A stretch of DNA of 64,000 bases from a bacterium (GTDB taxonomy: Bacteria > CLD3 > SB21), in contig JAIBAF010000002.1 of NCBI GenBank assembly GCA_019695335.1, positions 64,474 to 128,473 on the forward strand. The letters run 5' to 3'. Numbering within the stretch: position 1 is the first letter of the stretch; each line of letters opens with the position of its first letter. The translations under genes and the position numbers were made by a program. Shown here piece after piece: positions 1 through 64,000 of the stretch. The notes under the pieces are model-generated. The model made no database searches, was not told the DNA's origin, and was given only the letters and a program-made list of their open reading frames with translations.

Positions 1-336
1 CGTTTTCCCGGAGTCGGTTCGCAAGTCAAAACATCCAAAGGCCCCGGCGAAATTAAACACCTTGACATTATTGCCAATAAAGTTCACATCAAACATATGA
101 ACGATGATGAATGGGAAACATTAAAACTGGAAGAACTCGCACATTTTTTGGGCATCAATTTGGATGAGCTTCATGGAGGAGGTTGTGGATGTTCCAGCGG
201 TGGCAATGGTTGTAATTCAGGCAAATGCAGTACTCATGATAAAGTAGAAGCCGGTGAGATTGTCAACCCGCTGAAAGATTTCATAGAAAAAGATTCCTTT
301 TTCGAAGATCATAATTTTCCAAAGCCGACCTTGTAA
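1..336 (+). CDS. Small Gly/Cys-rich peptide (79 aa from the ATG at 97), or the C-terminus of a gene starting upstream of the window. The frame has no stop from position 1. Residues LEELAHFLGINLDELHGG followed by GCGCSSGGNGCNSGKC resemble a double-glycine leader plus core.
   Basis: ORF track 97..336. I translated nt 1-96 in the same frame and found no stop codon. The leader-like acidic helix ending in GG is followed by a Cys/Gly/Ser-rich stretch. A hairpin terminator lies about 115 nt downstream. Confidence 0.3.
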   Translation, partial: RFPGVGSQVKTSKGPGEIKHLDIIANKVHIKHMNDDEWETLKLEELAHFLGINLDELHGGGCGCSSGGNGCNSGKCSTHDKVEAGEIVNPLKDFIEKDSFFEDHNFPKPTL

Positions 337-449
337 TTCATCTGCAATTATATTCTACTTTAACATAAATATTAGACCTCGTTTCAATCTTACGAATAAG
401 CAAAAAAATCTTTCCTTGATGCAATAATTTTATGATATTACTTACGCTG

Positions 450-488
450 AAGAGCACCTCCGCGCGAGCAAGCGGAGGCTCTTTTGTA
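450..488 (+). terminator. Rho-independent terminator-like hairpin (AGAGCACCTCCGC-GCGAGCAA-GCGGAGGCTCT followed by TTTTGT)
   Basis: GC-rich imperfect inverted repeat with one bulge, followed by a T-tract; read directly from the sequence. Confidence 0.5.
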
Positions 489-526
489 TTACGCTATCGG
501 AATAAAAAAAATAAGGATAGCCGCTC

Positions 527-1429
527 ATGAAATTTACATTGCTCGGCACGCGCGGTTCCAGACCCATTCTGACGCCTCAACGTACTAAGTACGGGGGAAA
601 CACGACGGCTTTTAAAGTAACGATCGATGGAATGGCGCCTATTTATATAGACGGCGGAACCGGCATTTTCCGTGAGGGCGTTGCCGTCATGAATAACGGT
701 TCGCAACCGTTTCATGCGCATTTCCTGATCACCCATACGCATTGGGACCATATCCTGGCCTTTCCGTTTTTTACACCGCTCTTTGAGAAAGGCACTAAAA
801 TTACAATCATGGGTCCGCGTTCGGAAAAATACGACGTCAAATCGCTTTTTGAGCATCAACACGATAAAGGATTGATTCCAATTCCATTTGATATGTTCAA
901 AGATCGTATCGATTTTGTTGAACTGCATCCCAATCAGCGATTCAAAATCGGCGAAGCCGATATACAAACGGTTCAACTCAATCATCAAGGTCTCACATTG
1001 GGATACCGGATCGAACATGGTGGTAAATCGATTTGTATTGTGACCGATCATGCACCGATTGAAAAGAATCATCTCGGTATTTTAATGAAAAAATGGGATA
1101 AAGAAGATTTTACCGAAAAAGAAAAAGAATTTTACGAGACATTGGTGGATTTTTGTGATCACGCCGATTTGATGTTACACGATACGCATTTTACCAAAGA
1201 GGGCATCAAAGGCAAGGAAAATTGGGGGCATAGTTCGCCGGAAATGGCAGTTGATCTTGCGGTTCGTGCGAACGTAAAGAAAATAATTTTAGGTCATCAT
1301 GCGCCGGAAGACATGGATGAACAAGTCGATATGAAAATTGCTTCGGCTAAAGCCTATATTCAATCGCTTGGCAAAGGTGGATCGATCGAAGTCGTTGCGT
1401 TGAGCGAAGGGGAGGAAGTATGGCTTTAG
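527..1429 (+). CDS. MBL-fold metallo-hydrolase (metallo-beta-lactamase superfamily)
   Basis: THTHWDH (HxHxDH) zinc-binding motif near the N-terminus, about 300 aa, later conserved His/Asp positions. Confidence 0.8.
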   Translation: MKFTLLGTRGSRPILTPQRTKYGGNTTAFKVTIDGMAPIYIDGGTGIFREGVAVMNNGSQPFHAHFLITHTHWDHILAFPFFTPLFEKGTKITIMGPRSEKYDVKSLFEHQHDKGLIPIPFDMFKDRIDFVELHPNQRFKIGEADIQTVQLNHQGLTLGYRIEHGGKSICIVTDHAPIEKNHLGILMKKWDKEDFTEKEKEFYETLVDFCDHADLMLHDTHFTKEGIKGKENWGHSSPEMAVDLAVRANVKKIILGHHAPEDMDEQVDMKIASAKAYIQSLGKGGSIEVVALSEGEEVWL

Positions 1430-2232
1430 AAGTTATTTTTTATGGAACACGCGGATCGATCAGTGCGCCGCATCCGGACATTTTAAAATACGGCGCTCAT
1501 ACGCCCTGTATCATCATCACCAGCGGGGATCGTTCAATTATCATTGATGCCGGATTTGGTATCGGCTTTTATTCCGATCACTTAGCCAATAAAATGGGTG
1601 AATTCCATATCTTAATTTCTCATTTTCATTGGGATCATATTCAAGGCTTGAATTATTTTGGTCCGGTTCATCATCCGAAAAGTACCAACCATTTTTATTC
1701 GCCTTTTAAAACCGAACAGATGCAGGACGTGATGGATATCTATTTCGACGGCTCTTACGGCCCGTTCAATGGTTGGGAAGCGCTGAACTCACAGTTTGTA
1801 TTTCACCGTCTTTCCAATCAAGCCGTTATCAACGGTTTTAACGTCTCCTTTAAAGCTTTGAATCACACAGATCCATGTTATGCCTATAAAATCTCTGATG
1901 GCAAACACACGATTGTCTATGCCAGCGATCATGAAGCTATCGATAATCAAGTTAACCGGGATTTTATAGAATGGGCCGAAGGCTGCGATATGCTCATTCA
2001 TGATGCGATGTATTATGATAAAGAATATGAAACGCGTATAGGTTGGGGCCACAGTACTTTCGACATGGCGTGCAACAATGCCCGTAAGATCAAAACCCGA
2101 ACGACTCTTTTGACGCATCATGAACCGTTACGCAGCGATGCAGAACTGGATGCCATCGAAAAAGAACTAAGACAAAAGTATCCGGCACTAAACGTGTTAT
2201 GTGCACAACAGGAAATTGTTTATAAACCTTGA
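1420..2232 (+). CDS. MBL-fold metallo-hydrolase, a tandem paralog of the upstream gene; overlaps it by 10 nt
   Basis: SHFHWDH motif, 270 aa. The ATG lies inside the ...ATGGCTTTAG overlap, suggesting translational coupling. Confidence 0.8.
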   Translation: MALEVIFYGTRGSISAPHPDILKYGAHTPCIIITSGDRSIIIDAGFGIGFYSDHLANKMGEFHILISHFHWDHIQGLNYFGPVHHPKSTNHFYSPFKTEQMQDVMDIYFDGSYGPFNGWEALNSQFVFHRLSNQAVINGFNVSFKALNHTDPCYAYKISDGKHTIVYASDHEAIDNQVNRDFIEWAEGCDMLIHDAMYYDKEYETRIGWGHSTFDMACNNARKIKTRTTLLTHHEPLRSDAELDAIEKELRQKYPALNVLCAQQEIVYKP

Positions 2233-2277
2233 TATCCCCATAAATCCTCACTCTATTTCTACGACGGAGTTCCTCAA

Positions 2278-4389
2278 TTGTCAGAATCGAAAGAACACAA
2301 ACGTATTCTGGTTACCAGTGCATTGCCGTATGCCAATGGTCCCAGTCACATCGGCCGCCTGACAGGTGCATACATCCCCGCTGATATTTATGTACGATAC
2401 CAGCGTCTGATGAAACGCGACATTGTATATATCTGCGGGAGCGATGAACACGGAGTTCCGATTACTATTCAAGCCGAAAAAGAAAGCGTCAAACCCCAAC
2501 AATTGGTTGATCGCTATCATGCGATGATTTTGGATGAATTTACGCGTATGGGTATTAGCTTTGATCACTACTCCAGAACATCGGCGCCGATTCATTACGA
2601 AACAGCCCAGGAATTTTTTCTGGAAGTGTATGAAAAAGGCATTCTCAAAAAGAAAACGCAGCAGCAATGGTATGATGAAAAAGCCGCCATGTTCCTTTCC
2701 GATCGTTATGTCGAAGGCACATGCCCGATTTGCCAAAACCCGGAAGCCCGCGGCGATCAATGCGAAAGATGTGGCACGTACCTCGATCAAATGCAATTGA
2801 TCAATCCGAAAAGTAAAGTTACCGGAACCGTACCTGTTGCCAAAGAGACTACGCACTGGTATTTGCCACTCGGTGATTTTCAGCCTGCTCTTGAAAAATG
2901 GATCGGTGAGAAAACACATTGGAAGGATAACGTACTCAATTATTGTAAAGGCTGGTTCCAGCAAAAGCTTGAAGATCGCGCCTATACGCGAGATTTAGAA
3001 TGGGGCGTTCCTGTTCCAAAAACTGATCGTAAAGGCAACACTATCGAAGGAGCTGAGCGTAAAGTTATTTACGTTTGGTTCGAAGCTGTGTTAGGTTACA
3101 TTTCGGCTACGAAAGAATGGGCAAGAAAAATCGGACAAAACGAACGGTGGCGCGATTATTGGCAAAAAGAGGATACAAAGTTAGTTCACTTCATCGGTAA
3201 AGATAACATCGTTTTCCATGCGATCATTTTTCCCGCGATTACAATCGCCTATAATCAAAATCATAGGAAGGATGATACGTTCGTATTGGTTTCTGAAATT
3301 CCGGCCTGTGAGTTTTTAAATCTGGAAGGTGCGAAATTATCGACGAGCCGAAATTATGCTGTCTGGGTAAAAGATTATCTGGAAAAATTTCCGCCGGATC
3401 CGTTACGGTATACACTGACGTCGATCTTACCTGAATCAAAAGATTCAGATTTTTCATGGAAAGATTTTCAGGCTAGGAACAACAGTGAATTAGCCGACAT
3501 TCTTGGTAATTTTATTAACCGTTCGCTAACCTTCACCGTTAAAAATTTTGATCATAAAGTTCCAACGCCCGGGAAATTGACGCAATCGGATCTCGCCATG
3601 TTGGTAGAGATCAAACAAGCTCAAAAAGAAGTCGGTGAATTCATAGAGCGTTTCCGATTCCGTGATGCCTGCAAACGTTTTATGGACTTAGCTCGCGCCG
3701 CCAATAAATATTTCAATGACAGTGAACCTTGGAAAAAAATCAAAACCGATCGTGAACAATGCGCCACGACTTTGTACGTCAGTGTGCAAGTTGTGCGGGC
3801 GCTTGCAATCGTGATGCTGCCATTTATTCCGTTCACAGCCGAACGTGTTTGGCGTATGCTGAATTTATCCGGCAAAGCCGAAGAACAAAATTGGTCTGAG
3901 ATCGGCGAAACAACCGTTGATAGCGGACATACGCTTGGAAATGTTGAAATCGTTTTTGCGAAAATTGACGATGATATCATTCAGAAAGAAGTTGATTTAT
4001 TAAATGCAACCATCGAAAAAAAGGCTGCCGAAACCGCAGCAACGGCAAAGGTCGAACCGGCGAAACCAACAATTCCGTTCGATGATTTTATGAAAGTCGA
4101 CCTGCGCAGTGCGACCGTTCTTCATGCTGAAAAAATCAAAGGCAGCAGCAAGCTGCTTCGCCTTGAATTGGATTTAGGCTATGAAAAGCGCCAAGTCGTC
4201 AGCGGATTGGCAAAATTCTACAAACCGGAAGAATTGATAGGAAAACAAATCATCCTGGTAGCTAACCTGAAACCGGCTACCATTTATGGCGTCGAATCCA
4301 ACGGCATGGTATTGACCGCTGGTAATGACGAAACATTGAAATTGCTTGCTCCTGAACAGGTCATTCCAAATGGTTTACGTGTATCATAA
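2278..4389 (+). CDS. metG: Methionyl-tRNA synthetase with C-terminal tRNA-binding (EMAP-like) domain; TTG start as given by the ORF track
   Basis: N-terminal ALPYANGPSHIGRL (HIGH-type) motif, zinc-knuckle CPICQN...CERCG, KMSKS-region equivalents, C-terminal OB-fold tRNA-binding domain (KVDLRSATVLHAEKI...). Confidence 0.93.
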   Translation: MSESKEHKRILVTSALPYANGPSHIGRLTGAYIPADIYVRYQRLMKRDIVYICGSDEHGVPITIQAEKESVKPQQLVDRYHAMILDEFTRMGISFDHYSRTSAPIHYETAQEFFLEVYEKGILKKKTQQQWYDEKAAMFLSDRYVEGTCPICQNPEARGDQCERCGTYLDQMQLINPKSKVTGTVPVAKETTHWYLPLGDFQPALEKWIGEKTHWKDNVLNYCKGWFQQKLEDRAYTRDLEWGVPVPKTDRKGNTIEGAERKVIYVWFEAVLGYISATKEWARKIGQNERWRDYWQKEDTKLVHFIGKDNIVFHAIIFPAITIAYNQNHRKDDTFVLVSEIPACEFLNLEGAKLSTSRNYAVWVKDYLEKFPPDPLRYTLTSILPESKDSDFSWKDFQARNNSELADILGNFINRSLTFTVKNFDHKVPTPGKLTQSDLAMLVEIKQAQKEVGEFIERFRFRDACKRFMDLARAANKYFNDSEPWKKIKTDREQCATTLYVSVQVVRALAIVMLPFIPFTAERVWRMLNLSGKAEEQNWSEIGETTVDSGHTLGNVEIVFAKIDDDIIQKEVDLLNATIEKKAAETAATAKVEPAKPTIPFDDFMKVDLRSATVLHAEKIKGSSKLLRLELDLGYEKRQVVSGLAKFYKPEELIGKQIILVANLKPATIYGVESNGMVLTAGNDETLKLLAPEQVIPNGLRVS

Positions 4390-4419
4390 ATATATCTTAT
4401 TCAAAACTAATTTTAATGC

Positions 4420-5538
4420 GTGTTGATGGTTGAAAACCCGAAAATTTTAGTAGTTGAAGACGATTTTCAGAATCGTCAATTGATCAATATCTATCTGAGT
4501 CGATCCGGATACGACACGGTTTTGGCCATCAATGGTCGCGATGCATTGGATAAGCTCAAAACATTTACTCCGGACATCATCGTCAGTGATATCTCTATGC
4601 CGCACATGAACGGTTTTGAACTCTACGACGAGGTCAAAAACATCCCACAATTGCGATCGATACCGTTTATTTTTTTGACGGCACATTCGGACACTGAAAA
4701 ACGCCGATATGGAAAAGAAATCGGATCGGATGATTATTTGACAAAACCAATTGAGCGTGAGGATTTAATTGCTTCAATAAAAGGCAAACTTAAGCGGGTT
4801 CATGAAATACGTTCGACAACCGAAGCGCAGATGCTTCGGCACGTCGATGATCTCAAACGTAATATTTTGTCGGTCATTACGCACGAAGTAAATACACCTC
4901 TTTTTATCATCAAAATGACGGCCAATTTATTGCTCGATGACACGTTGCAGTTTAATCCTAACGAACTACAAGAGCTTTTGCTGAGGATCAAACGAAGCGG
5001 TGAACGGCTTGATTCCTTGCTCAAAGATTTTCTTATCAGCGCCCGAATTGCTATGGGAGAAGCTAAAAAGGAATATGAAGACGCCAAACAGGAAACCGAT
5101 ATTAATTTTATCGTCACGCATCTCCAGCACAAGTTCCAGAAAATTGCCGATGCAAAAAATCTGACGCTGGAAACTGATTTTCAATCGAACTTACCGATTT
5201 TACTGCTGCACGTCGACCAGATCGCTGACGTTGTCGAACGGCTTTTCCATAATGCGGTTAAATTTAATCGCGACAACGGAAAGATCGTGATGCAGACTAA
5301 ATTGGATGACGGCAAGGTAGTTTTTGAAATTGAAGATACGGGTATCGGTATTTCCGCGAAAGAGATTGATAAAATATTCGATAAATTCTATCAGGTCAAT
5401 CGTGCTGAAATGGAACAGCAAGGAGCGGGGCTTGGGCTCACGATTGCGCGCGATATTGCAAGGATCAATGGCGGTAATATCGTTGTAGAAAGTAAAGAAG
5501 GCGTGGGGAGTGTTTTCAGATTGATTTTTCCAGTATAG
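4420..5538 (+). CDS. Hybrid response-regulator/histidine kinase (REC-HisKA-HATPase). The true start is probably the ATG at 4426.
   Basis: REC domain (KILVVEDD...DIIVSDISMPHMNG...YLTKP), H-box ITHEVNTPLF, N/G boxes HNAVKFN / DTGIGIS / GAGLGLTIAR. Confidence 0.85.
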   Translation: MLMVENPKILVVEDDFQNRQLINIYLSRSGYDTVLAINGRDALDKLKTFTPDIIVSDISMPHMNGFELYDEVKNIPQLRSIPFIFLTAHSDTEKRRYGKEIGSDDYLTKPIEREDLIASIKGKLKRVHEIRSTTEAQMLRHVDDLKRNILSVITHEVNTPLFIIKMTANLLLDDTLQFNPNELQELLLRIKRSGERLDSLLKDFLISARIAMGEAKKEYEDAKQETDINFIVTHLQHKFQKIADAKNLTLETDFQSNLPILLLHVDQIADVVERLFHNAVKFNRDNGKIVMQTKLDDGKVVFEIEDTGIGISAKEIDKIFDKFYQVNRAEMEQQGAGLGLTIARDIARINGGNIVVESKEGVGSVFRLIFPV

Positions 5539-5541
5539 CTG

Positions 5542-6141
5542 CTATTTCTTCTCCAAACTCACTTTTCCTCCGGTCAAATCAGCCAAACCTTTTGTAAGCG
5601 CATCAACTTGGATTCTGCGGATTTTTACAACTACGGTCGAAATCGTTCCTTCTATCGTTTGCAAAATTTTCCCGCGATTGTCCGTAATGTACCGTGAAAC
5701 GGAATTTAAATCTGAATGATTCACTTTGTAACGCACCGTATCGTATAGAATACGTTTGACGATGCGTGCCCGTCGAATGGCATTGGATGCCGTGTCACGA
5801 TAAGCCAGCACCGATGGAGTTTTAGCATGAGTTACAATTTTTTCACGCATGACGGCCAGAAAAACGTTGGTGATTTCTTCGTTTTCAAAAACATCCGTCA
5901 GCGCCTTTTCGACTTCCGCATCGCCTCCCGCCGATTTAACAACGATGTTGGGTTCTAAACCGATTTTGTAACAAGAGATTTTTTCAGCCGCATCCGGAAA
6001 TTTTTTGAAAATCCGTTCCTGAGCGGCTTGGACTTTCTCTCCCGAATCAACGAATAAAACAACAGCGGTCAATCGGCATCCGCTGTCTTCAATAACCATT
6101 TCGCCTTCGGCTTCAACAGTTTTATATTCATCAGTAAACAT
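5542..6141 (-). CDS. Hypothetical protein (199 aa), family not recognised
   Basis: Clean ORF tightly packed between the kinase and carA; no motif I can name. Confidence 0.45.
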   Translation of the reverse strand: MFTDEYKTVEAEGEMVIEDSGCRLTAVVLFVDSGEKVQAAQERIFKKFPDAAEKISCYKIGLEPNIVVKSAGGDAEVEKALTDVFENEEITNVFLAVMREKIVTHAKTPSVLAYRDTASNAIRRARIVKRILYDTVRYKVNHSDLNSVSRYITDNRGKILQTIEGTISTVVVKIRRIQVDALTKGLADLTGGKVSLEKK

Positions 6142-6172
6142 AATCCAGAGCGAGGCTATGAATTGCGTTCGA

Positions 6173-7303
6173 TTATTTTGTTTTTTCGATAGCTGTCATG
6201 AACTTATTGAACAGATAATCGCTGTCATGCGGGCCGGGAGACGCTTCGGGGTGATATTGCACGGTAAAAATCGGGAGCTCACGATGTTGAAATCCTTCCA
6301 ATGTTCCGTCGTACAAATTAAAGTGAGTCAATTCAACTTCTTTTTCGTTGAGCGATTTAGGATCAACCGTGAAGCCATGATTTTGTGAGGTAATTTCGAT
6401 AACGCCGGTTTCAAGATTTTTAACCGGATGATTGGCGCCGCGATGGCCGAATTTAAGTTTATACGTTTTTCCGCCTAAGGCAATGCCGGCTAACTGCTGA
6501 CCAAGACAAATTCCGAAAATCGGTTTTTTTCCAATCAGTTTTTGAATCTCAGGAATGACGTACTCAACGGCCTCAGGATCGCCTGGGCCATTGGACAAAA
6601 AAACCCCGTCCGGATTCATTTTTAAAATATCATCGGCTTTTGTTTGCGCCGGCACAACGTGCAATCGGCATCCTCGCTCAACAAATTTTCTTAAAATATT
6701 TTGTTTTACTCCGAAATCGTAAACAACCACGTTGAATTTTGATTCATGATCGATGTTTTCGCGATACTGCCAATCCGGAAGGTTAGGTGTGCCCCAATCG
6801 TAAGCCGACTGACACGTTACGCCATCGACTAAATTAGCGCCCACCATGCTCGGGCTGTTTTTTACTTTTTCGAGCAACGACGTTGTATTTAAATCGGTAG
6901 TAGAAATAATTGCGCGCATAGCGCCGAAATTACGAATGTGTCGTGTGATCGCACGCGTGTCCAGACCTTCAATTCCCATAATATTGAATTTCTTGAACAA
7001 ATCGGCCAGCGACATTTCGGAACGCCAATTCGAAGGATAATCACAATGTTCTTTGACAATAAAAGCTTTTACATGAGGACGCAGCGATTCGAAATCGGCG
7101 CTATTGATGCCGTAATTGCCGATATGCGGATACGTCATGACGATCATTTGTCCGGAATACGAAGGATCGGAAAGAATTTCCTGGTACCCCATCATGCTGG
7201 TATTGAAAACAATTTCGCCGGTCACTTCGCCTTCGGCCCCGAAGGCATAGCCGTCGTAACTCAGGCCATCTTCGAGAACAAGTTTTGCTTTGATTTTATG
7301 CAT
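6173..7303 (-). CDS. carA: Carbamoyl-phosphate synthase small (glutamine amidotransferase) subunit
   Basis: CPSase small-chain N-domain plus class-I GATase with the GICLGQQ catalytic Cys motif and an HRGANHP-type His region. Confidence 0.9.
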   Translation of the reverse strand: MHKIKAKLVLEDGLSYDGYAFGAEGEVTGEIVFNTSMMGYQEILSDPSYSGQMIVMTYPHIGNYGINSADFESLRPHVKAFIVKEHCDYPSNWRSEMSLADLFKKFNIMGIEGLDTRAITRHIRNFGAMRAIISTTDLNTTSLLEKVKNSPSMVGANLVDGVTCQSAYDWGTPNLPDWQYRENIDHESKFNVVVYDFGVKQNILRKFVERGCRLHVVPAQTKADDILKMNPDGVFLSNGPGDPEAVEYVIPEIQKLIGKKPIFGICLGQQLAGIALGGKTYKLKFGHRGANHPVKNLETGVIEITSQNHGFTVDPKSLNEKEVELTHFNLYDGTLEGFQHRELPIFTVQYHPEASPGPHDSDYLFNKFMTAIEKTK

Positions 7304-8057
7304 GCAACGAATGGTTGGATTTGGAAAATATTTTTTTTGCTAAATTGGGGAAATCAGTGATCACACCATCGACTTCAATTTCCATCATCTGATAAAGATC
7401 TTTTTCATCATTAACGGTCCATGGATATAGTTTACATCCGGCAGCAATGGCTTTTTCCAAAAGACGGGCATTGACCGCTTTGAAATTCGGATGCCAGGAA
7501 GTAACAATAAGACCTTTGGCTAATTTCTGATTGAAATTGGGCAGCCTTTTTTCATAGATAAATCCCGTACGCATAGTCGAATCGATCTTTTGAACTTTTT
7601 TTACCACTAACGGATTAAACGACGAAATGACCGTTTGCCGCTGTAGCCCGTGCTGATAAATGCAATCGATCACTTTCTGTTCGATTTTGCCGCGCATCGG
7701 CATTTCACTTTTGATTTCAATATTAATCAACAGGTGCGTATGCTTGAAAATATCTAAAACCTCCGCTAACGAAGGAATGGTCGTTTCAACGACGTCGCTT
7801 TTTAATTTTAATTTCTGCAAATCGGATAACGTTTTCGTTCTCACCATTCCGCGTCCGTTTTCGGTCAGCCGTTCGAGGCGAATATCGTGGAAGACAACCA
7901 GATCTTTATCTTTAGTAATGCGTACATCTAATTCGACGCCATCATATCCTTCATCCACGGCGGCTTGAAACCCCGGAAGAGAATTTTCAGGAAAACCGGA
8001 ATACGTCACACCGCGGTGTGCCATAATAAGGATTTTTTTGTGATGCGTTGTTTTCAC
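7296..8057 (-). CDS. Glycerophosphodiester phosphodiesterase family protein
   Basis: N-terminal MAHRG...ENSL..F motif, E/D metal ligands, about 250 aa GDPD fold. Confidence 0.85.
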   Translation of the reverse strand: MKTTHHKKILIMAHRGVTYSGFPENSLPGFQAAVDEGYDGVELDVRITKDKDLVVFHDIRLERLTENGRGMVRTKTLSDLQKLKLKSDVVETTIPSLAEVLDIFKHTHLLINIEIKSEMPMRGKIEQKVIDCIYQHGLQRQTVISSFNPLVVKKVQKIDSTMRTGFIYEKRLPNFNQKLAKGLIVTSWHPNFKAVNARLLEKAIAAGCKLYPWTVNDEKDLYQMMEIEVDGVITDFPNLAKKIFSKSNHSLHA

Positions 8058-9208
8058 TCTTTACCCTCTAAGACACGCTGATAATAATCGATGTAAGCAT
8101 TGACAATTTTATCGGTACCGAAATTGTCCAAAGCCCGGCGCCTGGCATTGATGCCTAACTGTTCGGCCAATTTAGAATCAGATAGAATTTTAGTCGCATC
8201 ACTGGCCATCGCGTCAACGTCGCCAAGTTTTTCGAGAAAGCCGGTTTCGCCATGAATATTTAATTCCGGTAGCCCGCCGATGGCCGTTGAAATAACCGGC
8301 ACACCTGAACTCATAGCCTCAAGCGCGGCTAATCCGAAACTTTCCGATTCGCTTGGAAGTAGAAATACATCGGCAAGGCGGATCAAATCGGAGACCGCTT
8401 CTTGTTTCCCTAGAAACAGCACATCGTTTTCAACCTTTAATTCCCGCGCCAATTGTTCAACATTAAATCGTTCGGGGCCGTCGCCGACCAGCACTAACTT
8501 TGTCGGAATCTCTGCGCGGACTTTCGCAAAAATTTTCACCACGTCCGGCACGCGTTTAAGCTGGCGGAAATTGCTCGTATGCATGATGATTTTCTCTTGG
8601 TGCGGTGCGAGGCGTGTGCGAAATTTATTGCACGGCGATGTTTTATCGTCCGCCGGCTGATATTTTTCCGTGTCGATAAAATTATGAATGACCTCAATCT
8701 TGCGGTTGGGTCTGAATTCTGAATACGTACGGTTGCGTAAATATTTTGACACGGAGGTCGTACCGTCGCTTTCGTCGATACTGAATTTGATCAAATTGAG
8801 AAACGAGCGATCCATCCCGAGCAACGTAATATCCGTACCGTGCAACGTGGTTACGATTTTCAATTCTTTGAGCCGGTTATTCTTCTTGATCATTTGTTTG
8901 GCAAGATACGCACTTGGCGCATGCGGAATGGCGTAATGCACGTGCAGAAGATCGAGATCTTCGAATTCAGCAACTTCCGCCATTCGTGCTGCGAGCGAAA
9001 GCGAATACGGCGAATGCTCGAACACGGGATACGTCATGACTTCGACGGCGTGAAAATAAATGTGTTCGGTAAACGATGCTAACCGGAAAGGAATATCCGA
9101 CGTGATAAAATGAACATCGTGACCCCGTTTAGCGAGTTCAATGCCCAGTTCTGTCGCGACGACGCCGCTCCCGCCATAGGTTGGATAACACGTGATACCA
9201 ATTTTCAT
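8054..9208 (-). CDS. bshA: GT4 glycosyltransferase of the BshA type (N-acetyl-alpha-D-glucosaminyl L-malate synthase). Start trimmed to MKIGITCYP; the listed ORF extends to 9274.
   Basis: MKIGITCYPTYGGSGVVATELG..., TTLHGTDITLLG, YNFIDTEKY and the EX7E-type C-terminal GT-B region closely match my memory of B. subtilis BshA. Confidence 0.75.
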   Translation of the reverse strand: MKIGITCYPTYGGSGVVATELGIELAKRGHDVHFITSDIPFRLASFTEHIYFHAVEVMTYPVFEHSPYSLSLAARMAEVAEFEDLDLLHVHYAIPHAPSAYLAKQMIKKNNRLKELKIVTTLHGTDITLLGMDRSFLNLIKFSIDESDGTTSVSKYLRNRTYSEFRPNRKIEVIHNFIDTEKYQPADDKTSPCNKFRTRLAPHQEKIIMHTSNFRQLKRVPDVVKIFAKVRAEIPTKLVLVGDGPERFNVEQLARELKVENDVLFLGKQEAVSDLIRLADVFLLPSESESFGLAALEAMSSGVPVISTAIGGLPELNIHGETGFLEKLGDVDAMASDATKILSDSKLAEQLGINARRRALDNFGTDKIVNAYIDYYQRVLEGKE

Positions 9209-9378
9209 GATCAACTTTCTCGATGTCCGGCCGTTGAGTAAGTCAAAACCGCCGGCATGGTTGCTACACTGCACAAGATTATAGAAGCTTATACAACATC
9301 TAAATCTATAGTCTTGGCTTGAAATTTTTTAACTTTGTCACCGGCCGTTTTGACTGCGCTCACGGCCGGATCTAAATT

Positions 9379-9609
9379 CTACACACGTCTTCTGAAAATC
9401 ACATACACGGCGTACGCCGCCACCATCAATGGAATGGCCACCCGGTTAACTTCCGGGTCGACCAGATCCAGCAAATTAACACCGATCAGAATGACCATCA
9501 AAGCGATGACAATCCATCCGTAAATTTTCCATCGGGTAGCGCGCTTTTGCCGTTCGATCGATGGACCGCTTTCTTCTTCACTGTCGGAAAAATTATTTTG
9601 TTCGTCCAT
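9379..9609 (-). CDS. Small membrane protein (about 76 aa, two TM helices). The listed ORF continues to 9744 and would overlap greA, so the start is trimmed to MDEQNNF.
   Basis: Acidic N-terminus then a hydrophobic stretch WIVIALMVILIGV...IPLMVAAYAVYVIF; the start codon abuts the greA stop. Confidence 0.4.
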   Translation of the reverse strand: MDEQNNFSDSEEESGPSIERQKRATRWKIYGWIVIALMVILIGVNLLDLVDPEVNRVAIPLMVAAYAVYVIFRRRV

Positions 9610-9611
9610 AA

Positions 9612-10082
9612 TTAACGTTTGATTTTTAAAACTTTCAATTGCATTTCGCCGGCCGGAATCTGGATTTTGGCGATTTCGCCAACGCCTTTTCCCAATAAGC
9701 CTTTTCCAATAGGGGAATTGACAGAAATTTTTCCATTTTCCCAATCGGCATCGTTATCCGGAACAAGCGTGTACGAAAATTTATCTTTCGTCTTAACGTT
9801 TTGCAATTCAACCGTAGCCAAAATGTAAACTTTGTCTGTGGGAATGGATTCTTCATCGACGACGACCGCATTGACGATCTTCATCTTCATTTCATTGATG
9901 CGGTTTTGAAGGAGCTGAAGTTCCTCTTTGGCCGAATGATACTCCGCATTTTCCTTCAAGTCGCCGTGTTCACGCGCTACCTGTACGCGATGCGCGATTT
10001 CGGGACGTTTTACATTTTCCAGATACGTTACCTCCTCCTTCAGTTTTTTCAAACCTTCAGGGGTGAAGTATACTTTACTCAT
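9612..10082 (-). CDS. greA: Transcription elongation factor GreA
   Basis: N-terminal coiled-coil MSKVYFTPEGLKKLKEEVTYLE...DLKENAEYHSAKEE and a C-terminal FKBP-like domain. Confidence 0.9.
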   Translation of the reverse strand: MSKVYFTPEGLKKLKEEVTYLENVKRPEIAHRVQVAREHGDLKENAEYHSAKEELQLLQNRINEMKMKIVNAVVVDEESIPTDKVYILATVELQNVKTKDKFSYTLVPDNDADWENGKISVNSPIGKGLLGKGVGEIAKIQIPAGEMQLKVLKIKR

Positions 10083-10114
10083 AATTCTTCTTTTCTTTCC
10101 TTGGATAGATTGAT

Positions 10115-11308
10115 TTATTTTAAAATCGGAATAACACTTTCCTGCATCGGTGCGCCGGTCACGACGACGTCGTTATTTTCAGTGATATAGGCATCGATCT
10201 CACTCCGGATGCCAAAATCATTGTAAAAATATATTCCGGGCTCGATTGAAAAACACGTCCGCGGCAAAATTCGCCGGATATCTTTCGTTTCCATATTATC
10301 CATATTCGCGCCATTGCCGTGAACTTCTTCGCCAATGGAATGGCCGGTGCGGTGTATGAAATATTCGCCGTAACCTTTTGATACAATGTATTGGCGGCTG
10401 GCATCGTCAACTTGCCAACCGTAAACGGGCTGGCCTGATTTCAAATTTTTCTTCAGGAAATCGACAGCCGCATCACGCGCACCTTTGACGACTTGGAATA
10501 TTTTCTCATATTTTTCAGGAACGGTTTCACCGACATAACCGACCCAGGCATAATCCGCATAAACAGATCGCGGTGCTTTTTTCTTGGCCCACAAATCGAT
10601 CAGAACAAAATCGTCTTTTTTAATTTCTTTAAAAATCGTTTCCGTAGGCTCATAATGCGGATCGCCCGAATTTTCATTGACCGAGCAATTCGGCGCAGAG
10701 CTCGAATAAATATTTCGTTTTTCAAAACATTGCAGCATAAAATTTTGCACATCGAACTCAGTCAATTTTTTTCCGGCACGAATGTTTTCTTTAATGAATG
10801 CAAAAGCTTCGTGAACCGTTTCGATCAAGCCTTTACCGGCTTCCTGGTGCATTTGCCACTGCTCATTATCCCACGTGGCGTCAAAGATTTGTACTAAATC
10901 GGCCGAAGAAACGATCTCTGCTCCGGTTGCTTTACGAACCATCTCGACAGTTCCCGCATCGACGATAGAGACATACGGAATGGCACACTCATGCGAATAT
11001 TCCATCGCGACCTTTTTGGCGCCGCCTGTAATTTTTTTCAAGCCTGTTTCGAGTTCTTGCCAGCTGGAAAAAACCGTTTTATCGCCCGGTACGGAATCTA
11101 ATGATCCGCGTTCAATACTGTGAACGAGTTTTTGCGGCGTTCCGTTGGCCGGAATATAGTAATAATAACGGCGCATCAGTACGAGATGCGATGGAAGATC
11201 CAAAATACGGTCGACGATCGGATTGTTTTTACGAAAACTGTACATCAGCCAACCATCGAATCCCAATTGGCGGATAGCATTTTGAATATCGGTCAGTTTA
11301 ATTTTCAT
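10115..11308 (-). CDS. M24-family Xaa-Pro aminopeptidase / creatinase-fold metallopeptidase
   Basis: HRTGHSIGEEVHG and downstream metal-ligand pattern of the pita-bread fold; N-terminal creatinase-like domain. Confidence 0.85.
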   Translation of the reverse strand: MKIKLTDIQNAIRQLGFDGWLMYSFRKNNPIVDRILDLPSHLVLMRRYYYYIPANGTPQKLVHSIERGSLDSVPGDKTVFSSWQELETGLKKITGGAKKVAMEYSHECAIPYVSIVDAGTVEMVRKATGAEIVSSADLVQIFDATWDNEQWQMHQEAGKGLIETVHEAFAFIKENIRAGKKLTEFDVQNFMLQCFEKRNIYSSSAPNCSVNENSGDPHYEPTETIFKEIKKDDFVLIDLWAKKKAPRSVYADYAWVGYVGETVPEKYEKIFQVVKGARDAAVDFLKKNLKSGQPVYGWQVDDASRQYIVSKGYGEYFIHRTGHSIGEEVHGNGANMDNMETKDIRRILPRTCFSIEPGIYFYNDFGIRSEIDAYITENNDVVVTGAPMQESVIPILK

Positions 11309-11322
11309 GGCGGTTCCTTTTC

Positions 11323-12321
11323 CTAAAAGTGTGTGTATCCACCGGCAGTAAGCGGAAGCTCTTTATTGCCCGAGCGAAGAATAATTTTTTTACCGGATGT
11401 GATTTCGCCGATCATTGTAAGTTGTTTTTTGAAAAAATATTTCGCTTTTTCAAAATTTTTCATAGACATCGTTACCAAAAGCTCGTAATCCTCTCCCCCG
11501 TCCAGCGCATAGTCATACACATTTTTTGTGTATTGGTCAGATACTTTGCGGGTTTCCCGATGAATCGGCAAACGATCGCAATTAATAACCGCGCCAACAC
11601 GGCTTGCTTCGCACAAATGCCGCAAATCGGATGACAAACCGTCGCTCAAGTCAATGCAAGCGTTTAAAGGAATACATCGTTTCAGGCACAGTTCAATAAA
11701 ATCAAATCGAGGTACAGGACGAAGATGCCGGTTAATCACATGTGAAAAAAACCGGTTATTTTTATTATTCTTCAAAACCTGTAAGCCTGCATGCGACGAT
11801 CCCAGATAACCGGTCACAGCAATAACATCGCCCGGTTTGGCTGAAGAACGTTTGAGCCATCGATTTTTTCTGGCTTCGCCTAAAACTGTAATAGTCACGG
11901 ACAATTCAGAAGCGCTTTTGGCAATATTGCCGCCGATGATCGTTGTATTAAAACGGCGGCCAGCTTTTTTTAATCCGCGATATAAATCCTGGATATTCTC
12001 AACACTCAATTTATCGGGCAAAATCAGATTAACCAAAGCCCATTTAGGCCGGCCGGCCATCGCCGCAATATCGCTTAAATTGATCGCCAGAGCTTTCCAA
12101 CCGAGCGACTGAAAATCCGTATATCGGAGATCAAAATGCACGCCTTCGATCATAGTGTCCACCGTCGCGATCGAAAAGTAGCCTTTGGGAGTTTCAAAAA
12201 TTGCCGCGTCGTCCCCGATACCCAAATGCAATCGATTGCTCCGGCCGCTTAAGCCTAAAATTGCCTGAATTTTGTCAATGAGCCCGAATTCCCCAATGTC
12301 GCTGATTCGCATAATAACCAA
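11323..12321 (-). CDS. thiL: Thiamine-monophosphate kinase
   Basis: AIR-synthase-related fold: GEFGLIDKI...GDDAAIF...ATVDTMIEGVHF. Confidence 0.85.
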   Translation of the reverse strand: MVIMRISDIGEFGLIDKIQAILGLSGRSNRLHLGIGDDAAIFETPKGYFSIATVDTMIEGVHFDLRYTDFQSLGWKALAINLSDIAAMAGRPKWALVNLILPDKLSVENIQDLYRGLKKAGRRFNTTIIGGNIAKSASELSVTITVLGEARKNRWLKRSSAKPGDVIAVTGYLGSSHAGLQVLKNNKNNRFFSHVINRHLRPVPRFDFIELCLKRCIPLNACIDLSDGLSSDLRHLCEASRVGAVINCDRLPIHRETRKVSDQYTKNVYDYALDGGEDYELLVTMSMKNFEKAKYFFKKQLTMIGEITSGKKIILRSGNKELPLTAGGYTHF

Positions 12322-12463
12322 CGCTTCTCAAAATCGGTTGAATATAACCGAATGGAGGCATTTAATCAAAGGATTTTATGGTTGCCCGCTTGACTTTGCG
12401 GGCATCTTCGCTTAAAATAATACGGTTCACTATACGTCATTATTTTCCGAAAGCACCTTCCTC

Positions 12464-14770
12464 ATGCGATTCTACCTTGCTATGAGAATCCATTGGTTTT
12501 TGCTATACCTGCCGGTTTTGATACAAGCGCAGGAGTTGCTTGTTCCCGACGGGCATATCGCCCCACTCACACGCATCGTACTGACACCCGATGAAAAATA
12601 TTTTGTAACCTTAAGTACGGATGAAACCGCCCGACTTTGGGACCTTGCAACAGGGGCGTTTATCCGAATCTATGACGATGCCAGTGGCTCCATATGTATC
12701 ACGCCCAATGGAAAATTTCTGGTCACAGGAAGTCCATATATTTTCAAACCTGACAGCACAATTCGGGTTCGCCGCATTGACAATGGCCAGATCGTACGTC
12801 AAATCAAAGGGCAAAACGTCATTGGCTTAAGCGAGGATGGCCTTAAAATGTTGTTTTATGATTGTATTGGCCGGAAAATGGCCATCAAACTTTCCGGGCT
12901 ACTCGTCGGACAACCAATCGTCTTGTTTACAATTGATTCAGCAACCGCATTGGCGGTTTCGAAAGATTTGTCATTACTCGCGGCCGGGTTTGAAAACGGG
13001 GAAATAGCAATTTATGAAACTAAAACCGGTAATTTAAAAGCAGTCTTCCATGAGCATGCAGAGGAAATTACAAAACTCAATTTCACCGATGATCAGAAAT
13101 ATCTTATTTCCGGCGGCGGCGATCGATTTATTAAAATTTTCGATTTGAATAATGGAAGTGTTCGTTCAGTATGGGCTAATTTTAACAAAGCGCTGGCGAT
13201 TGATCCGCAACAGCAATATGTTTTATCGTCCAGCTTCGATAATACTTTGGAGATGTTTGATTTTAAAGACGGCAACTGGATTCGCCTGATCGATCACAAT
13301 GCGTATTCGATCGCCGACATTGCGCTCACGCAAAACGGTGAACTGCTGATCGAAGCCTGTACCGATAAAAAAGTAAAGATCATTAATCTCAAAACACAAG
13401 AAGTTGTACAGGAAATCGGCGCACAAAGTCTGTTTGTTTCCCATCTTGCTGTCAGCGGAGACGACCGCTATCTCATTGCTTCGAGTTATGACAACCTGAT
13501 TCGCGTGTGGGATCTGAAAACCGGCGAATTGTCTAAGACTATTCCGTCGCAAGGCGTGATGCAAACTTATCTGAATGATTCGCTTGATCTGATCACATCC
13601 ATCAGCGCGGGGCCATCGGCGGAAATAAAAAAATTTTCGACAGGCGAAGAAATAAAAATGTTTGCCAATCATGAATTTTTATGTTTTGCGATCGCGTTCG
13701 ATGCGCGGCAAACGCGCGTGGCCACGGGCGGATACGACCGGAAAATTCATGTGTGGTCATTCCCGGAAAGTCGTTTCGAACAAACTTTTTTGGGTCATTC
13801 GGGTAATATCATGGCTTTGTGTTTTTCAAAGGACGGACGTTATCTTGCGTCATCGGCTTTCGACAAAACATTACGTGTTTGGGATTTAGAAACCGGTAAA
13901 GCAAAGTATGTTTTTAATAACGGTCTGATCAACCAAATGATTTTAAAAAATGATAGTTTGCTTTTCGGAGCCGGACAAGATGGAGCTATTTCTGTCTGGA
14001 ATTTTTCAGACGGCACGTTGTTACGAAAAATCAAAGCGCATGATCGCCCGATCGCCAGCATTGCACTATATGGTAATGTACTTGCATCGGCGAGTGAAGA
14101 TCATACCATACGGTTGTGGAATTGTGAAAATGGAAAATTGCTTCAGACGCTCGAAGGCCATACGGCGATGTTAAATTATGTTGTATTTACCCATGACGGT
14201 AAGCGTCTGATTTCTGCCGCTCATGACGGTGCGATCAAAATCTGGGACGTTGCGACGGGTAAACTGATAGCAACGATGATTGGGTTCCGTAACGGTGAAT
14301 GGATTACGTGTGCCGAAAACGGTAATTACGTCGCGTCAAAAAACGGCGATGCTTACGTTCACTGGCGCGTGGATAATGAAGTTTTTAGTCTGAAACAATT
14401 TTCTGAAATTCATAAAAACCGCGAAAGTGTTGCGAATATACTTCAATCGACGGTTTACAACGAGTCGAAATTTCAATTCAGCCTCCCGCCGCACGTTGAA
14501 ATTATAAGGCCTTACAGCCAACCGTCCATTAATCAGGGCGAATTGAAACTGGAGATCGCCGCAAAGGGTCGCAATGAAGATCTGATTTTTGAAGTGTACC
14601 TCAACGATGCACTTGTACTCACCAAAAAAGAATTAAAGGTTAGCGAGTTGATAACGCACATGAACGTTAAGTTGATAGCAGGAAATAACCGGATTACGGT
14701 GATTGCGCAGAATGGAAGGGGAATTAAAAGCAGTGAATCGAAGATGTATGTTTATTACAACGGATGGTGA
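12464..14770 (+). CDS. Secreted WD40 beta-propeller repeat protein (768 aa) with N-terminal signal peptide
   Basis: Signal peptide MRIHWFLLYLPVLIQAQE; many WD repeats (LRVWDLETG, IRLWNCENG, IKIWDVATG...); about 100-aa C-terminal non-WD domain. Confidence 0.8.
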   Translation: MRFYLAMRIHWFLLYLPVLIQAQELLVPDGHIAPLTRIVLTPDEKYFVTLSTDETARLWDLATGAFIRIYDDASGSICITPNGKFLVTGSPYIFKPDSTIRVRRIDNGQIVRQIKGQNVIGLSEDGLKMLFYDCIGRKMAIKLSGLLVGQPIVLFTIDSATALAVSKDLSLLAAGFENGEIAIYETKTGNLKAVFHEHAEEITKLNFTDDQKYLISGGGDRFIKIFDLNNGSVRSVWANFNKALAIDPQQQYVLSSSFDNTLEMFDFKDGNWIRLIDHNAYSIADIALTQNGELLIEACTDKKVKIINLKTQEVVQEIGAQSLFVSHLAVSGDDRYLIASSYDNLIRVWDLKTGELSKTIPSQGVMQTYLNDSLDLITSISAGPSAEIKKFSTGEEIKMFANHEFLCFAIAFDARQTRVATGGYDRKIHVWSFPESRFEQTFLGHSGNIMALCFSKDGRYLASSAFDKTLRVWDLETGKAKYVFNNGLINQMILKNDSLLFGAGQDGAISVWNFSDGTLLRKIKAHDRPIASIALYGNVLASASEDHTIRLWNCENGKLLQTLEGHTAMLNYVVFTHDGKRLISAAHDGAIKIWDVATGKLIATMIGFRNGEWITCAENGNYVASKNGDAYVHWRVDNEVFSLKQFSEIHKNRESVANILQSTVYNESKFQFSLPPHVEIIRPYSQPSINQGELKLEIAAKGRNEDLIFEVYLNDALVLTKKELKVSELITHMNVKLIAGNNRITVIAQNGRGIKSSESKMYVYYNGW

Positions 14771-15160
14771 TCAATTCCCGGATTTCGACGATTCCATATC
14801 GTATTCGAATTTTTTACAATAAAAACTGAGCGCTATCTCATCTTTCGTCAGCCCGCATTGATACGTAAAAGCAATTTTATCGTTTTCGACTTTAATGAAT
14901 GATTGCCGGAATTTACAAATCTGGCAATTTTTTTTCTGATTGGTCCGGATCGTATTTAAAGCTGAAGCATTCAACGCCTGCTGGTTTTCCTTGATCGTCG
15001 CTACAGTCGATTCATGCGTTTTGACCATTTCCTTAAAAATTTTATTAACTAATTTCAGATAATGGGCCACATGAATCATCGTTTTTCTAATTCGCATTAA
15101 AACATACAATTGTATGACCAGCAGTAAAGCAAATCCTGCGATAATGAGTATTTCGAGCAT
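14771..15160 (-). CDS. Hypothetical small membrane-anchored protein (N-terminal TM, coiled-coil, C-terminal Cys pairs)
   Basis: ORF track; hydrophobic N-terminus; CQIC...YQCG...YCKK. Confidence 0.35.
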   Translation of the reverse strand: MLEILIIAGFALLLVIQLYVLMRIRKTMIHVAHYLKLVNKIFKEMVKTHESTVATIKENQQALNASALNTIRTNQKKNCQICKFRQSFIKVENDKIAFTYQCGLTKDEIALSFYCKKFEYDMESSKSGN

Positions 15161-15481
15161 ATATTATAAAAGAAATTTATTTAATAATTACGTAAAAGTA
15201 GCGCAAAAAGAGATTAAAAGCAATTCCATTAATTTTATGGAAAAAATATCATTTTGAGTCTTATAGGTGAAAAGAAGTGAAAAATAAAATAACAATTTTT
15301 TACGCGCGTTAATTCAATAAAGACAGTTTGTTATGTTTTCTAGGGGTGAAATTTAATAATGTCCGATTTTTCTTATTGCATGAGATATTTCAGAATTTGT
15401 AATATACAAAGCTTTTCTTTGAGGGATTTCCCAATTTTCTCCCTTCTTTTCATTTCATAACAAATAATTTTAGGGGGCGTT

Positions 15482-15838
15482 ATGTTTGATTTCAAAGAAT
15501 GTGACGTAAATGAATTGGCAGACAAGCTCAATCTATCGACAAGGCAAATTCAAAGAATTGCATTATCCAGATTCAAAAAGCGACCTCATGCCTTTTTGGA
15601 ATCGTTGCGCCTCCATACGGCAATAAATGCTATTGTACATAGTAAACCTGTGTCGCTTGAAGCTGTAGCAAAATTTGCCGGTTTCAGAACGTACGATGCA
15701 TTTCGAAAATCTTTTCACCGGTGTTTTGGAATCGCCCCGTCAAAATGTAAAATCATTGCAGTTACTGCTCATGATAAATTCCAATTACTCAAGACATGGC
15801 AAAACAAAATCGAAAAGCGTTTTACTTTAAAGGAATAA
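15482..15838 (+). CDS. Small AraC/XylS-type HTH transcriptional regulator (DNA-binding domain only); candidate cluster regulator
   Basis: LADKLNLSTRQIQRI...FLE..RL..A...L......SL..VA...GF.....F.R.F....G..P AraC-type double-HTH pattern; AAGGAG-like RBS (tagggggcgttATG). Confidence 0.6.
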   Translation: MFDFKECDVNELADKLNLSTRQIQRIALSRFKKRPHAFLESLRLHTAINAIVHSKPVSLEAVAKFAGFRTYDAFRKSFHRCFGIAPSKCKIIAVTAHDKFQLLKTWQNKIEKRFTLKE

Positions 15839-15845
15839 GCGTACA

Positions 15846-18737
15846 ATGCAAATTTTTCCAAAAATACTAATGCGAATAGCTGCCGGACCTATCGCCGAAT
15901 TGCAGCAACTCGAAGCGCCGGAAACATTCAAACGAATTAAGCGCAAAATTGAACTCGAGCGACAGTTAGCTTCACAGAAACAATTGGTCTGCGACATGCT
16001 GTTTGAACACATCAAACTGGCATCCAATCAACAACTTTACCAGAAAAATCTGCTTAATTTAAAAAGGGACATTTTTAATCTTCGCAAATTCGATCATCCT
16101 AAAAATCTCGAAATCATAGCTGCGCTCCCGGCGGAACTCCGTAATGCGCTTGCGACTCTGGAGAGTTTGGTCAAAACACGCGATGATTGGTCACAAGCTG
16201 TTGACCGATTGTTTAATTCTGAATTGAATCAGGCGCACTCTGTTCTAAAAAATTTGGCTCGAAACCCATCTTTGCAAAAAGGCCTCGTTTTATCTTCGCA
16301 ATCACTTTTACAAAATGTTAACGAATTTATTGCCCGCACTGAAATGCCATCCCGCCGCGCTTTTCAAACTATCGAATCGCTGATGAAATATCTTTCACGC
16401 ACGTACGCCAAAACTTCTCCTTTCAGTACATTTACCCATCTTTCATTGGGTAATCTTTCTGACAATCAAAATTCATTCATTGAATTTGCAAGTGACATTA
16501 TCAGTGCATCTCAAAGCCACGTCCGGTTAAATAATTTTTTGTTCCAATATTTACACGGGCTTCTGATCAAGCATCCGGAAATCAGGAAAAAAATATGGCT
16601 TCGCCTGAATCCTACTTTGATGAAGGATGGTACCGATTACCGTTTTCTTACCAACCATAACAACGTCGAGGCATTTCAAAAAATTGAAGCGATTCCGGTA
16701 ATAGAAGTTTTTGTGTATCTATGCATGCAACGACCGGAAGGAATTTCTTACGAGGACCTCGTTCAAACCATTCTTTTGGAAGAATATATTGATGCACCGG
16801 TTGAAGAAATAGAAGGATTTCTTGACGAATTGATCAATTTCGGTCTGCTGGAATTCGATTTGCGCGTTTCAGGAATCGATCCGGATTGGGACGAGCGTTT
16901 GACCGGGCAATTGCATTTTTTACAAAATCCTTTAGCGATAGAATTAATTTCTTCTTTAAAAAACATCAGAAAAAAAGCTGAAGAATTTGCTCAAACAAAC
17001 GATGTCAAACATCGATATGAATTACTTAAAAGGACGCACGAGGAATTCAAAAATATCTGCAAGAAAATTTATATCTCCGCCGGTTTGGATGAAAAAGCTT
17101 TTGAACCGGTAACGCCTGCTCCATCTTCAAAACAAGAAAAAGAAAAAACAGAGAACGGCGACAATGAACTTCAGGAAAAAAATGAAAACGGCGAAGAGGT
17201 TTTTCAACGGGTAATTTCTACGGTTTTCCGATTCAAACCCGAACAAATGTATTACGAGGACTCCAGCTTAATACCGAAATTTTCGGTTCGAATGGATGTT
17301 ATTGCCGATAAAATTCAATCTTTAAATGTTTTGCTTGAAACTTTGTCACTTTTTGAAGGCCGTATGGATGAGTTTGATATCATGACCAACTACTTTGCAA
17401 AAAAATACGGCGATGAAGCATCGGTCAATCTGATTACTTTCTATGAGGATTTTTATCGCGATTACAAAAAACCCGAGGCCGAGCGTCAAGATCGGTTAAA
17501 GAACCAACATTACCGGCAATTTTTAAAGGATCAAACTATAACTCCCAAAGAAGAAAAGACAAAGGAAGAAATAAAAGAGGAAAAAATTGATGATGTTTCT
17601 CCGGCGATGATTATTTCGGAAATCGATGAACGAAACAAACTTCGCAAATTATGGCAGGAAGCTTTAGGACAACGGCTGCTCAAAACGCAAGGATTGTCGG
17701 ATGAACATAAAATTACGGTTGAAGACGTCCGTGAAATCAATCGTCAATTCAATTTAATCAGTCAAGATAATCAGGTGTCTTTGGGCGCTTTTCTGCAATG
17801 GTTCGAAGATCGGGGACAATTTAAAGCGGTTGTCAATGGCACTTTTCCGGGTTATGGGAAAATGTTCAGCCGTTTTTTACACGTTTTCGAACCGGAAAAC
17901 ACGCAAATGTTGCGGGAATGGAATCAGCATGTGATTCCGGAAAATGCAATATTTCTCGAAGACTGTGACGGATCTTACTTCAACGCCAATCTCCATCCGC
18001 CTTTGATGCCATTCGAAGTTCGAATTCCGGGCGGCCACAATAGCTTGAAAACCGATTTACAAATTCCTGTCACGGATTTGGCTGTAAGAATCGAAAGCCG
18101 GCAATTGATTCTTTATCACCAACCGAGCGGGAAACGTGTTTTTATATTTGATCTCGGCTTTCAAGGTCACGGCGGACGCTCACCCCTTTTTCAGCTTTTG
18201 GAAAAATTTACGGCGGCAAAATATTGGTCGGTTTATCCGGTTAACCAATCGATCAATCTTGCCGTTCAAAGCGCGCCTGAAAATAAAGAACAAAAAAACG
18301 TACAAATATCGCCTAGAATTATTTTTGAAGACTGGCTCGTTTTGCAAAGAAAGTCATGGTCCATTGACTGTAGCCAATTGCCGGTCAAAAAAAACGATGA
18401 AACGGAGGCCGCTTATTTTGTGAGAGCCAATGAATGGCGGATCGCTCTGGATATTCCTGACGAGGTTTTTGTGTTTGTCGCTTCCCGTGGAGGCCAGGAA
18501 ATGCTGAAACCGGAACAGGCACGTAAACTCCGCCGTGATGATTACAAACCGCAATACATTGCGTTCAAAAACCCGTTTTTGGTCCGGTTATTTAATAAAT
18601 GCGCGGAGAAAGCTCCTAATCGTTTGAAAATCGAAGAAATGCTTCCCGCATCCGATCAGTTATTGTCCATCGGCGATAAAAAACATGTTTCGGAATCTGT
18701 CATTCAATGGTATAAATTTAATGGCACAAATTTTTAA
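15846..18737 (+). CDS. Large protein (963 aa), proposed lanthipeptide dehydratase N-terminal (glutamylation) half of a split LanB
   Basis: Size and position immediately upstream of a separately encoded LanB C-terminal (SpaB_C) domain, in a cluster with LanC, LanT and precursors. I do not recognise specific motifs myself, so this is assigned mainly by context. Confidence 0.55.
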   Translation: MQIFPKILMRIAAGPIAELQQLEAPETFKRIKRKIELERQLASQKQLVCDMLFEHIKLASNQQLYQKNLLNLKRDIFNLRKFDHPKNLEIIAALPAELRNALATLESLVKTRDDWSQAVDRLFNSELNQAHSVLKNLARNPSLQKGLVLSSQSLLQNVNEFIARTEMPSRRAFQTIESLMKYLSRTYAKTSPFSTFTHLSLGNLSDNQNSFIEFASDIISASQSHVRLNNFLFQYLHGLLIKHPEIRKKIWLRLNPTLMKDGTDYRFLTNHNNVEAFQKIEAIPVIEVFVYLCMQRPEGISYEDLVQTILLEEYIDAPVEEIEGFLDELINFGLLEFDLRVSGIDPDWDERLTGQLHFLQNPLAIELISSLKNIRKKAEEFAQTNDVKHRYELLKRTHEEFKNICKKIYISAGLDEKAFEPVTPAPSSKQEKEKTENGDNELQEKNENGEEVFQRVISTVFRFKPEQMYYEDSSLIPKFSVRMDVIADKIQSLNVLLETLSLFEGRMDEFDIMTNYFAKKYGDEASVNLITFYEDFYRDYKKPEAERQDRLKNQHYRQFLKDQTITPKEEKTKEEIKEEKIDDVSPAMIISEIDERNKLRKLWQEALGQRLLKTQGLSDEHKITVEDVREINRQFNLISQDNQVSLGAFLQWFEDRGQFKAVVNGTFPGYGKMFSRFLHVFEPENTQMLREWNQHVIPENAIFLEDCDGSYFNANLHPPLMPFEVRIPGGHNSLKTDLQIPVTDLAVRIESRQLILYHQPSGKRVFIFDLGFQGHGGRSPLFQLLEKFTAAKYWSVYPVNQSINLAVQSAPENKEQKNVQISPRIIFEDWLVLQRKSWSIDCSQLPVKKNDETEAAYFVRANEWRIALDIPDEVFVFVASRGGQEMLKPEQARKLRRDDYKPQYIAFKNPFLVRLFNKCAEKAPNRLKIEEMLPASDQLLSIGDKKHVSESVIQWYKFNGTNF

Positions 18738-18750
18738 ACTAAAAAAACCG

Positions 18751-18773
18751 ACTCTGAACTTGTTTCAGAGTCT
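18751..18773 (+). terminator. Perfect hairpin (GACTCTGAA-cttgt-TTCAGAGTC) between the two LanB halves; possible attenuator or partial terminator
   Basis: 9-bp perfect inverted repeat 14 nt after the stop codon; weak T-run after it. Confidence 0.4.
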
Positions 18774-18884
18774 CTAATTCTTCAGAATGGTATTGCACAG
18801 ACTCCTTCCGCCTCAGTGAATCGGAGTGATGAAAGTGTCTGCTATTCTGCAACCAAATAATTTTCAATTCTTAATTTTTAATTT

Positions 18885-19889
18885 ATGAAAAATGTCTGGA
18901 CGTCTGCTTATTTCTTTTACGCCGAGCCTTGGGAAAATTTTCTGTCGAAAACAGTCCACCCTTTTATCCAAAATGTAATGAAAGAAAAATTGGCCGATCA
19001 GTTTTTCTTTATCCGTTATTGGGAAAAAGGCCCGCATATTCGGTTGCGCTTCAAAGGCGAAGATAATATTATCGAGAAGAAGCTTAAACCTTATTTAACG
19101 GATTATTTTACCGATTTTTTTAAAGCACGGCCATCTCAACGCTATGAGCCGGAATGGATAAAACAATTGCCGCCCGAAAAAGCATGGTTTCCCAATAACA
19201 GCATTCAATGGGTGGATTACGAACCGGAAATCGAGCGCTATAGCGGGCAAGCAGGAATACTCATTGCCGAAAAGCAATTCGAAATATCGTCAAAAGTGGT
19301 ATTGTCCATTATCGAAGAAAACCGATCATGGAGTTATGACAGCGCTTTGGGCGCCGCAGTGCAATTGCATTTGGGTTTTGCTTATGCGATGGGTATGAGT
19401 CTTTATGAGGCGAAATATTTTTTTTCAGTGATTGCAGAGGGATGGATGTCCAGTGCGGTTGGACACAGTCTTTCGGCAGAAAATTTTCAGGAAAAAAAGA
19501 ATGAAATTTTGAAGGTTTTTGAGGAACATTTTAATAAGCAGCAATCGGAGCTTATACCGTTTCAGCAAACTTTGTGGGAAGCGCTCATCGATCATGCCGA
19601 TTTCGAGCAGGCATGGCTGAATGACTGGCTGCACGGTATGAAGGGTATTCTGACTGAATTGAACGGACTTTATTCAAAAAATAAATTGATCTTTCCAAAA
19701 AGTTTTAGAATCAATGACCAAATTGATGTTCCATCGAAACGCCAGTTATTGTGGTCGATCTGGACGAGTTATATTCACATGACCAATAACCGCTTGGGAA
19801 TCCAAAATCAGGATGAAGCTTTTTTGGGATATTTACTCAAAAGGAGTTTGGAAATTTGGCTGAGCGGTGACACGCACTGCCTGTGGTAA
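18885..19889 (+). CDS. Lanthipeptide dehydratase C-terminal elimination domain (SpaB_C / thiopeptide-type bacteriocin biosynthesis domain), stand-alone
   Basis: FFFIRYWEKGPHIRLRFKG and YEPEIERYSGQAG match the FFIRY..PHIRLRI and Y..EVERYGG motifs I recall from the NisB elimination domain. Confidence 0.8.
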   Translation: MKNVWTSAYFFYAEPWENFLSKTVHPFIQNVMKEKLADQFFFIRYWEKGPHIRLRFKGEDNIIEKKLKPYLTDYFTDFFKARPSQRYEPEWIKQLPPEKAWFPNNSIQWVDYEPEIERYSGQAGILIAEKQFEISSKVVLSIIEENRSWSYDSALGAAVQLHLGFAYAMGMSLYEAKYFFSVIAEGWMSSAVGHSLSAENFQEKKNEILKVFEEHFNKQQSELIPFQQTLWEALIDHADFEQAWLNDWLHGMKGILTELNGLYSKNKLIFPKSFRINDQIDVPSKRQLLWSIWTSYIHMTNNRLGIQNQDEAFLGYLLKRSLEIWLSGDTHCLW

Positions 19890-19899
19890 GAAAAAACAC

Positions 19900-20125
19900 A
19901 ACAAAACTAAAAGGAGAGTGATGTCCCTTGAAGGTGTGACGTGATTTTAGCAGTTTAACAAATAACTAATTGTTTAACAATGGGGAAAATTATAATGGGA
20001 AGTTTCGTATTACAGTGATCGAGCCAGCAAGCATTGATCATTTATTAGTAATATGAACTTCCCGATATTAAGCTAATGAAAGCCAATAACATTAGCAATT
20101 CCCTGAATCTAAGGAGATTTCAGTC
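19900..20125 (+). promoter_or_regulatory. Conserved precursor-upstream element, copy 1: SD plus 7-codon mini-ORF (19921..19944, MSLEGVT), TATAAT box (19991..19996), 17/16-bp inverted repeat (19997..20063) 62 nt before the precursor ATG
   Basis: About 225 nt repeated with high identity upstream of all three precursor genes; the inverted repeat is GGGAAGTTTCGTATTAC ... GTAATATGAACTTCCC. Confidence 0.6.
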
Positions 20126-20428
20126 ATGGGAAAGAAATTAAAACTCAAACTCGAAGACTTGAAAGTCCAGAGCTTCGTAACGGCAGCCAAATTCATTGTC
20201 GGTGGTTTATTGCCGACCCATCCGGATGCATGCGGTACGAATACTTGCCAGCAATATACTGAGGTTGGTTGTGGTCCTACAATTGGATGTGAGTCAGCCC
20301 AATGCGGCGATACTGTGGGGTGTACCTATGGCGGTGAATATACTCTGTGTGGTTCTATTTGCCAAAATACAGGGAATTGTACAACCGAAGCAACTGCACA
20401 CACAGAATGTTCATGGCAGCAATGTTAA
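20126..20428 (+). CDS. RiPP precursor peptide 1 (100 aa): leader MGKKLKLKLEDLKVQSFVTAAKFIVGG, then a 73-aa core with 11 Cys and 16 Ser/Thr
   Basis: AAGGAG RBS 9 nt upstream; leader shared with two paralogs; GG cleavage motif; next to LanB, LanC and LanT. Confidence 0.8.
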   Translation: MGKKLKLKLEDLKVQSFVTAAKFIVGGLLPTHPDACGTNTCQQYTEVGCGPTIGCESAQCGDTVGCTYGGEYTLCGSICQNTGNCTTEATAHTECSWQQC

Positions 20429-20435
20429 CCAATCT

Positions 20436-20470
20436 GCGAGGTGTGGTAGTACTGCACCTCGCTATTTTTT
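20436..20470 (+). terminator. Rho-independent terminator (GCGAGGTG-loop-CACCTCGC followed by TATTTTTT)
   Basis: 8-bp GC-rich stem plus T-tract 8 nt after the precursor stop. Confidence 0.6.
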
Positions 20471-20509
20471 AACCCATTGGTGTTTCTGTAATACACAGGC
20501 AATAAAGAA

Positions 20510-22459
20510 ATGAAGTTATTAAATTTTCTATTTCTAGCGACTTTACTAATTGGAAGCGATATTGTTGCGCAAAAAAGCAATAATGAGAATTCTAACTACA
20601 AAAAAGTAATCGAACAATTAGATAGTTGTTTTCAAAAAAAATGCCTATCAGTAGACGAGCTAAAAAATTATGCTGCCGCGCATATTCATGAATATAAAAT
20701 CAAACTCATCACTTGGCGCCTTTTCGATAGACTGAGCGATGGGCATTTAAAAAAAGCCGAAAAAGCACTGGATATGGCCTTTCAGATGGATTTAAAAGAT
20801 AATGAGGCTTTGTTTCTTAAGGCCATTCTTGAAAAAGAAAAAGGAAATAATAATGCAGCAGAAATATTTAACAAGTTGATTGACAATGTCAAGAACACTT
20901 ACGGGTTCAAAAAGCCGATAAATGAACTTGCAGAAATATTTTTTGAAGAAGATCGCTATAAGGAGCTAATCGAGCTATTATCAAAATACAAACATGACTC
21001 TGAAAGCTTTGAAATTTTTTTCAATTCTTTGATAGCTGATGGAGATGAAATAAAAACAACAAAAGTTTTTTACGAGATTTTAGAAAACGCCCGAGATTCA
21101 TTATTCATAAATAGTTTTTACATGCAAGCAGAACCCATTGCTGAAAAAGATGAAACTGTAGCTTGGGCAGCTTTGAAATTGCCAAATGCAAAAATTTCTT
21201 TTTTAAAAAAATTCTGGCAAAAGCGAAATCCGACGTTAACTCGCGACAGTAATCCGCGGCTTGTCGAACACTATAAAAGGCTGCAGTACGCTCGACAATT
21301 TTATTATAAATTAGGAAATCCAGGTTATGACGACAGAGGATTGATCTATATTAGACGTGGGAAACCCGACCGATGGTATGTTAATGACGAATTAACAAAT
21401 CTCTCTTGGGTATATGAGGATGATAAAAACCCTGCACATTTCGATTTTGTAAGTTCGGAATTTGGAGAGTATAAATTGGGTAATATCGGTGGTAGTGTTG
21501 TAGATCGAGCGCATCTGCATCCTTTTTATCAAAAAATGGCACAAAAATATTTAATGTGGAATTTGGCAGCATCAAGAGACAAAAAGCGGCTAATGGAAGA
21601 AATCAATCAGCAAATGTCTGCCGAACTTATTCGGATGGAATTTTATGAATCAAAGAAGATATCTTATATTTTTAGTCCCAATACGCCGCATCTTCCTGTC
21701 AATATACGTTTTGCTTCATTTAAGAAAACCATCGATACAACGACACTTGATATTTCTATCGCAATTCCTGTTTCAGAGTTAATATTTCATCAGAATCAAT
21801 CGGAAATAACAGTGCGAATCAAAGCGTTTGACAGCGATTTTGTTGAACAAGAAACTCAAGGTAAAAATTTGACTTTAAGTTCACAATTTAAAAATGAGAT
21901 GCATCTTGTTAGTGCATTTTCGCTGAAATTAAAGCCCAATCGTTATCGTATCGCTTTAGAGGTTGCTAATAATAATGAGGAGAAGCAAGGGATTTATTAT
22001 TTCGATTTAGACGTACGTGATTTTCAAAGCAGAGAATTGATGGTGAGTGACATCGATTGGGCTACGCGAATAGAAAATTTAGACTATTACAGTGGCATAG
22101 TTAAAGAGCATGCAAATGTGAAGATAATTCCATATCCGTTTACCAAGTTCCAACATCATCAGACTCTGTCTTTGTATTACGAAATTTACAACCTGACTTT
22201 AGACAATAATGGCCATTCGCAATACGAAGTAAGCTACAGCATCAACCCCAAGAAGAATTTTTTTGGAAAATTATTCGGTGCTATCAAAAAATCAGTAAAC
22301 ATTACAACTCCCAAGCAAGGGTCCTCGATATTCGAATTTGAATATATCACTTTGGATTTAAGCAACCTAGAAAAAGGCGAGGCTGATTTCATATTGCGAG
22401 TTTACGACAAAATCTCAAAACAGCAGATAGATCATAGGGAAACTGTATTTATTGAGTAA
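20510..22459 (+). CDS. Secreted TPR-like / GWxTD-like domain protein (649 aa), paralog of 29069..31219
   Basis: Signal peptide MKLLNFLFLATLLIGSDIVAQ; central FWQKRNP...YKRLQYARQFYY...PGYDDRGLIYIRRGKPD resembles the GWxTD-domain signature as I remember it, which is uncertain. Confidence 0.5.
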   Translation: MKLLNFLFLATLLIGSDIVAQKSNNENSNYKKVIEQLDSCFQKKCLSVDELKNYAAAHIHEYKIKLITWRLFDRLSDGHLKKAEKALDMAFQMDLKDNEALFLKAILEKEKGNNNAAEIFNKLIDNVKNTYGFKKPINELAEIFFEEDRYKELIELLSKYKHDSESFEIFFNSLIADGDEIKTTKVFYEILENARDSLFINSFYMQAEPIAEKDETVAWAALKLPNAKISFLKKFWQKRNPTLTRDSNPRLVEHYKRLQYARQFYYKLGNPGYDDRGLIYIRRGKPDRWYVNDELTNLSWVYEDDKNPAHFDFVSSEFGEYKLGNIGGSVVDRAHLHPFYQKMAQKYLMWNLAASRDKKRLMEEINQQMSAELIRMEFYESKKISYIFSPNTPHLPVNIRFASFKKTIDTTTLDISIAIPVSELIFHQNQSEITVRIKAFDSDFVEQETQGKNLTLSSQFKNEMHLVSAFSLKLKPNRYRIALEVANNNEEKQGIYYFDLDVRDFQSRELMVSDIDWATRIENLDYYSGIVKEHANVKIIPYPFTKFQHHQTLSLYYEIYNLTLDNNGHSQYEVSYSINPKKNFFGKLFGAIKKSVNITTPKQGSSIFEFEYITLDLSNLEKGEADFILRVYDKISKQQIDHRETVFIE

Positions 22460-22573
22460 ATAATTATCCTATACCGGAAGGCAAGACGACATTAGAAGTC
22501 ACAGTCAAAGACTTGACTTCGAATCAGGAGACGGTATCAAGGCTTGGATTGAATATTAGCAATGACGAAAAAT

Positions 22574-22596
22574 AATGGTTCTGATAAAGAACCATT
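22574..22596 (+). terminator. Hairpin AATGGTTCT-gataa-AGAACCATT downstream of the GWxTD-like gene (no T-tract)
   Basis: 9-bp perfect inverted repeat. Confidence 0.3.
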
Positions 22597-22624
22597 ACAA
22601 CGACAAATGCAAAACTAGTTATAG

Positions 22625-22845
22625 AAAGGAGGATGATGCGTTTTGAAGGTGTAAAGTGATTCACGCAGTTTTAGCTAAAGTAACAATTTTTTTTAACAGC
22701 AGGAAAAATATAAATGGGAAGTTACGTATTACGGTGATCGAGCCAGCAAGCATTGATCATTTATTAGTAATACGAACTCCCCATTGTGAAGCTAATGAAA
22801 ACCAATAACATTAGCAATTCCTGAAAATTCAAGGAGATTTCAGTC
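22625..22845 (+). promoter_or_regulatory. Conserved precursor-upstream element, copy 2: mini-ORF 22633..22659 (MMRFEGVK) and inverted repeat 22716..22782
   Basis: Same architecture and spacing as copy 1 (63 nt from inverted repeat to ATG); TATAAAT box immediately before the repeat. Confidence 0.6.
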
Positions 22846-23130
22846 ATGGGTAAGAAATTAAAACTCAAACTCGAAGACTTGAAAGTACAGAGCTTTGTGA
22901 CGGTAGCCAAGAAACGGATCATGGGAGGCGCTGAGCAGACATTGACCGGTTGTCCTGACCCAACCAATCCTAATCTTGGATGCACTGAGGTTGGGTGCGA
23001 AACGGCGCAAGTCAATTGTACAGGTCCAACTTATACAATTGATTTATGGTGCCAGACAGGTTTGTGTACATACCAGCCATGTCCAAGTCAAGGTTCAGAC
23101 TGCACGATTGATTTAGCCTGTACCTGGTAA
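22846..23130 (+). CDS. RiPP precursor peptide 2 (94 aa): leader MGKKLKLKLEDLKVQSFVTVAKKRIMGG, then a 66-aa core with 9 Cys
   Basis: Shared leader and GG site; the core N-terminus TLTGCPDPTNPNLGCTEVGC is shared with precursor 3. Confidence 0.8.
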   Translation: MGKKLKLKLEDLKVQSFVTVAKKRIMGGAEQTLTGCPDPTNPNLGCTEVGCETAQVNCTGPTYTIDLWCQTGLCTYQPCPSQGSDCTIDLACTW

Positions 23131-23146
23131 ACGGTAATTACAAAAA

Positions 23147-23193
23147 GGAAAGCCTGTGTTCTGAACAGTTGAATTTAAGAGCCGGGCTTTCCC
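23147..23193 (+). terminator. Terminator-like structure (GGAAAGCC...GGCTTTCC with a nested TGTTC-t-GAACA), then an A/T-rich run
   Basis: Inverted repeats read from the sequence 16 nt after the precursor stop; long loop, so low confidence. Confidence 0.35.
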
Positions 23194-23294
23194 ATTATTT
23201 AAAATAAATGAAAAATAATACAATTTGGAACCCGTCGTATTCATATTTTTAGAGTAAACTCAAAGATTGATAAACGGAAGGTCTGTAAAAAAAA

Positions 23295-24269
23295 ATGATT
23301 CAATGGAATGAAAACAGACATTTACTTTTTTTATGTATTCTGTTTTTTTCATGTAGTGAAAAAAACATTTTACAATTAAAAATTGAAAAAATTGGTTATT
23401 GGAAGTTAAGCCCAAAGACTGTTGTCAAATTAAGTTATGATGCAAAACAAATTGCCGTCATTGACAGTGGCCAACTAGTATTGGTTGATATTCATGAGTT
23501 CAAAAATCAAACTCGGTTTATAGATGAATTAGCCATCATAGATGTCTGTTTTTCAAAAGATAACAAATATTTAATAACCCGGGATTCGGTTAGATTTAAT
23601 GTATTCGATAGAGAGCATTTAACGCTGATACATCGAATTGATGTAGATTCTAATAAGCCAGCGTCGAATTTTAGTAATGTAGAAGCTTTTTCAGATACAA
23701 CCATTTATACCTTAGTCGAAAAATTTGAATCGCCTGTTTATCGTAAACGAAGCGACAGGTTTTCATTATCTAAAATTGAGGTTTATGATGTGTTTCATAA
23801 AAAGACTATCGCTGTAATTTCCGACTCAACCGATCGAATTGTTTCGGTTAAAGCAAATTTTAAAACCGGAAAAGCGGTTACACTTTCAAACAACAATCAA
23901 ATCAAAATATGGAACTTTAAAACCAATCAATTGGAAGCAGTGATATCAGAAAACATGTTTTCAATGTATAGACCCATAATCAGCCGCTTGGGGAAGTATA
24001 TCGCCTATTTCGATATTAATAATAATATCACAATTTGGGATATTTCATTGAAAACAAAATTATCCTCATTCCATTTTCAAGAACCCTTCGTGTATAAAAT
24101 TAGTGATAACATTTTTCTTACGGTGACAAGAGGGAGTATTGGCGTGCATGAGATTGCTAAGTCTGAGTTTGATGTGATTGAACTGACCAGCGTTTCTGAA
24201 GGAGGAAATATTTTTTTACAATTTTCGAATAGCACTGTGGAGGCTATGAAAATTTCAAACCAATTTTAA
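23295..24269 (+). CDS. Hypothetical lipoprotein (324 aa), possibly a beta-propeller-like repeat protein
   Basis: Lipobox-like LCILFFSCSEKN; repetitive beta-rich sequence; occupies the slot after precursor 2. Confidence 0.45.
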   Translation: MIQWNENRHLLFLCILFFSCSEKNILQLKIEKIGYWKLSPKTVVKLSYDAKQIAVIDSGQLVLVDIHEFKNQTRFIDELAIIDVCFSKDNKYLITRDSVRFNVFDREHLTLIHRIDVDSNKPASNFSNVEAFSDTTIYTLVEKFESPVYRKRSDRFSLSKIEVYDVFHKKTIAVISDSTDRIVSVKANFKTGKAVTLSNNNQIKIWNFKTNQLEAVISENMFSMYRPIISRLGKYIAYFDINNNITIWDISLKTKLSSFHFQEPFVYKISDNIFLTVTRGSIGVHEIAKSEFDVIELTSVSEGGNIFLQFSNSTVEAMKISNQF

Positions 24270-24287
24270 AATATTAGAGATTTTTTA

Positions 24288-26171
24288 ATGAATCAAACCA
24301 GTAATAACAGTTCTTTAGAACTGGCGAGATTAAGTCGTTCTATTCTAGAAGCAGCGCAAGATGATATTTTCGGTATTAGCTGGAAGACGATGGCTTTACA
24401 AAACAGGATTATCAGTTGGAACACATCTGAAAGTTTATATTCAGGCACCGCGGGCATTGCACTTTTTTTATTAAACTATTATCGGCACTCCGGAAATCAG
24501 GAAAGCATTGAAGCTGTACGTAATGCGGCGAAATGGATCGAGCATCATTGCAAAGAATTGGACAGTGATTATTACGCCTTTTTTACCGGAAGAATGGGCA
24601 TCCCATATTTTTTATTAGAATTGCATAAAGAAATACGCGATGAGAGCTTATTACATTCTGCAATTTCAATTGCCAAAAAAAGCAAAGTAATGTTGGCTTC
24701 AAACCAACATGTATGCGATTTGATCAATGGATTTTCGGGAACCCTGTTAGGGTTATTGCACGTGTATCATGCCACACGTTCAGATGATATCGAAGATTTA
24801 GCCGACAGATTTGCTGAGAAATTGATCGAAGAGTGTTGGGTTGCCGAACATGGAGTCTATTGGGACCGTTCAGAACAAACGATCCGAGGGCTTTGTGGAT
24901 TTTCGCATGGCGCGGCCGGAATCGGTTTCGTTTTTCTTGAACTCGGGCGTTATTTTCAAAACGAAGCTTTTTATTGGTTAGCGAGAGAGGCGTTTAGATA
25001 TGAGAATTGTTATTTCAATGCGCAATGGAACAACTGGCCGGATTTTCGCAAAGGGATTTGGTTTGAAAAAGACGCCGAAGAATTTGAAAAGGCGTACAAA
25101 AGTAATAATATCGATTTTTTTACAACGCCTAGGGATTTCAGCGCCTGGTGCCATGGAGCAGCCGGTATCGGTTTATCGCGTTTGCATGCATGGAAAGTTT
25201 TGGGAGACAAAGAATATTTTCATGATTATGAGAATGCTGTAAAGAAAGTTCGTTCAGTAGATTTAGTATCGCGGCCTCAACGTTCTTTTACTTTGTGTCA
25301 TGGATCGGGCGGCAATGCCGATCTTCTGATTGAAGCCTATCGTTTAACCGGAAATGAGTCATACCTGCAGGATGCTTATCGAATTTCAGAACTGGCGCTT
25401 CAATCAAGGCAGGAAATAGGTAAGTACATCTCAGGGTTTGCTGATGCAGGCAAAGAAGAGGATTTAAGCCTTTTTATGGGGAATGCCGGTATCGGTTATT
25501 TTTATTTAAGATTATTAAATCCGGAGATCAAGTCAATTTTAATGCCCGTTGTTGAAAGTAATGGAGTCAAGCCCAATCCAAAATATAAAACGCTCAACAT
25601 TTCTTTATCGCAATTACAAAAGCGAATGTGCGCGAAAATTTATCGGCGAACGACTTTTTTTATTGAACAATCGTTACCGGAATTTTTCAAAGAAAACAGT
25701 TCTTTGAATTCATGCTTACAGGATATAGAAAAGTTTTCTGTCCAAAATACAGACTCACGGTTAGATGAAGTCTTCAAAATTGAGAAAACAGCCAGAGAAT
25801 TGAATTTAGCTGTCGAAAGTTTTGCTTTACTTGAAGCTGAGAATCAATACCGACCAAAAAATTATGACGGAGATACCAAGTTAAAACTATCGCCAAGAGT
25901 GAGGTTGCTTACTACCAATTCAAATGAATCATCAGAAAAATTCATTGTACTTTATGTTACAATAGAAGGCGTTAAAGAAACGCTTGTTGAACAATTCACT
26001 GGATTAGTTTTATCGGCTTTCAGCGAGCCTTGTTCATCGAAAGCCGCTTTAACTAAAATTTTCGATATGATTGAATCGGAAAACCATCACGAACTCAAAC
26101 AGATCGTGATTCAGCAGATCAATGACGCTTTTTTAGCGGGGATATTAATTATTGCTGACACACATTTTTAA
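24288..26171 (+). CDS. LanC-like lanthipeptide cyclase with a ~210-aa C-terminal extension of unknown function
   Basis: Repeated GxAGI motifs (SGTAGIALFLL, HGAAGIGFVFL, GNAGIGYFYL); zinc-ligand motifs AWCHGAAGIG and LCHGSGGNADLL; 627 aa versus about 410 for canonical LanC. Confidence 0.8.
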   Translation: MNQTSNNSSLELARLSRSILEAAQDDIFGISWKTMALQNRIISWNTSESLYSGTAGIALFLLNYYRHSGNQESIEAVRNAAKWIEHHCKELDSDYYAFFTGRMGIPYFLLELHKEIRDESLLHSAISIAKKSKVMLASNQHVCDLINGFSGTLLGLLHVYHATRSDDIEDLADRFAEKLIEECWVAEHGVYWDRSEQTIRGLCGFSHGAAGIGFVFLELGRYFQNEAFYWLAREAFRYENCYFNAQWNNWPDFRKGIWFEKDAEEFEKAYKSNNIDFFTTPRDFSAWCHGAAGIGLSRLHAWKVLGDKEYFHDYENAVKKVRSVDLVSRPQRSFTLCHGSGGNADLLIEAYRLTGNESYLQDAYRISELALQSRQEIGKYISGFADAGKEEDLSLFMGNAGIGYFYLRLLNPEIKSILMPVVESNGVKPNPKYKTLNISLSQLQKRMCAKIYRRTTFFIEQSLPEFFKENSSLNSCLQDIEKFSVQNTDSRLDEVFKIEKTARELNLAVESFALLEAENQYRPKNYDGDTKLKLSPRVRLLTTNSNESSEKFIVLYVTIEGVKETLVEQFTGLVLSAFSEPCSSKAALTKIFDMIESENHHELKQIVIQQINDAFLAGILIIADTHF

Positions 26172-26177
26172 ATTTAC

Positions 26178-28388
26178 ATGAGCAAACATACAATGATCTT
26201 TAACTTCCCATTTTCAAAACAGCTAGACCGTATGGATTGCGGGCCTACGTGTCTTCGCATGATCGCACGGCACTACGGCAAATCTTACCCCATTCAATAT
26301 CTTCGTGAAAAATGCTTTATTACCAGAGAAGGCTCTTCGCTCCTTGGCATCAGCGATGCAGCCGAATCGATCGGTTTTCGGACGCTATCGATCAAAGTGA
26401 ATTATGAAAAATTAGACGATGACGTACCGCTTCCATGTATCGTCCACTGGAACCAAAACCATTTTGTGGTAGTGTACAAGATAAACCGTAACAAAGTTTA
26501 TGTAGCTGATCCGGCTCACGGGCTTTTGAAGTATAAGAAAGAAGAATTTCTTAAAAGCTGGCTCAGTGTAGAATCGAACGGCCGGCAGGAAGGCGTTGCA
26601 CTTGTGTTGGAGCCTTCTCCCGATTTCTATCATGCCGATGAAGGTGTTACTCAAGACCGGACGAAAATGTCTTTTTTATTGACGTATCTCAAACCGTATA
26701 AAAAATTCTTTGTTCAGATATTTCTCAGCATGCTGATCGGCAGCCTTTTAGGCTTGATCTTTCCTTTTTTGACGCAAGCCATCGTCGATTTTGGAATCAA
26801 TAATCAAAACATCGGATTTGTCTATACGATCTTAATCGCACAACTCATGCTTTTCACCGGCCGTACGGCCGTCGAATTTATCCGAAGCTGGATTTTCCTG
26901 CACATTGGAACACGAATCAACGTGACGATCATTTCGGATTTTTTGATCAAACTGATGAAATTGCCGATGCCATTTTTTGACACCAAAATGATCGGCGATT
27001 TATTGCAGCGCATCGGCGATCACACGCGCATCCAGCAGTTTCTTACTTCCACAACCATCAATTCGTTATTTGCCATCATCAATTTGTTGATCTTCGGCTT
27101 GGTGCTGGCCCTCTATAGCTCATACATTTTTGGCGTGTTTTTTATCGCATCGGTTTTATCCACGTCCTGGATACTTGTTTTCATGAAGAAAAGGAAAGAA
27201 ATCGATTATAAACGATTCAATCAATTATCTCAAAATCAAAGCCAGTTGATCCAATTGATCACCGGTATGCAGGAAATCAAGCTCAATGGAGCGGAAAAAC
27301 AAAAGCGATGGAATTGGGAAAATGTCCAGGCAAAGTTATTCAAAATCAGTGTCAGCTCTCTCACTTTAGATCAAACCCAGCAAGCGGGTATGCTCTTTAT
27401 CAATGAAACGAAAAATATTTTCATATCTTTTCTTGCTGCAAAGGAAGTGATCGACGGCAACATGACTTTGGGCATGATGATGGCCGTGCAATATATCATC
27501 GGCCAATTGAACGCTCCTATCGGGCAATTAATCGGATTTGTTCAGACCGCTCAAGACGCCAAAATCAGTCTTGAACGTATGGGCGAGATTCACAACAAAA
27601 AAAACGAAGAAGACCCTGAGACGGCTGGTTTAAATGCGTTACCAACCGCTCGTACCATCAGTGTGAATAACTTGTCTTTTCAATATGAGGGACCGCATTC
27701 GGAATTTGTTCTCAAAGATATTTCATTAGCCGTACCGGAAGGAAAAGTGACGGCGATCGTTGGAACCAGTGGAAGCGGCAAAACGACGCTGATGAAATTA
27801 TTTTTGAAGTTTTACGAGCCCGTTCAGGGGAATATTTTTTTGGGAGGAATTGATTTACAGAAAATAAGCGCCCGGCTTTGGCGCCAGAAATGCGGTGTGG
27901 TCATTCAAGACGGATTTATTTTCTCGGATACGATTGCCAATAATATCGCTCTCGGGCATGAACGCATCGATCGTCAACGCGTGGAGGAAGCGGCTCATAT
28001 TGCCAATATTGACGATTTTATCGAAACGCTGCCTCTGGGTTACAACACAAAAATCGGTTCGGAAGGACACGGTCTAAGCCAGGGACAAAGGCAGCGGATT
28101 CTGATTGCAAGGGCTGTGTACAAAAATCCGGAATTTATCTTTTTTGATGAAGCGACCAGCGCGTTGGATGCTAATAATGAACGAACAATCATCGATAATC
28201 TGCAAAAATTCTTTCAAGGAAAAACCGTTGTGGTGATTGCCCACCGGCTCAGCACGGTCAAGAACGCCGATCAAATTATCGTTTTGGAAAAAGGCCGGTT
28301 GATCGAGTCGGGAAGCCACTCCGAATTGGCCGACATTCGCGGCGCCTATTTTCATCTCGTGAAAAATCAATTGGAATTGGGAAGTTAA
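26178..28388 (+). CDS. Bacteriocin/lanthipeptide ABC exporter with N-terminal C39 peptidase domain (LanT/SunT type)
   Basis: C39 catalytic region MDCGPTCLRMIARHYGK and the HWNQNHFVVVY His; 6-TM domain; Walker A GTSGSGKTT, signature LSQGQRQRILIARA, Walker B IFFDEATSALD. Confidence 0.9.
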   Translation: MSKHTMIFNFPFSKQLDRMDCGPTCLRMIARHYGKSYPIQYLREKCFITREGSSLLGISDAAESIGFRTLSIKVNYEKLDDDVPLPCIVHWNQNHFVVVYKINRNKVYVADPAHGLLKYKKEEFLKSWLSVESNGRQEGVALVLEPSPDFYHADEGVTQDRTKMSFLLTYLKPYKKFFVQIFLSMLIGSLLGLIFPFLTQAIVDFGINNQNIGFVYTILIAQLMLFTGRTAVEFIRSWIFLHIGTRINVTIISDFLIKLMKLPMPFFDTKMIGDLLQRIGDHTRIQQFLTSTTINSLFAIINLLIFGLVLALYSSYIFGVFFIASVLSTSWILVFMKKRKEIDYKRFNQLSQNQSQLIQLITGMQEIKLNGAEKQKRWNWENVQAKLFKISVSSLTLDQTQQAGMLFINETKNIFISFLAAKEVIDGNMTLGMMMAVQYIIGQLNAPIGQLIGFVQTAQDAKISLERMGEIHNKKNEEDPETAGLNALPTARTISVNNLSFQYEGPHSEFVLKDISLAVPEGKVTAIVGTSGSGKTTLMKLFLKFYEPVQGNIFLGGIDLQKISARLWRQKCGVVIQDGFIFSDTIANNIALGHERIDRQRVEEAAHIANIDDFIETLPLGYNTKIGSEGHGLSQGQRQRILIARAVYKNPEFIFFDEATSALDANNERTIIDNLQKFFQGKTVVVIAHRLSTVKNADQIIVLEKGRLIESGSHSELADIRGAYFHLVKNQLELGS

Positions 28389-28467
28389 ACTCGGGTGTTG
28401 AAAATTGAATTTAGTGAGTAAGTGGTATAGTCTTCGTCAGAGCTATTGACGAAGAAAATAAAAAAAC

Positions 28468-28690
28468 TAAATCTTCGAAAGGAGCGTGATGTCCCTTGAA
28501 GGTGTGAAGTGATTTCAGCAGTTATCATAAACTAATTCATTAACAACGGGGAAAATTATAAAGGGAAGTTACGTATTACCGTGATCGAGCCTCGCTGGGT
28601 TTTGATCATTTAAGTAATACGAACTTCCCGATATTAAGCTAATGAAAACATCTAACATTAGCAATTCCCCGAGAATATTGGAGATTAAAA
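28468..28690 (+). promoter_or_regulatory. Conserved precursor-upstream element, copy 3: mini-ORF 28489..28512 (MSLEGVK) and inverted repeat 28563..28629
   Basis: Same architecture; 61 nt from inverted repeat to ATG; TATAAA box before the repeat. Confidence 0.6.
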
Positions 28691-28999
28691 ATGGGAAAGA
28701 AATTAAAACTCAAACTCGAAGACTTGAAAGTCCAAAGCTTCGTGACATCGTCCAAGAAACAGTTATTAGGGGGCGCAGAACCGACGTTGACAGGCTGTCC
28801 CGATCCAACCAATCCTAATCTTGGCTGTACGGAAGCTGGCTGTCCCACCATGCAAGTTGCGTGTGGTGGTGGAACTGAATTCACATGTACCGGAATCTAT
28901 GATTGCCGGACTGAAGCATGCTCTTATCAACAGTCTGGCTGTGGAACCTGTTATACGGATTGCGCTTGTCAAACAGGCGGCGGAACTGCGTGTTATTAG
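28691..28999 (+). CDS. RiPP precursor peptide 3 (102 aa): leader MGKKLKLKLEDLKVQSFVTSSKKQLLGG, then a 74-aa core with 12 Cys
   Basis: Shared leader and GG site; the core is Cys/Gly/Thr-rich. Confidence 0.8.
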   Translation: MGKKLKLKLEDLKVQSFVTSSKKQLLGGAEPTLTGCPDPTNPNLGCTEAGCPTMQVACGGGTEFTCTGIYDCRTEACSYQQSGCGTCYTDCACQTGGGTACY

Positions 29000-29017
29000 G
29001 TTGCAAATAACTGATAA

Positions 29018-29052
29018 TGGGATTCCATTGCAAAATGGAATCCCACTTTTTA
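29018..29052 (+). terminator. Rho-independent terminator (GGGATTCCATT-gcaaa-AATGGAATCCC followed by ACTTTTTT)
   Basis: 11-bp perfect stem plus T-tract 18 nt after the precursor stop; the next gene starts 17 nt later. Confidence 0.65.
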
Positions 29053-29068
29053 AGGGGTAAATAATTTT

Positions 29069-31219
29069 ATGAAGTATTATTTTTTTGTAATCGTCTATTT
29101 GTTTTTATCAATTAACAGATCAATTTATTCTCAACAGGACTCAAATTTGACTGTTCAAGAACTTGAAACACAAGCAGCTTCGGGCAATCGAGAAATCAGG
29201 TTACAACTGGCTCATCACTACCTGAAAAGCGAACAATTTGACAAAATCGTTCAGCTTTATAAAACTGATTACAAAAAAAAGCAGTGCACTTCCGATGAAT
29301 ATAAGATTTACGCCATTGCGCGTTTGCAAAGTTACAGAAATCTCGTTATTACGCGTAAATTAATTGATCGCTTGATTGGCGATGATTTACGCCATGCCAA
29401 ATTAGCGTTGGCTGAAGCCTTAAAACTTGACGGCCATGACATAGAAGCAAAATTTTTTACGGGTGTATTGAATCGGATTATTGGAAAAGATGAAGAGGCA
29501 TTAAAAATCCTTTACGACGTTTTTGAGGAAGACTGCAATTATCAAACGTATGCGTTCACCGAGGTCGCATCTGAACTCAGTCTCATTTTTATAAAAAAGG
29601 GCGATTATGATGCGGTAAAAAAATTGCATGAAAAACAGCTTACTACTTATCCGAAAGACGCATGGTCTAAAATACAATTGGCCGTAGCCTATGGCGAATT
29701 AGATAGCGCCGATATTATGATGAAACTATTTTTCGAAGGACTTGATCAATTGATCGATCAGAAACAACTGTTTCAATTGTTTGAAGATTGTTCTATCATA
29801 GCAACAACAGATGAGAAAAAAAATTGGAAAGAATTGAATACAAACAATGATAAAAAAGATTTTTTAAGAAGTTTTTGGAAAAAACGCGATCCTAATCCAT
29901 TTGACGATATCAACGAAGCATTAATTCAATATTTTAAACGTGTCCATTACGCTAAAGCTATGTATCCAAAACCTCAATCCCCTGGATTTGACGATCGGGG
30001 ACTGATTTATGTGAGGTTTGGAAAACCGGATTATATTTTTTATGGGAGCAGCGATGTCAATATTCGCGAAAACGAATCATGGATTTATTATAACCTCGAA
30101 GGAGGCCTGCATTTTGATTTTGTCCTAATCGGGACTTCCTATGAATTGCGCCCTCTTGGCGATGCCTCGATCATGACTCAAGCGATCATGGGTGAAAAGA
30201 AATTATCCGATTTGTATAGAGAACGAAGTCATCTGGATCCTTATTACACAAACATTCAATTTAAATTCGAAACGGGCCGCTACAATTCGTCAACGATTGA
30301 AAGCAGTTTTGAGTACCGGCGGGATTATGAAAAAATGTTGGAGTATTCTCAAAAACAATATTTTGCGTTTAATTCGTCCACAGCGCCCCTTTTTGTTAAT
30401 ACACGATATGCAACATTTAAAGACTCCGATCAGAAATCACGGTTGGATTTTTATTATATATTGCCTTATTCACAAATGAATTTTTTAGACACGCTTGGAG
30501 CTTTTAAATGGTCAAAGAATTTTGCTGCTATAAAAATCTTTGATTATAAAAATTATCGTGACGTTGTAACACTGGAGCGGGAGAATCTGATTTTTGCAGA
30601 TAGTATGCAGCAAAAAACTTACGGTTTGGTTGACGAATTCCGGTATTCTTTAAATCCAGGAAAATATATCCTTGCCTTTCAAATCAGTAACAATGACAAA
30701 CAAAAATTCAATGTGTTCCAATATGAAGTGTTTGTCAGAGATTACTCTGCGGATACATTGACTATCAGTGACATTCAATTGGCGGCATTTATAAGCGAAA
30801 ACGATTCGACACAAATTCAGTTTATCAAACCCCATTCGGCCGTAAAAGTAATACCCAATGCAGCGGCTCATATTACGCGTTCATTGCCGTTGTCGATTTA
30901 TTTTGAGATTTACAATCTGACGCTCGATAATGACGGACGCAATTCATATGAAATATCCTATCGGTTCAAACAGCCAGAAAATTCAAGGAGCGGTTTATTC
31001 GCCAGAATTAAAAAATTATTTATTAACGAAAAAAAATCTTCTATTGCTTCAACGACGATGTTGAGCGGTAATTCTACTACAGAAAGGTCATACATTAGTT
31101 TGGATGTCAGCGAATTGAATGGAGGGCTCATCGATTTGGAAATTCGCGTCAAAGACCTGATTACCAATATAGAAACTTATTCTAACGTTGAGTTAAATTT
31201 AGTGGATAAGAAGAAATGA
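29069..31219 (+). CDS. Secreted TPR-like / GWxTD-like domain protein (716 aa), paralog of 20510..22459
   Basis: Signal peptide; FWKKRDPNPFDD...YFKRVHYAKAMY...SPGFDDRGLIYVRFGKPD; same C-terminal architecture (…LSLYYEIYNLTLDN…) as the paralog. Confidence 0.5.
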   Translation: MKYYFFVIVYLFLSINRSIYSQQDSNLTVQELETQAASGNREIRLQLAHHYLKSEQFDKIVQLYKTDYKKKQCTSDEYKIYAIARLQSYRNLVITRKLIDRLIGDDLRHAKLALAEALKLDGHDIEAKFFTGVLNRIIGKDEEALKILYDVFEEDCNYQTYAFTEVASELSLIFIKKGDYDAVKKLHEKQLTTYPKDAWSKIQLAVAYGELDSADIMMKLFFEGLDQLIDQKQLFQLFEDCSIIATTDEKKNWKELNTNNDKKDFLRSFWKKRDPNPFDDINEALIQYFKRVHYAKAMYPKPQSPGFDDRGLIYVRFGKPDYIFYGSSDVNIRENESWIYYNLEGGLHFDFVLIGTSYELRPLGDASIMTQAIMGEKKLSDLYRERSHLDPYYTNIQFKFETGRYNSSTIESSFEYRRDYEKMLEYSQKQYFAFNSSTAPLFVNTRYATFKDSDQKSRLDFYYILPYSQMNFLDTLGAFKWSKNFAAIKIFDYKNYRDVVTLERENLIFADSMQQKTYGLVDEFRYSLNPGKYILAFQISNNDKQKFNVFQYEVFVRDYSADTLTISDIQLAAFISENDSTQIQFIKPHSAVKVIPNAAAHITRSLPLSIYFEIYNLTLDNDGRNSYEISYRFKQPENSRSGLFARIKKLFINEKKSSIASTTMLSGNSTTERSYISLDVSELNGGLIDLEIRVKDLITNIETYSNVELNLVDKKK

Positions 31220-32517
31220 AAAACCATATTTCTACGTTGCAATCCGAACAAACAAAAAGTGATGAAATTCAAGAAGTGTTGCACTTCGTTCCATCCTGGA
31301 CGATCCGTTGGGGCATTACGGCTATTTTTTTTACCGTTTTGATGATTATATGTGTAGCTTGGTACATTCGCTATCCGGATATGGTTACATCACGCATTAC
31401 TTTGACCAGCGTCTCTCCCCCCGTCACACTCATCGCCCGCACCAACGGTAAACTAACCGAATTAAATGTCCATGACGGCGATTCCGTTTATACCGGATCC
31501 GTCCTCGCTGTGATTGAAAATTCTTCCAATTCTTCGGAAGTATCAGCGCTAAAAGAACAACTAATCCGATTTAAACCTTATTTGGATAATCCTCTCGATG
31601 TCCGTTTTGAATTTAACCGCTTCTATCAGTTAGGCGAACTTCAAACGCCGTATTCGGAACTTCTTCGCAAGTGGGAAGATTACAAATCTTTTCATTCTTT
31701 TAACTACCATCCCCGTAAAATCCAAACGATCAGGACACAGATCACCGTGTTGAATGAACTCAACAGCCGGTTAGAAAAACAAAAAAACTTATTGGAGGAA
31801 GAGGTCAAGCTCGCTGAGAAAAATCTTAACACCGGAAAAAGCCTTCGTGAAAAAGGAGTCGCCTCGGAAATCGAGCTATCCAATTACGAAAGCATTTATC
31901 TTCAGAAAAAATACGGTTATGAAAACGCCGAAGCTTCGCTAATCAACAATGCGCTCCAAATCTCGGAATATGAAAAAAATATATTGGATCTGACACGCCA
32001 ATTTGAAGAGGAGAAACTATCCAAAACGGTGGGCATGCAGGAAGCGTATAAATTCCTTCTTGCGTCAATCGATAATTGGGAACAGCGCTACGTATTGAAA
32101 GCGCCTATTGGCGGCAAAGTTTCATTTTTCAAAGTGTGGAGCGTCAATCAATATGTACAAGCCAATGATCTCGTTTTTACCATTGTCGGAGATCACGCAA
32201 CGCCGATAGGTAAAATTTATCTTCAGACGGCAGGATTGGGCAAAATTAAAGAAGGCCAAAAAGTTCAGATTAAGCTGGATAATTACCCCTATCATGAATT
32301 TGGGGTCTTAAACGGTACGGTCGAATCTATTGCACCGGTGGCGACGAATAATGAGTATGCAATCAATATCGCTCTTGCACCGGAGAATAGGACAACTTAT
32401 CACAAAGCCATTACTTTTTCGGAAGGTATGCAAGGCACGGCTGAAATTATCACCGATGACTTGAGATTGCTCGAAAGAATTTTTTATCAAATGCGAGCGT
32501 TGACTTCATCGAACTAA
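31216..32517 (+). CDS. HlyD-family membrane-fusion / bacteriocin secretion accessory protein; 4-nt ATGA overlap with the upstream gene
   Basis: N-terminal TM anchor, long coiled-coil region, C-terminal beta-barrel-like domain; adjacent to a LanT-type exporter. Confidence 0.75.
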   Translation: MKNHISTLQSEQTKSDEIQEVLHFVPSWTIRWGITAIFFTVLMIICVAWYIRYPDMVTSRITLTSVSPPVTLIARTNGKLTELNVHDGDSVYTGSVLAVIENSSNSSEVSALKEQLIRFKPYLDNPLDVRFEFNRFYQLGELQTPYSELLRKWEDYKSFHSFNYHPRKIQTIRTQITVLNELNSRLEKQKNLLEEEVKLAEKNLNTGKSLREKGVASEIELSNYESIYLQKKYGYENAEASLINNALQISEYEKNILDLTRQFEEEKLSKTVGMQEAYKFLLASIDNWEQRYVLKAPIGGKVSFFKVWSVNQYVQANDLVFTIVGDHATPIGKIYLQTAGLGKIKEGQKVQIKLDNYPYHEFGVLNGTVESIAPVATNNEYAINIALAPENRTTYHKAITFSEGMQGTAEIITDDLRLLERIFYQMRALTSSN

Positions 32518-32719
32518 CCTCATTTTTAAATTCCGCAATTTTAAATTCTGCAATCTACTTTGTGATTTTATGCACGAAGTATATGTTTTCTCAAAACATA
32601 CTTGCTATTCAGTTCTTACAATTGTACTTTAGGCCACGATTGTCTGTTGACAGATTTTCGTTATAATTTTGAGATTATTGACCTCACGTTTAGATCACTA
32701 AACGTGTTATTTTAAAAGG

Positions 32720-34363
32720 ATGATTTACATGGATCTGTTTTCAACCATTGTCACGGTCGGTGGCGGCGTGGTGATGTTTATTACCGGTTGGCTTTTAGCA
32801 AAATATGTCGGAAAAAATAAAGTTTCTGAAATCAGAAAAATCGCTGAAAATACCGTGCGAGACGCTCATCGTGAAGCCGAAAATATTAAAAAAGACGCGC
32901 AGGTAAAATCCAAAGAGCGCTGGCATCAATTCAAAATGAAAATCACCAGCGAGACCGAAGAACGCGAGAAAAAACTCCGTCAATATGAGAACCGGCTGGC
33001 CAATCGCGAGCGCGATGTCAAACAGCGGATGAATGTGTATTTAGAAAAAGAACAAAAGCTTTTGCAGGATCAAAAAGCTCTACAAACGCAGGAAGAAAAG
33101 ATTAAAACTAAAGAATCGCAAGCCGAAGAATTGATCCGGCAGCAAATGGAAAAATTGGAAAAAATCACAAGCCTGTCGCAGGAAGAAGCCAAGCGTCTTT
33201 TCCTCGAAAACATAGCCAAACGTGCTCAGAAAGAAGCGGCTGAACTGATGCTTCAAATCAAATCGGAAGCGCAGCAGAAAGCAAATTTTGAGGCTAAATG
33301 GATTTTATCCGATACCATTCAGCGTTTAGCATCGGATCACACTTCCGAGACGACGCTGACGACGGTCGATTTGCCCAACGAAAAAATCAAAGGTGCGATC
33401 ATCGGTCGCGAAGGCCGCAATATTAAAACGTTTGAACAAGTTACCGGCGTCAAAGTCATCATCGATGACACACCGGAAGTGGTTGTATTGTCAGGCTTCG
33501 ATCCGGTTAAACGCGAAATTGCGCGCGTGGCGATGTCGAAACTTGTTGAAAATCCCAACATTCAGCCCGAATATATCGAAGACGTCGTCGAACGCGCACG
33601 CAAGCAGATCGAGAATTTGATGAATAAAGCAGCGGACGAAGTTTTGAACAGCCTGAATCTGAAAAACGTTGCTCCGGAAATGAGGCAATTGCTCGGTCGG
33701 TTGAAATACCGTACCAGCTACGGCCAAAATGTTTTACAGCACTCTAAAGAAGTAGCGCTTCTTGCCGGTGCAATGGCCGCCGAATTAGGTTATGACGTTC
33801 AACTGGCTCGCCGTGCAGGTTTATTTCATGATATCGGAAAAGCGGTCAGCAGCGATACGGAAGGTAGCCACGTCACGATCGGGGTTGACGTCACGACGCG
33901 TTGTAAAGAACACGAAATCGTTGTCAATTCTGTTTTGGCGCATCATGATGAGGCCGAGCCGATTCACCCGATTTCTCAATTAGTGACGGCCGCGGATATC
34001 ATCAGCGGATCCCGTCCCGGTGCGCGTCGCGAACCGCTCGAAGCGTATGGCGCTCGTATCGAAAAACTGGAACAAATCGCCACGCAATTCGAGGGTGTAT
34101 CGAAAGTCTACGCCATTTATGCAGGACGAGAAATCCGGATTGTGGTTGAAGCGGACAAAATCGATGATGCACAGTCTGCTATGTTAAGTTCGAATGTAGC
34201 AAATAAAATTCAAAGCGAAATGCAGTATCCGGGACAAATCAAAGTGGTCGTTATTCGTGAGCGGCGCGTGGTTCGTTATACCAATAGCTCATCACCGACC
34301 GTTGATGAAACGCGTGTAGACGAAAATATTGCCAACGATACAGAAACGATTCCAAACGCCTGA
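32720..34363 (+). CDS. rny: Ribonuclease Y
   Basis: N-terminal TM, long coiled-coil, KH domain (GAIIGREGRNIKTFEQVTGV), HD domain (HSKEVALLAG...LFHDIGK). Confidence 0.9.
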   Translation: MIYMDLFSTIVTVGGGVVMFITGWLLAKYVGKNKVSEIRKIAENTVRDAHREAENIKKDAQVKSKERWHQFKMKITSETEEREKKLRQYENRLANRERDVKQRMNVYLEKEQKLLQDQKALQTQEEKIKTKESQAEELIRQQMEKLEKITSLSQEEAKRLFLENIAKRAQKEAAELMLQIKSEAQQKANFEAKWILSDTIQRLASDHTSETTLTTVDLPNEKIKGAIIGREGRNIKTFEQVTGVKVIIDDTPEVVVLSGFDPVKREIARVAMSKLVENPNIQPEYIEDVVERARKQIENLMNKAADEVLNSLNLKNVAPEMRQLLGRLKYRTSYGQNVLQHSKEVALLAGAMAAELGYDVQLARRAGLFHDIGKAVSSDTEGSHVTIGVDVTTRCKEHEIVVNSVLAHHDEAEPIHPISQLVTAADIISGSRPGARREPLEAYGARIEKLEQIATQFEGVSKVYAIYAGREIRIVVEADKIDDAQSAMLSSNVANKIQSEMQYPGQIKVVVIRERRVVRYTNSSSPTVDETRVDENIANDTETIPNA

Positions 34364-34508
34364 TACTGGAATTTAGAGATAAAAAGGGTTGCAAATTCCG
34401 TCTGTTTTGACTTAAATTGATGTGGTTTCTCCTACATTTCTGCATCTATAAAATTCTGCACCTAGAACGACTTTTGAACTAACAGTTAGAAACTATCGGA
34501 GACTTGTC

Positions 34509-35072
34509 ATGAAAAAGACTTTTACTGCTTATTTGACACTTGAAGACAATGCCAGTCTGCTCAAACAATTTACCTTCATCGTTTGTTTTTCATTACTTAC
34601 TGCTGCCGGTGCATGGGTGACTTTACCGTTATCACTTTCTCCAATACCTATTACTTTGCAAACATTGGTTGTATCGTTGGCCGGCGCTGTCTTAGGCGCA
34701 AAGCGCGGAGCGTTGAGTCAATTGATGTATATCGGTTATGGTATCTGCGGTTTACCCGTATTTGCAGGCGGACTGACATCGATTGCCATTGTATTAGGAC
34801 CGAGCGGCGGTTACCTGATCGGTTTTCCTGTAGCAGCATTCTTAACAGGTATGCTGGTTTCGGACAAGAAAAATATTTTATGGAATTTGGGCGCAATATT
34901 GATCGGCAGTTTGCCGGTCCTTTTGTTCGGCACTCTCCAGTTAAGCCTTTTTACCGCGGGCAATTTAAGTGAAGCTTTTGCCATAGGATTCGTTCCGTTC
35001 ATCGCCGGAGATTTTATTAAATGCGCAGTCGTGGCATTGATCCTTTCCGGCAAACAAAAATTGATTCAATAA
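34509..35072 (+). CDS. bioY: Biotin transporter BioY (ECF S-component)
   Basis: TLQTLVVSLAG..LG...GPSGGYLIGFP signature, about 5 TM helices. Confidence 0.85.
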   Translation: MKKTFTAYLTLEDNASLLKQFTFIVCFSLLTAAGAWVTLPLSLSPIPITLQTLVVSLAGAVLGAKRGALSQLMYIGYGICGLPVFAGGLTSIAIVLGPSGGYLIGFPVAAFLTGMLVSDKKNILWNLGAILIGSLPVLLFGTLQLSLFTAGNLSEAFAIGFVPFIAGDFIKCAVVALILSGKQKLIQ

Positions 35073-35110
35073 ATTTATCTTCTCGAAGTGTTATAAGAGA
35101 GGTTTTGACC

Positions 35111-36904
35111 ATGATCAATGGCGACATTTCCGAAACGATCAAATATTCCGATAGCGAGCACATCAATTCTCTGCTCAATGAAATCGGTGAAAAGCTGCGT
35201 TCCAGCGGCTTTTATAATGAAGCTCTGGAAGCTACTTTATCCGAAATATTGCAATCGGTGAAGACGTTTACCGAACAGCAGTTCTTGCTGAAAAGTAAAC
35301 TTACTCGTATCGGATCAGCGCTTTCAGCCGAAAGAAATCTGGATGCGCTTTTGGAAATGATCGTCGTCGAAGCGATGAATTTTACTAATGCGGATGGCGG
35401 AACGTTATATATCAAGACTCCTGACGAACGCCATATTGAATTTAAAATCATGCGTACGCGTTCAAAGAATTTTTTCATGGGTGGTACCAGCGGAAAGAAA
35501 ATACCTTTTCCACCTGTTAAATTATATCTGGACGACGGCAAACCCAATGAGCAGCAAGTTTCAGCTCATGTAGCATTGACGGGTAAAACAGTCAATATTC
35601 CTGACGTGTACGAAGTGGAAGGATTCAACTTCCAGGGCACCAAAGCTTTTGATGCGAATAATAACTATCGTTCGAAATCGATGATTGTGGTTGCTATGCG
35701 TAACCATGAAAACGAAATCATTGGCGTTCTGCAATTACTCAACGCGATGGACAATAACAACGTTACAATTTCGTTTTCAAGTGAATTTCAGGAACTGATC
35801 GAATCACTGGCATCACAGGCTGCGGTCGCTATTACCAATACGGCGCTGATTCATGAATTGCGAGCTTTATTGGACGCTTTTATTCAGGTTATCGCGGCTG
35901 CCATCGACGAAAAATCACCGTATACGGGCGGTCACATCCGTCGCGTTGCCGAACTGACGTCGCAAATTGCACGCAATATGAGTGATATAGACGACGGCAA
36001 GTATAAAGATTTTCATATGAATGAAGATGAGCATAATGAACTCCGGATCGCAGGCTGGATGCACGATATAGGTAAAATCACTACGCCAGAATATGTTGTC
36101 GATAAGGCCACTAAACTTGAAACGATTTATGATCGTGTCAATACGGTGATCACTAAGTTCGAATTGCTCCGCCGCCAGGAAGAAGAGGACTATCTTAAAA
36201 CCAAACAAAAACTTGAGAAGTCCAAAGCTAAAGACAGCCGGAAGAAATTATTGGATTTGAAAAAAGCTTACAATGCAAGACTGGCGCAAGTTAACGAGGA
36301 TTGTGAATTTATCAAAACCTGCAACATCGGCGGCGAATTTATGGAAGACGCAAAAATTGATCGCGTCAAGAAAATTGCCGCTCAAAAATTACGAATTGGC
36401 TCTGAGGAAATTCCTTTTCTTACCGACAATGAAGTCTACAATCTTTCCATTCGCCGTGGAACGCTTACCGAAGAAGAACGTAAAAAAATTCAAGATCACG
36501 TTGTGGTTACGATCAAAATGTTGCAGCAATTGCCATGGCCTAAAAAGCTTCGCCGTGTCACCGAATGGGCCGGCGGTCACCATGAAAAACTGGATGGCAC
36601 CGGATATCCTAATGGTTTAACGGCCAAAGATCTTTCGACACAAGCCCGCATCATGGCCGTTGCCGATATTTTTGAAGCCTTGACAGCCGCCGACCGTCCG
36701 TATAAACCGGGTAAAAAAATCTCCGAATGTATCAAAATTCTTACGTTTATGGTCAAGGACAATCATATTGATAAAGACATCGTCGACTTTTTTATCAAAT
36801 CCGGATTAGCACAGGATTATGCTCGGCGTGAACTAAAAGACTACCAACTTGACACGTTTGTATACGATGGCGTCGAGTATGATTGTCGTCGCCCTGTGCA
36901 GTAG
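35111..36904 (+). CDS. GAF plus HD-GYP domain protein (putative c-di-GMP phosphodiesterase). Start trimmed to the ATG at 35111 to avoid overlap with bioY.
   Basis: GAF-like N-terminal region; HD motif (GGHIRRVAEL...WMHDIGK); HHEKLDGTGYP HD-GYP signature. Confidence 0.8.
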   Translation: MINGDISETIKYSDSEHINSLLNEIGEKLRSSGFYNEALEATLSEILQSVKTFTEQQFLLKSKLTRIGSALSAERNLDALLEMIVVEAMNFTNADGGTLYIKTPDERHIEFKIMRTRSKNFFMGGTSGKKIPFPPVKLYLDDGKPNEQQVSAHVALTGKTVNIPDVYEVEGFNFQGTKAFDANNNYRSKSMIVVAMRNHENEIIGVLQLLNAMDNNNVTISFSSEFQELIESLASQAAVAITNTALIHELRALLDAFIQVIAAAIDEKSPYTGGHIRRVAELTSQIARNMSDIDDGKYKDFHMNEDEHNELRIAGWMHDIGKITTPEYVVDKATKLETIYDRVNTVITKFELLRRQEEEDYLKTKQKLEKSKAKDSRKKLLDLKKAYNARLAQVNEDCEFIKTCNIGGEFMEDAKIDRVKKIAAQKLRIGSEEIPFLTDNEVYNLSIRRGTLTEEERKKIQDHVVVTIKMLQQLPWPKKLRRVTEWAGGHHEKLDGTGYPNGLTAKDLSTQARIMAVADIFEALTAADRPYKPGKKISECIKILTFMVKDNHIDKDIVDFFIKSGLAQDYARRELKDYQLDTFVYDGVEYDCRRPVQ

Positions 36905-36955
36905 GTTATGTTACAAAGCCCTACTAACCTTCCATACTTCTAAATTCCCGGAAAC

Positions 36956-37762
36956 TTGAAACGCAGATTGTATAAAACGCTCACCATCGCCGGATCAGAT
37001 TCAGGCGGTGGTGCAGGCATTCAGGCCGATTTGAAAACTTTCTCAGCTCTGGGTACATTCGGCATGTCGGTAATTACCAGTATCACGGCTCAAAATACCG
37101 TCGGTGTGACTGGAATTCAAAATGTAGATCCGTCAATCATTGAAAAACAAATTGATGCCGTAATGGACGATATCGGAACGCATGCTGCCAAAACGGGGAT
37201 GCTTTCAGATACAGGCATCATCGAAACAGTAGCCCGTGGATTGATCCGACATGGAATTAAAAAATATGTTCTTGACCCGGTGATGATCGCCAAAAGTGGA
37301 GATAAACTCCTTCAGGATTCAGCGATTACGACCTTGATCAATCAACTGATTCCGCTGGCATGGATTATCACACCCAATATCCCGGAAGCGGAGGAATTGA
37401 CCGGCGATCAAATTTCGACGCTGGACGCGATGGAAATTGCCTGCAAAAAAATTTATTCGATGGGGGCGCGCTCCGTGATCGTCAAAGGAGGCCATCTAAA
37501 AGGCCGTGCCGTGGATGTTTTTTTTGACGGCAAAAAATTTCATCATTTTTCAAGTCACCGCATCCGTTCAAAGAATACGCATGGGACAGGCTGTACTTTT
37601 AGTGCGGCCATCACGGCTTTTCTTGCGAAAGGCTTTTCCGCTTATGAATCCGTGAAGCGGGCGAAAGATTATATTACGAAGGCGATTGAACACTCATTTC
37701 CGATCGGGAAAGGACACGGTCCGGTCGATCATTTTTATCGTTTTAATAAATTTTTTATTTGA
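36956..37762 (+). CDS. thiD: Hydroxymethylpyrimidine/phosphomethylpyrimidine kinase (TTG start)
   Basis: LTIAGSDSGGGAGIQADLKT and the C-terminal GTGCTFSAAI anion-hole motif. Confidence 0.85.
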   Translation: MKRRLYKTLTIAGSDSGGGAGIQADLKTFSALGTFGMSVITSITAQNTVGVTGIQNVDPSIIEKQIDAVMDDIGTHAAKTGMLSDTGIIETVARGLIRHGIKKYVLDPVMIAKSGDKLLQDSAITTLINQLIPLAWIITPNIPEAEELTGDQISTLDAMEIACKKIYSMGARSVIVKGGHLKGRAVDVFFDGKKFHHFSSHRIRSKNTHGTGCTFSAAITAFLAKGFSAYESVKRAKDYITKAIEHSFPIGKGHGPVDHFYRFNKFFI

Positions 37763-38667
37763 TGGTTCAAAAAGAAAAAAAAAATTGGACAGTGATGGAT
37801 TTGCTTGAATGGACAACCGGCTATTTATCGCAAAAAGATTTCTTAAATCCCCGTTTGAACGTGGAATGGCTTCTTGGCGATACTTTAGGATATAAACGGG
37901 TTGAGTTGTATATGAATGCCGACCGTCCTTTAAGCACAAACGAGTTGTCGATCTTTAAAGAAAAACTCAACCGCCGCTTACAACATGAGCCGTTGCAATA
38001 CATTGTCGGTGCGACTGAATTTATGGGACTGGTTTTCAATGTTACACCGGGCGTTTTAATTCCACGGCCCGATACCGAAATTCTTATTGAAAAAACACTG
38101 GAGATTTGTAAAAGTTATTCAGAATCGCTTCGCATTCTCGATATAGGAACCGGAAGCGGCGCGATTGCTGTTTCCTTAGCGCATTTTTTAAAACGAAAGC
38201 GGAATGATTTTTTAATTACGGCCATTGATCAGAGTGAAGAGGCTTTAGCTGTAGCGAAAATGAACGCCGAAAAAAACGGGACTCTTTCCATAATCGATTT
38301 TCGTTCATGCGATATTTTTGATACTATGGACAGATATCATCACTCATTCGATGTCATTGTATCAAATCCGCCCTATATTTCAGCAAAAGAATTTGAGATG
38401 TTGCCGGAAGAAATCCGAAACTTTGAACCGGAAAAAGCGTTACGGGGCGGAGACGACGGGTTAGATTTTTACAGGAGAATTGCCGCTGTTGCAACAGAGC
38501 TTTTTAAGTCATCCGACCAACCACATTTTCTAGTTCTGGAAATTGGTTACGATCAGGCCGAAGCTGTTCAAAAAATTTTAATTGAAAATCATTTTCACGA
38601 AGTCGACATTATTAATGATTTCGAGGATCACCCGCGCGTCGCTATAGCAACGATGTTAACATTGTAG
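37759..38667 (+). CDS. prmC: Release-factor glutamine N5-methyltransferase
   Basis: SAM-binding DIGTGSGAIA and the substrate motif VSNPPYIS. Confidence 0.85.
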   Translation: MMVQKEKKNWTVMDLLEWTTGYLSQKDFLNPRLNVEWLLGDTLGYKRVELYMNADRPLSTNELSIFKEKLNRRLQHEPLQYIVGATEFMGLVFNVTPGVLIPRPDTEILIEKTLEICKSYSESLRILDIGTGSGAIAVSLAHFLKRKRNDFLITAIDQSEEALAVAKMNAEKNGTLSIIDFRSCDIFDTMDRYHHSFDVIVSNPPYISAKEFEMLPEEIRNFEPEKALRGGDDGLDFYRRIAAVATELFKSSDQPHFLVLEIGYDQAEAVQKILIENHFHEVDIINDFEDHPRVAIATMLTL

Positions 38668-38676
38668 AAGGGTATT

Positions 38677-39882
38677 ATGAAAGTTAAAATCGACCTGCAA
38701 CGCAGGTATGAAGAATTATTCAACAGTCTCCCTGACGGTGCGTTTGTCATCGACACTGGCGGGAACCTGATTATGGTCAATGACGTTGCTACGGCGTTGT
38801 TGGGGTATAAAAGCCAAACGGAGTTGGTCGGATCGACTATCGACAAAGTCTACGCTAACCCCAGCGACCATGATGCGCTCTTATCGATTCTCGGACATAA
38901 AAAAATAGCGAAGAAAAATATTTTTGACTGGAAAAAGAAAAACGGCGATCCTCTTTTAATTGAATTGACCGCCACGCCTATCCATGACGAACAAGGCCAT
39001 ATTTGCGGAATTCAGGGTATTTTCCGTGACATTTCACGACGCTTAGAAAGCCAGATCGCACAGCAGGAAACCTTAGCCGAAGCTGCTGCCCGTAGTATTG
39101 ATGAAAGTAAATTTCTTGAAGCAGTCGATTTCTACCGTTCCGTCCCTATGTCGCTCATTCTGCAAGGCATTGCGCACAATTTGAATACTCCGCTTGGCGG
39201 CATTCGCGGACGAGCGGAATTGATCCAGCATAATTTTCTGAAAAACTCAAAAATTTTTGAATCGATTACTGACGAGAAGCTTCGCAATGAGATCAATGCG
39301 GTCACTTCAAAAATGATCAAAGGTATTACGGAAATTATCGTCCAGGTAGATAAAGCCACCGAATTGATCCGGGGTTTTTCAACAAAGATCTCATTTGAAA
39401 TGAACTATGTCGAATCGCTTCAGGACATAAATTATATTATAAAAAACGAATTGTCTTTCTTGGAATCGAGTTTGTATTTCAAACACAAAATTTCAAAACA
39501 AATTGATCTTCAGGATAATCTTCCGAAATTTAAAGCGTATTACAGAGATGTCAGTCTTGCTATTAATCATCTGCTGATCAATTCGATGAAAGCAATTTCC
39601 GAGTTGCCGGAACGTAACCTGCGGATTAAAACCTACCAAAACGATGCTAACATTTGTATTGAATTGACTGATAATCGTAAACCAATGTCGACGGATGAAA
39701 TCCGTTATCATCATTTGATCAACCTGAGCACGCGTTATACGGCGATTGCCGATGAAGCCAGGTTCAGTCCTTATGATATTGAAATTGCAGATGCGATGCG
39801 ATTGTTGCAATTGTATGGCGGCTCATTGACCATTGTATCTGAAAAAGAAACAAAATTTATTATTCAAATTCCGAAAGCGTAG
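38677..39882 (+). CDS. PAS-domain sensor histidine kinase-like protein
   Basis: PAS (FVIDTGGNLIMVNDVATALLGY); H-box IAHNLNTPLGGIRGRAEL; divergent HATPase region. Confidence 0.65.
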   Translation: MKVKIDLQRRYEELFNSLPDGAFVIDTGGNLIMVNDVATALLGYKSQTELVGSTIDKVYANPSDHDALLSILGHKKIAKKNIFDWKKKNGDPLLIELTATPIHDEQGHICGIQGIFRDISRRLESQIAQQETLAEAAARSIDESKFLEAVDFYRSVPMSLILQGIAHNLNTPLGGIRGRAELIQHNFLKNSKIFESITDEKLRNEINAVTSKMIKGITEIIVQVDKATELIRGFSTKISFEMNYVESLQDINYIIKNELSFLESSLYFKHKISKQIDLQDNLPKFKAYYRDVSLAINHLLINSMKAISELPERNLRIKTYQNDANICIELTDNRKPMSTDEIRYHHLINLSTRYTAIADEARFSPYDIEIADAMRLLQLYGGSLTIVSEKETKFIIQIPKA

Positions 39883-39889
39883 AGGCGGC

Positions 39890-41335
39890 ATGGGCATTAA
39901 GATTTACAACACTCTGACCCGGCAAAAAGAAGAATTTGTTCCAATCGATGATGACGAAATCAAATTTTATGCTTGCGGACCGACCGTTTATAATTTTATA
40001 CACATCGGCAATGGCCGTACTTTTATGATGGCTGACGTTATGCGCCGTTATCTCGAGTATTCCGGATATAAAGTAAAGTTTGTTATGAACGTAACGGATA
40101 TTGACGACAAAATCATCAATCAGGCAATCAAAGATAACATGGAGTTTTCCGACGTTGCGCAGATGTATACGGAGGCTTATTTCGAAGATATTGCGAAACT
40201 TGGCCTTCGGATGCCCGATGCGGCACCGCGAGTAACAGAACATCTGGATGCAATTATTAATTTGATTCAAACATTGATCCTGAAAGGCTACGCTTACGAA
40301 TCGAAGGGAAGTGTTTATTACAATGTGGAAAAATTTAACGGGTACGGAAAGTTGTCCGGGAAAAATACAGATGATTTGGTATCAGGCGCTCGGGTGGAAG
40401 TTGATGAAACCAAGCGCAATCCGTTAGATTTTGTTTTGTGGAAAGCGGCTAAACCCGGAGAACCGGCTTGGGACAGTCTTTGGGGAAAAGGACGCCCGGG
40501 CTGGCACATCGAATGTTCAGCCATGTGTATGACGCATCTGGGCGATCAAATTGACGTACACGTCGGCGGTGCTGATTTGGTTTTTCCACATCATGAAAAT
40601 GAAATTGCACAAAGTGAAGGCGCGACCGGTCATCAATTTGTTAAATACTGGATGCATTGCGGTTTTCTTAACGTCAACGACGAAAAAATGTCGAAGTCGA
40701 CCGGCAATTTTTGGCTATTAAGAGATGTTTTAAGACGTTTTCGGCCTGAAGTCGTGCGGTTATTCTTTCTCCAAAAGCACTATGCCAGCCCACTTAATTT
40801 CAGCGAGGATTTGCTACGGGATGCCGAAAATGCTCACAAACGGATCGAAGGAATTTTCAACAAAGTTCAGCAAGCGCTTGAACTGAAAGATAATCTTGGA
40901 TCAGTCGGCCGCGATGCGTATCACGCCGACGTAGAGGAATTCAATAAAAGCCTCGACCGGTGGGAAAAAGAAGTCGTTGAAGCCATGAATGACGATTTTA
41001 ATACGGCAGCGGCTATGGGAAAAATTTTTGAAATCTTCAGCGGCCTCAATAAAATCGCTTCGACTAAAAAACTCAACGATTTTACGCTCTATGTTTTGAA
41101 ACGTGCCCGCGATCTTATCTTGGAATGGAATGAATTTCTCGGAATATTGCATTTATCGCGTCCGGAGGGTCTGTCGAAAAAATATGAGCAATTAATCGAT
41201 CTTTTGATCGAGATTCGAATGGAAGTTCGAAAGAAAAAAGATTTTGCAACATCTGACAAGATACGTGACCGATTGACGGAAATCGGTATTCTGCTCGAAG
41301 ATGGGCCTGAAGGCACAACATGGAAATTGAAATAA
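39890..41335 (+). CDS. cysS: Cysteinyl-tRNA synthetase (start trimmed to ATG 39890, MGIKIYNT)
   Basis: CGPTVYNFIHIGNGRTF (HIGH), zinc-ligand C..., KMSKSTGN. Confidence 0.9.
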   Translation: MGIKIYNTLTRQKEEFVPIDDDEIKFYACGPTVYNFIHIGNGRTFMMADVMRRYLEYSGYKVKFVMNVTDIDDKIINQAIKDNMEFSDVAQMYTEAYFEDIAKLGLRMPDAAPRVTEHLDAIINLIQTLILKGYAYESKGSVYYNVEKFNGYGKLSGKNTDDLVSGARVEVDETKRNPLDFVLWKAAKPGEPAWDSLWGKGRPGWHIECSAMCMTHLGDQIDVHVGGADLVFPHHENEIAQSEGATGHQFVKYWMHCGFLNVNDEKMSKSTGNFWLLRDVLRRFRPEVVRLFFLQKHYASPLNFSEDLLRDAENAHKRIEGIFNKVQQALELKDNLGSVGRDAYHADVEEFNKSLDRWEKEVVEAMNDDFNTAAAMGKIFEIFSGLNKIASTKKLNDFTLYVLKRARDLILEWNEFLGILHLSRPEGLSKKYEQLIDLLIEIRMEVRKKKDFATSDKIRDRLTEIGILLEDGPEGTTWKLK

Positions 41336-41347
41336 CCGGAGGTTCGC

Positions 41348-41986
41348 ATGAAAAAAATTTATGATATCTCAGTAACGATATCGAACGACATCGTTACTTG
41401 GCCGGGCGATCCGAAAGTAGATTTACAATTGCCCATTCAAATCAAAAAAGGCGATGCCTGCAATGTATCCCGCTGGCAAATCGGCGCCCACACCGGGACG
41501 CATACCGACGCACCTTTTCATTTTTTGGATGAAGGACAAGGTATCGATGAAATCCCGCTTGATGTTTATCTCGGCCCGTGTCTGGTTGTTTTAGTTGATC
41601 CTAAAATCAACATCGAACGCGAGCATCTTGAAAAGATCGATTTTAGAGGGCATACACGCATTTTATTTAAAACACGTAATTCACGGCATTGGAAAAATAA
41701 TGACTCTGAATTCGATAAAGATTTTGTTGCAGTAGGTATTACAGGCGCCGATTACTTAGTTGAAAAAGGAATCAAGTTGGTCGGTGTCGATTATTTATCC
41801 GTTGAAAGTTTTCATGCTGAATTTGAACATCCGGTTCATAAGAAATTACTGGGCAATCATGTCGTTGTAGTAGAGGGACTGAATCTTTACGATATTCTCC
41901 CCGGAGAATATGAGTTAATTTGTATGCCATTGAAAATCAAACACGGCGATGGAACTCCTGTGAGAGCAGCTTTGCGGGAATTATAA
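41348..41986 (+). CDS. Cyclase-family protein (kynurenine formamidase-like fold)
   Basis: HTGTHTDAPFHF metal-binding motif; 212 aa. Confidence 0.75.
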   Translation: MKKIYDISVTISNDIVTWPGDPKVDLQLPIQIKKGDACNVSRWQIGAHTGTHTDAPFHFLDEGQGIDEIPLDVYLGPCLVVLVDPKINIEREHLEKIDFRGHTRILFKTRNSRHWKNNDSEFDKDFVAVGITGADYLVEKGIKLVGVDYLSVESFHAEFEHPVHKKLLGNHVVVVEGLNLYDILPGEYELICMPLKIKHGDGTPVRAALREL

Positions 41987-42943
41987 TCATTCTTCTTTCA
42001 ATGCGGCCGATTCTTTGATCAAATCCAATTCTCTATCGTTTCTCAATTCTTCCCGTATTTTCATGCTCACCAAAAATACGCCTGCAAAAATGAGTATGGC
42101 GGCTATGACAGTTGATCCTTTTAAAGTTTCACCCAGCCATGTAACGGAGATGATCGTCGCAATAAGCGGTTGAATATATATGTAAGCCGCGACAGTGGAC
42201 GGTGTCGTATATTGTAAAGCCCAACCATTGATATAATAGACCAGTACCGATGCAAACAAAATTAAAAAAACAACACACCACCAAATCATTGCGCTGATTT
42301 GACCGATATTTAAAGACAGAGTCTCGCTCAATCCAAACGGCAAAACACCCACCGTTCCGAAAATAAAATTCCACGTTACTACAGTAGCAGGCTTATAACG
42401 CTTCAAAATATCTTTTGATATGACAAGATAAATGGCGAAAGATACGCCATTCAGAAAGACCAAAAGATTTCCAAGAAAGTAATGATTAGCAAAATCGATC
42501 CTTTCACTTCCTAATAAAACCAGAATTCCAATAAATGACAAAATCGAGCCGCTGATCTTGCGAAAACTTGCTTTCTCTTTACGCATGATGATGGCAATTA
42601 AAATCGTAACCACGGGGATGGCTGTAACTAAAACCGTTGCATTGATGGCCGTCGTCATCGACAATCCTTTTAAAAAAAGCGTTTGATTGATGACAATGCC
42701 GAAAATGCTGTACCAAGCTAATAAAAAATAATCTCGGGCTGTTTGAATTTTTTCTTTTATCAATAAACGATGCAACACGGCTAACAATAGCGCTGCCGAG
42801 CTGATTCGGATAACAACAAGTGCATGCGGATTGATTTCACGTAAAACAAATTTGGATGATACAGAATTAATTCCAAAAATCAGTGATACTGTGAATAAGG
42901 CAAGATGAATTTTGAAAGGAGCAACCGGTGTCGAATTTTTCAT
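41987..42943 (-). CDS. DMT-superfamily (EamA-like) transporter
   Basis: 10-TM profile with two EamA-like halves. Confidence 0.7.
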   Translation of the reverse strand: MKNSTPVAPFKIHLALFTVSLIFGINSVSSKFVLREINPHALVVIRISSAALLLAVLHRLLIKEKIQTARDYFLLAWYSIFGIVINQTLFLKGLSMTTAINATVLVTAIPVVTILIAIIMRKEKASFRKISGSILSFIGILVLLGSERIDFANHYFLGNLLVFLNGVSFAIYLVISKDILKRYKPATVVTWNFIFGTVGVLPFGLSETLSLNIGQISAMIWWCVVFLILFASVLVYYINGWALQYTTPSTVAAYIYIQPLIATIISVTWLGETLKGSTVIAAILIFAGVFLVSMKIREELRNDRELDLIKESAALKEE

Positions 42944-42999
42944 GTTAGGTATTTATGGTTTTTTCGTGGATTACAAATTAGATCGTTTAAGCAGTTCAT

Positions 43000-44988
43000 T
43001 CAATTCTGACGTGAATGAGTCAAAACATTTTGGTAACGTGCATAAATATTGTTCCTGATTAATTCGGATTCAACCAGTTCGAGCGACCGCTCGTATAAAG
43101 TCAAAGCATGGACCGGATTGTCGGCTTCAAATATCATTGCTCTTTCTGCCAATAAAATTGAATAATAATTTCTGATCATGTCAGCCATTCGATCAGGCGA
43201 TGTTTTGGAATGAATAAAAAAATTTACATCCACTGATTCTGGAATTTCTGTTACTAAATGGTTCAATTCTTTGCGAAGCCGGTATCCGACAAAATATGGC
43301 TCACGCTTATAGTTCGTGGCAATCCCGGATTCCAGCGGACGAATCGGCGAATAAATGGTCAGGTAAACAGGTCGTTCGTCAAAATTCCGGTCAATGAATG
43401 AATTGATCATTGCGATATATTTTTGTTGGATAAACATTGGGTTAAACTTTTCTCCTTTTTCAAATGGGGCAACGGCGTCGAGAAATTCACTTACAGGCGC
43501 TTGCGAACGTTGCATGAATGCCGGATACCAGCGCTGAAGCATACGGATGTACCAACTTCTGCGCAAAAGCTCAACATCGATGAAGACTATATCTTTTGCT
43601 TCGTTTTCAACGTGTTGATAGTACATCATCGGAAATACAAACGGGTCCCAGTTGCCGATCACAATTGAATTGGATTCAATAGTATGCAGAAGATTGTCTT
43701 TATACTTTTCAGTGAAATAATATTCATGCATGGATTCTTTTTTAAAAGTCGAATACCCAAAAAATATCAGAATTGCCACCAGGATTCCAAACCAGGCATG
43801 GCGTAGATTTCTATTAAAATTTTTTTGAATAGCCCATTGAACGATCGATCCTAATCCAGTCGCCATTAAAAGACCCCACCACATGTGAAAAGGAAGATAC
43901 ATCACTGATACGAGAGCTTTTTGTTCGGCTACGGCAAAAGTATCGCGAATGGTCACGTCAACATTGGTCAAATAAGCTACCAACGGACCTGTCAGTACAT
44001 TAAAGACTAAGGACAGATAAAATAATTTTCGTTTCCTGAAAAACAGAGTGATCAGACCAACACCGCCCAATGCCATCCAAACAATGCCGAACTGTTCAAA
44101 CAAAATCCGGTAATGTAGGCCAATTTGGGAAAGTAAAACCGGAAGAGTACGGGGTTTGGTAATGTCTAACCCATATTGATGACGTGATACCACCCTCCAA
44201 AAATTAGTCCAATTGTCAGGATCGCCCCAATCCATTAACGGATTAAACGATGAAGCGATGGGAAGATACAAATATGGTAGCAATCCGGCCATCACCAGTA
44301 TCGTGCCGATCAAAACTCTACGAGTATTCAGTAGAAACTTTGGGTCGACTGACCAAATGACAAATATGCCGAATGGAATAAAAATCATAGCAGTATGGTG
44401 ATTTGTCACCGTTAGTCCTGAAAGAAAACAAAAACCATAATAATATTTGTTAGTACTAGTCAGGTTATTGATCCGCGCCAACCGCCACTGAAATAAAATC
44501 CACAATAAAAAACCTGTAAAAAAATTGTTGAGCCCATAAACTTCCGTAATTACGGATTGACTGAAATACGCCGGCGACATCCCAACACAGAGGACCGTGA
44601 TGAGTGCGGTTATTGAAATAAGCGATGCCTTCAATTCTCTCAGCCAGAGTACGCAGGAGCAATATAAAAATATGATTCCGGCGGACGAAAAAACGGCTGA
44701 CATCAAATTGATTCTCCACGCCACACTCTCTATCGGAAGAAATGAAAATAATTTTCCTAAGATTGTGAAAAGCGGGTATCCTGGTTCATGAGCGATTCCC
44801 CATAAATAAGCCGCTGTAATCAATTCGCCGCTGTCCTCAAACGTCACTGTAGGAGCCAGCCCAGCAATGTAAACCGCAAGTGGAATCATTCCACTCAGAA
44901 TCAACCCGGCTTTAAAAAAATTATCATTAAAAGCAGCTAAATCAGATTGGTTCAATTGCTGTGTTTTGTTTGCTTTCATGTTTTTCAA
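43000..44988 (-). CDS. Large polytopic membrane protein, DUF2723-like (glycosyltransferase-39/PMT-like fold)
   Basis: N-terminal TFEDSGELITAAYLWGIAHEPGYPLFTILGKLF motif typical of DUF2723 proteins as I recall them; about 11 TM helices plus a C-terminal soluble domain. Confidence 0.55.
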   Translation of the reverse strand: MKNMKANKTQQLNQSDLAAFNDNFFKAGLILSGMIPLAVYIAGLAPTVTFEDSGELITAAYLWGIAHEPGYPLFTILGKLFSFLPIESVAWRINLMSAVFSSAGIIFLYCSCVLWLRELKASLISITALITVLCVGMSPAYFSQSVITEVYGLNNFFTGFLLWILFQWRLARINNLTSTNKYYYGFCFLSGLTVTNHHTAMIFIPFGIFVIWSVDPKFLLNTRRVLIGTILVMAGLLPYLYLPIASSFNPLMDWGDPDNWTNFWRVVSRHQYGLDITKPRTLPVLLSQIGLHYRILFEQFGIVWMALGGVGLITLFFRKRKLFYLSLVFNVLTGPLVAYLTNVDVTIRDTFAVAEQKALVSVMYLPFHMWWGLLMATGLGSIVQWAIQKNFNRNLRHAWFGILVAILIFFGYSTFKKESMHEYYFTEKYKDNLLHTIESNSIVIGNWDPFVFPMMYYQHVENEAKDIVFIDVELLRRSWYIRMLQRWYPAFMQRSQAPVSEFLDAVAPFEKGEKFNPMFIQQKYIAMINSFIDRNFDERPVYLTIYSPIRPLESGIATNYKREPYFVGYRLRKELNHLVTEIPESVDVNFFIHSKTSPDRMADMIRNYYSILLAERAMIFEADNPVHALTLYERSLELVESELIRNNIYARYQNVLTHSRQN

Positions 44989-45205
44989 AATTAACAGAAA
45001 ATGACGAAAAAAACGCTATGACGATATTACCGTCACACAACATTGAGGGTTTAATTAGTTTATTTAAATATAAACAGGTGTTTAATGATAATGATTTTTG
45101 TCACAAATTCTGGCATCAAAATTGAATTATGATGGTTCAAAGTGTTAAAGGCCAAACACGTAGATAAAGAGAAAAATCTAAATTTAAGAACTAAGGAGTA
45201 AATGT

Positions 45206-46174
45206 ATGATCACCTTACTTAAAAAAACAAATTTGCTGATGCTCTTACTGGGGCTCAGTTTGTATGGAATCAGTTGTTCGGATAACAATGATTCGTTAAC
45301 AGTTGACGAAGCATCCATCCAGGAAGAAATTGAGACCGATGCCGATGAAATTTACGGCGTTGACATTATGAACGAAGAAGATCCTTCAAATTTCGCGACT
45401 ATAGCATCAGGCTCGGAAACTCTGGCAAAATCCTTGAGTGCAATCGAACCCGTGGCTTACGGGCGTCGCCTTAGACATGCCCGAATTGTACGCGACCGCC
45501 TTGACGTCCAGGTTTCCGATGATGGAATGACCGCAACGGCTACTATCCGTTACTTATTGCGCGGACAATTTGTAATTCGCACTCGCGATACCAATAACAA
45601 TGTCCGTGGATTTTATTTCAAGCCTTTGGTACACAAAATGGAACGGAAAATCCGGTTTGTCCGCAATCCCGATACGACAGCTGTCCAGCGCTGGATCCGT
45701 GACGGTATTACTCCGGCATACGGGATTTCTGATGGCGGTACTTTGAGCTTAACCGGTAATATTAATATTTATGTCACCCATGACGGCAATACCGAAACCT
45801 ATACTATCGGCGATCCGCTGAATTACTTCTTTACGGATCAAACATCGTTGCCGACCGTTCAACCCGGCGATCAAGTCCGCATTGAAATTGCTATTGCGAA
45901 TAGCAATACGGATGATGCGCCTTACGGAATCGTTCATCGCGGACGCAACAAAGCACATCTTGGACGTGCGAAAAATATTTTCAATGATGAAGGCGTTGAC
46001 GGCGACGCCGTATCCGGAGACGGAGTTTACACAGTCGAATGGACCGTTGAAAACAACGGCGTAACGGGTAATCACATTGGCGTAATTGATTTCTTTACCC
46101 ATAGCACCGTGTTTGATAGCGAAGCGCCTTACAATTCATTGGTTGTCGCGCTTCCGTACAATAAAGTTCAATAA
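45206..46174 (+). CDS. Hypothetical lipoprotein (322 aa)
   Basis: AAGGAG RBS; lipobox LSLYGISCSDNN. Confidence 0.5.
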   Translation: MITLLKKTNLLMLLLGLSLYGISCSDNNDSLTVDEASIQEEIETDADEIYGVDIMNEEDPSNFATIASGSETLAKSLSAIEPVAYGRRLRHARIVRDRLDVQVSDDGMTATATIRYLLRGQFVIRTRDTNNNVRGFYFKPLVHKMERKIRFVRNPDTTAVQRWIRDGITPAYGISDGGTLSLTGNINIYVTHDGNTETYTIGDPLNYFFTDQTSLPTVQPGDQVRIEIAIANSNTDDAPYGIVHRGRNKAHLGRAKNIFNDEGVDGDAVSGDGVYTVEWTVENNGVTGNHIGVIDFFTHSTVFDSEAPYNSLVVALPYNKVQ

Positions 46175-46530
46175 ATGCAATTATAATCTTGCGTGATACA
46201 GGAATTTTTCTTCTCTCATCCTCCACAACCTGTATCACGCAATTTTTTTAATCATTATGAAAAAATTTATAAAAGAAATCAGATGGTACATCGTTTTTGC
46301 TATCTTGGCATTAATAATTGTTCCAACCAAAAAAACTTCAGAGATCGAACACCCGCCTTCATTTTATCCGACGAAAATTGTCGTTGCATGTTTGGAAAGG
46401 CTTGAATTCGGCTTGCAACTGCAAACAGGGTTGAACGAAAAGGAAAAATTGGAAGTATCAATTATTACAGAAAAATTATATCGAACCCGATCAACATCCC
46501 CAATTCTGGTGTCTTCGTACCGTTCTGACA

Positions 46531-47532
46531 TTAAACGATCTCTCCCATGACAAACGGTTTTTCTTTCTTTTGCCGCAATAGTTTCATCACTAAATCTACT
46601 TGCTTTTTGTCGACTATGATAATCATTCCTACCCCGAGATTAAATGTACGGATCATATCGTCATAAGGAACATTGCCAAAATGTTGAATCAACTCAAAAA
46701 CAGGCGGCACTTCCCACGAAGACCAATCGATTTTAATTTTTAATTTTTTCGGAATGATCCGATAAGTATTTTCAAAAATTCCTCCACCCGTGATGTGTGA
46801 AATTCCTTTGACGTCAGCTTTTTCCATCACCGATTTAATGGGTTTCAGATATGACTTATGGACTTTGAGTAGTTCTTCTCCCAAACTACAACCTAACTCA
46901 GGCACATTTTCTTCAAGCCGGTATTTTTCCATAAGCACTTTTCTGGCAAGTGAATATCCGTTAGTATGAAGCCCAGACGAAGGTAATCCGATAAGAACAT
47001 TGCTTTTTTGGATCGACGAGCCGTTGATAGCTTTTTTCTTTTCTACTACACCAACTATTGTTCCGGACATATCGTATTCACCGTCAGCATAAAAACCGGG
47101 CATTTGAGCTGTTTCTCCGCCAATTAGTGAGCATCCGTTGCTTTTGCAGCCTCTTGTCAAGCCTTCAACAATTTCACCAATGACCCTTTGCTCGACTTTA
47201 CCTAATCCTAAGTAATCAAGGAAAAAGAGAGGCGTCGCGCCGCAAGCAAGAATATCATTCACACAATGATTCACCAAGTCTTCTCCGACTGTGTCGTGTT
47301 TGCCCATCATTACGGCAATTTTAAGTTTTGTTCCGACTCCGTCAGTGCTGGAAACTAATACCGGATCTTTAAACTTGTTTTTTGGGAAACGATAAAAACC
47401 TCCGAACAATCCTATCTCGGAGATCACATTCTTGTCAAATGTTTTCCTGACCATTTTTTTGATCCGGTCTTTAGTTTCGTTACCCTTACTAATGTCTACG
47501 CCACTGTCTTTGTATGTCGTTGTTTGAGACAC
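46531..47532 (-). CDS. purM: Phosphoribosylformylglycinamidine cyclo-ligase (AIR synthetase)
   Basis: N-terminal YKDSGVDI...; PurM N- and C-domains (GLTRGCKSNGCSLIGGETAQMPG). Confidence 0.9.
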   Translation of the reverse strand: MSQTTTYKDSGVDISKGNETKDRIKKMVRKTFDKNVISEIGLFGGFYRFPKNKFKDPVLVSSTDGVGTKLKIAVMMGKHDTVGEDLVNHCVNDILACGATPLFFLDYLGLGKVEQRVIGEIVEGLTRGCKSNGCSLIGGETAQMPGFYADGEYDMSGTIVGVVEKKKAINGSSIQKSNVLIGLPSSGLHTNGYSLARKVLMEKYRLEENVPELGCSLGEELLKVHKSYLKPIKSVMEKADVKGISHITGGGIFENTYRIIPKKLKIKIDWSSWEVPPVFELIQHFGNVPYDDMIRTFNLGVGMIIIVDKKQVDLVMKLLRQKKEKPFVMGEIV

Positions 47533-47587
47533 TTAAATCTCCTGATTTATTTTGGGAATCGATGTCACACTTTGATTACGAGGGTAT

Positions 47588-48721
47588 TCATAGGCGTTGA
47601 ACTCCGGCCAAATCTTCGAGCACTTCGACAAAGGTTTCCCATGTATACTTTTTCTTTTCAGTTTCGATGTTTTTTGTAAACTCAGTTTCACGGTGTTCAG
47701 CGTAAAATTTCAAAATGGATTCGGCAATTCTTTCAGGATCATTGGGAGGCGTTATGAAACCAGTGATATGATCCAGAACAACTTCAGCTAAACCGCCAAC
47801 ATCCGTTACAATAACCGGTTTATTGAAATGATAAGCTATTTGAACAATTCCGCTTTGAGTTGCTGACCGGTAAGGCAAAACAACAGCATCGCTCGCACAA
47901 AAAAATTGACCGACTTTTTCATTCGGACAATAATCGGCATAAACCGTTACGTGATTTTCTAATTTTAATTCTTTGATTAAATCACGGTATTCTTGCTCCG
48001 AGTCATAAAATTCTCCGGCAACAAGTAACTGGACATCAATTTGTTTCAACACTATCGGCATAGCCCTAAGCAGAATGTCGAGTCCTTTGTATTTGCGTAT
48101 AAACCCAAAAAAAAGAATCACGCGATCGGATGAAATTTTCAATTCCGCTTTTGCGGCTTTTTTTTGTATTTGAGGACCAAAAATATTATAAATCGGATGC
48201 GGAGTGTTCCTATATTGAGCGGCTGGCTTGAGAGATAAAAGGTCTTTTTTGACTGTATCGGATTGCGTGATGAACAAATCCGTACTATTCAAAATAAAAT
48301 GTGTCAAGGTTATATCGCCGATGCGTTTCTCATGCGGCAAAATATTATCACAAATCATCATAATTTTACTATGAGCAAATCGTCGGCTCAAGCGTGCGAT
48401 GACACCCAAACACGGCCCAAAAAACGGCATCCAATATTTAAAAATGACCAGTTCGGTTCGGAACTTTTTAATTTCGCGATATGCTTGAAACCAAGTAAAG
48501 GGATTGATCGAATCGATAATAATTTTACTTTCGATTATAATTGGCTCATCACTGGTTTCAGTCTGAGTTTTGCCTGGAAAAAGCAATTTTGGATATTGCC
48601 GCTTAAAATTAACAATCTGGATATCGTGGCCTTTTTTCCGGAGTTCCTGATACAAAATCCCGGCATATTGGGCGATACCTCCGCGAAGCGGATAAACAGG
48701 CGCAACAAGGGTGATTCTCAA
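47588..48721 (-). CDS. GT4-family glycosyltransferase
   Basis: GT-B fold; C-terminal E..7E-type region (FFCASDAVVLPYRSATQSGIVQIA...GGLAEVV). Confidence 0.75.
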   Translation of the reverse strand: MRITLVAPVYPLRGGIAQYAGILYQELRKKGHDIQIVNFKRQYPKLLFPGKTQTETSDEPIIIESKIIIDSINPFTWFQAYREIKKFRTELVIFKYWMPFFGPCLGVIARLSRRFAHSKIMMICDNILPHEKRIGDITLTHFILNSTDLFITQSDTVKKDLLSLKPAAQYRNTPHPIYNIFGPQIQKKAAKAELKISSDRVILFFGFIRKYKGLDILLRAMPIVLKQIDVQLLVAGEFYDSEQEYRDLIKELKLENHVTVYADYCPNEKVGQFFCASDAVVLPYRSATQSGIVQIAYHFNKPVIVTDVGGLAEVVLDHITGFITPPNDPERIAESILKFYAEHRETEFTKNIETEKKKYTWETFVEVLEDLAGVQRL

Positions 48722-48753
48722 AACGATTGAGTGTTGGTTCTTAGTGGATGAAA

Positions 48754-50238
48754 TTATTTTTCAGAAGAATCGGAAGATACAGTACTATAATTTTTTAAAA
48801 TTGACTCAACAATGTTAGTTGTAGAAAATCCATTGACCAGATCAACAAGCGCAACCTGTCCGCCATAGGCTTCTACGACATCATGGCCAATAACTTTTTC
48901 GACAGTATAATCGGAACCTTTAACGAGAATATCCGGTTTAACCGCTTTGATTAACTCGAGCGGCGTATCTTCATCGAAAATCACGACGTAGTCAACCGAT
49001 TCTATGGCTGACAAAATATGAGCACGCTCAGCTTCGGATACGATCGGCCTTTTTTCGCCCTTGATACGGCGAATTGAGGCATCGCTATTCAAACCCACGA
49101 TGAGCTTGTCGCCAAGTTTGCGTGCTTTGTTTAATAAAGTAATATGACCGACGTGAAGAATATCAAAACAGCCGTTAGTGAAAACAATTTTCTTGTTGTG
49201 CCGTAAACTTGGCAAGAGTGATGAAATTTCCTGAAGCGTTAGAATTTTTTTTGATCCGCTGGTCATTTCTTCAAGTTGGTGATAGACTTCTTCTTTCGAA
49301 ACGGTGGTCGTACCTACACGGCTTACGGCAATGCCGGCTGCGACGTTGGCGATTTTCGCCGCTTCGACATAAGAATAGCCCGACGCAATCAGTAATCCTA
49401 AATAAGCAATCACGGTATCCCCTGCGCCCGTTACATCAAAGACTTCCCGTGCTGTCACCGGAATGATCGCAATAGAATCGTTTTCAATAACCATCATTCC
49501 TTCTTTACCGCGAGTCAGAATAACCGATTCTGCATTATATTTTTGCTGAATTTCCTTGATTGCTTTGTATGAGTCATCTTGGGTTTTCAATTTACGCCGA
49601 ACGGCAGCTTCTGCTTCTTTCAAATTAGGTTTGATAACAGTCGCACCGGAATAAATGGAAAAATCTTGACGTTTAGGATCAACAAGGGTTTTGACATGAT
49701 GTTGTTTTGCAACACTTAAAACGTCAGTGATAATTTTATCAGTCAAAACGCCTTTTCTATAATCTGATAAAATCACCAGATCAAAATTTTGAATGTATTT
49801 TTTAAGGAATGCAGATATTTGATTTTCAATTTCCTGCGAAATATTATCTGCAACCTCGTGATCAATACGTACCACTTGCTGGTTACCTGCAACAACCCGG
49901 GTTTTTGTAGTGGTAGGGCGTTGTGTATCGACAAAGACGCCGTCGGTACGAATTGTTTTTGCTGCGAGTTCTGATTTTAATGTTGAACCATCATCGTCAT
50001 TTCCGATAACACCAAGCATCGTTACATCGCAGCCAATAACAGCTAAATTGTGGGCAACATTGGTGGCGCCACCAAGAGCAATGTTTTCACGCTGAACATG
50101 GACAACTTGAACGGGCGCTTCAGGAGAAATCCGTTCGACTACACCCCAAATATATTTGTCTAAAATGATATCACCGACAACCAGTATCTTCGGTTGGCGA
50201 TCAGAGTAAAGAATATTTCGGAAATTATCTTTATGCAT
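48754..50238 (-). CDS. hldE: Bifunctional D-beta-D-heptose 7-phosphate kinase / D-beta-D-heptose 1-phosphate adenylyltransferase
   Basis: PfkB-type kinase N-domain (ILVVGDIILDKY...GGATNVAHN) plus cytidylyltransferase C-domain (FTNGCFDILHVGHITLL). Confidence 0.85.
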   Translation of the reverse strand: MHKDNFRNILYSDRQPKILVVGDIILDKYIWGVVERISPEAPVQVVHVQRENIALGGATNVAHNLAVIGCDVTMLGVIGNDDDGSTLKSELAAKTIRTDGVFVDTQRPTTTKTRVVAGNQQVVRIDHEVADNISQEIENQISAFLKKYIQNFDLVILSDYRKGVLTDKIITDVLSVAKQHHVKTLVDPKRQDFSIYSGATVIKPNLKEAEAAVRRKLKTQDDSYKAIKEIQQKYNAESVILTRGKEGMMVIENDSIAIIPVTAREVFDVTGAGDTVIAYLGLLIASGYSYVEAAKIANVAAGIAVSRVGTTTVSKEEVYHQLEEMTSGSKKILTLQEISSLLPSLRHNKKIVFTNGCFDILHVGHITLLNKARKLGDKLIVGLNSDASIRRIKGEKRPIVSEAERAHILSAIESVDYVVIFDEDTPLELIKAVKPDILVKGSDYTVEKVIGHDVVEAYGGQVALVDLVNGFSTTNIVESILKNYSTVSSDSSEK

Positions 50239-50246
50239 TGAGCAAT

Positions 50247-51209
50247 TTAATTAGCCTGAGTTTTTAAAAAATCAAAAAAAACATCCACATCTACATTGCC
50301 ACCGCTTAATAAAACGGCTATTTTTTTATTATGCAGATTCAATTCGTTTTTCAGTACAGCAGCGAGAGGAACGGCGGCGGTTGGTTCAACAATGATTTTT
50401 AGTCGTGAATAAATAAGTTCCATGGCCGCTATAACTTCTTTATCACTCACGAGTACAATATCATCAACTTTATTTTTTATAATTTCAAAAGTTTTCGGCC
50501 CCAAAGATAATGTTCGCATTCCGTCGGCGATGGTTTTTGGCGGTGCGATTGCTACAATTTTATCAGTGCGAAATGACTGATAGGCGTCGTTAGCAGCTTC
50601 TGTTTCAACTCCGATTACGCGAATATGAGGCATCAAATGTTTAAGCGAAACGGCATTTCCGGAAATCAAACCGCCGCCGCCCACCGGAAAAAACGCATAA
50701 TCCAAATCTTTGAAACGATCGTATATTTCTATTCCAATTGTTCCTTGGCCAGCAATGATGTAATCGTCATTAAAAGGAACAACAAGCGCACGGTTTTCTT
50801 CTTCAGCAATTTTTTTTCCAATAACTTCGCGGTCTTCTTTCATTCGATCATAGAAAACAATTTGAGCGCCGTAGTTTTGTGTTCCTTCCACTTTGGATTT
50901 AGGCGAGTCGGTCGGCATCACAATTTTTGCGGAAGTGTTCAGCAGCTTTGCCGCCAGCGCGACACCCTGAGCATGATTACCCGATGAAAAAGCAGCGACA
51001 CCGCGTTGGAGTTGATCAAACGTTAATGAACTGATTTTATTATAAGCTCCTCGAATTTTAAATGAACCACCGCGCTGGAAATTTTCACATTTAAAAAAAA
51101 GCGAATTTCCGGAACGATCATTTAAAATATTGGACATCAGGATAGGAGTATGGTGAACTACAGGCGCCACTTTCCTATAAGCAGCTAAAACATCATCGTA
51201 CGTAATCAT
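50247..51209 (-). CDS. PLP-dependent threonine/serine dehydratase (short, no ACT domain)
   Basis: Lys motif ENFQRGGSFKIRGA; glycine-rich PLP loop FPVGGGGLISG. Confidence 0.8.
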   Translation of the reverse strand: MITYDDVLAAYRKVAPVVHHTPILMSNILNDRSGNSLFFKCENFQRGGSFKIRGAYNKISSLTFDQLQRGVAAFSSGNHAQGVALAAKLLNTSAKIVMPTDSPKSKVEGTQNYGAQIVFYDRMKEDREVIGKKIAEEENRALVVPFNDDYIIAGQGTIGIEIYDRFKDLDYAFFPVGGGGLISGNAVSLKHLMPHIRVIGVETEAANDAYQSFRTDKIVAIAPPKTIADGMRTLSLGPKTFEIIKNKVDDIVLVSDKEVIAAMELIYSRLKIIVEPTAAVPLAAVLKNELNLHNKKIAVLLSGGNVDVDVFFDFLKTQAN

Positions 51210-51211
51210 AA

Positions 51212-52273
51212 TTAATTACCGTTTTTAATTACTTCACAAATAAAATCACCGCATTCTTTTGTTCCAAGGCTTCCACCGAGTTCCTGCGTTAACTTGTTTT
51301 TTTGGATAGCAATACGCGCTGCCCGGTCAATCATGTCGGCATTGGTCGTAAAACCAAGATGGCGCAACATCATTTCAGCCGTGAGAACGGCTGCCATCGG
51401 ATTGGCTAAATTTTTTCCAGCTATATCCGGTGCACTTCCGTGAACCGGCTCAAACATCGATACACCGTTAGGATTAATATTTCCGGATGCAGCCAAACCC
51501 ATTCCACCCTGCAGTTGTGCACCGATATCCGTGATAATATCGCCAAAAAGATTGTTCGTCACGATAACTTCAAAATTTTCCGGTTCACGGATCATCATCA
51601 TCGCCAAAGCATCAATATAAAAATGTTTTGAAGTAATTTCAGGATATTCTTTGGCAGTTTCAAAAAAACAACGATACCACAAGTTGTGCCCGTATTGCAT
51701 CGCATTGCTTTTATCGGCCATCGCAAGTTTTTTCAGATTGTTTTTGCGGGCAAATTCAAATGCGTAACGGATAATACGCTCAACGCCCTTACGCGTATTG
51801 ATCTCTTCCTGTATAGCAATTTCGTCAGGAGTATTTTTCTTAAAAATTCCTCCCACACCCACATAAACACCTTCCGTATTTTCACGAAAAACGGTAAAAT
51901 TCACATCCATGGGAGTTTTATTTTTCAGAGGACAAAAACGTTCATCAAGCAATTTAACCGGCCGAAAATTGACGTATAAATCCAACTTAAACCGGGTACC
52001 AAGCAAAATGTCTTTGGCATGTTCGTTACCTGGAACGCGTGGATCGCCGAACGCGCCCATGAGAATCGCTGAATAATTTTTTTTAAAATCATCGTATTGC
52101 TCTTCAGGCATCGTTATTTTTGTTTTGAGATATTTTTCAGCACCATAATCCATTCTAACCAGATCAATATCCATTGGCTTCTTGGCCTGAGTAGCTTCGA
52201 TGACTTTTAAAGCTTCGTGAATTACTTCCGTGCCGATACCGTCACCGGGTATGACTGCAATTTTTTTCATCAA
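51212..52273 (-). CDS. Isocitrate/isopropylmalate dehydrogenase-family enzyme (LeuB or tartrate-dehydrogenase-like)
   Basis: KIAVIPGDGIGTEV N-terminus; NLFGDIITDIGAQLQGGMGLAASGNINP. Confidence 0.7.
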   Translation of the reverse strand: MMKKIAVIPGDGIGTEVIHEALKVIEATQAKKPMDIDLVRMDYGAEKYLKTKITMPEEQYDDFKKNYSAILMGAFGDPRVPGNEHAKDILLGTRFKLDLYVNFRPVKLLDERFCPLKNKTPMDVNFTVFRENTEGVYVGVGGIFKKNTPDEIAIQEEINTRKGVERIIRYAFEFARKNNLKKLAMADKSNAMQYGHNLWYRCFFETAKEYPEITSKHFYIDALAMMMIREPENFEVIVTNNLFGDIITDIGAQLQGGMGLAASGNINPNGVSMFEPVHGSAPDIAGKNLANPMAAVLTAEMMLRHLGFTTNADMIDRAARIAIQKNKLTQELGGSLGTKECGDFICEVIKNGN

Positions 52274-52386
52274 TAACCTTGAAAAGTAAACCGTTCAAAT
52301 AACTGTTTGAAGTTGACGCCAAGTTATCAAAATAAGGAGGGAAATTCAATGAGGATTTACAAATCGATGCAATGTATTTCTATGTC

Positions 52387-53556
52387 TTATACAAACATCT
52401 CCTGACGAGTACCCCATGTATCTTTACGGATCGTCAAAAGAGCAAAGGCTCTAATCGGTGTAGCGATCATAGATTGTACGACTTTTAAAATAGGAGCTAC
52501 GAGGAGCCAAAACCAACTCATCCTTTCGTTTAGAACACTAGTGCGGCCGCGAATGGAAAGCATTAGAAATATAAGATAAAAGGCTGCAAATGATTTGAGA
52601 GCAATTTCAGGATTTATGATAACACCGACTACAAACAAAGGCCCAAACAGCAGGCGAGAAAATAAATCAAGCACATTAAATAGCCAAAAAGGCCTTACAA
52701 TTTTTAATTCCATTATAAATCGTAAATTGGTTTGAAGCGTATTGCGCTCCCACCTGAGAAATTGTTGCAAAAAAACTTTGAGACTTTCGGCGACTGGTGT
52801 TTGAACGTGAGCTGTTTCTTGATACACTACCCTCCCGCGACGCATTGCCAAACGCGTCATACAAGAATCATCACCTGTTCGCATAGAGGCGCCTAGAAAT
52901 CGCTCGTAAATATAATCGTTCATATATTCTTTATATATCAATGTTCTGAATAAACACAATCTTCCGGTTGCATAGGCTGAATCAAAAACGGAAAGCGCAG
53001 CACGATCAAAATCTTGCGAAATCAGAACTGTTCCAAGATACCGAGTCAGCCAATTAACCCGATAATTGATCGCTGTAGTATGTGTAGCAACGCCCTGTAT
53101 GGCACTATTGGCAAAAGGCTTGAGCGCCTCTTCCAAAGCATGGGGCTGAACGATAACATCGCTATCGATATTGGCTAAAATATCAGCTTGCGACCGTTCA
53201 ACGACCCATTTATGGATCATTCTCTTGCCTATATTTTTAGCGAAACGGTGTACAGTTATTCGAGGATTACCTAACGAAAAATTATAAGCGATTTGATAAC
53301 ACTCATCATTTGATGATGCATCATCAATAATGAAAATTTCATCAGGTTGGTGCGATTGATTCAGAATAGATTCCAGGCAAGACCTAAAAAGGTGTGCATC
53401 CTCATTATAAACCGGAACAACTACTGCAGTCTTTAAGCCATTTGTATTGTCCCGGTATGGACGGTATAATAGGTACCCACCTATTTTAGCAACAAAATAG
53501 CCATAACCCATTATATGAGATGCGAACAAAGGAGCATAGTCTATCAAAAAAGACAT
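52387..53556 (-). CDS. Membrane GT2-family glycosyltransferase. Start trimmed to MSFLIDY; the listed ORF overlaps the EF-G gene by 77 nt.
   Basis: VVPVYNEDAHLFRSCLESILNQS...IFIIDDASSND (GT-A DXD region); C-terminal TM helices. Confidence 0.7.
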   Translation of the reverse strand: MSFLIDYAPLFASHIMGYGYFVAKIGGYLLYRPYRDNTNGLKTAVVVPVYNEDAHLFRSCLESILNQSHQPDEIFIIDDASSNDECYQIAYNFSLGNPRITVHRFAKNIGKRMIHKWVVERSQADILANIDSDVIVQPHALEEALKPFANSAIQGVATHTTAINYRVNWLTRYLGTVLISQDFDRAALSVFDSAYATGRLCLFRTLIYKEYMNDYIYERFLGASMRTGDDSCMTRLAMRRGRVVYQETAHVQTPVAESLKVFLQQFLRWERNTLQTNLRFIMELKIVRPFWLFNVLDLFSRLLFGPLFVVGVIINPEIALKSFAAFYLIFLMLSIRGRTSVLNERMSWFWLLVAPILKVVQSMIATPIRAFALLTIRKDTWGTRQEMFV

Positions 53557-53575
53557 GAACAATTTCCTAAGAAAT

Positions 53576-55684
53576 TTACTTCTCGCCTTGAGCGCGTCTT
53601 TCTTCGTATTCCTGGATGATCTTATGCGCAAGTTCGTGAGGCAGTTCAGCATAATGCGTGAATTTTTTTCTGAAAACGCCTCGACCGCTGGTCATCGACC
53701 GCAGAATAGTTGCATATTTTTGTAATTCAGCCAATGGCACGTGAGCACGGACAATCTGGAAATGGCCATCAGCCTCCATACCTTGGATTTGACCGCGGCG
53801 GCCTGAAATATCGCCCATAATGGCACCCATGTATTCTTCAGGAATCTTAACCTCAATTTCATAAATCGGCTCGAGAATTACCGGATGCGCGTCTTTAAAT
53901 CCTTTGCGGAATGCCTGAGCGCCAGCGATTTTGAATGACAATTCATCCGAATCGACATCGTGATACGATCCATCAAATAAGCTGACTTTGACGTCAACTA
54001 CCGTATAACCGGCTATAACACCGCTCGTCATGGCCTCCGTCACGCCCTTTTCAACGGCCGGAATGAAACGTCCCGGTACGACGCCTCCAACGATGTCGTC
54101 AATAAATTCAAAACCTTCGCCGCGTTTTTTGGGCTCAATTTTCAGGTGTACATGTCCGTATTGCCCTCGGCCTCCGGATTGTTTTTTATGCTTAAATTCA
54201 GCGTCTTTGATCGATCCCCGGATAGTCTCTTTGTATGGAATTCGTGCATCGATCAAATCTACTTCCACGCCGAAACGGTCTTTCAGTCTTTTGGTAATGA
54301 TAGTCAGATGCATTTCACCTTGACCACTGACAATGCTCTGTAACGTTTCGGTATCGTAGGTATAAACAAACGAAGGATCTTCTTCATGGAGTGAATGAAG
54401 CCCGGTACTGATCTTGGTTTCGTCGGCTTTTCCTTTCGGAATAATAGCGAACGTAATAATCGGATCGGGAAACTTTATTTCTTCATATCGGACTGTTTTG
54501 TTTTTATCGCATAAACTATTATTAGTATGAGTGTCTTTGAGTTTAACCAATGCTGCAATGTCGCCGGCGCCGATCTGACCGCTATCGACGCGCTCTTTTC
54601 CATTGAGCAAAAACACCTGTCCGATACGCTCCATCAAACCTTTGTTAGCATTCAACACATCGTCGCCGGTTTTTACCGCACCAGAGTATACACGGAATAA
54701 CGACATTTCGCCGACATGCGGTTCACTGAGTGTTTTGAAAACAAAAGCTGAAAACGGAGCGTCTAATTTGCATTCACGCGTTTCAGAAGCGCCGGTTGCA
54801 GACAAACCTTTTTTGGCAGGCATTTCCGCCGGTGAAGGACCGAAATCAACTATGAAATCAAGCAGCGGACGAACACCGACTGAATTGATACCGTTGGTGC
54901 AGAAAACAGGAATGATTTTGCGTGCGAGGATACCTTCACGCAAACCGGTTGCAAATTCATCATCTGTCAGGGTACCGGTTTCAAAATAATCCTCCATGAA
55001 TTTTTCTTCACTCTCCGCCGCATCTTCGATCAAGATTTCGTGAAGTTTATTTAAGCGTTCTTTGAATTCGTTTGGAACATCCAGGGCTTCGTACGTACCG
55101 GATTTATCGGTGTTGAATTTCAATAACTGCATTTTGATGATATCGAAGATCTTATTGAAATCAGCCCGGCCTTCGCCGATAGGAAAACCAATTTCGACAA
55201 TGTGACGATCGCCTCCGAAACGTTCTACCAACACGTCAAATGTTTTATCGAAATTTGAATTTTCTTTGTCTAATTCGTTGATTACAAACATAACAGGCAG
55301 GTTATGTTCAGCGGCGTAGTCCCACGCAATTTCGGTTCCTACATCCATAAGCGCAGTTGCTTTGACCGGAATGATCACCATGTCAGTTACGCTCATAGCT
55401 CCGCGAACTTCACCGCGAAAGTCGGCATATCCCGGCGTGTCGAGGATATTGATCTTCACTCCTTTCCATTCGCAATGCATCAGCGATGTATTGATCGAAA
55501 ATTTACGTTCAATTTCGTCTGAATTATAATCGCTCGCGGTAGACCCTTCTTCAATCGTGCCAAATCGTTTTTTTTCGCCGGCTACATACAGAATGGCTTC
55601 GGATAACGTTGTTTTGCCGGTGCCACCGTGCGACGCAAGACAAATATTACGGATTTTGTCAGGAGCGTAAGATTTCATAATCAT
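53576..55684 (-). CDS. Elongation-factor-G-family GTPase paralog with non-canonical G motifs
   Basis: Five-domain EF-G architecture, but G1 SHGGTGKTT (canonical AHIDAGKTT), G3 DTPGY (canonical DTPGH) and G4 NELD (canonical NKxD). Confidence 0.8.
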   Translation of the reverse strand: MIMKSYAPDKIRNICLASHGGTGKTTLSEAILYVAGEKKRFGTIEEGSTASDYNSDEIERKFSINTSLMHCEWKGVKINILDTPGYADFRGEVRGAMSVTDMVIIPVKATALMDVGTEIAWDYAAEHNLPVMFVINELDKENSNFDKTFDVLVERFGGDRHIVEIGFPIGEGRADFNKIFDIIKMQLLKFNTDKSGTYEALDVPNEFKERLNKLHEILIEDAAESEEKFMEDYFETGTLTDDEFATGLREGILARKIIPVFCTNGINSVGVRPLLDFIVDFGPSPAEMPAKKGLSATGASETRECKLDAPFSAFVFKTLSEPHVGEMSLFRVYSGAVKTGDDVLNANKGLMERIGQVFLLNGKERVDSGQIGAGDIAALVKLKDTHTNNSLCDKNKTVRYEEIKFPDPIITFAIIPKGKADETKISTGLHSLHEEDPSFVYTYDTETLQSIVSGQGEMHLTIITKRLKDRFGVEVDLIDARIPYKETIRGSIKDAEFKHKKQSGGRGQYGHVHLKIEPKKRGEGFEFIDDIVGGVVPGRFIPAVEKGVTEAMTSGVIAGYTVVDVKVSLFDGSYHDVDSDELSFKIAGAQAFRKGFKDAHPVILEPIYEIEVKIPEEYMGAIMGDISGRRGQIQGMEADGHFQIVRAHVPLAELQKYATILRSMTSGRGVFRKKFTHYAELPHELAHKIIQEYEERRAQGEK

Positions 55685-55765
55685 TCTCCCGTTTTAAGGT
55701 GTGGTGCTGGGGGTGCGCTGTCAGGAAAGTAACGCACCAAAAAGTAAATAATCGGTTAATTAAAA

Positions 55766-56323
55766 TCAAAAATTTTTCAAAGGCTGTGGCTTGGTTAAAT
55801 TGAATAAGAAACTTAAAACACCATAAACACCGAAAGCATACATGAAAACCCCGATACTCAAAAAAACATAAGAGGAAAATTTCCCACTCGTATGTAAAAC
55901 GGCTTCGGCTGGGTTATCGGGATTATAATGAACAGTCAGCATTTTACCCGGGAAATTTTCTATTACTGTTTCTCTGGCCACATTTAGCCGGTTGTTTTTA
56001 GTACCAAAGCCGGGAACGTCCATATCGGTTTTGAGCGTATAGTGCTGGTTGTTCACAGAGTATTCTAAAACGACTTCAGGATGAAAGGCTCGTTTGCCGG
56101 CTACTTCCGATGAAATGATTTTGGCTTCGGCCGTAGGCCATTGTTTAAGTTTGAGAGAAATATCGAACACAGAAAAAAATGTAACAGCCAGGAATGATCC
56201 GGTAATCAACAAGAATGAAAAAATTGCCATCCAAAGTCGTTTTCTTTGGATATTAATTTTAATGATAAAATTAAATCCAAAGGCAATTACAGTGGCTACC
56301 AATAATATAATTACTACAGTCAT
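55766..56323 (-). CDS. DUF3592-like small membrane protein
   Basis: Two TM helices flanking a ~100-aa domain containing HYNPDNPAEAVL. Confidence 0.45.
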   Translation of the reverse strand: MTVVIILLVATVIAFGFNFIIKINIQRKRLWMAIFSFLLITGSFLAVTFFSVFDISLKLKQWPTAEAKIISSEVAGKRAFHPEVVLEYSVNNQHYTLKTDMDVPGFGTKNNRLNVARETVIENFPGKMLTVHYNPDNPAEAVLHTSGKFSSYVFLSIGVFMYAFGVYGVLSFLFNLTKPQPLKNF

Positions 56324-56380
56324 TCAAAAAAATTTAGTAGATAAAAAAACCGGCTAAATTTATTAACCGGCTTTTAAAAT

Positions 56381-57163
56381 TTATTTTCCCTGAAAGTTCG
56401 GTTTGCGTTTCTCCATGAAGGCTTTGGTTCCTTCTTTCATATCATCGCTGGAGAATACCAGGCCGAATAAATTGGCCTCAAAATTAAGTCCTTCGGCCAG
56501 CGTCATTTCCATCCCGCTCTGAACAGCTTCCAATGTAAGTTTGACGGCAACCGGAGCCTTAGAACCGATGGTATTCAACATCTTTTCACAGGTTGAAATT
56601 AATTCCTCTTTTTTTACGACGCGGTTAGCCAAGCCGATCCGAAAAGCTTCTTCAGCGGAAATCATATCGCCGGTGCAAAGCAACTCGATCGCGCGTCCTT
56701 TTCCGACAAGCCGAGGAAGACGCTGAGTTCCGCCATTGCCGGCAATCAAACCCAGGTTCACTTCCGGCTGGCCGAATTTGGCATTTTCAGATGCAATGCG
56801 CATGTGACAGGCCATCGACAATTCACAACCGCCTCCAAGAGCGAAACCGTTGACGGCGGCAATAACAGGTTTATTCATGCGTTCGATAAAACATAAAACC
56901 ACTTCGCTGCGTAGCGCAAATTCTTTGGCGGTCACAGGAGTTTGTACGGCCAGTTCAGTAATATCGGCGCCGGCTACAAAAGCTTTTTCACCGCTGCCTG
57001 TTAGAATTACGCCGATTACTTGAGAATCATCGTTTAACTTTTTAAACGCATCGTACAATTCAGTGAATGTTTCCGAATTCAGGGCATTCAGCTTATCCGG
57101 TCGGTTGATCGTCAGGTAAGCGATCTTGTTTTTCGTTTCCAGTAAAATATTTTTATAAGCCAT
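56381..57163 (-). CDS. Enoyl-CoA hydratase/isomerase (crotonase) family protein
   Basis: ILTGSGEKAFVAGADI oxyanion-hole motif; catalytic Glu region GGGCELSMACH. Confidence 0.85.
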   Translation of the reverse strand: MAYKNILLETKNKIAYLTINRPDKLNALNSETFTELYDAFKKLNDDSQVIGVILTGSGEKAFVAGADITELAVQTPVTAKEFALRSEVVLCFIERMNKPVIAAVNGFALGGGCELSMACHMRIASENAKFGQPEVNLGLIAGNGGTQRLPRLVGKGRAIELLCTGDMISAEEAFRIGLANRVVKKEELISTCEKMLNTIGSKAPVAVKLTLEAVQSGMEMTLAEGLNFEANLFGLVFSSDDMKEGTKAFMEKRKPNFQGK

Positions 57164-57222
57164 CGGGAAATTCTCCTTATTTTAAATATGTGAATTTTTC
57201 AATAATCAGAAAATGAGTTTCG

Positions 57223-58236
57223 TCATGTCTTAGCGATGGCCAACTGAATGATTTTTTCGATCAATTTATCAAATTCCATACCTACCGCTTTGGCCGCTTT
57301 TGGGACCAGGCTTGTTGCCGTCATTCCCGGCAGTGTATTGACTTCCAGGCAATACAGCTTTTCTTCCGGACTTAACCGGAAATCAATTCGTGCATATCCC
57401 TGGCAGTTGATTCCATCAAATGCCATTTTTGCAAAACGCCGGGCATCATCAGCAACATTAGGCGAAATATCTGCGGGACAAACATATTGTGTTTTGCCTT
57501 TAGTATATTTGTGTTCGTAGTCGTAAAAACCGCTTTGAGGAATGATCTCGATTACCGGCAAAGCCTCACCTCCTACTACAGCGACGGTCAATTCTCGCCC
57601 TGCAATATACTCTTCGACGAGGATATCGCTATATTGCGCCGCTTTATGAATTGCATTGGTCAATTCTGATTTTTCTTTTACGAGCGACAGTCCTACTGTT
57701 GAGCCTTCTTCATTAGGTTTAACAATTAACGGAAATCTAAAATCCGTTTCAATTCTTGTAATAATTTTTGAATGCGATTCGTCCTTTTTAAAAAACAAAT
57801 ATTGCGGGGTCGGAACGCCGATGCTTTCAAAAACCCGTTTCGACATGACTTTGTTCATTGCCAATGCGCTTGCAAGAACACCGGAACCTGTGTAACGAAT
57901 TTTCGCCAAATCGAGAAGACTTTGAAGTTTCCCATTTTCGCCGATACCGCCGTGTAAGCCTAAAAAAACCGCATCAGCTTTTTTTACGATATCCGAATCA
58001 ATCAACTGCGAATAGACCGCCAATTGTTTTTCAGCCGCTTTTTCCATTGCAATTCTGTCCGGCGGTGCGGAACCAATTTGAGCAAGCATTTCCGGCGTAA
58101 TGAGATTACCGGAAGCCGTGTCGATCATTGTCACACTGTGGCCGGTGTCGTGCATGGCTTTAAAAACAGCCGATGAAGAAGACAATGAGACATCCCGTTC
58201 ACTTGACGTTCCACCTGCAAAAATAACCAGGTTCAT
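57223..58236 (-). CDS. ddl: D-alanine--D-alanine ligase
   Basis: N-terminal GGTSSERDVSLSS; ATP-grasp motifs; C-terminal EVNTLPGMT. Confidence 0.85.
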   Translation of the reverse strand: MNLVIFAGGTSSERDVSLSSSSAVFKAMHDTGHSVTMIDTASGNLITPEMLAQIGSAPPDRIAMEKAAEKQLAVYSQLIDSDIVKKADAVFLGLHGGIGENGKLQSLLDLAKIRYTGSGVLASALAMNKVMSKRVFESIGVPTPQYLFFKKDESHSKIITRIETDFRFPLIVKPNEEGSTVGLSLVKEKSELTNAIHKAAQYSDILVEEYIAGRELTVAVVGGEALPVIEIIPQSGFYDYEHKYTKGKTQYVCPADISPNVADDARRFAKMAFDGINCQGYARIDFRLSPEEKLYCLEVNTLPGMTATSLVPKAAKAVGMEFDKLIEKIIQLAIAKT

Positions 58237-58324
58237 TTAAAACTCCGATTGGCTCAAATTTAAAAGCCTTCGATCCCATCGTGTCTGGAACCAAAGGCTT
58301 TCAAAGGCACGGTGTAACTATAGT

Positions 58325-59797
58325 TTACATTAATTTCATCATCAAAGACGGAAGGACACCGAGCACGATGATTCCGGCGCTGCTGAGCATCAATGCCAGC
58401 GAAGTGGCTTTAGAAACTTCTACGTCTTCCAACGGTTCTTCGGGTTCGCTGAAATACATTTTAACCAACACGTTGAGATAATAATAAACCGAAATCAGCG
58501 CCGTGATAACAGCGACGATGGTTAATCCGACATATCCCGCATCGATGGCCGTGGAGAAAATTTGTAGTTTGGCAATAAAACCGCCGGTGAGAGGAATGCC
58601 CGCCAGCGATAACATGGCAATCGTCATTCCTACGCTGAGCATGGGATATTTAGCGCCGAATCCGGCGAAATTTTCGATTTTAAGATTACGCCCTTCGCGG
58701 CTTTCAAAAATGTAAATGATCGAAAACGCCGTAAGATTCATGAGCGCATAAACCATCACATAAAAAGCTATCGAATTGGACACAAAGCCGGGATTACTGT
58801 CAGCCAACTTAGGTCCAGAGAGAATAGCCATGATAATGTAACCGGCATGCGCGATACTTGAAAAAGCAAGCATGCGTTTGATGTCTGTTTGGATCAATGC
58901 CAATAAATTACCGGTAACCATTGTGATAATGCAGATCCAATATAGAATGGTCGACCAGTCAATGTGAAGCGGTGCGAAAGCTTCGACGAATACGCGTGCA
59001 AAAGCTGCAAATGCGGCCGCTTTTGGGGCGGTGGCAATAAAACCGGTGATCGGTGCAGGAGCGCCCTGATAAACATCGGGTGACCACATGTGAAAAGGCA
59101 CCAACGCCACTTTAAATCCGAAACCGATCAAAAGCATAGCTAATGCACTCAGCATCAACGGATCGCCCAGCATGTTATTGGTCTGCAAGTAGCGGCTGAT
59201 TTTAACCAGATCAAAACTGCCGGTTGTGCCATACGTCAGCGAAATGCCATAAAGGAAAAATCCGGAAGCAAAAGCGCCCAATAGAAAATATTTGAGCGCG
59301 GCTTCAAGCGAATGAACGCGGGCGCGATTCATACCTATCAGAACGTAAAGTCCGATCGATAAAATTTCCAAGCCCAGGAAGATAACCAATAAATTCTGAC
59401 TCGAAGCCATGATCATCATGCCAAGAGTTGAAATCAAAACGATGGAAAAAAACTCACCAATTTTATGATCATCGACAGCATCATGCGTAACTAAAGCAAT
59501 CAGGGTTGCACTGATCAAAATGATCATGTTGAAAGCGTTGGAATAGCTATTGATCGTGATCATACCTGCGAAAACCGTCTGATTGATGTCCCAAATCATA
59601 AACGTATTGACCAATGCGGCAACGCACGTCAAGGCGGATAGGTAACCCAGGTATTTTCGCGTGCTGTGCACAAAAACGCTTAATAAAAGAACGAGGCAGG
59701 CGCCAATGGTTAAAATAATTTGCGGCATAATAGCCGACATGTTCGTATCAGGAATAAAGACTTCCACAAATCCTCCGTTATAAAAACTATCGGTCAA
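58325..59797 (-). CDS. nuoN: NADH-quinone oxidoreductase subunit N (antiporter-like)
   Basis: About 14-TM profile; conserved NuoN/ND2 motifs (LLAFSSIAHAGY, MWSPDVYQGAP). Confidence 0.85.
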   Translation of the reverse strand: MTDSFYNGGFVEVFIPDTNMSAIMPQIILTIGACLVLLLSVFVHSTRKYLGYLSALTCVAALVNTFMIWDINQTVFAGMITINSYSNAFNMIILISATLIALVTHDAVDDHKIGEFFSIVLISTLGMMIMASSQNLLVIFLGLEILSIGLYVLIGMNRARVHSLEAALKYFLLGAFASGFFLYGISLTYGTTGSFDLVKISRYLQTNNMLGDPLMLSALAMLLIGFGFKVALVPFHMWSPDVYQGAPAPITGFIATAPKAAAFAAFARVFVEAFAPLHIDWSTILYWICIITMVTGNLLALIQTDIKRMLAFSSIAHAGYIIMAILSGPKLADSNPGFVSNSIAFYVMVYALMNLTAFSIIYIFESREGRNLKIENFAGFGAKYPMLSVGMTIAMLSLAGIPLTGGFIAKLQIFSTAIDAGYVGLTIVAVITALISVYYYLNVLVKMYFSEPEEPLEDVEVSKATSLALMLSSAGIIVLGVLPSLMMKLM

Positions 59798-59809
59798 GCT
59801 TGACGTGAA

Positions 59810-62800
59810 CTACATTCCTCTCATAACTACAACTTTATCTTCGTGCCGGGTAATATTATAAACACGGCAGCCGGGGTTTTCGATCATTACGCGAGACAGT
59901 GGGCGTGAAATCAATTCTTCTAAAGAGCGATTAAGTCCCCTGGCACCTTCCCGTCTCAAATCCAAGCCTCGTATACATAAATCGAGAATCTGATCTTCAA
60001 CATTAATGCGGATTTCTTTTTCTTCAAAACGCCGCACAATGACGTCGATTTTTTGGCGGGCAATTTTCTTGATAGTCTGCTCGTCCAGCGGGCGGAATAC
60101 AACAATTTCGTCGATGCGATTGAGAAACTCCGGCGTAAAATGTTTACGCAAAGACGACATAATGCCTTCAGAAATTTCCTTAACTTCATCCGTATTGGCA
60201 CCGCCGAAACCCATTTTGACTTTCCCGTAAATATGTTCGGCGCCTAGATTGGACGTCATGATAATAGTCGTATGCGTAAAAGCAATCGTTTGTCCCTTCC
60301 CATCGGTCATACGCCCATCGTCAAACACTTGCAGAAAAGCTTCGTAAATTTTTGGATGCGCTTTTTCGATTTCATCCAACAGGATCACGGCGGATGGATC
60401 TTCACGAACGGCTTTCGTCAAACGCCCATCGTCCTCATAGCCAACATAACCCGGTGCGGTACCGATCAATTTAGACAAAGCATATTGGTCGTTGAATTCA
60501 GACATATCCAGACGCACAAGACGTTTTTCGCTGCCTTCCAACGTTTCCGCCAGCGCTTTGGCTAATTCAGTCTTACCGACGCCTGTCGGGCCAACAAATA
60601 AAAATACGCCGTCAGGACGTTCAGGATTGACATCAAGATCGCTTTTGGTCATGCGCACGACTTCGGCAACTTTTTGAATGGCTTCTTCTTGTCCAACGAC
60701 GCGTGCACGGAGGCGTTCTTCGAGCGATAACATTCCGCTCATCGCATCGATCTGAATGTTACTTTCAGGAATACGCGTCACTTGTGATACCGCTTGCACG
60801 ATATGATTTTCATTGACCGTGGCCGCATCTTTCTGGTCGGCAGGACGGGAAAGACTTGCTTTGATGGCCGCACGTTCGAGAAGGTCGCAAGCTTTATCGG
60901 GAAGATAACGGTTTTTGATATATTTATCGGACATATCAAAAATTGTCCGCATAACACGGTCGGATAATTTCACGCGATAAAAATCTTCGAGTTTCGGACG
61001 CTGCGATTCGAGTATTTTCATCGTCTCGTCTTTAGTGGGTTCAAATACGGTGATTCGTGTAAATCGCCGGTCAAAAGCGCCGCTCTTGGCAATATTTTTC
61101 TGGTATTCTTCGTCAGTTGTAGCGCCGATCAATTTAAAATCCGGCTGCGTCATAAGCGGTTTAAACATTTCATCAAGACCGCCGGTTTCATGCGAACTGT
61201 AAGAGCCTGCTCCCATCAGCGTATGTAATTCATCGATAAAAATGATGACTTTGTTGTTGCGGCAGAATTGGGTCAGCTGCATGAACTTTTGTTCCAGCGT
61301 TCCGACATACCGTGTTCCGGCGACGACGGCAAAAACTTCCAATTCAAGTAATCGGTATGGCCGCAAAATATCCGGAACGTCGCCGCGCGCAAGTAAATGG
61401 GCAAGGCCGTTGACCAAAACGGTTTTACCGACGCCAGGTTGTCCGACAATCAAAGGGTTCGCTTTGCTGCGGCGGCACAATACTTCAATCAATTCGCGTA
61501 ACTCACTTTGCCGCCCAAAAATGTCCTCGATTTTATTCTCTTTAGCCAGTTGCGTGAGATCACGTAGAAAATTGGGGAGTCCGGGTATAACACCTTCACC
61601 TAAAACGGTGGAAGTTGCCTGAGAAGACGTATCTTGCTGAGAGGTTTCTGACGTTGTAGGAGTTGTGACCTGATGATTGGGGTCAATTTCCGTCAATAAA
61701 TCATCAAACCATTTATAATTGGGATCGAATTGTTTGCCTTCGGCCAATGTCTTTTTCGATAAATCGTCTTTGCCCAATTTATGATAGGCGAGAGCGAGGT
61801 AATAAAAGCCGTACGAATTTTTGTTTTCGATGGCAAACGATTTTTTCAAAATATCGATCGCGTCCTGATATTTTTGCAAATCACAGAATACACGCCCCAA
61901 TTCGCGCATAACGCGTGCGTTTTTAGGCTCCAGTTCGATAAAACGTTCAAACGATTTTACCGCTTCATCTAAGCGGCCTAAGTTCATCAAACTGTAACCA
62001 TAGTAGTCATAAACAAACGAATCGTTGATCTTGTTGGGATAAGTCGTTTCGACAAGTTCAGCCAATTGTTTGTCATCTTTCAGATCATAATAAAGGATTT
62101 CAAAAATATGGTGCATAGCCCAATTGAAATAATTCGCATCGGCTTTTTGATAATCTTTCATGATTTCAATGGCTTTTTGCGGATTACCCAATTTGCGATA
62201 CATCTCCTTGGTTTCATAAGCGGCATTGCTGTCTTTGGAATTCAGCTTGAGAATTTTTTCAAAATACGGGAGCGCTTCGGCCCAACGGCTTTTTTCTTTG
62301 AAAAGTTTTCCGAGGCTGCGCAGCGTTTCGATGTTCTTTTCATCGATCGACAAAACTTGTTTGTATTGTTCGACCGCCGCATCGAATTTATTTTGTTTTT
62401 GATAAACATCAGCCAGCTTATTTAAAAGCGTTGCCTGATTGGGCTTAATACCTAAAGCTTTTTTCAGGTGTTCTTCGGCTTTCGGAAAATTCATTTTGGC
62501 TAAATGAAGATGCCCCATAGCCTGAAAAAGAGCATCGGATTGCGGATGGGTTTTTGCTAATTCCTGTGCGTATGCATCTATTTGTGTAAGATCAATATGT
62601 TCGTCAACAACGTGATCGAAACCTTTTTCGTACTGATTACTCATCGCGATAGATTGAAGATAAGCTTTGGCCGAAAGCGTGTGCTGATTCTGGCGGTCAT
62701 ACACTTGCCCGAGCAAAGTCTGGTGTTGCGCTTGTAGTGGCTCGAGCCGAACGGCTTCCTGAACATATTTCAAGGCTTTATCGAGGACGCCGATCGCTTC

Positions 62801-63196
62801 ATAACATTGGGCTACACAATGATGATTCCACGCATCCTGAGGATTGATTTGCAGAGCCCGTTCGCAACAGACCAGTGCAATTGCATCTTTGTCGGCATCG
62901 TGAAAAAGCATGCCGATTTTACGTAAATTCTGATCGTTCGAGTAAGCCAAATTAAGAAGCGTGTTAACCAAATAACCCGCTTCTTCATAGTTTTCTTTGG
63001 TAATCAGTTGAATGGATTGCTCAACCAGATTATCAAAAGCTTTTCCGTTTATTTCAGCGAGATGAGCGGTGTGAATAGTATGAAGATCCCGGGTGAAAGC
63101 GTATTTACAGTGCGGGCACTTCGACGCATCCGTTTCAAAAGAAAAACTTTTTGCGCAACTCGGACATAATGTGTTTTTGGAATCCGCCACGATCAA
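59810..63196 (-). CDS. Fusion protein: N-terminal zinc ribbon plus about 10 TPR repeats joined to a Clp/Hsp100-type double-AAA+ ATPase (ClpA/ClpC-like, no Clp_N domain)
   Basis: CPSCAKSF...CPHCKY; TPR-like repeats to about aa 500; D1 Walker A GQPGVGKT and D2 Walker A GPTGVGKTELAKALA; sensor and Arg-finger regions. Confidence 0.8.
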   Translation of the reverse strand: MIVADSKNTLCPSCAKSFSFETDASKCPHCKYAFTRDLHTIHTAHLAEINGKAFDNLVEQSIQLITKENYEEAGYLVNTLLNLAYSNDQNLRKIGMLFHDADKDAIALVCCERALQINPQDAWNHHCVAQCYEAIGVLDKALKYVQEAVRLEPLQAQHQTLLGQVYDRQNQHTLSAKAYLQSIAMSNQYEKGFDHVVDEHIDLTQIDAYAQELAKTHPQSDALFQAMGHLHLAKMNFPKAEEHLKKALGIKPNQATLLNKLADVYQKQNKFDAAVEQYKQVLSIDEKNIETLRSLGKLFKEKSRWAEALPYFEKILKLNSKDSNAAYETKEMYRKLGNPQKAIEIMKDYQKADANYFNWAMHHIFEILYYDLKDDKQLAELVETTYPNKINDSFVYDYYGYSLMNLGRLDEAVKSFERFIELEPKNARVMRELGRVFCDLQKYQDAIDILKKSFAIENKNSYGFYYLALAYHKLGKDDLSKKTLAEGKQFDPNYKWFDDLLTEIDPNHQVTTPTTSETSQQDTSSQATSTVLGEGVIPGLPNFLRDLTQLAKENKIEDIFGRQSELRELIEVLCRRSKANPLIVGQPGVGKTVLVNGLAHLLARGDVPDILRPYRLLELEVFAVVAGTRYVGTLEQKFMQLTQFCRNNKVIIFIDELHTLMGAGSYSSHETGGLDEMFKPLMTQPDFKLIGATTDEEYQKNIAKSGAFDRRFTRITVFEPTKDETMKILESQRPKLEDFYRVKLSDRVMRTIFDMSDKYIKNRYLPDKACDLLERAAIKASLSRPADQKDAATVNENHIVQAVSQVTRIPESNIQIDAMSGMLSLEERLRARVVGQEEAIQKVAEVVRMTKSDLDVNPERPDGVFLFVGPTGVGKTELAKALAETLEGSEKRLVRLDMSEFNDQYALSKLIGTAPGYVGYEDDGRLTKAVREDPSAVILLDEIEKAHPKIYEAFLQVFDDGRMTDGKGQTIAFTHTTIIMTSNLGAEHIYGKVKMGFGGANTDEVKEISEGIMSSLRKHFTPEFLNRIDEIVVFRPLDEQTIKKIARQKIDVIVRRFEEKEIRINVEDQILDLCIRGLDLRREGARGLNRSLEELISRPLSRVMIENPGCRVYNITRHEDKVVVMRGM

Positions 63197-63202
63197 TCCC
63201 GG

Positions 63203-64000
63203 TTAAAGATTACCGTTAAGAAAGTCACGTACGACTTTTGTGAATGATTTATTTTCTTCAGCAAAAGGCAAATGCCCGCTTTTTTCAAATATATGTATCT
63301 TGGCGTTTGGAATCAATTCCTTGATTTCAAAAGCCTGTTTGGTCGTTGCAACTTTATCGGCCCTTCCGGTCAAAACCAATACGGGCATGGTTAAATGGCG
63401 AAGTGTCGGTCGCAGGTCAAGATTTTTCATCGTACCGCTGACTTCAAAATCAGGATCATCACCGATGATCGCATAATAAACCGCCTCCGAAAAAACATCT
63501 TGCTGCGTCTGAATGGCCGAATACTTTGAAAGATGTTTTTTATGTTTTTCTGAACTGTACCAGTACATCGTTGCATAACACTGATCATATACGGTTCTCC
63601 ATTCTGACGCGCTGGATTTCATGGTTTTTCGCATTTCCATCAGACGCGTCCAGACGTCCGGATAACTTTCTTGTATATGTCGGTTGCAGTTATCGATATT
63701 GTTTTGCCATCCTTCCGCACTGTGAAAGGTATTACACAGAATCACCTTTCGGACATGGTCGGGATGTGTAAACGCATAACTTTGAGCGATAATGCCGCCG
63801 TACGAATGACCGAAAAGATGAACTTTATCGAAGCCCAGAGCTTGCCGTAAATTATCGATATCTTCAACGTCTTTATCGACGCTATAAAGCGCCGGATCGG
63901 TCAATGAAGTTGATCGGCCGCGGCCGCGTGCGTCGAAAAAAATTACAGTAAACGATTTTTGAAACTGTTTAAAATACGGTTTAAAATACGCATGCGAATC
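63203..64000 (-). CDS. Alpha/beta-hydrolase (proline-iminopeptidase-like), 5'-truncated by the window end
   Basis: Nucleophile elbow GHSYGG sits only about 30 aa after the listed TTG start. The reading frame stays open to nt 64000 and encodes ...IFFDARGRGRS, so the real N-terminus lies outside the window. Confidence 0.75.
   Translation of the reverse strand, partial: DSHAYFKPYFKQFQKSFTVIFFDARGRGRSTSLTDPALYSVDKDVEDIDNLRQALGFDKVHLFGHSYGGIIAQSYAFTHPDHVRKVILCNTFHSAEGWQNNIDNCNRHIQESYPDVWTRLMEMRKTMKSSASEWRTVYDQCYATMYWYSSEKHKKHLSKYSAIQTQQDVFSEAVYYAIIGDDPDFEVSGTMKNLDLRPTLRHLTMPVLVLTGRADKVATTKQAFEIKELIPNAKIHIFEKSGHLPFAEENKSFTKVVRDFLNGNL

Follow-up and report, generated by a model that had tools for sequence, protein, structure and literature searches.

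What does the window, a 64,000-nt stretch of bacterial DNA, encode between thiL and rny, and does this locus represent a new kind of biosynthetic system? An earlier note had read it as a class I lanthipeptide cluster unlike any characterised one. The functional reading is upheld by profile matches, catalytic residues and synteny in relatives, but the cluster, which is genuine, is of the pinensin type, described before. In all likelihood a MAG chromosome here carries a class I lanthipeptide cluster of the pinensin family (Bacteroidota-type), with the pathway and the repeated mini-units proposed below.

The 12 ORFs of the island (15482-32517) all lie on the + strand, with the coordinates of the ORF listing (Table 1). 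The gene set, the common strand and the flanks that had been claimed are all as described; the island does not, however, abut thiL, since two ORFs lie between them. Its G+C content is 0.388 vs 0.435 and 0.422 in the flanks. The AraC-type regulator, correctly placed by the earlier note at the start of the island, consists of a DNA-binding domain only and is of MarA/SoxS-like size; its ORF cannot extend further because an upstream stop bounds it. From its position it may act as the cluster activator, and no AraC gene adjoining the cassette was found in the contigs of relatives. Neither a LanFEG immunity ABC transporter nor an outer-membrane channel is encoded within the cluster.

Table 1. Features of the island and its flanks, with positions in the window and the supporting matches.
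Feature	Position	Strand	Match or remark
thiL	11323-12321	-	TIGR01379, 2.6e-93
WD40 protein, 768 aa	12464-14770	+	between thiL and island
ORF, 129 aa	14771-15160	-	between thiL and island
Single-domain AraC/XylS-type HTH regulator, 118 aa	15482..15838	+	Pfam HTH_18, 1.7e-14
LanB-N, 963 aa	15846..18737	+	Pfam Lant_dehydr_N, 1.2e-37
LanB-C, 334 aa	18885..19889	+	Pfam Lant_dehydr_C, 2.7e-43; TIGR03891, 9e-28
Upstream element, copy 1	19908..20125	+	nhmmer E 2e-63; ends in AAGGAGA Shine-Dalgarno
lanA1, 100 aa	20126..20428	+	NF038180 leader_pinensin, 33.3 bits (cutoff 24)
12-bp GC-rich hairpin and U-run directly 3' of lanA1	20436..20462	+	z = -3.2
TPR-GWxTD protein 1, secreted, 649 aa	20510..22459	+	GWxTD_dom
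Upstream element, copy 2	22623..22845	+	nhmmer E 1.9e-59
lanA2, 94 aa	22846..23130	+	NF038180, 28.9 bits (cutoff 24)
Strong hairpin 3' of lanA2	23147..23192	+	MFE -26.4 kcal/mol for 23128-23240, z = -3.3
Probable lipoprotein, 324 aa	23295..24269	+	beta-propeller Pfam matches, best 4.5e-10, all below cutoffs
LanC cyclase with predicted C-terminal TglI/PqqD-like RRE	24288..26171	+	LANC_like, 4.6e-63; cyclase part, aa about 47-416
Predicted RRE of LanC, aa 417-627	25536-26168	+	
LanT, peptidase-containing ABC transporter (C39 + TMD + NBD), 736 aa	26178..28388	+	Peptidase_C39, 4.8e-38; ABC_membrane, 2e-26; ABC_tran, 2.9e-31
Upstream element, copy 3	28476..28690	+	nhmmer E 2.4e-61
lanA3, 102 aa	28691..28999	+	NF038180, 30.3 bits (cutoff 24)
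12-bp hairpin and U-run 3' of lanA3	29018..29045	+	
TPR-GWxTD protein 2, secreted, 716 aa	29069..31219	+	PF20094, 1.7e-10, and TPR matches
HlyD-family membrane-fusion protein, 433 aa	31216..32517	+	HlyD_3, 3.6e-17
rny	32720-34363		profile match

The dehydratase is split, as had been proposed. LanB-N is, by its sequence, the predicted half for glutamyl-tRNA-dependent Ser/Thr glutamylation; among solved structures it most resembles TbtB, a split glutamylation enzyme (6EC7, E 1.5e-28), the match covering three stretches (aa 4-338, 490-536 and 660-923), with the motif RTYAKTSPFSTFT (aa 185-197) aligned with TbtB RAAVKTSPYSTFT, and about 15 contigs carry orthologues, 930-1025 aa long. LanB-C is the predicted stand-alone glutamate-elimination domain. 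It carries the motifs that had been quoted for it, FFFIRYWEKGPHIRLRF at aa 40-56 and EPEIERY at aa 113-119, and its R55, E115, R118 and H298, which align with NisB R786, E823, R826 and H961, are invariant across four orthologues.

LanM cyclase domains are the nearest relatives of LanC, which scores 248 bits against the LanM model, has LicM2 as its best PDB match and contains GFSHG (204), WCHG (287) and LCHG (336), in keeping with the extended cyclase and the WCHG/CHG motifs of the earlier note; the profile checks suggested there, for LANC_like and Lant_dehydr_N, matched this gene and that of LanB-N. The C-terminal domain of LanC has an RRE fold, its sequence similarity to RREs being marginal (one of eight family members matches Pfam PqqD, E 0.0012), and this predicted RRE presumably binds the leader. 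RREs of the TglI / NGO1945 (DUF2063) and PqqD types partner DUF692/MNIO, lasso or PQQ enzymes, whereas that of the window is fused to a lanthipeptide cyclase. The proposed C39-ABC/HlyD export route also agrees with the profile matches. LanT has a Walker A motif (529-536) together with DCGPTC (20-25), HFVVV (95-99) and VADP (109-112), which we take to be the C39 catalytic Cys, His and Asp sites; its orthologues in relatives are 60-66% identical, and its best NCBIfam match is the NHLP exporter model, below the cutoff of that model. The HlyD-family protein is the partner of LanT, and HlyD orthologues adjoin LanT in the related contigs L014, L019, L020, L027 and L028.

The three Cys-rich double-glycine precursors are likewise as first described. 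GG ends every leader, and the leaders are near-identical (MGKKLKLKLEDLKVQSFVT...GG), with 27 aa in lanA1 (MGKKLKLKLEDLKVQSFVTAAKFIVGG) and 28 aa in lanA2 and lanA3; the leader-coding DNA is 87-92% identical. The cores comprise 73 aa with 11 Cys, 13 Thr and 3 Ser (lanA1), 66 aa with 9 Cys, 12 Thr and 2 Ser (lanA2) and 74 aa with 12 Cys, 13 Thr and 2 Ser (lanA3), such that Thr plus Ser (14-16 per core) equals or exceeds the Cys count. The first ~20 core residues are common to lanA2 and lanA3, and the A1 core is unrelated to both. A private upstream Ser/Thr, 1-6 residues away, is available to 31 of the 32 core Cys (11/11 in lanA1, p~0.0002; 9/9 in lanA2, p~0.003; 11/12 in lanA3, p~0.001; shuffle test). 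Because this pairing is near-universal, at most 9-12 (Me)Lan rings are predicted, small and for the most part not overlapping, and the mature products would be acidic ~7-kDa peptides whose ring topology is read from the Cys-Ser/Thr pattern. Large Cys-rich cores with private Ser/Thr look new or undescribed. In NCBI, at least lanA1 (MBX7150182.1) and lanA3 are named 'pinensin family lanthipeptide', and an orthologue of lanA1, 50% identical, is found in contig L006.

The pinensin cluster of Chitinophaga pinensis was reportedly described by Mohr et al. in 2015. The pinensin BGC (MIBiG BGC0001392) comprises pinA, a split pinB1/pinB2, pinC and pinT (PMC10112250, PMC9680876), the role of PinB1/B2/C in pinensin having 'not yet been confirmed' (PMC9680876). 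The window shares with it the class I type, a dehydratase in two ORFs, a LanC, a C39-ABC transporter and the NF038180 leader. The pinensin A core has 22 aa (about 2 kDa; PMC10112250, PMC13532221), whereas those of the window have 66-74 aa and 9-12 Cys; the window differs further in its three precursors, each flanked by a conserved element of its own on the upstream side and by a gene for a secreted protein downstream, and in its two GWxTD genes, none being reported in the portions of the pinensin literature at hand. For Bacteroidetes class I precursors, the accessible portions of Walker et al. 2020 (PMC7268733) describe an LxLxKx5L...GG leader (precursor 'family I 17') alongside C39 proteases, split LanBs and LanM-like LanCs; the GG leader, C39 protease, split LanB and a LanC akin to the class II LanM cyclase domain recur in the window, and the same portions mention neither a LanC-fused RRE nor GWxTD partners, nor an upstream element that is conserved. 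These precedents, with the leader matches and the NCBI names, contradict the statement that the locus 'does not resemble a characterised lantibiotic locus'.

Comparison of synteny, which the earlier note had suggested, finds the cassette LanT/HlyD/LanB-N/LanB-C/LanC (LanC 640-713 aa) in about 20 independent metagenome and MAG contigs, the relatives being binned to Bacteroidota, Acidobacteriota and Phycisphaerae. Six of these contigs have precursors with KLKLxxLKVQSFVT...GG leaders; core length among the relatives seen ranges from about 30 to 80 aa, the cores of the window standing at the extreme. Nor are three precursors the novel trait they had been taken for: arrays of several precursors are usual for this family, with nine tandem precursors in L027. 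Prochlorosin/NHLP-type systems are class II (LanM) systems in which a conserved leader precedes hypervariable cores and several precursors are served by one enzyme set. The window is similar to them in its near-identical leaders, differing cores, single enzyme set and C39-ABC exporter.

Could the product nevertheless be of another kind? Thiopeptide pathways typically use a split LanB, and in the thiomuracin enzymes TbtB/TbtC, as in the window, glutamylation and elimination reside on separate polypeptides. A thiopeptide- or pyritide-like product, with LanB-C as a [4+2] pyridine synthase instead of a glutamate lyase, would also suit the match of NF045556 (TbtD/PbtD pyridine synthase) to LanB-C at 6e-17 and the presence of TbtD among its PDB matches. 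However, the score of that match is 61.9 bits, below the cutoff of 325, LanB-C keeps the NisB elimination residues, profile searches of the 12 ORFs found no YcaO, cyclodehydratase or dehydrogenase, and the cluster combines a bona fide LanC, zinc ligands included, with precursors that match the pinensin leader model; we regard this product as extremely improbable and predict thioether-bridged, not azole/pyridine-containing, peptides. It is also improbable that the peptides are mainly disulfide-rich, with few or no Lan rings, or that the cluster is decaying or silent. The 9-12 Cys per core could indeed pair as disulfides after export, the cores far exceed characterised lanthipeptides in length, and the lanthipeptide product is predicted from the genes, but the enzyme ORFs are all intact with their catalytic residues kept, Thr plus Ser suffice for all Cys, and the pattern of Cys and private Ser/Thr is far from random and suits thioether formation, not disulfides.

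The three precursor genes share more than their leaders. Each is preceded by a ~215-nt element, the three copies being 76-93% identical and a fourth being known from L006. A consensus fold was obtained, and copy 1 folds with an MFE of -60.7 kcal/mol (z = -4.9); an Rfam search gave no match at E<=1, and covariation does not exceed that of shuffles, since just four very similar copies are available. This conserved, strongly folding element looks new or undescribed and is a candidate for a promoter/operator combined with a structured 5' leader RNA. Each lanA is followed by a hairpin, a putative terminator or attenuator, and a gene for a secreted protein. For lanA1 and lanA3 this gene encodes a TPR-GWxTD protein, the two GWxTD-like proteins already noticed (31% identical, pairwise E 2e-81). 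Protein 1 has a signal peptide, TPR-like helical repeats (about aa 30-238), a GWxTD domain (about 225-345) and beta-sandwich domains in its C-terminal part; the GWxTD structure model is poor (pLDDT 58.8), and a fold search gave generic TPR matches only. The protein after lanA2, taken for a lipoprotein in the earlier note, does have a plausible lipobox (LFFSC, in the N-terminus ...LLFLCILFFSC) and is better described as a probable divergent WD40-like beta-propeller, as judged from its similarity to the 768-aa WD40 protein (pairwise E 2e-6); it is absent from the contigs of relatives. The pairing of TPR-GWxTD proteins with precursors 1 and 3 looks new or undescribed, and among cassette-carrying contigs GWxTD genes occur in the window and L006 only, which bears out the remark that dedicated secreted accessory proteins are unusual.

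Both the element and the secreted proteins allow a simpler reading. That the element acts solely as DNA, providing a promoter and an operator to which the AraC-type regulator would bind, and has no function as a structured RNA, is possible rather than probable: there is no significant covariation and no Rfam family, a dedicated HTH regulator gene stands first in the cluster, the long stems are near-palindromic and could be protein-binding sites, and the identity of the copies could reflect gene conversion with the leader-coding DNA. Against this, the element is conserved between the window and L006 above the neighbouring proteins (32-58% amino-acid identity), 95% of its cells pair vs 28-49% in slid controls, several conserved G-U pairs are possible on + strand RNA only, the outer stem is kept through one GC-to-AU double change, the MFE z-score is as given above, and the paired region reaches to ~20 nt from the Shine-Dalgarno, a position at which one would expect a 5' UTR. 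As for the GWxTD proteins and the lipoprotein, their genes might be chance bystander envelope genes that contribute nothing to immunity or to the binding or maturation of the peptides, which we consider unlikely. Of the four relatives known for the GWxTD proteins, two, P0003 (L005) and P0005 (L004), adjoin unrelated genes and not lanthipeptide genes, and the GWxTD-peptide partnership may therefore be loose; moreover, about 20 related cassettes do without a GWxTD gene, and the lipoprotein resembles a protein encoded just outside the island. Yet L006, from another organism, has the same order as the window (LanB-C, element, A1-like precursor, GWxTD, LanC), both GWxTD genes of the window lie directly 3' of a precursor and its hairpin (gaps of 81 nt for A1 and 69 nt for A3), the end of the GWxTD2 gene and the start of the HlyD gene share 4 nt, and the GWxTD copies have diverged as much as the cores preceding them.

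We propose the following pathway for the pinensin-family cluster of the window. The TbtB-like LanB-N would recognise the leader and glutamylate Ser/Thr with Glu-tRNA(Glu), and the separate LanB-C would remove the glutamate to give Dha/Dhb. The zinc-dependent, LanM-like LanC would add Cys thiols, after which the C39-ABC transporter would cleave behind GG and export the peptide with its HlyD partner. Each precursor would form a mini-unit of ~215-nt element, lanA, hairpin terminator/attenuator and secreted-protein gene (TPR-GWxTD for A1 and A3, the beta-propeller lipoprotein for A2), in which read-through of the hairpin could govern how much partner is made relative to peptide. Most likely, each secreted partner binds its own mature peptide once both have left the cytoplasm, where the partners may serve immunity, sequestration or a chaperone/receptor function. 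Within the pinensin type, what distinguishes this cluster are its three very large cysteine-rich peptides, the secreted proteins paired with them and a conserved, RNA-like upstream element.

The cluster belongs to the pinensin-type family of lanthipeptide systems, which is already known, and is not a new kind of cluster. The decisive result comes from the precursors: all three leaders (of A1, A2 and A3, encoded by lanA1, lanA2 and lanA3) pass the NCBIfam model NF038180, 'pinensin family lanthipeptide', with 33.3, 28.9 and 30.3 bits at a cutoff of 24, the matches spanning only model positions 1-16 of 28. NCBI gives this same name to A1 and A3 and calls the LanC protein a 'hypothetical protein'. 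The gene content agrees with published systems. The pinensin cluster BGC0001392 contains pinA, a split pinB1/pinB2, pinC and pinT (PMC10112250, PMC9680876), and Walker et al. 2020 (PMC7268733) describe class I precursors of Bacteroidetes whose LxLxKx5L leader ends in GG; their clusters encode C39 proteases, LanBs that are split, and LanCs grouping with LanM cyclase domains. In the window, the dehydratase is encoded by two ORFs separated by a 147-nt gap (the split recurs in all relatives), the GG lies at leader positions 26-27 or 27-28, and a C39 peptidase-ABC transporter is encoded alongside. With three of three leaders recognised and the same architecture in the literature, the view in the earlier note that the locus is unlike any characterised lantibiotic is not upheld. 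What is new, or at least undescribed, is the large, ring-dense predicted products, the predicted RRE of LanC, a conserved element upstream of each lanA, and the pairing of precursors with GWxTD proteins.

All twelve plus-strand ORFs that the earlier note had placed on the island were found at its coordinates, and the motifs it quoted are present in the proteins. Profile searches bear out its assignment of the LanB halves, LanC, the C39-ABC exporter, HlyD and the GWxTD proteins, including Lant_dehydr_N in the N-terminal LanB half and LanC homology in the cyclase gene; these matches, together with the precursors, make its class I lanthipeptide reading correct. It had also set the island between thiL and rny; both genes do flank it, but thiL is separated from the first island gene by a 129-aa ORF and the gene of a 768-aa WD40 protein. 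The island has a G+C content of 0.388, against 0.435 and 0.422 in its flanks, a hint that it may be accessory.

Features of the cluster, its surroundings and two related contigs (window positions unless a contig is named)
Feature	Position	Strand	Evidence or remark
BshA gene	8054-9274	-	TIGR03999, 1.5e-163
thiL	11323-12321	-	
768-aa WD40 repeat protein	12464-14770	+	signal peptide
AraC-type HTH regulator	15482-15838	+	HTH_18, 1.7e-14
LanB N-terminal half (LanB-N)	15846-18737	+	Lant_dehydr_N (PF04738), 1.2e-37
Lys/Glu-rich region of LanB-N	17046-17800	+	aa ~400-650
LanB C-terminal half (LanB-C)	18885-19889	+	Lant_dehydr_C (PF14028), 2.7e-43; TIGR03891, 9e-28
Upstream element, copy 1	19908-20125		directly upstream of lanA1
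Shine-Dalgarno-like box and mini-ORF, copy 1	19914-19944		MSLEGVK*
lanA1	20126-20428	+	precursor A1
Hairpin after lanA1	20436-20462		
GWxTD1, 649 aa	20510-22459	+	GWxTD domain models, above cutoff
Upstream element, copy 2	22623-22845		directly upstream of lanA2
Shine-Dalgarno-like box and mini-ORF, copy 2	22629-22659		
lanA2	22846-23130	+	precursor A2
Hairpin after lanA2	23147-23192		
324-aa lipoprotein	23295-24269	+	
LanC	24288-26171	+	LANC_like (PF05147), 4.6e-63
LanT	26178-28388	+	Peptidase_C39 + ABC_membrane + ABC_tran
Upstream element, copy 3	28476-28690		directly upstream of lanA3
Shine-Dalgarno-like box and mini-ORF, copy 3	28482-28512		
lanA3	28691-28999	+	precursor A3
Hairpin after lanA3	29018-29045		
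GWxTD2, 716 aa	29069-31219	+	GWxTD domain models, above cutoff
HlyD	31216-32517	+	HlyD_3, 3.6e-17
rny	32720-34363		
bioY	34509-35072		
627-aa ORF	35021-36904	+	NosR-family-like C-terminus
1128-aa TPR-AAA+ protein	59810-63196	-	
Upstream element in contig L006	188-401		before precursor; nhmmer E 2.5e-58
Precursor array in contig L027	19549-21758	-	nine tandem precursors

LanB-N scores 129.9 bits on PF04738 (cutoff 28) and has its nearest match in TbtB (6EC7), the enzyme for glutamylation in the split thiomuracin system, with an E-value of 1.5e-28 over three stretches, aa 4-338, 490-536 and 660-923. Its partly low-complexity Lys/Glu-rich region is mostly without a counterpart in TbtB, only aa 490-536 matching; the similar size of the orthologues (930-1025 aa) suggests that this region is a family trait. 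We rejected a thiopeptide cluster, because profile searches found no YcaO/cyclodehydratase or azoline dehydrogenase among the 12 ORFs or in the immediate flanks, and LanB-C reaches 61.9 bits on the pyridine-synthase model NF045556, far under its cutoff of 325. In LanB-C, R55, E115, R118 and H298 align with NisB R786, E823, R826 and H961, and these columns do not vary across four aligned orthologues; NisB R786, R826 and H961 are reportedly the catalytic Arg/Arg/His of the elimination domain (Ortega et al. 2015). LanT (Peptidase_C39, 4.8e-38) carries Walker motifs together with DCGPTC, HFVVV and VADP, in which the Cys, His and Asp are presumably the catalytic residues of the C39 peptidase.

The LanC motifs GFSHG, WCHG and LCHG supply H207, C288 and C337-H338, that is, the Cys-Cys-His zinc site and the active-site His. 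It scores best against LanM cyclase domains (TIGR03897 region 562-932, 247.7 bits; LicM2 in the PDB, 9e-17), and this placement in a LanM-like clade agrees with the Bacteroidetes class I group of Walker et al. (PMC7268733). Residues 417-627 form an extension that, among 1.84 billion proteins, matches only other LanCs of 640-670 aa. An AlphaFold model that included seven homologues is confident (pLDDT 82, pTM 0.75) and folds the extension as a winged helix of three strands and three helices resembling known RREs; Foldseek returned TglHI (1.2e-4) and TbiB1 (probability 1.0). The Pfam PqqD profile (PF05402) does not match the window LanC and matches one of eight family members weakly (E 0.0012). 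From the model, we predict an RRE of PqqD-like fold. No published description of an RRE fused to LanC was found in a literature search of incomplete coverage.

Scans with LanB-C found relatives on 19 metagenome contigs and on 3 contigs of MAGs. In a BLAST map, five genes recur as a conserved cassette of variable order, made up of LanT, HlyD, LanB-N (930-1025 aa), LanB-C and LanC (640-713 aa), and two more contigs, L027 and L028, also carry it. Precursors of six contigs, L006, L007, L014, L020 and L027 among them, have the leader K(L/M)KLxxLKV(Q/E)SFVT...GG in common, followed by cores of ~30-80 aa. On L027, a 526-kb ENA contig, nine tandem precursors with KKKLKLxxLKVQSFVT...GG leaders and diverse cores of 30-55 aa adjoin a LanC/LanT/HlyD/LanB-N/LanB-C cassette. 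Because relatives carry the same cassette and precursor arrays, the split LanB and the extended LanC are traits of the family, and so are export by PCAT/HlyD and the presence of several precursors.

The precursor cores set the locus apart in size. Leaders of 27-28 aa ending in GG precede cores of 73, 66 and 74 aa that contain 11, 9 and 12 Cys (A1, A2 and A3), about three times as long as the 22-aa core of pinensin A, a product of ~2 kDa (PMC10112250, PMC13532221). Each core contains 14-16 Ser+Thr and is acidic, Asp+Glu numbering 7 and Lys+Arg 0-1. For 31 of the 32 core Cys, at least one Ser/Thr stands in the interval after the preceding Cys, mostly 1-6 residues upstream of the Cys itself, and this arrangement is non-random in shuffles (p 0.0002, 0.003 and 0.001 for A1, A2 and A3). 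Judged from the peptide sequences, such spacing is as expected if, as predicted, small (Me)Lan rings follow one another with little overlap. An orthologue of A1 with 50% identity occurs in L006, whereas the cores of A2 and A3 agree over their first ~20 residues and then diverge. A homology search with A3 in a database of 5.8 billion sequences recovered no peptide other than A3, as queries this short fail in a database that large.

Each lanA is directly preceded by a copy of the conserved upstream element, a non-coding stretch of ~215 nt. The three window copies are 76-93% identical, although the core DNA of A1 shows no relation to that of A2 and A3. Across organisms the element is better kept than the adjacent proteins, which are 32-58% identical between the window and L006. 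Its predicted folding is strong (-60.7 kcal/mol, z = -4.9), and in the consensus an outer stem is joined by an interrupted hairpin of ~25 bp and by another of 7 bp, the fold stopping ~20 nt short of an AAGGAGA Shine-Dalgarno; 95% of cells pair, against 28-49% in slid controls. Covariation was no higher than in shuffles, the four similar copies being too few to be informative. Rfam gave no match at E<=1 on either strand of 15000-33000, and in 300 kb of related loci no additional copy was picked up by a covariance model or by nhmmer. We regard the element as a candidate cis-regulatory RNA of a new kind, or else as a complex operator. The 5' part of each copy contains an AAAGGAG Shine-Dalgarno-like box and a mini-ORF of 7-8 codons (MSLEGVK*); the same frame is much longer in L006, and because its size is not conserved we rejected it as coding, a conserved coding role being improbable from the sequence comparison. 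A sigma-70 scan found 34 sites where 50.5 are expected at random, and no promoter was assigned for this reason. Downstream of each lanA stands a strong hairpin, and then a gene for a secreted protein.

Two of these secreted proteins carry the GWxTD domain. GWxTD1 scores 51.2 bits on TIGR04514 (cutoff 28) and 29.9 bits on PF20094 (cutoff 26.9), and GWxTD2 scores 41.4 bits on the domain model (cutoff 26.9). They are 31% identical and have the same layout of signal peptide, TPR-like repeats, GWxTD domain and C-terminal beta-sandwiches, and the motif of their subfamily reads G(Y/F)DDRG. A fold search gave only generic TPR matches. Among 5.8 billion sequences only three relatives of the subfamily were found: that of L006 lies after a precursor and before LanC, and those of L004 and L005 lie in unrelated surroundings, the ORF downstream of the L005 gene not being HlyD. 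Contig L026 gave no further gene context. A profile search with the five proteins found no additional close relatives, and the literature searched contained no mention of GWxTD. The exact GWxTD2 sequence is missing from the protein collection, though its neighbours on the contig are included; the record may give the gene a different start or treat it as a pseudogene. The third secreted protein, following A2, is a divergent WD40 propeller with a lipobox. We favour a role in which these partners would bind their cognate peptide outside the cytoplasm, for immunity, sequestration or as chaperones, because they pair one-to-one with the precursors, partners and cores diverge in parallel, a TPR scaffold is present, and GWxTD2 is translationally coupled to HlyD.

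The remaining window genes are housekeeping (metG, carA, bshA, greA, bioY, thiD, prmC, cysS, fusA). Bacillithiol biosynthesis is known from Firmicutes and the Bacteroidota/Chlorobiota group, so that the BshA gene upstream of the island is a weak hint to the affiliation of this unclassified MAG. The 768-aa WD40 protein is weakly similar to the 324-aa cluster lipoprotein (E 2e-6), and its gene has a flank-like G+C of 0.436. The 1128-aa protein is an unusual fusion, in which an extended array of TPRs at the N-terminus is joined to a double AAA+ module like that of ClpB (AAA, AAA_lid_9, AAA_2, ClpB_D2-small). The 627-aa ORF has a C-terminus like NosR-family response-regulator/c-di-GMP phosphodiesterase proteins; its start, 52 nt inside the 3' end of bioY, may be mis-called.

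Based on the above data, the window and L006 could represent an undescribed sub-type of the pinensin-like systems made of repeated modules, a tentative reading that we consider rather unlikely. Each module would open with a structured 5' leader RNA ahead of a precursor, and an attenuator hairpin and a secreted partner, either TPR-GWxTD or beta-propeller, would complete it. If this is true, the products would be the largest and most bridged class I lanthipeptides to date, beads-on-a-string of ~7 kDa with 9-12 rings, the upstream element would be a new cis-regulatory RNA, and the GWxTD proteins would be cognate extracytoplasmic binding or immunity proteins, giving that domain its first functional context. 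The LanC-RRE fusion would, likewise if true, show and explain leader recognition by this clade of class I cyclases and be useful for genome mining. The locus extends a known family and overturns nothing in current understanding; it offers a candidate new leader RNA, would give functional context to the uncharacterised GWxTD domain, and poses the question of whether substrates of 70 residues can receive about ten rings from a single set of LanB-N, LanB-C and LanC.

Follow-up and report, generated by a model that had tools for sequence, protein, structure and literature searches.

Three lanthipeptide precursor genes in a 64,000-nt stretch of bacterial DNA (the window) are each preceded by a closely similar module of about 215 nt. 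Does this module act on DNA, as an operator at a promoter, or on RNA, as a part of the precursor message? The initial annotation had allowed for both, proposing either an operator overlapping a TATAAT promoter or a hairpin and leader-peptide attenuator. The comparisons described here suggest that the module upstream of all three pinensin-type precursor genes is most likely a structured mRNA leader.

The precursor genes and the three copies of the element

Pfam and NCBIfam scans place the element in a class I lanthipeptide cluster at 15482..32517, with all of the features given here on the plus strand. The cluster is headed by an AraC-type, HTH-only protein of 118 aa (15482-15838) and contains a split LanB as defined in PMC7268733, with separate glutamylation (15846-18737, PF04738) and elimination (18885-19889, PF14028) proteins. 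It also encodes two GWxTD proteins (20510-22459 and 29069-31219), a WD40-like protein (23295-24269), LanC (24288-26171, PF05147), a C39-ABC exporter (26178-28388, PF03412 and ABC domains) and HlyD (31216-32517). The window also includes an RNase Y gene (32720-34363); no RNase J gene was seen in it.

Precursors A (100 aa, 20126..20428), B (94 aa, 22846..23130) and C (102 aa, 28691..28999) contain the pinensin-type leader (LxLxxLKVxSF with a GG cleavage site) and score 33.3, 28.9 and 30.3 bits, respectively, against the NCBIfam leader model NF038180, whose cut-off is 24 bits. Two of the three, including precursor A ('pinensin family lanthipeptide'), bear the family name in the public record. The terminator scan called intrinsic terminators after precursors A (20436-20462) and C (29018-29045). 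After precursor B, a terminator-like hairpin with a T-rich tail (GGAAAGCC...GGCTTTCC, ~23147-23199) was recognized by eye and was not flagged by the scan.

Pattern searches found exactly three copies of the element (A, B and C) in the 64-kb window, where 0-0.3 would be expected by chance, and the repeat finder returned the same three-copy families. Each copy sits between an upstream gene and a precursor with a terminator of its own. The conservation is a mosaic in which Block 1 is followed by a variable linker with indels, Block 2, a variable spacer, the precursor RBS and the leader peptide. The earlier description of the three regions as alignable along their whole length is thus right for the blocks and wrong for the linker (19956..19973 in copy A), where indels occur and 3 of 22 alignment columns (14%) are invariant, and for the ~8 nt before the RBS, which vary as well. 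Upstream of Block 1, homology among A, B and C is not above that of shuffles.

Block 1 consists of AAAGGAG, RTGRTG and TCCCTTGAAGGT. In copy A (19910..19955, repeat family D4) it contains AAAGGAG at 19910-19916, the tandem starts GTGATG, a mini-ORF encoding MSLEGVT (19921-19944 with its stop), TCCCTTGAAGGT and GCAGTT. Block 1 of copies B (22625..22670) and C (28478..28523) likewise begins with AAAGGAG, and the mini-ORFs encode MMRFEGVK (22633-22659) and MSLEGVK (28489-28512); in these points the initial annotation was accurate. The Block 1 SD lies ~215 nt upstream of the precursor ATG and is complementary over 7-10 nt to the canonical anti-SD, which is assumed here and may not be the host's own. 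Any SD is present in only ~18 of 44 genes of this genome.

Block 2, the structured domain, occupies 19974..20110 in copy A, 22693..22829 in copy B and 28540..28676 in copy C. Its inverted repeat, GGGAAGTT(T/A)CGTATTAC-N34-GTAATA(T/C)GAACT(T/C)CCC with the nested TGATCG/TGATCA, was recovered as first described at 19997-20063, 22716-22782 and 28563-28629, and is followed by GAUAUUAAGC. It ends 62 nt before the precursor ATG, within the 61-63 nt claimed previously. The hexamer said to precede the repeat directly is TATAAT in copy A (19991-19996) and TATAAA elsewhere, and copy B has an extra T before the GGG. Similarly, the RBS AAGGAGA is present in copies A (20111-20117, in the RBS and start region 20111..20128 with the start codon at 20126) and B (22831-22837), and copy C has GGAGA only (28680-28684).

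Related loci and the pattern of conservation

Three further distinct copies occur on metagenome contigs, in the loci L011, L019 (identical to L025 and L026) and L027. Samples containing the relatives are JGI 3300037465, 3300043178 and 3300043243 and SRR26868042/50/51. A covariance model (R1) built from the three window copies only, which score 163, 152.6 and 148.8 bits (A, B and C, respectively), detects them at 55-78 bits. Their synteny is that of the window, namely LanB elimination gene, element, precursor and GWxTD gene. The Block 1 core, AAAGGAG(G)-N-TGRTGTCCCTTGAAGGT, is the same or almost the same in these copies, with the SD reading AAAGGAGGTG, and a variable stretch again separates Block 1 from Block 2 when L011 is compared with L019. 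In every comparison, including that of L026 with L019, conservation starts exactly at the Block 1 SD. L019 and L025 also have part of the upstream LanB gene left over, a sign that segmental duplication occurs.

The distribution of the element is narrow. R1 found no further copy in 183 kb from other pinensin loci, and metagenome contigs scanned for exact matches to the P3/P1 motif yielded none. Leader-peptide-based scans of genome and metagenome contigs returned loci (L001-L006) that all have pinensin-type leaders, and the element is in none of them. The closest LanC homologues are just 41-46% identical, and their contigs (L007-L009) have a different leader family without the element. Loci whose leader peptide is identical or nearly identical (L015/L017, L018, L021 and L022) lack it as well and have canonical sigma70 promoters or tandem precursors; in L015, L018 and L022 the precursors have their own canonical sigma70 promoter within ~100 nt and a short UTR.

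Such similarity among copies could be functionless and left from recent duplication or gene conversion of precursor cassettes, and the continuation of the conserved unit into the leader-peptide coding sequence, together with the segmental duplication seen in L019 and L025, would fit this idea. However, in the window copies the P2 and P3 stems of Block 2 (see below) are 93-100% invariant as compared to 14% of the linker. The leader peptide is identical, yet 6 of its 19 third codon positions vary; between B and C, 18 of 43 same-residue codons differ synonymously; and the GWxTD genes downstream of A and C encode proteins only 31% identical. Because neutral sites (linker, synonymous sites and flanking paralogous genes) are strongly diverged, the copies do not stem from a recent duplication, and the initial annotation's proviso that adjacent neutral sequence might be equally conserved does not apply. 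The mosaic itself, with linker, spacer and synonymous sites near saturation, and the retention of the same blocks with equally sharp boundaries in a second lineage also speak against a functionless remnant, which we consider largely refuted and highly improbable. Judged by these sequence comparisons, the conservation pattern reflects purifying selection on the element.

Folding of Block 2 and the question of an operator

When each copy was folded independently, the predicted minimum-energy structure of Block 2 was the same in all of them: a closing stem (P1), a long hairpin (P2) and a short hairpin (P3). The RNAalifold consensus has the same architecture. This prediction, called for in the initial annotation, includes the hairpin recognized there (P2) and adds two helices that had been missed, P3 (GCTAATG-N11-CATTAGC, 20072-20096 in copy A) and P1 (TGGGGAA/TTCCCTG, 19981-19987/20099-20105), which encloses both hairpins. 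Between P1 and P2 (19997-20063) of copy A lies an A-rich junction (19988-19996) that includes the 'TATAAT'. Copy B has P1 at 22700-22705/22818-22823 (CAGGAA/TTCCTG), P2 at 22716-22782 and P3 at 22791-22815; copy C has P1 at 28547-28553/28665-28671 (CGGGGAA/TTCCCCG), P2 at 28563-28629 with a different, still paired tip, and P3 at 28638-28662. Fold z-scores were -3.4 to -8.2 on the plus strand (-6.2, -8.1 and -8.2 for A, B and C, respectively) versus -2.2 to -4.5 on the minus strand. In L011, P2 has a loose middle part, and the leader as a whole (229 nt) does not exceed shuffled sequences in stability (z = -0.45).

Across the six copies, 93.3% of 240 cells pair, a value reached by none of 500 shuffles, and we take the predicted fold to be common to all six. 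Three of the seven P1 pairs are changed on both sides (C-G/G-C, G-C/A-U and G-C/A-U), so that P1 covaries in this alignment, and P2 and P3 have no double changes. The covariation score was reached by 4 of 500 shuffles, and its statistics are weak because the six sequences fall into two shallow clades and the alignment was fitted to the model. The earlier statement that no true compensatory changes exist therefore holds for P2 and P3 and does not hold for the closing stem, nor for the P2 tip, which pairs anew, through different bases, in copy C as well as in the other clade. On the plus strand there are 17 G.U cells versus 8 A.C cells; indels in P2 are confined to loops or bulges, and its helical sequence is more conserved than loops and junctions. 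Between the clades, changes in P2 lose pairs (31-85, 40-77, 41-71 and 42-70). Conservation of the P2 arms without compensation also fits sequence-specific recognition of the duplex, as DNA or as RNA.

This last point speaks for control at the DNA level, in which the TATAAT-like box would be a -10 element and Block 1 an upstream activator site, and a dimeric regulator or the AraC-type protein would use the 17-bp inverted repeat, alone or together with the GATC palindromes, as its operator. The P2 arms are nearly invariant in both clades, as half-sites would be. An AraC-type gene heads the cluster, and such genes adjoin precursors in L001, L014 and L015. Other pinensin precursors have their own nearby promoters, as described above, and no other promoter is evident for copy A. 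The promoter itself is not supported. The scan found no sigma70-like site in the elements and no -35 lies at 16-18 nt; TTAACA is just 11 nt from the box, the wrong spacing for a promoter, and the best relaxed match (TTGTTT-15-TATAAT) is in copy A only. In the other clade the box is replaced by UAAAAA (L011), AAAAU (L019) and AACAAAAC (L027), in an A-rich junction of varying length. The outer half-site spacing also varies by 3 bp, with P2 lengths of 67 nt in each window copy and of 64, 65 and 65 nt in the orthologous copies.

Further features count against an operator. There is a 1-nt bulge in the P2 5' arm, the mismatches are mostly of the G.T type on one strand, and an operator gives no rationale for the complementarity and covariation of P1. 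Comparison with AraC-type and MarA/SoxS-type boxes leads to a similar result. The element resembles them in lying near an AraC-family gene, with an inverted repeat close to an AT-rich hexamer; unlike them, it has no -35, its hexamer and spacing are not conserved, and it combines strand-asymmetric wobbles with a covarying outer stem. The probable AraC box in L015, a direct repeat adjoining a canonical TTGACA-N18-TATACT promoter, looks quite different. Furthermore, a 118-aa HTH-only AraC-type protein would presumably, by analogy with MarA/SoxS, bind as a monomer to an asymmetric site, which counts against a symmetrical operator. The overlap of operator and TATAAT promoter as first drawn is not supported, and we regard control at the DNA level as rather unlikely.

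Other promoter types were considered and rejected. A candidate pair within Block 1, TTGAAG-N17-CAGTTT, suffers from a poor -10 and has no A2 in L019; a sigma54 promoter would need a different GG-GC spacing; and the TAnnTTTG motif of a Bacteroidetes-type promoter is absent. A single 9-mer is common to the araC-lanB upstream region and the elements, which is at chance level. Searches for known RNAs were also negative, with no match in Rfam 15 at E <= 1 (window 15000-35000, L011 and L019) and no tRNA-like gene by ARAGORN. Inspection by eye gave no support for an integron attC site (no core sites and no integrase), a MITE or REP (the element is confined to precursors), a retron msr/msd (no reverse transcriptase) or an intrinsic terminator of the upstream gene (no U-tract).

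A proposed structured leader of the precursor messages

The conserved module is best explained as a structured leader, transcribed as the 5' part of the precursor mRNAs, that acts on the RNA, its stability or its translation, and not as an operator; we put the probability of this reading at about 55%. Since the covarying P1 has its 5' arm upstream of the 'TATAAT' box, transcription would start further upstream. The precursor message might come from a promoter upstream of Block 1 or be cleaved out of the operon transcript. The region upstream of copy A yielded no convincing promoter, and for B and C the upstream candidates are no better than chance. The RNA would open with the very strong SD of Block 1, AAAGGAG(G)(TG), and two in-frame start codons immediately after it; the non-conserved linker and the three-helix domain in which P1 closes a junction with P2 and P3 would come next. 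About 10 variable nt, the strong precursor RBS, the precursor and the intrinsic terminator would complete it.

How might such a leader work? A 30S subunit or ribosome held at Block 1, in the manner of the cry3A STAB-SD or of the hbs leader, and the compact P1-P2-P3 domain could block attack from the 5' side, and the terminator hairpin could guard the 3' end, so that protective elements would stand at both ends of the message. The outcome would be a stable, highly translated small mRNA, with precursor in excess of the enzymes and the same expression properties given to all paralogous precursors. Cleavage of P2 by RNase III is plausible for the window copies, with their duplex of ~27 bp, and not plausible for L011, in which P2 is broken by large internal loops.

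The start codons 3-5 nt after the Block 1 SD, which differ from a classical STAB-SD, make translation of a short or long uORF possible. Translation of the short ORF in Block 1 could then control the downstream structure or couple ribosome loading to precursor translation. The strong SD and the tandem RTGRTG starts are kept in all copies, and the first codons are S-L-E-G in five of the six distinct copies (R-F-E-G in copy B). The ORF behind these starts is, however, not conserved in length. It has 7-8 codons in the window, and the 7-codon mini-ORF is absent from the orthologous copies, where the start is GTG, the stop is lost and the ORF runs to 50 (L011) or 37 (L019) codons. In the window its stop lies ~35 nt before P1, placing the structure out of reach of a terminating ribosome. 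Most substitutions in copy B change the amino acid (SL to RF), and a spacing of just 3-5 nt between SD and start is short. Moreover, there is no terminator/antiterminator pair, no U-tract after P2 and no terminator-like site from Block 1 to the ATG. Of the attenuator proposed in the initial annotation, the hairpin survives as part of a transcribed structured leader, and the attenuation does not, given the varying ORF length and the missing terminator. We consider a uORF device very unlikely. Neither a conserved promoter box nor a conserved mini-ORF is apparent in the alignment of the six copies. A second mini-ORF, from the ATG inside TATAATGGG, is absent in copy C, and pairing of Block 1 with the precursor RBS or the P2 5' arm was rejected, being limited to 4-6 bp and not conserved.

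The position of Block 2 raises the possibility of a regulated riboregulator, in which Block 2 would be an aptamer or protein-binding domain, with a small molecule, the mature peptide, a cluster protein or a tRNA as its ligand, and its liganded state would gate the precursor RBS or leader cleavage. Like translational riboswitches and the junction-type cis-regulatory RNAs of Rfam, the element has a closing stem around two hairpins directly before the RBS, and in four copies pairing of the RBS region is possible, either locally or with sequence on the 5' side of P1. It differs from those RNAs in matching no family at E <= 1, so it would be a new class, and in having variable junctions and loops and conserved helices. 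J1/2, J2/3, L3 and the P2 tip, the usual places of a ligand pocket, are in fact the least conserved parts. The RBS-sequestering pairings differ in every copy without a common register, and neither a terminator nor a conserved alternative fold was found. A regulated riboregulator is thus quite unlikely. In a more specific form, offered at long odds, Block 2 would be bound by a component of the cluster (the tRNA-dependent LanB dehydratase, the leader-binding machinery, the mature peptide or Glu-tRNA) and would match precursor translation or mRNA survival to the modification capacity, with Block 1 as the ribosome-loading or stabilizing half.

The structured-leader reading can be compared with known systems. 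RNase Y cuts operon transcripts into segments of different stability, as in the cggR-gapA and sae paradigms. In Bacillus subtilis, structured 5' UTRs and SD-bound ribosomes block RNase J1 after RNase Y cleavage, as for hbs mRNA (PMC5737220). The element shares with these systems long 5' hairpins, an exceptionally strong SD and an operon context in which one small cistron is highly expressed, and an RNase Y gene lies in the window. Its fold and sequence are unrelated to theirs, and it is repeated before each paralogous cistron. For the STAB-SD and processed cry3A mRNA of Bacillus thuringiensis (Agaisse & Lereclus 1996, as described in PMC12970973), the SD marks the 5' end of the processed stable transcript. 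Both cases have a near-perfect SD far upstream of the real start (~-125 in cry3A and ~-215 in the element) and a gene that needs very high expression, and conservation of the element begins exactly at the SD, as the processed cry3A end does. Relative to cry3A, the element differs in its starts 3-5 nt after the SD, its conserved 12-nt box and the large three-helix domain that follows. Its host is an unclassified low-SD bacterium and not a Firmicute.

In classical lantibiotic operons (nisA, epiA and spaS), a promoter of its own and a leaky terminator flank the structural gene and yield a small, abundant transcript. The layout here is similar, with an intrinsic terminator after the precursor, enzymes downstream and a precursor needed in excess. 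The classical short UTR and canonical sigma70 promoter are present in L015, L018 and L022, whereas the element lineage has a ~215-nt leader without a recognizable promoter.

RiPP clusters need far more precursor than enzyme, and to our knowledge hardly anything is known of how this ratio is set outside the Firmicute model systems. If the structured-leader reading is true, one lineage has swapped its relatives' own promoter and short UTR for a ~215-nt leader before every precursor paralogue, one that is under strong purifying selection and joins an upstream ribosome-binding module to a three-helix RNA domain. The leader would explain why these precursors are systematically misannotated in public data, with start codons placed within it. 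It would be a new, unannotated RNA motif without an Rfam family, would add a post-transcriptional layer to lanthipeptide expression and might serve as a practical part for heterologous expression of such clusters.

The element and its cluster

The class I lanthipeptide cluster spans 15.5-32.5 kb of the window, which is chromosomal DNA of a metagenome-assembled bacterium (contig of 130,909 bp; GC 41%; locus-tag prefix K1X84_). It encodes an AraC-type HTH-only protein (118 aa, 15482-15838), the LanB glutamylation (15846-18737) and elimination (18885-19889) parts, precursor A (20126-20428), a GWxTD protein (20510-22459), precursor B (22846-23130), a WD40-like protein (23295-24269), LanC (24288-26171), a C39-ABC exporter (26178-28388), precursor C (28691-28999), a GWxTD/TPR protein (29069-31219) and HlyD (31216-32517). 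An RNase Y gene (32720-34363) lies 3' of the cluster. All three precursors score above the cut-off of the NCBIfam pinensin-leader model and share an identical 19-residue leader peptide, MGKKLKLKLEDLKVQSFVT. Clear intrinsic terminators follow precursors A and C, and a terminator-like hairpin was read by eye after precursor B.

The AraC-type gene of the window encodes an HTH_18 domain alone, compared with lengths of 190-257 aa for AraC-type proteins in related clusters. The 320 nt upstream of this gene contain no ORF (region 15160-15838), and it could encode a MarA-like monomeric regulator or be truncated. A 768-aa WD40-repeat protein (12464-14770) is encoded just 5' of the cluster. This protein and the 324-aa beta-propeller-like protein between precursor B and LanC (23295-24269) are unusual companions of a lanthipeptide cluster. 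In most of these clusters (the window, and the related loci L010, L011 and L015) the gene after the precursor encodes a GWxTD-domain protein, and the window holds two such paralogues.

An element of about 215 nt precedes each precursor (copies A, B and C). Block 1 (19910-19955 in copy A) comprises an SD-like AAAGGAG, tandem starts, a mini-ORF and a conserved string. After a linker (19956-19973), Block 2 is a structured domain in which a closing stem, P1 (19981-19987 with 20099-20105), encloses a long hairpin, P2, and a short one, P3 (GCTAATG-N11-CATTAGC, 20072-20096). The initial annotation overlooked P1 and P3, and every statement it made on the sequence of the element was correct on re-check. 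Three diagnostic sub-patterns each had 3 matches in 64 kb (0-0.3 expected), and a repeat finder recovered the same three-copy families. Similarity starts sharply at AAAGGAG, with none of the five columns immediately 5' invariant, continues through the leader-peptide coding sequence and fades out in the core peptides. Conservation within the element is a mosaic: invariant columns among the three copies make up 76% of Block 1, 14% of the linker (which has indels), 79-93% of the P2 stems, 100% of the P3 stems and 25% of the ~8 nt 5' of the precursor ribosome-binding site (RBS). At 55859-55976, in the 5' part of a minus-strand ORF (55766-56323), lies an imperfect inverted repeat; its 3' arm, GGGAAATTTTCTATTAC, is similar to the 5' arm of P2 (3 mismatches), probably by chance.

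Neutral duplication as the source of this likeness is refuted. Codons for the identical leader differ among the three copies at 6/19 third positions and at 0/38 first and second positions; between precursors B and C, synonymous differences occur in 18 of 43 same-residue codons, and the GWxTD proteins encoded after A and C share 31% identity. Because neutral sites have diverged strongly and the stems are nearly invariant, the copies are not merely the recent duplicates, with neutral sequence equally conserved, that the initial annotation had considered.

Copies on related contigs

Leader-peptide-seeded scans and one exact DNA pattern recovered pinensin loci, none of which contained the element; the best LanC homologues were only 41-46% identical. 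Searching with a profile of the three precursors brought up two longer "precursors", P0124 and P0125, whose N-terminal extension, MNKRIIGNFLKNMEISV, is translated leader RNA. Three more distinct full copies came from the contigs of these two and of neighbouring proteins: L011 (identical in L012 and L013), L019 (identical in L025 and L026) and L027, all in the order LanB elimination gene, element, precursor, GWxTD. L010 retains the P3 and RBS region only. A covariance model built solely from the three window copies gave the further copies scores of 54.7-78.1 bits (E = 1e-10 to 1e-17) and matched nothing more across 183 kb from other pinensin loci.

Public 5' ends are wrong for the precursors at 22846-23130 of the window, L010 921-1301, L011 1338-1703 and L019 1682-1957. 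For precursor B the annotation gives an 83-aa 'hypothetical protein' from an internal TTG (P0123). On related contigs the annotated precursors start 17 codons too early, at an ATG in the P3 loop, with the RBS translated (MNKRIIGNFLKNMEISV-MGKK...).

The element is absent from L015, L018 and L022, loci with an identical or near-identical leader peptide, which have short UTRs and canonical promoters (TTGACA-N18-TATACT, TTGACA-N17-TAGAAT and TTGACA-N17-TATAAT, respectively). Thus, in one particular lineage, the element has taken the place of the usual arrangement. The L015 promoter region (2820-2930; same sequence at L017 580-690) serves a precursor whose 19-aa leader is identical to that of the window precursors. 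Two direct repeats, TTGCAAGAAATGACA, abut this promoter on its 5' side, downstream of an AraC-type gene; they probably form that cluster's AraC box and are quite unlike the element studied here. A ~110-nt remnant of the LanB elimination gene 3' end, placed directly after a LanC gene, precedes the element in L019 (1395-1510) and L025 (175-290), which shows that the cassette was copied along with upstream coding sequence. L026 (240-372) keeps the intact gene at this position; L011 (1060-1174) was also compared.

The relatives do not bear out the 7-codon mini-ORF as a conserved feature: the start becomes GTG, the stop is lost, and the ORF has 50 codons in L011 and 37 in L019, extending into the structure in both. 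What is conserved is a nucleotide string, AAAGGAG(G)-N-TG-R-TG-TCCCTTGAAGGT, of which 25 nt are identical between L011 and L019 while ~50 nt on each side differ. Between L026 and L019 the conservation edge again falls exactly at AAGGAGG. This variation in ORF length, together with the lack of any terminator, weakens the case for a uORF device.

RNA structure and promoters

Each of five copies folded individually gave P1/P2/P3 as its minimum-energy structure, L027 being aligned to the model, and RNAalifold gave the same consensus. The five z-scores on the + strand were -6.2, -8.1, -8.2, -6.2 and -3.4, and reverse complements gave -3.1, -4.5 and -2.2; the + strand has 17 G.U cells vs. 8 A.C cells. 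When the six copies were aligned by fitting to the model, pairing held in 93.3% of 240 cells (matched by 0/500 shuffles) and the covariation score was reached by 4/500 shuffles, in statistics that rest on six sequences from two shallow clades and an alignment leaning toward the model. The P2 span is 67, 67, 67, 64, 65 and 65 nt, all indels lie within predicted loops or bulges, and copy C and the other clade keep the tip paired through different sequence.

The initial annotation saw no true compensatory changes. This holds for P2, which like P3 has one-sided changes only, mostly wobble-preserving, with several mid-P2 pairs lost in the second clade. It does not hold for P1, where both sides changed at 3/7 pairs: 8-134 (G-C, C-G or U.G), 9-133 (A-U, G.U or G-C) and 12-130 (A-U or G-C). 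Copy B pairs P1 one register over (CAGGAA/UUCCUG), which column counts score as broken. Fold and covariation thus lend a predicted conserved RNA structure real but thin support. In P2 the helical sequence exceeds every loop in conservation, a pattern suggesting that a protein recognizes the duplex in a sequence-specific way.

Two things still speak for a promoter with an operator at the TATAAT box, as proposed initially: both P2 arms are invariant, and an AraC-type gene lies nearby. The reading fails on hexamer spacing, as the window copies have no -35 at a workable distance from the box; on box conservation, as the P1-P2 stretch in the relatives is UAAAAA, AAAAU or AACAAAAC, of varying length; on half-site spacing; and, most importantly, on P1, whose covarying 5' arm lies upstream of the supposed -10 box and so would place the box inside the transcript. 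Copy A comes after the LanB gene without a terminator between. Copies B and C have sigma70-like matches at the same offset, ~48 nt upstream of Block 1 (TTGAAT-16-AATAAT within 22549-22598 and TTGAAT-15-TATAGT within 28405-28455, sharing the -35), but such matches are no commoner than in shuffled sequence and may be due to chance; the flanks there show no significant similarity. A 7-9-bp hairpin without a U-tract directly follows each match, and the one upstream of copy B resembles a terminator on the minus strand.

A proposed stabilizing leader for precursor transcripts

The module most likely works at the RNA level, as a 5' leader. Block 1 matches the canonical anti-SD over 7-10 nt, and less than half of the genome's genes show any SD. 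Even a loose SD motif occurs in only ~18/44 long ORFs of the window; unlike this SD-poor rest, the three precursors and three Block 1 modules carry strong AAGGAG-type sites. The closest precedent is the STAB-SD of cry3A, an SD ~125 nt upstream of the start codon; a longer RNA is processed to a transcript whose 5' end this SD marks and shields (PMC12970973). In the element, conservation starts exactly at the SD. The hbs mRNA is a second precedent, in which 5' hairpins and an SD-bound ribosome halt RNase J1 after RNase Y cleavage (PMC5737220). A riboswitch-like sensor is possible, but conservation is lowest in the junctions and loops, and RBS-masking pairings differ in each copy.

No Rfam family matches the element, and literature searches on mRNA stabilisers, lantibiotic mRNA processing and transcript stability, and pinensin clusters turned up no account of one like it. 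It is best filed as a previously undescribed variant of known 5'-leader or stabiliser elements, with moderate support for its structure and a mechanism that we infer, and is a candidate new RNA motif of narrow distribution tied to RiPP precursor genes. Block 1 and the compact P1-P2-P3 domain would guard the 5' end of the precursor cistron and the terminator hairpin its 3' end, giving a small, stable and strongly translated message. All precursor paralogues would thereby gain identical expression properties.

What the first reader, a model, noticed from the sequence alone, without database searches (positions are those of the whole stretch)
20126..28999. Three paralogous precursors: identical leader, double-glycine site, hypervariable 66-74-aa cores with 9-12 Cys
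All three precursors begin MGKKLKLKLEDLKVQSFVT. After 8-9 more residues each reaches a GG motif (FIVGG, RIMGG, QLLGG), which matches the C39 peptidase domain of the adjacent exporter. The cores are unusually long for class-I lanthipeptides and are rich in Cys, Gly and Thr/Ser: 11 Cys and 16 Ser/Thr in core 1, 9 Cys in core 2, 12 Cys in core 3. They are strongly diverged from one another; only the N-terminal block TLTGCPDPTNPNLGCTE(V/A)GC is shared by cores 2 and 3. A conserved leader with diversified cores implies one modification machinery making several highly cross-linked products, with many thioether and/or disulfide rings. The LEDLKVQSF stretch may be the LanB recognition box (compare FNLDL in nisin-type leaders).
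Basis: seen in the sequence. Interest (0 to 1): 0.85.

Follow-up and report, generated by a model that had tools for sequence, protein, structure and literature searches.

The report
Three pinensin-type lanthipeptide precursor genes
The three small genes are real precursors of a known type of ribosomal peptide (pinensin-family class I lanthipeptides); their cores are unusually long and cysteine-rich, and they are new members of a family already catalogued, not a new kind of system.

Summary
ORFs 20126-20428, 22846-23130 and 28691-28999 share the first 19 residues. Each reaches GG at residues 26-28. The cores are 73, 66 and 74 aa with 11, 9 and 12 Cys.

All three leaders pass NCBIfam NF038180 (pinensin-family lanthipeptide). 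NCBI already names two of them so, and mis-starts the third. They lie in a complete class I cluster: AraC-type HTH, split LanB (glutamylation plus elimination), LanC, C39-ABC exporter and HlyD adaptor.

The genes are coding. Every leader difference between copies is synonymous. 31 of 32 Cys-terminated segments contain a Ser/Thr donor (0 of 100,000 shuffles), which predicts strings of up to 9-12 thioether rings.

The same leader with Cys-rich cores of up to about 90 aa and 13 Cys recurs across Bacteroidota, Acidobacteriota, Ignavibacteria and Gemmatimonadota. Length and Cys count are therefore high but not unique.

Three extras emerged:
- Each gene is a cassette: a ~230-nt conserved 5' module, the precursor, a terminator hairpin, then usually a secreted GWxTD/TPR protein.
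- The LanC carries a C-terminal RRE-fold (RiPP recognition element) domain.
- A close relative keeps the enzymes at 88-97% identity but carries a different cassette.

Verdict: a new member of a known kind, of moderate interest.

The parts
15482..15838 (+). 118-aa stand-alone AraC-type HTH protein. Candidate pathway regulator and left border of the cluster.
   Evidence: Pfam HTH_18, E = 1.7e-14, above cut-off. It is 86% identical and in the same position in relative L056, where all DNA further upstream is unrelated.
15846..18737 (+). Split LanB, glutamylation part (963 aa).
   Evidence: PF04738 Lant_dehydr_N, E = 1.2e-37. The best solved relative is TbtB, 6ec7, E = 1.5e-28. NCBI names it 'lantibiotic dehydratase family protein'.
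18885..19889 (+). Split LanB, glutamate-elimination part (334 aa).
   Evidence: PF14028 Lant_dehydr_C, E = 2.7e-43. TIGR03891, E = 9.1e-28. Weak matches to the elimination domains of NisB and MadB.
19892..20125 (+). Conserved 5' module, copy 1: probable promoter and structured 5' UTR ending in AAGGAG.
   Evidence: Alignment, repeat families D1, D3 and D4, nhmmer E = 5.5e-75. It folds with z = -4.4. The consensus is a ~27-bp hairpin plus a 7-bp hairpin.
20126..20428 (+). Precursor A1: 27-aa leader and 73-aa core with 11 Cys and 16 Ser/Thr.
   Evidence: NF038180 33.3 bits. NCBI MBX7150182.1, 'pinensin family lanthipeptide'. P0129/L006 carries a homologous core.
20436..20472 (+). Terminator/attenuator hairpin and T-run after A1.
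   Evidence: 12-bp stem followed by TATTTTTT. The 52-nt stretch 20429-20480 that contains the hairpin folds at -19.9 kcal/mol, z = -4.4.
20510..22459 (+). GWxTD-domain protein 1 (649 aa): signal peptide, TPR-like helical repeats, GWxTD region, C-terminal beta domains.
   Evidence: TIGR04514, E = 1.5e-13. PF20094. The N-terminus MKLLNFLFLATLLIGSDIVAQ looks like a signal peptide. Secondary structure comes from a low-confidence AF2 model.
22611..22845 (+). Conserved 5' module, copy 2.
   Evidence: nhmmer E = 1.4e-70.. An independent Logan contig, L057, is 100% identical over 21834-23276.
22846..23130 (+). Precursor A2: 28-aa leader and 66-aa core with 9 Cys and 14 Ser/Thr.
   Evidence: NF038180 28.9 bits. 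NCBI calls only an 83-aa version from an internal start (P0003).
23147..23192 (+). Hairpin after A2.
   Evidence: The 80-nt stretch 23131-23210 that contains the hairpin folds at -22.5 kcal/mol, z = -3.6.
23295..24269 (+). 324-aa probable lipoprotein with a WD40-like beta-propeller. It occupies the slot that GWxTD genes hold after A1 and A3.
   Evidence: Weak hits to beta-propeller families, all below cut-off. The N-terminus ...LFLCILFFSCSEK looks like a lipobox (by eye). No homologue in the other loci.
24288..26171 (+). LanC cyclase (res ~47-416) fused to a C-terminal TglI-like/RRE-fold domain (res ~413-627).
26178..28388 (+). Peptidase-containing ABC transporter (PCAT/AMS), 736 aa.
   Evidence: PF03412, E = 4.8e-38, plus ABC_membrane and ABC_tran. 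The C39 domain aligns with LahT150, 6mpz, E = 1.2e-22, with the catalytic Cys, His and Asp contexts conserved.
28460..28690 (+). Conserved 5' module, copy 3.
   Evidence: nhmmer E = 3.9e-70..
28691..28999 (+). Precursor A3: 28-aa leader and 74-aa core with 12 Cys and 15 Ser/Thr.
   Evidence: NF038180 30.3 bits. NCBI MBX7150188.1, 'pinensin family lanthipeptide'. The first 34 core residues are identical in L055.
29018..29055 (+). Terminator/attenuator hairpin and T-run after A3.
   Evidence: 12-bp stem followed by CTTTTT. The 61-nt stretch 29000-29060 that contains the hairpin folds at -18.9 kcal/mol, z = -3.2.
29069..31219 (+). GWxTD-domain/TPR protein 2 (716 aa) with a signal peptide.
   Evidence: TIGR04514, E = 1.1e-20. 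PF20094 and TPR_19. 31% identical to GWxTD1 and 43% to the GWxTD of L055.
31216..32517 (+). HlyD-family membrane-fusion adaptor (433 aa), right border of the cluster. RNase Y follows.
   Evidence: HlyD_3, E = 3.6e-17. The next gene, 32720-34363, is RNase Y.

Best explanation
The region is a pinensin-type class I lanthipeptide gene cluster (about 15.5-32.5 kb of the window). It carries three paralogous precursor genes.

**Proposed pathway, with the status of each step:**
1. Each precursor is transcribed from its own copy of a conserved ~230-nt 5' module and translated from a strong AAGGAG site. A hairpin after the gene attenuates read-through. This step is inferred.
2. The invariant N-terminal leader box (KLKLKLEDLKVQSFVT) is bound by recognition domains of the modifying enzymes. 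These are the split LanB and the RRE-fold (RiPP recognition element) domain fused to LanC. The fold is shown; binding is inferred.
3. LanB-N glutamylates Ser/Thr using Glu-tRNA(Glu), and LanB-C eliminates glutamate to give dehydroalanine (Dha) or dehydrobutyrine (Dhb). The gene families are shown; the chemistry is inferred from NisB, TbtB and TbtC.
4. The zinc-dependent LanC adds each Cys to a dehydro residue lying 1-6 positions N-terminal to it. This would give a chain of up to 11, 9 and 11-12 mostly methyllanthionine rings. The sequence pattern is shown; the rings are inferred.
5. The C39 domain of the ABC exporter cuts after GG, and the exporter with its HlyD adaptor secretes the 66-74-aa products.

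**Accessory proteins.** The genes that follow the precursors encode secreted proteins: two GWxTD/TPR proteins and one beta-propeller lipoprotein. They are probably peptide-specific partners, most likely immunity or binding proteins. This last point is a low-confidence inference.
For: **Family membership.** All three leaders exceed the NF038180 cut-off. NCBI already names A1 and A3 'pinensin family lanthipeptide'.

**Complete enzyme set in one + strand block**:
- LanB-N is closest to the split dehydratase TbtB.
- LanC retains GFSHG, WCHGA and LCHGS.
- The C39 catalytic contexts match LahT150.

**The ORFs are coding.**
- All 12 pairwise codon differences in leader codons 1-19 are synonymous.
- A2 against A3 over codons 1-58 shows 21 synonymous and 10 non-synonymous differences.
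- AAGGAG or GGAG lies 7-9 nt before each ATG.
- A stable hairpin follows each gene.
- The same leader is found on peptides in dozens of unrelated genomes.

**Thioether logic.**
- 31 of 32 Cys-terminated segments contain Ser/Thr. This was reached by 0 of 100,000 full shuffles and by 14 of 100,000 shuffles with Cys positions fixed.
- The same bias holds family-wide: 328 of 387 segments, reached by 0 of 5,000 shuffles.
- Cys counts of 11 and 9 are odd, so all-disulfide pairing within one peptide is impossible.

**Cassette pairing.** A precursor followed by a GWxTD gene occurs in the window twice, in L006 and in L055.

**Literature.** Walker 2020 (PMC7268733) reports that class I LanAs in Bacteroidetes have GG-ended leaders with C39 proteases and split LanBs, and LanCs that group with LanM cyclase domains.
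Against: - There are no expression or mass-spectrometry data, so no ring has been demonstrated.
- One Cys of A3 (the AC segment) has no donor of its own. Some Cys may therefore stay free, form disulfides or make overlapping rings.
- Characterised relatives have only a few rings, for example three in the Runella product (PMC9993889).
- The canonical hydrophobic -7, -12 and -15 pattern of double-glycine leaders is only partly present (reading).
- No LanI, LanFEG or outer-membrane channel gene is recognisable in the cluster.
- GWxTD proteins also occur away from any lan genes (L052-L054). None of the 45 leader-bearing genome loci has one. Their role here is therefore conjecture.
- The 5' module shows almost no covariation, with 1 compensatory pair among 39. 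Two metagenome scans found no further copies.
Confidence: 0.85

Rival explanations
1. The peptides are exported double-glycine bacteriocin-like peptides held together mainly by disulfides. LanB and LanC modify few or none of their residues, or serve a different substrate.
For: The Cys content is high and the C39-ABC/HlyD export system is generic. The same leader also occurs on Cys-free cores in Saprospiraceae MAGs, some next to only a PCAT. The leader family is therefore not strictly tied to LanBC.
Against: - Odd Cys numbers (11 and 9) rule out full intramolecular disulfide pairing.
- The Ser/Thr-before-every-Cys pattern is far beyond chance. It has no rationale in a disulfide peptide.
- No other precursor candidate exists in the cluster.
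- Long-core relatives also sit beside split LanB and LanC, for example L025.
Confidence: 0.08
2. The shared N-termini are translated parts of a repeated non-coding element (promoter, UTR or mobile repeat), and no peptide is made.
For: The repeat does extend ~230 nt upstream of the ATG, into DNA that is clearly non-coding. That part folds well.
Against: - Leader differences are exclusively synonymous.
- The reading frames stay open for 94-102 codons through sequence that has diverged to saturation at four-fold sites (14 of 22).
- The leader is conserved at the protein level, not the DNA level, across phyla.
- The leaders hit a curated HMM.
- Shine-Dalgarno (SD) sites and terminators flank each ORF.
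Confidence: 0.01
3. The products are genuine lanthipeptides but not antibiotics. They would act together with their adjacent secreted GWxTD/TPR or beta-propeller proteins, for example as ligands, matrix or surface components, or signals. The cassettes would then be ligand-partner pairs and not toxin-immunity pairs.
For: - The cores are acidic, with 7 Asp/Glu against 0-1 Lys/Arg. By inspection of the core sequences, they also lack the nisin-type (SxxxCTP[G/S]C) and mersacidin-type (TxTxEC) lipid II motifs quoted in PMC7268733.
- No LanFEG or LanI is present.
- The precursor-GWxTD pairing persists across GWxTD divergence down to 31-43% identity.
Against: Nothing is known about GWxTD function; no papers were found. 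GWxTD genes also occur without lan genes. Pinensin, the one natively isolated relative, is antifungal (PMC7268733, PMC9680876).
Confidence: 0.25

Closest known systems
Pinensin biosynthetic system of Chitinophaga pinensis (PinA, split PinB1/B2, PinC). NCBIfam NF038180, 'pinensin family lanthipeptide'; family I_17 of Walker et al. 2020.
   Same: - The leader HMM is matched above cut-off by all three precursors.
- The LanB is split into glutamylation and elimination proteins.
- The LanC resembles LanM cyclase domains more than NisC: TIGR03897 E = 1.9e-73, and the best PDB hit is LicM2. Walker et al. describe the same for this family (PMC7268733).
   Different: - The cores are 66-74 aa with 9-12 Cys. 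The Chitinophaga-type precursors recovered here have short cores with 2 Cys (L016 and L021).
- There is no visible core similarity.
- This cluster has three precursor cassettes, each with its own 5' module, and GWxTD partner genes that are absent from the Chitinophaga loci.
- The host is an unclassified MAG.
Gram-negative class I lanthipeptides with several GG-leader precursors: Ped15.1/15.2 (Pedobacter lusitanus), thalassomonasins, viridisins A1/A2, and the Runella and Chryseobacterium products.
   Same: These clusters have multiple precursors with a conserved double-glycine leader and divergent cores, processed by one LanB/LanC set (PMC9680876, PMC9993889).
   Different: Those systems use a full-length LanB (PMC9680876). 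Their products are much smaller, for example three thioether rings in the Runella product (PMC9993889). No partner-protein cassettes are reported there.
Prochlorosin-type combinatorial lanthipeptide systems (class II ProcM with many ProcA). From general knowledge.
   Same: The logic is the same: an invariant leader, hypervariable cores and one promiscuous modification machinery.
   Different: Prochlorosins are class II (a single LanM) with an NHLP-type leader and tens of precursors scattered in the genome. Here the system is class I with three clustered cassettes.
PCAT/AMS double-glycine exporters (LahT, ComA, PCAT1).
   Same: The C39 domain is 1.2e-22 to LahT150, with the catalytic Cys, His and Asp contexts conserved. 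The precursors have a GG cleavage motif and a hydrophobic residue at -4.
   Different: The usual -7, -12 and -15 hydrophobic pattern is only partly kept. In the wider family the conserved leader box lies at a variable distance from GG. It therefore probably serves the modifying enzymes and not the protease.
RRE-containing RiPP partner proteins (TglI/DUF2063, the lasso B1 protein TbiB1, PqqD).
   Different: Here the domain is fused to a class I cyclase. It has no detectable sequence similarity to Pfam or PDB entries. Leader binding has not been tested.

Membership tests
Class I lanthipeptide biosynthetic cluster | LanB-type dehydratase with both a glutamylation domain (PF04738) and an elimination domain (PF14028). 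| tested here: met
   PF04738, E = 1.2e-37, on 15846-18737. PF14028, E = 2.7e-43, on 18885-19889. The two domains are on separate proteins.
Class I lanthipeptide biosynthetic cluster | Stand-alone LanC cyclase with the zinc ligands (Cys, Cys-His) and the catalytic His. | tested here: met
   PF05147, E = 4.6e-63. GFSHG, WCHGA and LCHGS align with the same motifs of LicM2.
Class I lanthipeptide biosynthetic cluster | Precursor with an N-terminal leader and a core containing Ser/Thr donors and Cys acceptors. | tested here: met
   Core composition. 31 of 32 Cys-terminated segments contain Ser/Thr, reached by 0 of 100,000 shuffles.
Class I lanthipeptide biosynthetic cluster | (Methyl)lanthionine thioether rings in the mature product. 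| not testable with these tools
   This needs MS/MS or NMR of the modified peptide.
Pinensin family lanthipeptide (NCBIfam NF038180 leader domain) | The leader matches the curated HMM above its cut-off of 24 bits. | tested here: met
   33.3, 28.9 and 30.3 bits for A1, A2 and A3. NCBI's own annotation agrees for A1 and A3.
Pinensin family lanthipeptide (NCBIfam NF038180 leader domain) | Associated split LanB and a LanM-like LanC, the context described for family I_17. | tested here: met
   The description is in PMC7268733.
Pinensin family lanthipeptide (NCBIfam NF038180 leader domain) | Core related to pinensin A/B. This is not a defining feature of the HMM family and is listed for clarity. | tested here: not met
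   The Chitinophaga precursors recovered (L016, L021) have short cores with 2 Cys and no visible similarity to the cores here. This is a comparison by eye only.
Double-glycine leader / PCAT export system | C39 peptidase domain with catalytic Cys and His, fused to an ABC exporter. | tested here: met
   PF03412, E = 4.8e-38, plus ABC domains. Alignment to LahT150: DCG aligns with ECG, HWNQNHFVV with HWNFNHFVV, and ADPA with NDPA.
Double-glycine leader / PCAT export system | Leader ending in GG (or GA/GS) with hydrophobic residues at -4, -7, -12 and -15. | tested here: inconclusive
   GG is present in all three. Position -4 is I, I and L. Position -7 is A, K and K. Position -12 is S, F and F. Position -15 is K, V and V (reading).
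RRE (RiPP recognition element) domain | Winged-helix fold of three strands and three helices, similar to PqqD or lasso B1 proteins. | tested here: met
RRE (RiPP recognition element) domain | Binds the leader of the cognate precursor. | not testable with these tools
   This needs binding assays or a co-structure.
GWxTD-domain proteins (TIGR04514 / PF20094) | Matches the GWxTD domain HMM above cut-off. | tested here: met
   51.2 and 74.1 bits against a cut-off of 28. PF20094 is also above cut-off.

The most novel reading that the evidence does not exclude
The unit of evolution may be a cassette: 5' module, precursor, terminator, then a secreted GWxTD/TPR (or beta-propeller) protein. On this reading the cassette diversifies and recombines like a polymorphic toxin-immunity or ligand-receptor pair, while the modifying enzymes stay nearly constant.

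The mature products would be 66-74-residue peptides with 9-12 consecutive thioether rings. That would make them the most heavily cross-linked lanthipeptides known. They would be read by an RRE fused to the cyclase.
Probability: 0.25. Interest if true: 0.65.

Novelty: new member of a known kind. Interest (0 to 1): 0.4.

Why it matters
**For natural-product discovery.** These are concrete, complete and independently re-sequenced targets. Three 66-74-aa cores are each predicted to carry about ten sequential methyllanthionine rings. That is far more than any characterised relative, and the cores carry none of the known lipid II-binding motifs.

**For enzymology.**
- The cluster poses a clear question: how does a split LanB/LanC pair process substrates two to three times the usual length?
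- It also suggests a testable answer for leader recognition, namely the RRE-fold domain on the cyclase. That domain is conserved in more than 100 homologues.

**For evolution.** Enzymes that are 88-97% identical sit beside a divergent precursor/GWxTD cassette in a close relative. This hints at cassette turnover and gives the uncharacterised GWxTD family its first functional lead.

None of this changes the classification. The system is a member of a family that annotation pipelines already recognise.

Tried and rejected
- **Rfam.** Scanning the whole window at gathering thresholds gave no match, so the 5' module is not a known RNA family.
- **Metagenome scans for the 5' module.** Two whole-collection scans, one for the long hairpin arms and one for the proximal hairpin plus SD plus start, found nothing. 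I could therefore not gather enough copies for a covariation test. With three copies, only 1 of 39 pairs is compensatory.
- **Mini-ORF in the 5' module.** A 7-codon ORF (MSLEGVT*, MRFEGVK*, MSLEGVK*) behind an AAAGGAG site looked like a regulatory uORF. I rejected it because its ATG is ATA in the relative L056 and its codons change non-synonymously in copy 2.
- **Word-index protein search with A3.** It returned only A3 itself. The exhaustive profile search was needed to find the family. Three of its hits (P0128, P0139, P0173) are low-complexity repeat proteins and were discarded.
- **GWxTD as a general partner of this leader family.** Rejected. No GWxTD ORF occurs in any of the 45 genome loci, and GWxTD homologues exist without lan genes. 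The pairing is specific to this lineage.
- **AF2 model of GWxTD1.** The alignment had only four sequences. The model is poor (pLDDT 57, pTM 0.35), with the GWxTD region below 50. I did not fold-search it.
- **Pfam and PDB sequence searches of the LanC C-terminal domain.** Nothing significant was found. Only the fold comparison was informative.
- **Promoter consensus scan.** The cluster region had fewer sigma-70-like sites than shuffles (33 against 50.8), and none fell in the conserved module. The promoter is unassigned.
- **Taxonomy of the source.** It remains 'bacterium' in NCBI. I had no search left to place it. Low SD usage (17 of 47 genes), BshA, and a T9SS-tail protein next to the relative's cluster suggest the FCB group.

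Full report
**1. Observation**

The three ORFs exist exactly as described.
- They lie on the + strand at 20126-20428 (100 aa), 22846-23130 (94 aa) and 28691-28999 (102 aa).
- A degenerate back-translation of the first 13 residues hits only these three places, against none in 100 shuffles. A six-frame motif scan finds no fourth copy.
- The leaders are 27, 28 and 28 aa and end in FIVGG, RIMGG and QLLGG.
- The cores are 73, 66 and 74 aa with 11, 9 and 12 Cys and 16, 14 and 15 Ser+Thr. They are acidic, with 7 Asp/Glu against 0-1 Lys/Arg.
- Cores 2 and 3 share their first ~23 residues. Core 1 is alignable only in patches.

**2. What the region is**

Genes from 15.5 to 32.5 kb all lie on the + strand. 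In order they are:
- an AraC-type HTH protein of 118 aa (HTH_18, E = 1.7e-14);
- the LanB glutamylation protein (PF04738);
- the LanB elimination protein (PF14028);
- A1, then a GWxTD protein;
- A2, then a beta-propeller lipoprotein;
- LanC (PF05147);
- a C39-ABC exporter;
- A3, then a GWxTD/TPR protein;
- HlyD.

RNase Y follows, so the cluster ends there.

All three leaders pass the curated cut-off of NCBIfam NF038180, 'pinensin family lanthipeptide'. The exact sequences are in NCBI from a MAG labelled only 'bacterium' (locus tags K1X84_). A1 and A3 are already named pinensin-family lanthipeptides. A2 is called from an internal start as an 83-aa hypothetical protein, which is an annotation error.

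The enzymes look active.
- LanC retains the GFSHG, WCHGA and LCHGS motifs, aligned with LicM2.
- The C39 domain aligns with LahT150 through the catalytic Cys, His and Asp contexts.
- LanB-N is closest to the split dehydratase TbtB.

This matches what Walker et al. 2020 reported for Bacteroidetes class I systems: GG-ended leaders with C39 proteases, split LanBs, and LanCs that group with LanM cyclase domains (family I_17, which includes pinensin) (PMC7268733).

**3. Are the small ORFs real genes?**

About 230 nt upstream of each ATG is conserved too. The coding evidence is nevertheless strong.
- In leader codons 1-19, all pairwise differences are synonymous (4, 3 and 5, against 0 non-synonymous).
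- A2 against A3 over the 58 colinear codons shows 21 synonymous and 10 non-synonymous changes.
- Four-fold sites between A2 and A3 are near saturation (14 of 22 differ), yet the frames stay open.
- Each ATG is preceded by AAGGAG or GGAG.
- Each stop is followed by a stable hairpin (fold z-scores -3.2 to -4.4 for the three stretches that contain them). Two of the three hairpins are followed by T-runs.
- The leader is conserved as protein, not as DNA, in many unrelated genomes (see section 5).

**4. Chemistry predicted by the sequence**

I cut each core after every Cys. 31 of the 32 resulting segments contain at least one Ser/Thr, and the nearest donor lies 1-6 residues before the Cys.
- No full shuffle out of 100,000 reaches this value.
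- Only 14 of 100,000 shuffles that keep the Cys positions fixed reach it.
- The bias holds for 51 other family members with at least 4 Cys: 328 of 387 segments, against a shuffle mean of 275, reached by 0 of 5,000 shuffles.

This is what one expects if each Cys closes a ring onto its own upstream dehydro residue. It predicts a string of up to 11, 9 and 11-12 mainly methyllanthionine rings (Thr 12-13 against Ser 2-3 per core). Odd Cys counts in A1 and A2 exclude an all-disulfide peptide. Ring formation itself is inference.

**5. How unusual are the cores?**

An exhaustive profile search of 1.84 billion representatives found 53 hits at E <= 1e-3. Nearly all are 55-126-aa peptides with the same leader and Cys-rich cores.

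A DNA scan of one genome per species for the leader box gave 45 loci.
- Most are Bacteroidota: Saprospiraceae, Chitinophagales, Cytophagales, Fulvivirga and Chitinophaga.
- Others are Acidobacteriota/Thermoanaerobaculia, Ignavibacteria and Gemmatimonadota.

Over 72 family cores the median is 42 aa with 6 Cys. 19 cores are at least 55 aa, and the maxima are 92 aa and 13 Cys. A Thermoanaerobaculia locus with a 75-aa, 10-Cys core also has split LanB and LanC (L025).

The window's cores are therefore in the upper range but not unique. Among characterised relatives (pinensin, Ped15.1/2, thalassomonasins, viridisins, and the Runella and Chryseobacterium products), the ring count I found reported is three, for the Runella product. 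I found no characterised relative with a core of comparable length or Cys count (PMC9680876, PMC9993889).

**6.

*(a) Cassettes.* Each precursor has its own copy of a ~230-nt 5' module.
- Pairwise identity between copies is 73-82%. That is more conserved than four-fold sites in the adjoining coding DNA.
- The module occurs only three times in the window.
- It folds better than shuffles (z = -4.4) into a ~27-bp hairpin plus a 7-bp hairpin just before the SD. With three copies there is essentially no covariation.
- It matches no Rfam family.

*(b) Partner genes.* A1 and A3 are each followed by a signal-peptide GWxTD/TPR protein. The two are 31% identical to each other.
- The same arrangement appears in L006, where an A1-like core is followed by a GWxTD gene.
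- It also appears in L055.
- GWxTD genes are absent from all 45 other leader loci and occur elsewhere without lan genes. The pairing is therefore specific to this lineage.

*(c) A close relative.* L055 and L056 come from one metagenome, SRR25655421.
- Its HTH, LanB-N and LanB-C are 86%, 97% and 88% identical to those of the window, in a different genomic context.
- Its visible cassette has a core whose first 34 residues equal A3 and whose end resembles A1 (GDTVGC ... HTQCSWQTC).
- Its GWxTD protein is only 43% identical to the best window copy.
- Both contigs end inside the 5' module, as expected if the repeat breaks assemblies.

This suggests cassette turnover or recombination under conserved enzymes. 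It could equally be a paralogous cassette that the window lacks.

*(d) An RRE on the cyclase.* Residues ~413-627 of LanC have no Pfam or PDB sequence match.
- They give a confident AF2 model (pLDDT 88).
- The extension is present in over 100 homologous LanCs of 620-710 aa.
- In the wider family, the invariant leader box lies 5-14 residues from GG. This fits a box read by recognition domains rather than by the protease.

I found no description of an RRE-fused LanC in the searched literature. That is absence of evidence only.

**7. Mechanism and confidence**

- Shown: gene families, catalytic motifs, leader family, coding selection, the Ser/Thr-Cys pattern, the RRE fold and cassette synteny.
- Inferred: transcription from the 5' module, leader binding, the number and topology of rings, export across both membranes, and any role of the GWxTD or beta-propeller proteins.
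- I put 0.85 on 'pinensin-type class I lanthipeptide cluster with three functional precursors'. I put about 0.7 on most Cys being in thioethers, and about 0.3 on the partner proteins being immunity or binding proteins.

**8. Verdict**

The system belongs to a catalogued family and is already annotated as such, so it is a new member of a known kind. It is a good discovery target and raises two modest new leads, the cassette/GWxTD pairing and the RRE-bearing cyclase. Interest is 0.4.

Noticed in passing
window 25524-26171 (LanC residues ~413-627): The class I cyclase carries a C-terminal domain with no sequence-level annotation. Its predicted fold matches RiPP recognition proteins (TglI/DUF2063, TbiB1, PqqD). 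The domain is conserved in more than 100 LanC homologues of 620-710 aa.
   Followed up: yes
window 19892-20125, 22611-22845, 28460-28690: A ~230-nt non-coding module precedes each precursor gene and occurs nowhere else in the window. It is more conserved than four-fold sites of the adjacent coding DNA and is predicted to form a long hairpin plus a 7-bp hairpin. It matches no Rfam family, and no further copies were found in metagenome scans.
   Followed up: partly
window 19910-19950 and equivalents (inside the 5' module): A 7-codon mini-ORF lies behind an AAAGGAG site in all three copies. Its ATG is ATA in the relative (end of L056), so it is probably not a conserved uORF.
   Followed up: yes
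window 15482-15838: A stand-alone 118-aa AraC-type HTH gene lies directly upstream of lanB. It is conserved (86% identity) in relative L056, where the DNA further upstream is unrelated. It probably marks the cluster border and may be the pathway regulator.
   Followed up: partly
window 22846-23130: NCBI's record calls A2 from an internal start (83 aa, 'hypothetical protein'). This removes the first 11 leader residues, so A2 missed the pinensin-family name.
   Followed up: yes
L055 1-283 and L056 (Logan SRR25655421): A close relative has LanB-N 97% identical to the window's. Its visible cassette has a mosaic core: the first 34 residues are identical to A3 and the C-terminal end resembles A1. 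Its GWxTD partner is only 43% identical. Both contigs break inside the repeated 5' module.
   Followed up: partly
L007, L010, L017, L024, L026, L027, L032 (Saprospiraceae and Chitinophagales MAGs): The same leader family is attached to Cys-free, basic cores (for example GGTIIIKGRRFVYTTRWTTVDTRV). In some loci only a PCAT lies nearby. The leader is therefore not used exclusively for lanthipeptides.
   Followed up: no
L001 and L003 (closest LanC homologues, 41-42% identity): These clusters contain two consecutive pairs of split LanB genes before the LanC. L003 also has a 57-aa precursor with a different GG leader, which is listed as hitting PF28317 Lant_leader_dom.
   Followed up: no
window 12464-14770: A 768-aa secreted WD40-repeat protein lies just upstream of the cluster. 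It is not conserved next to the relative's cluster (L056), so it is probably unrelated, despite the small beta-propeller lipoprotein inside the cluster.
   Followed up: partly
window 59810-63196 (- strand): An 1128-aa protein combines a long N-terminal TPR region with a ClpA/ClpB-type double AAA+ ATPase. This is an unusual architecture.
   Followed up: no
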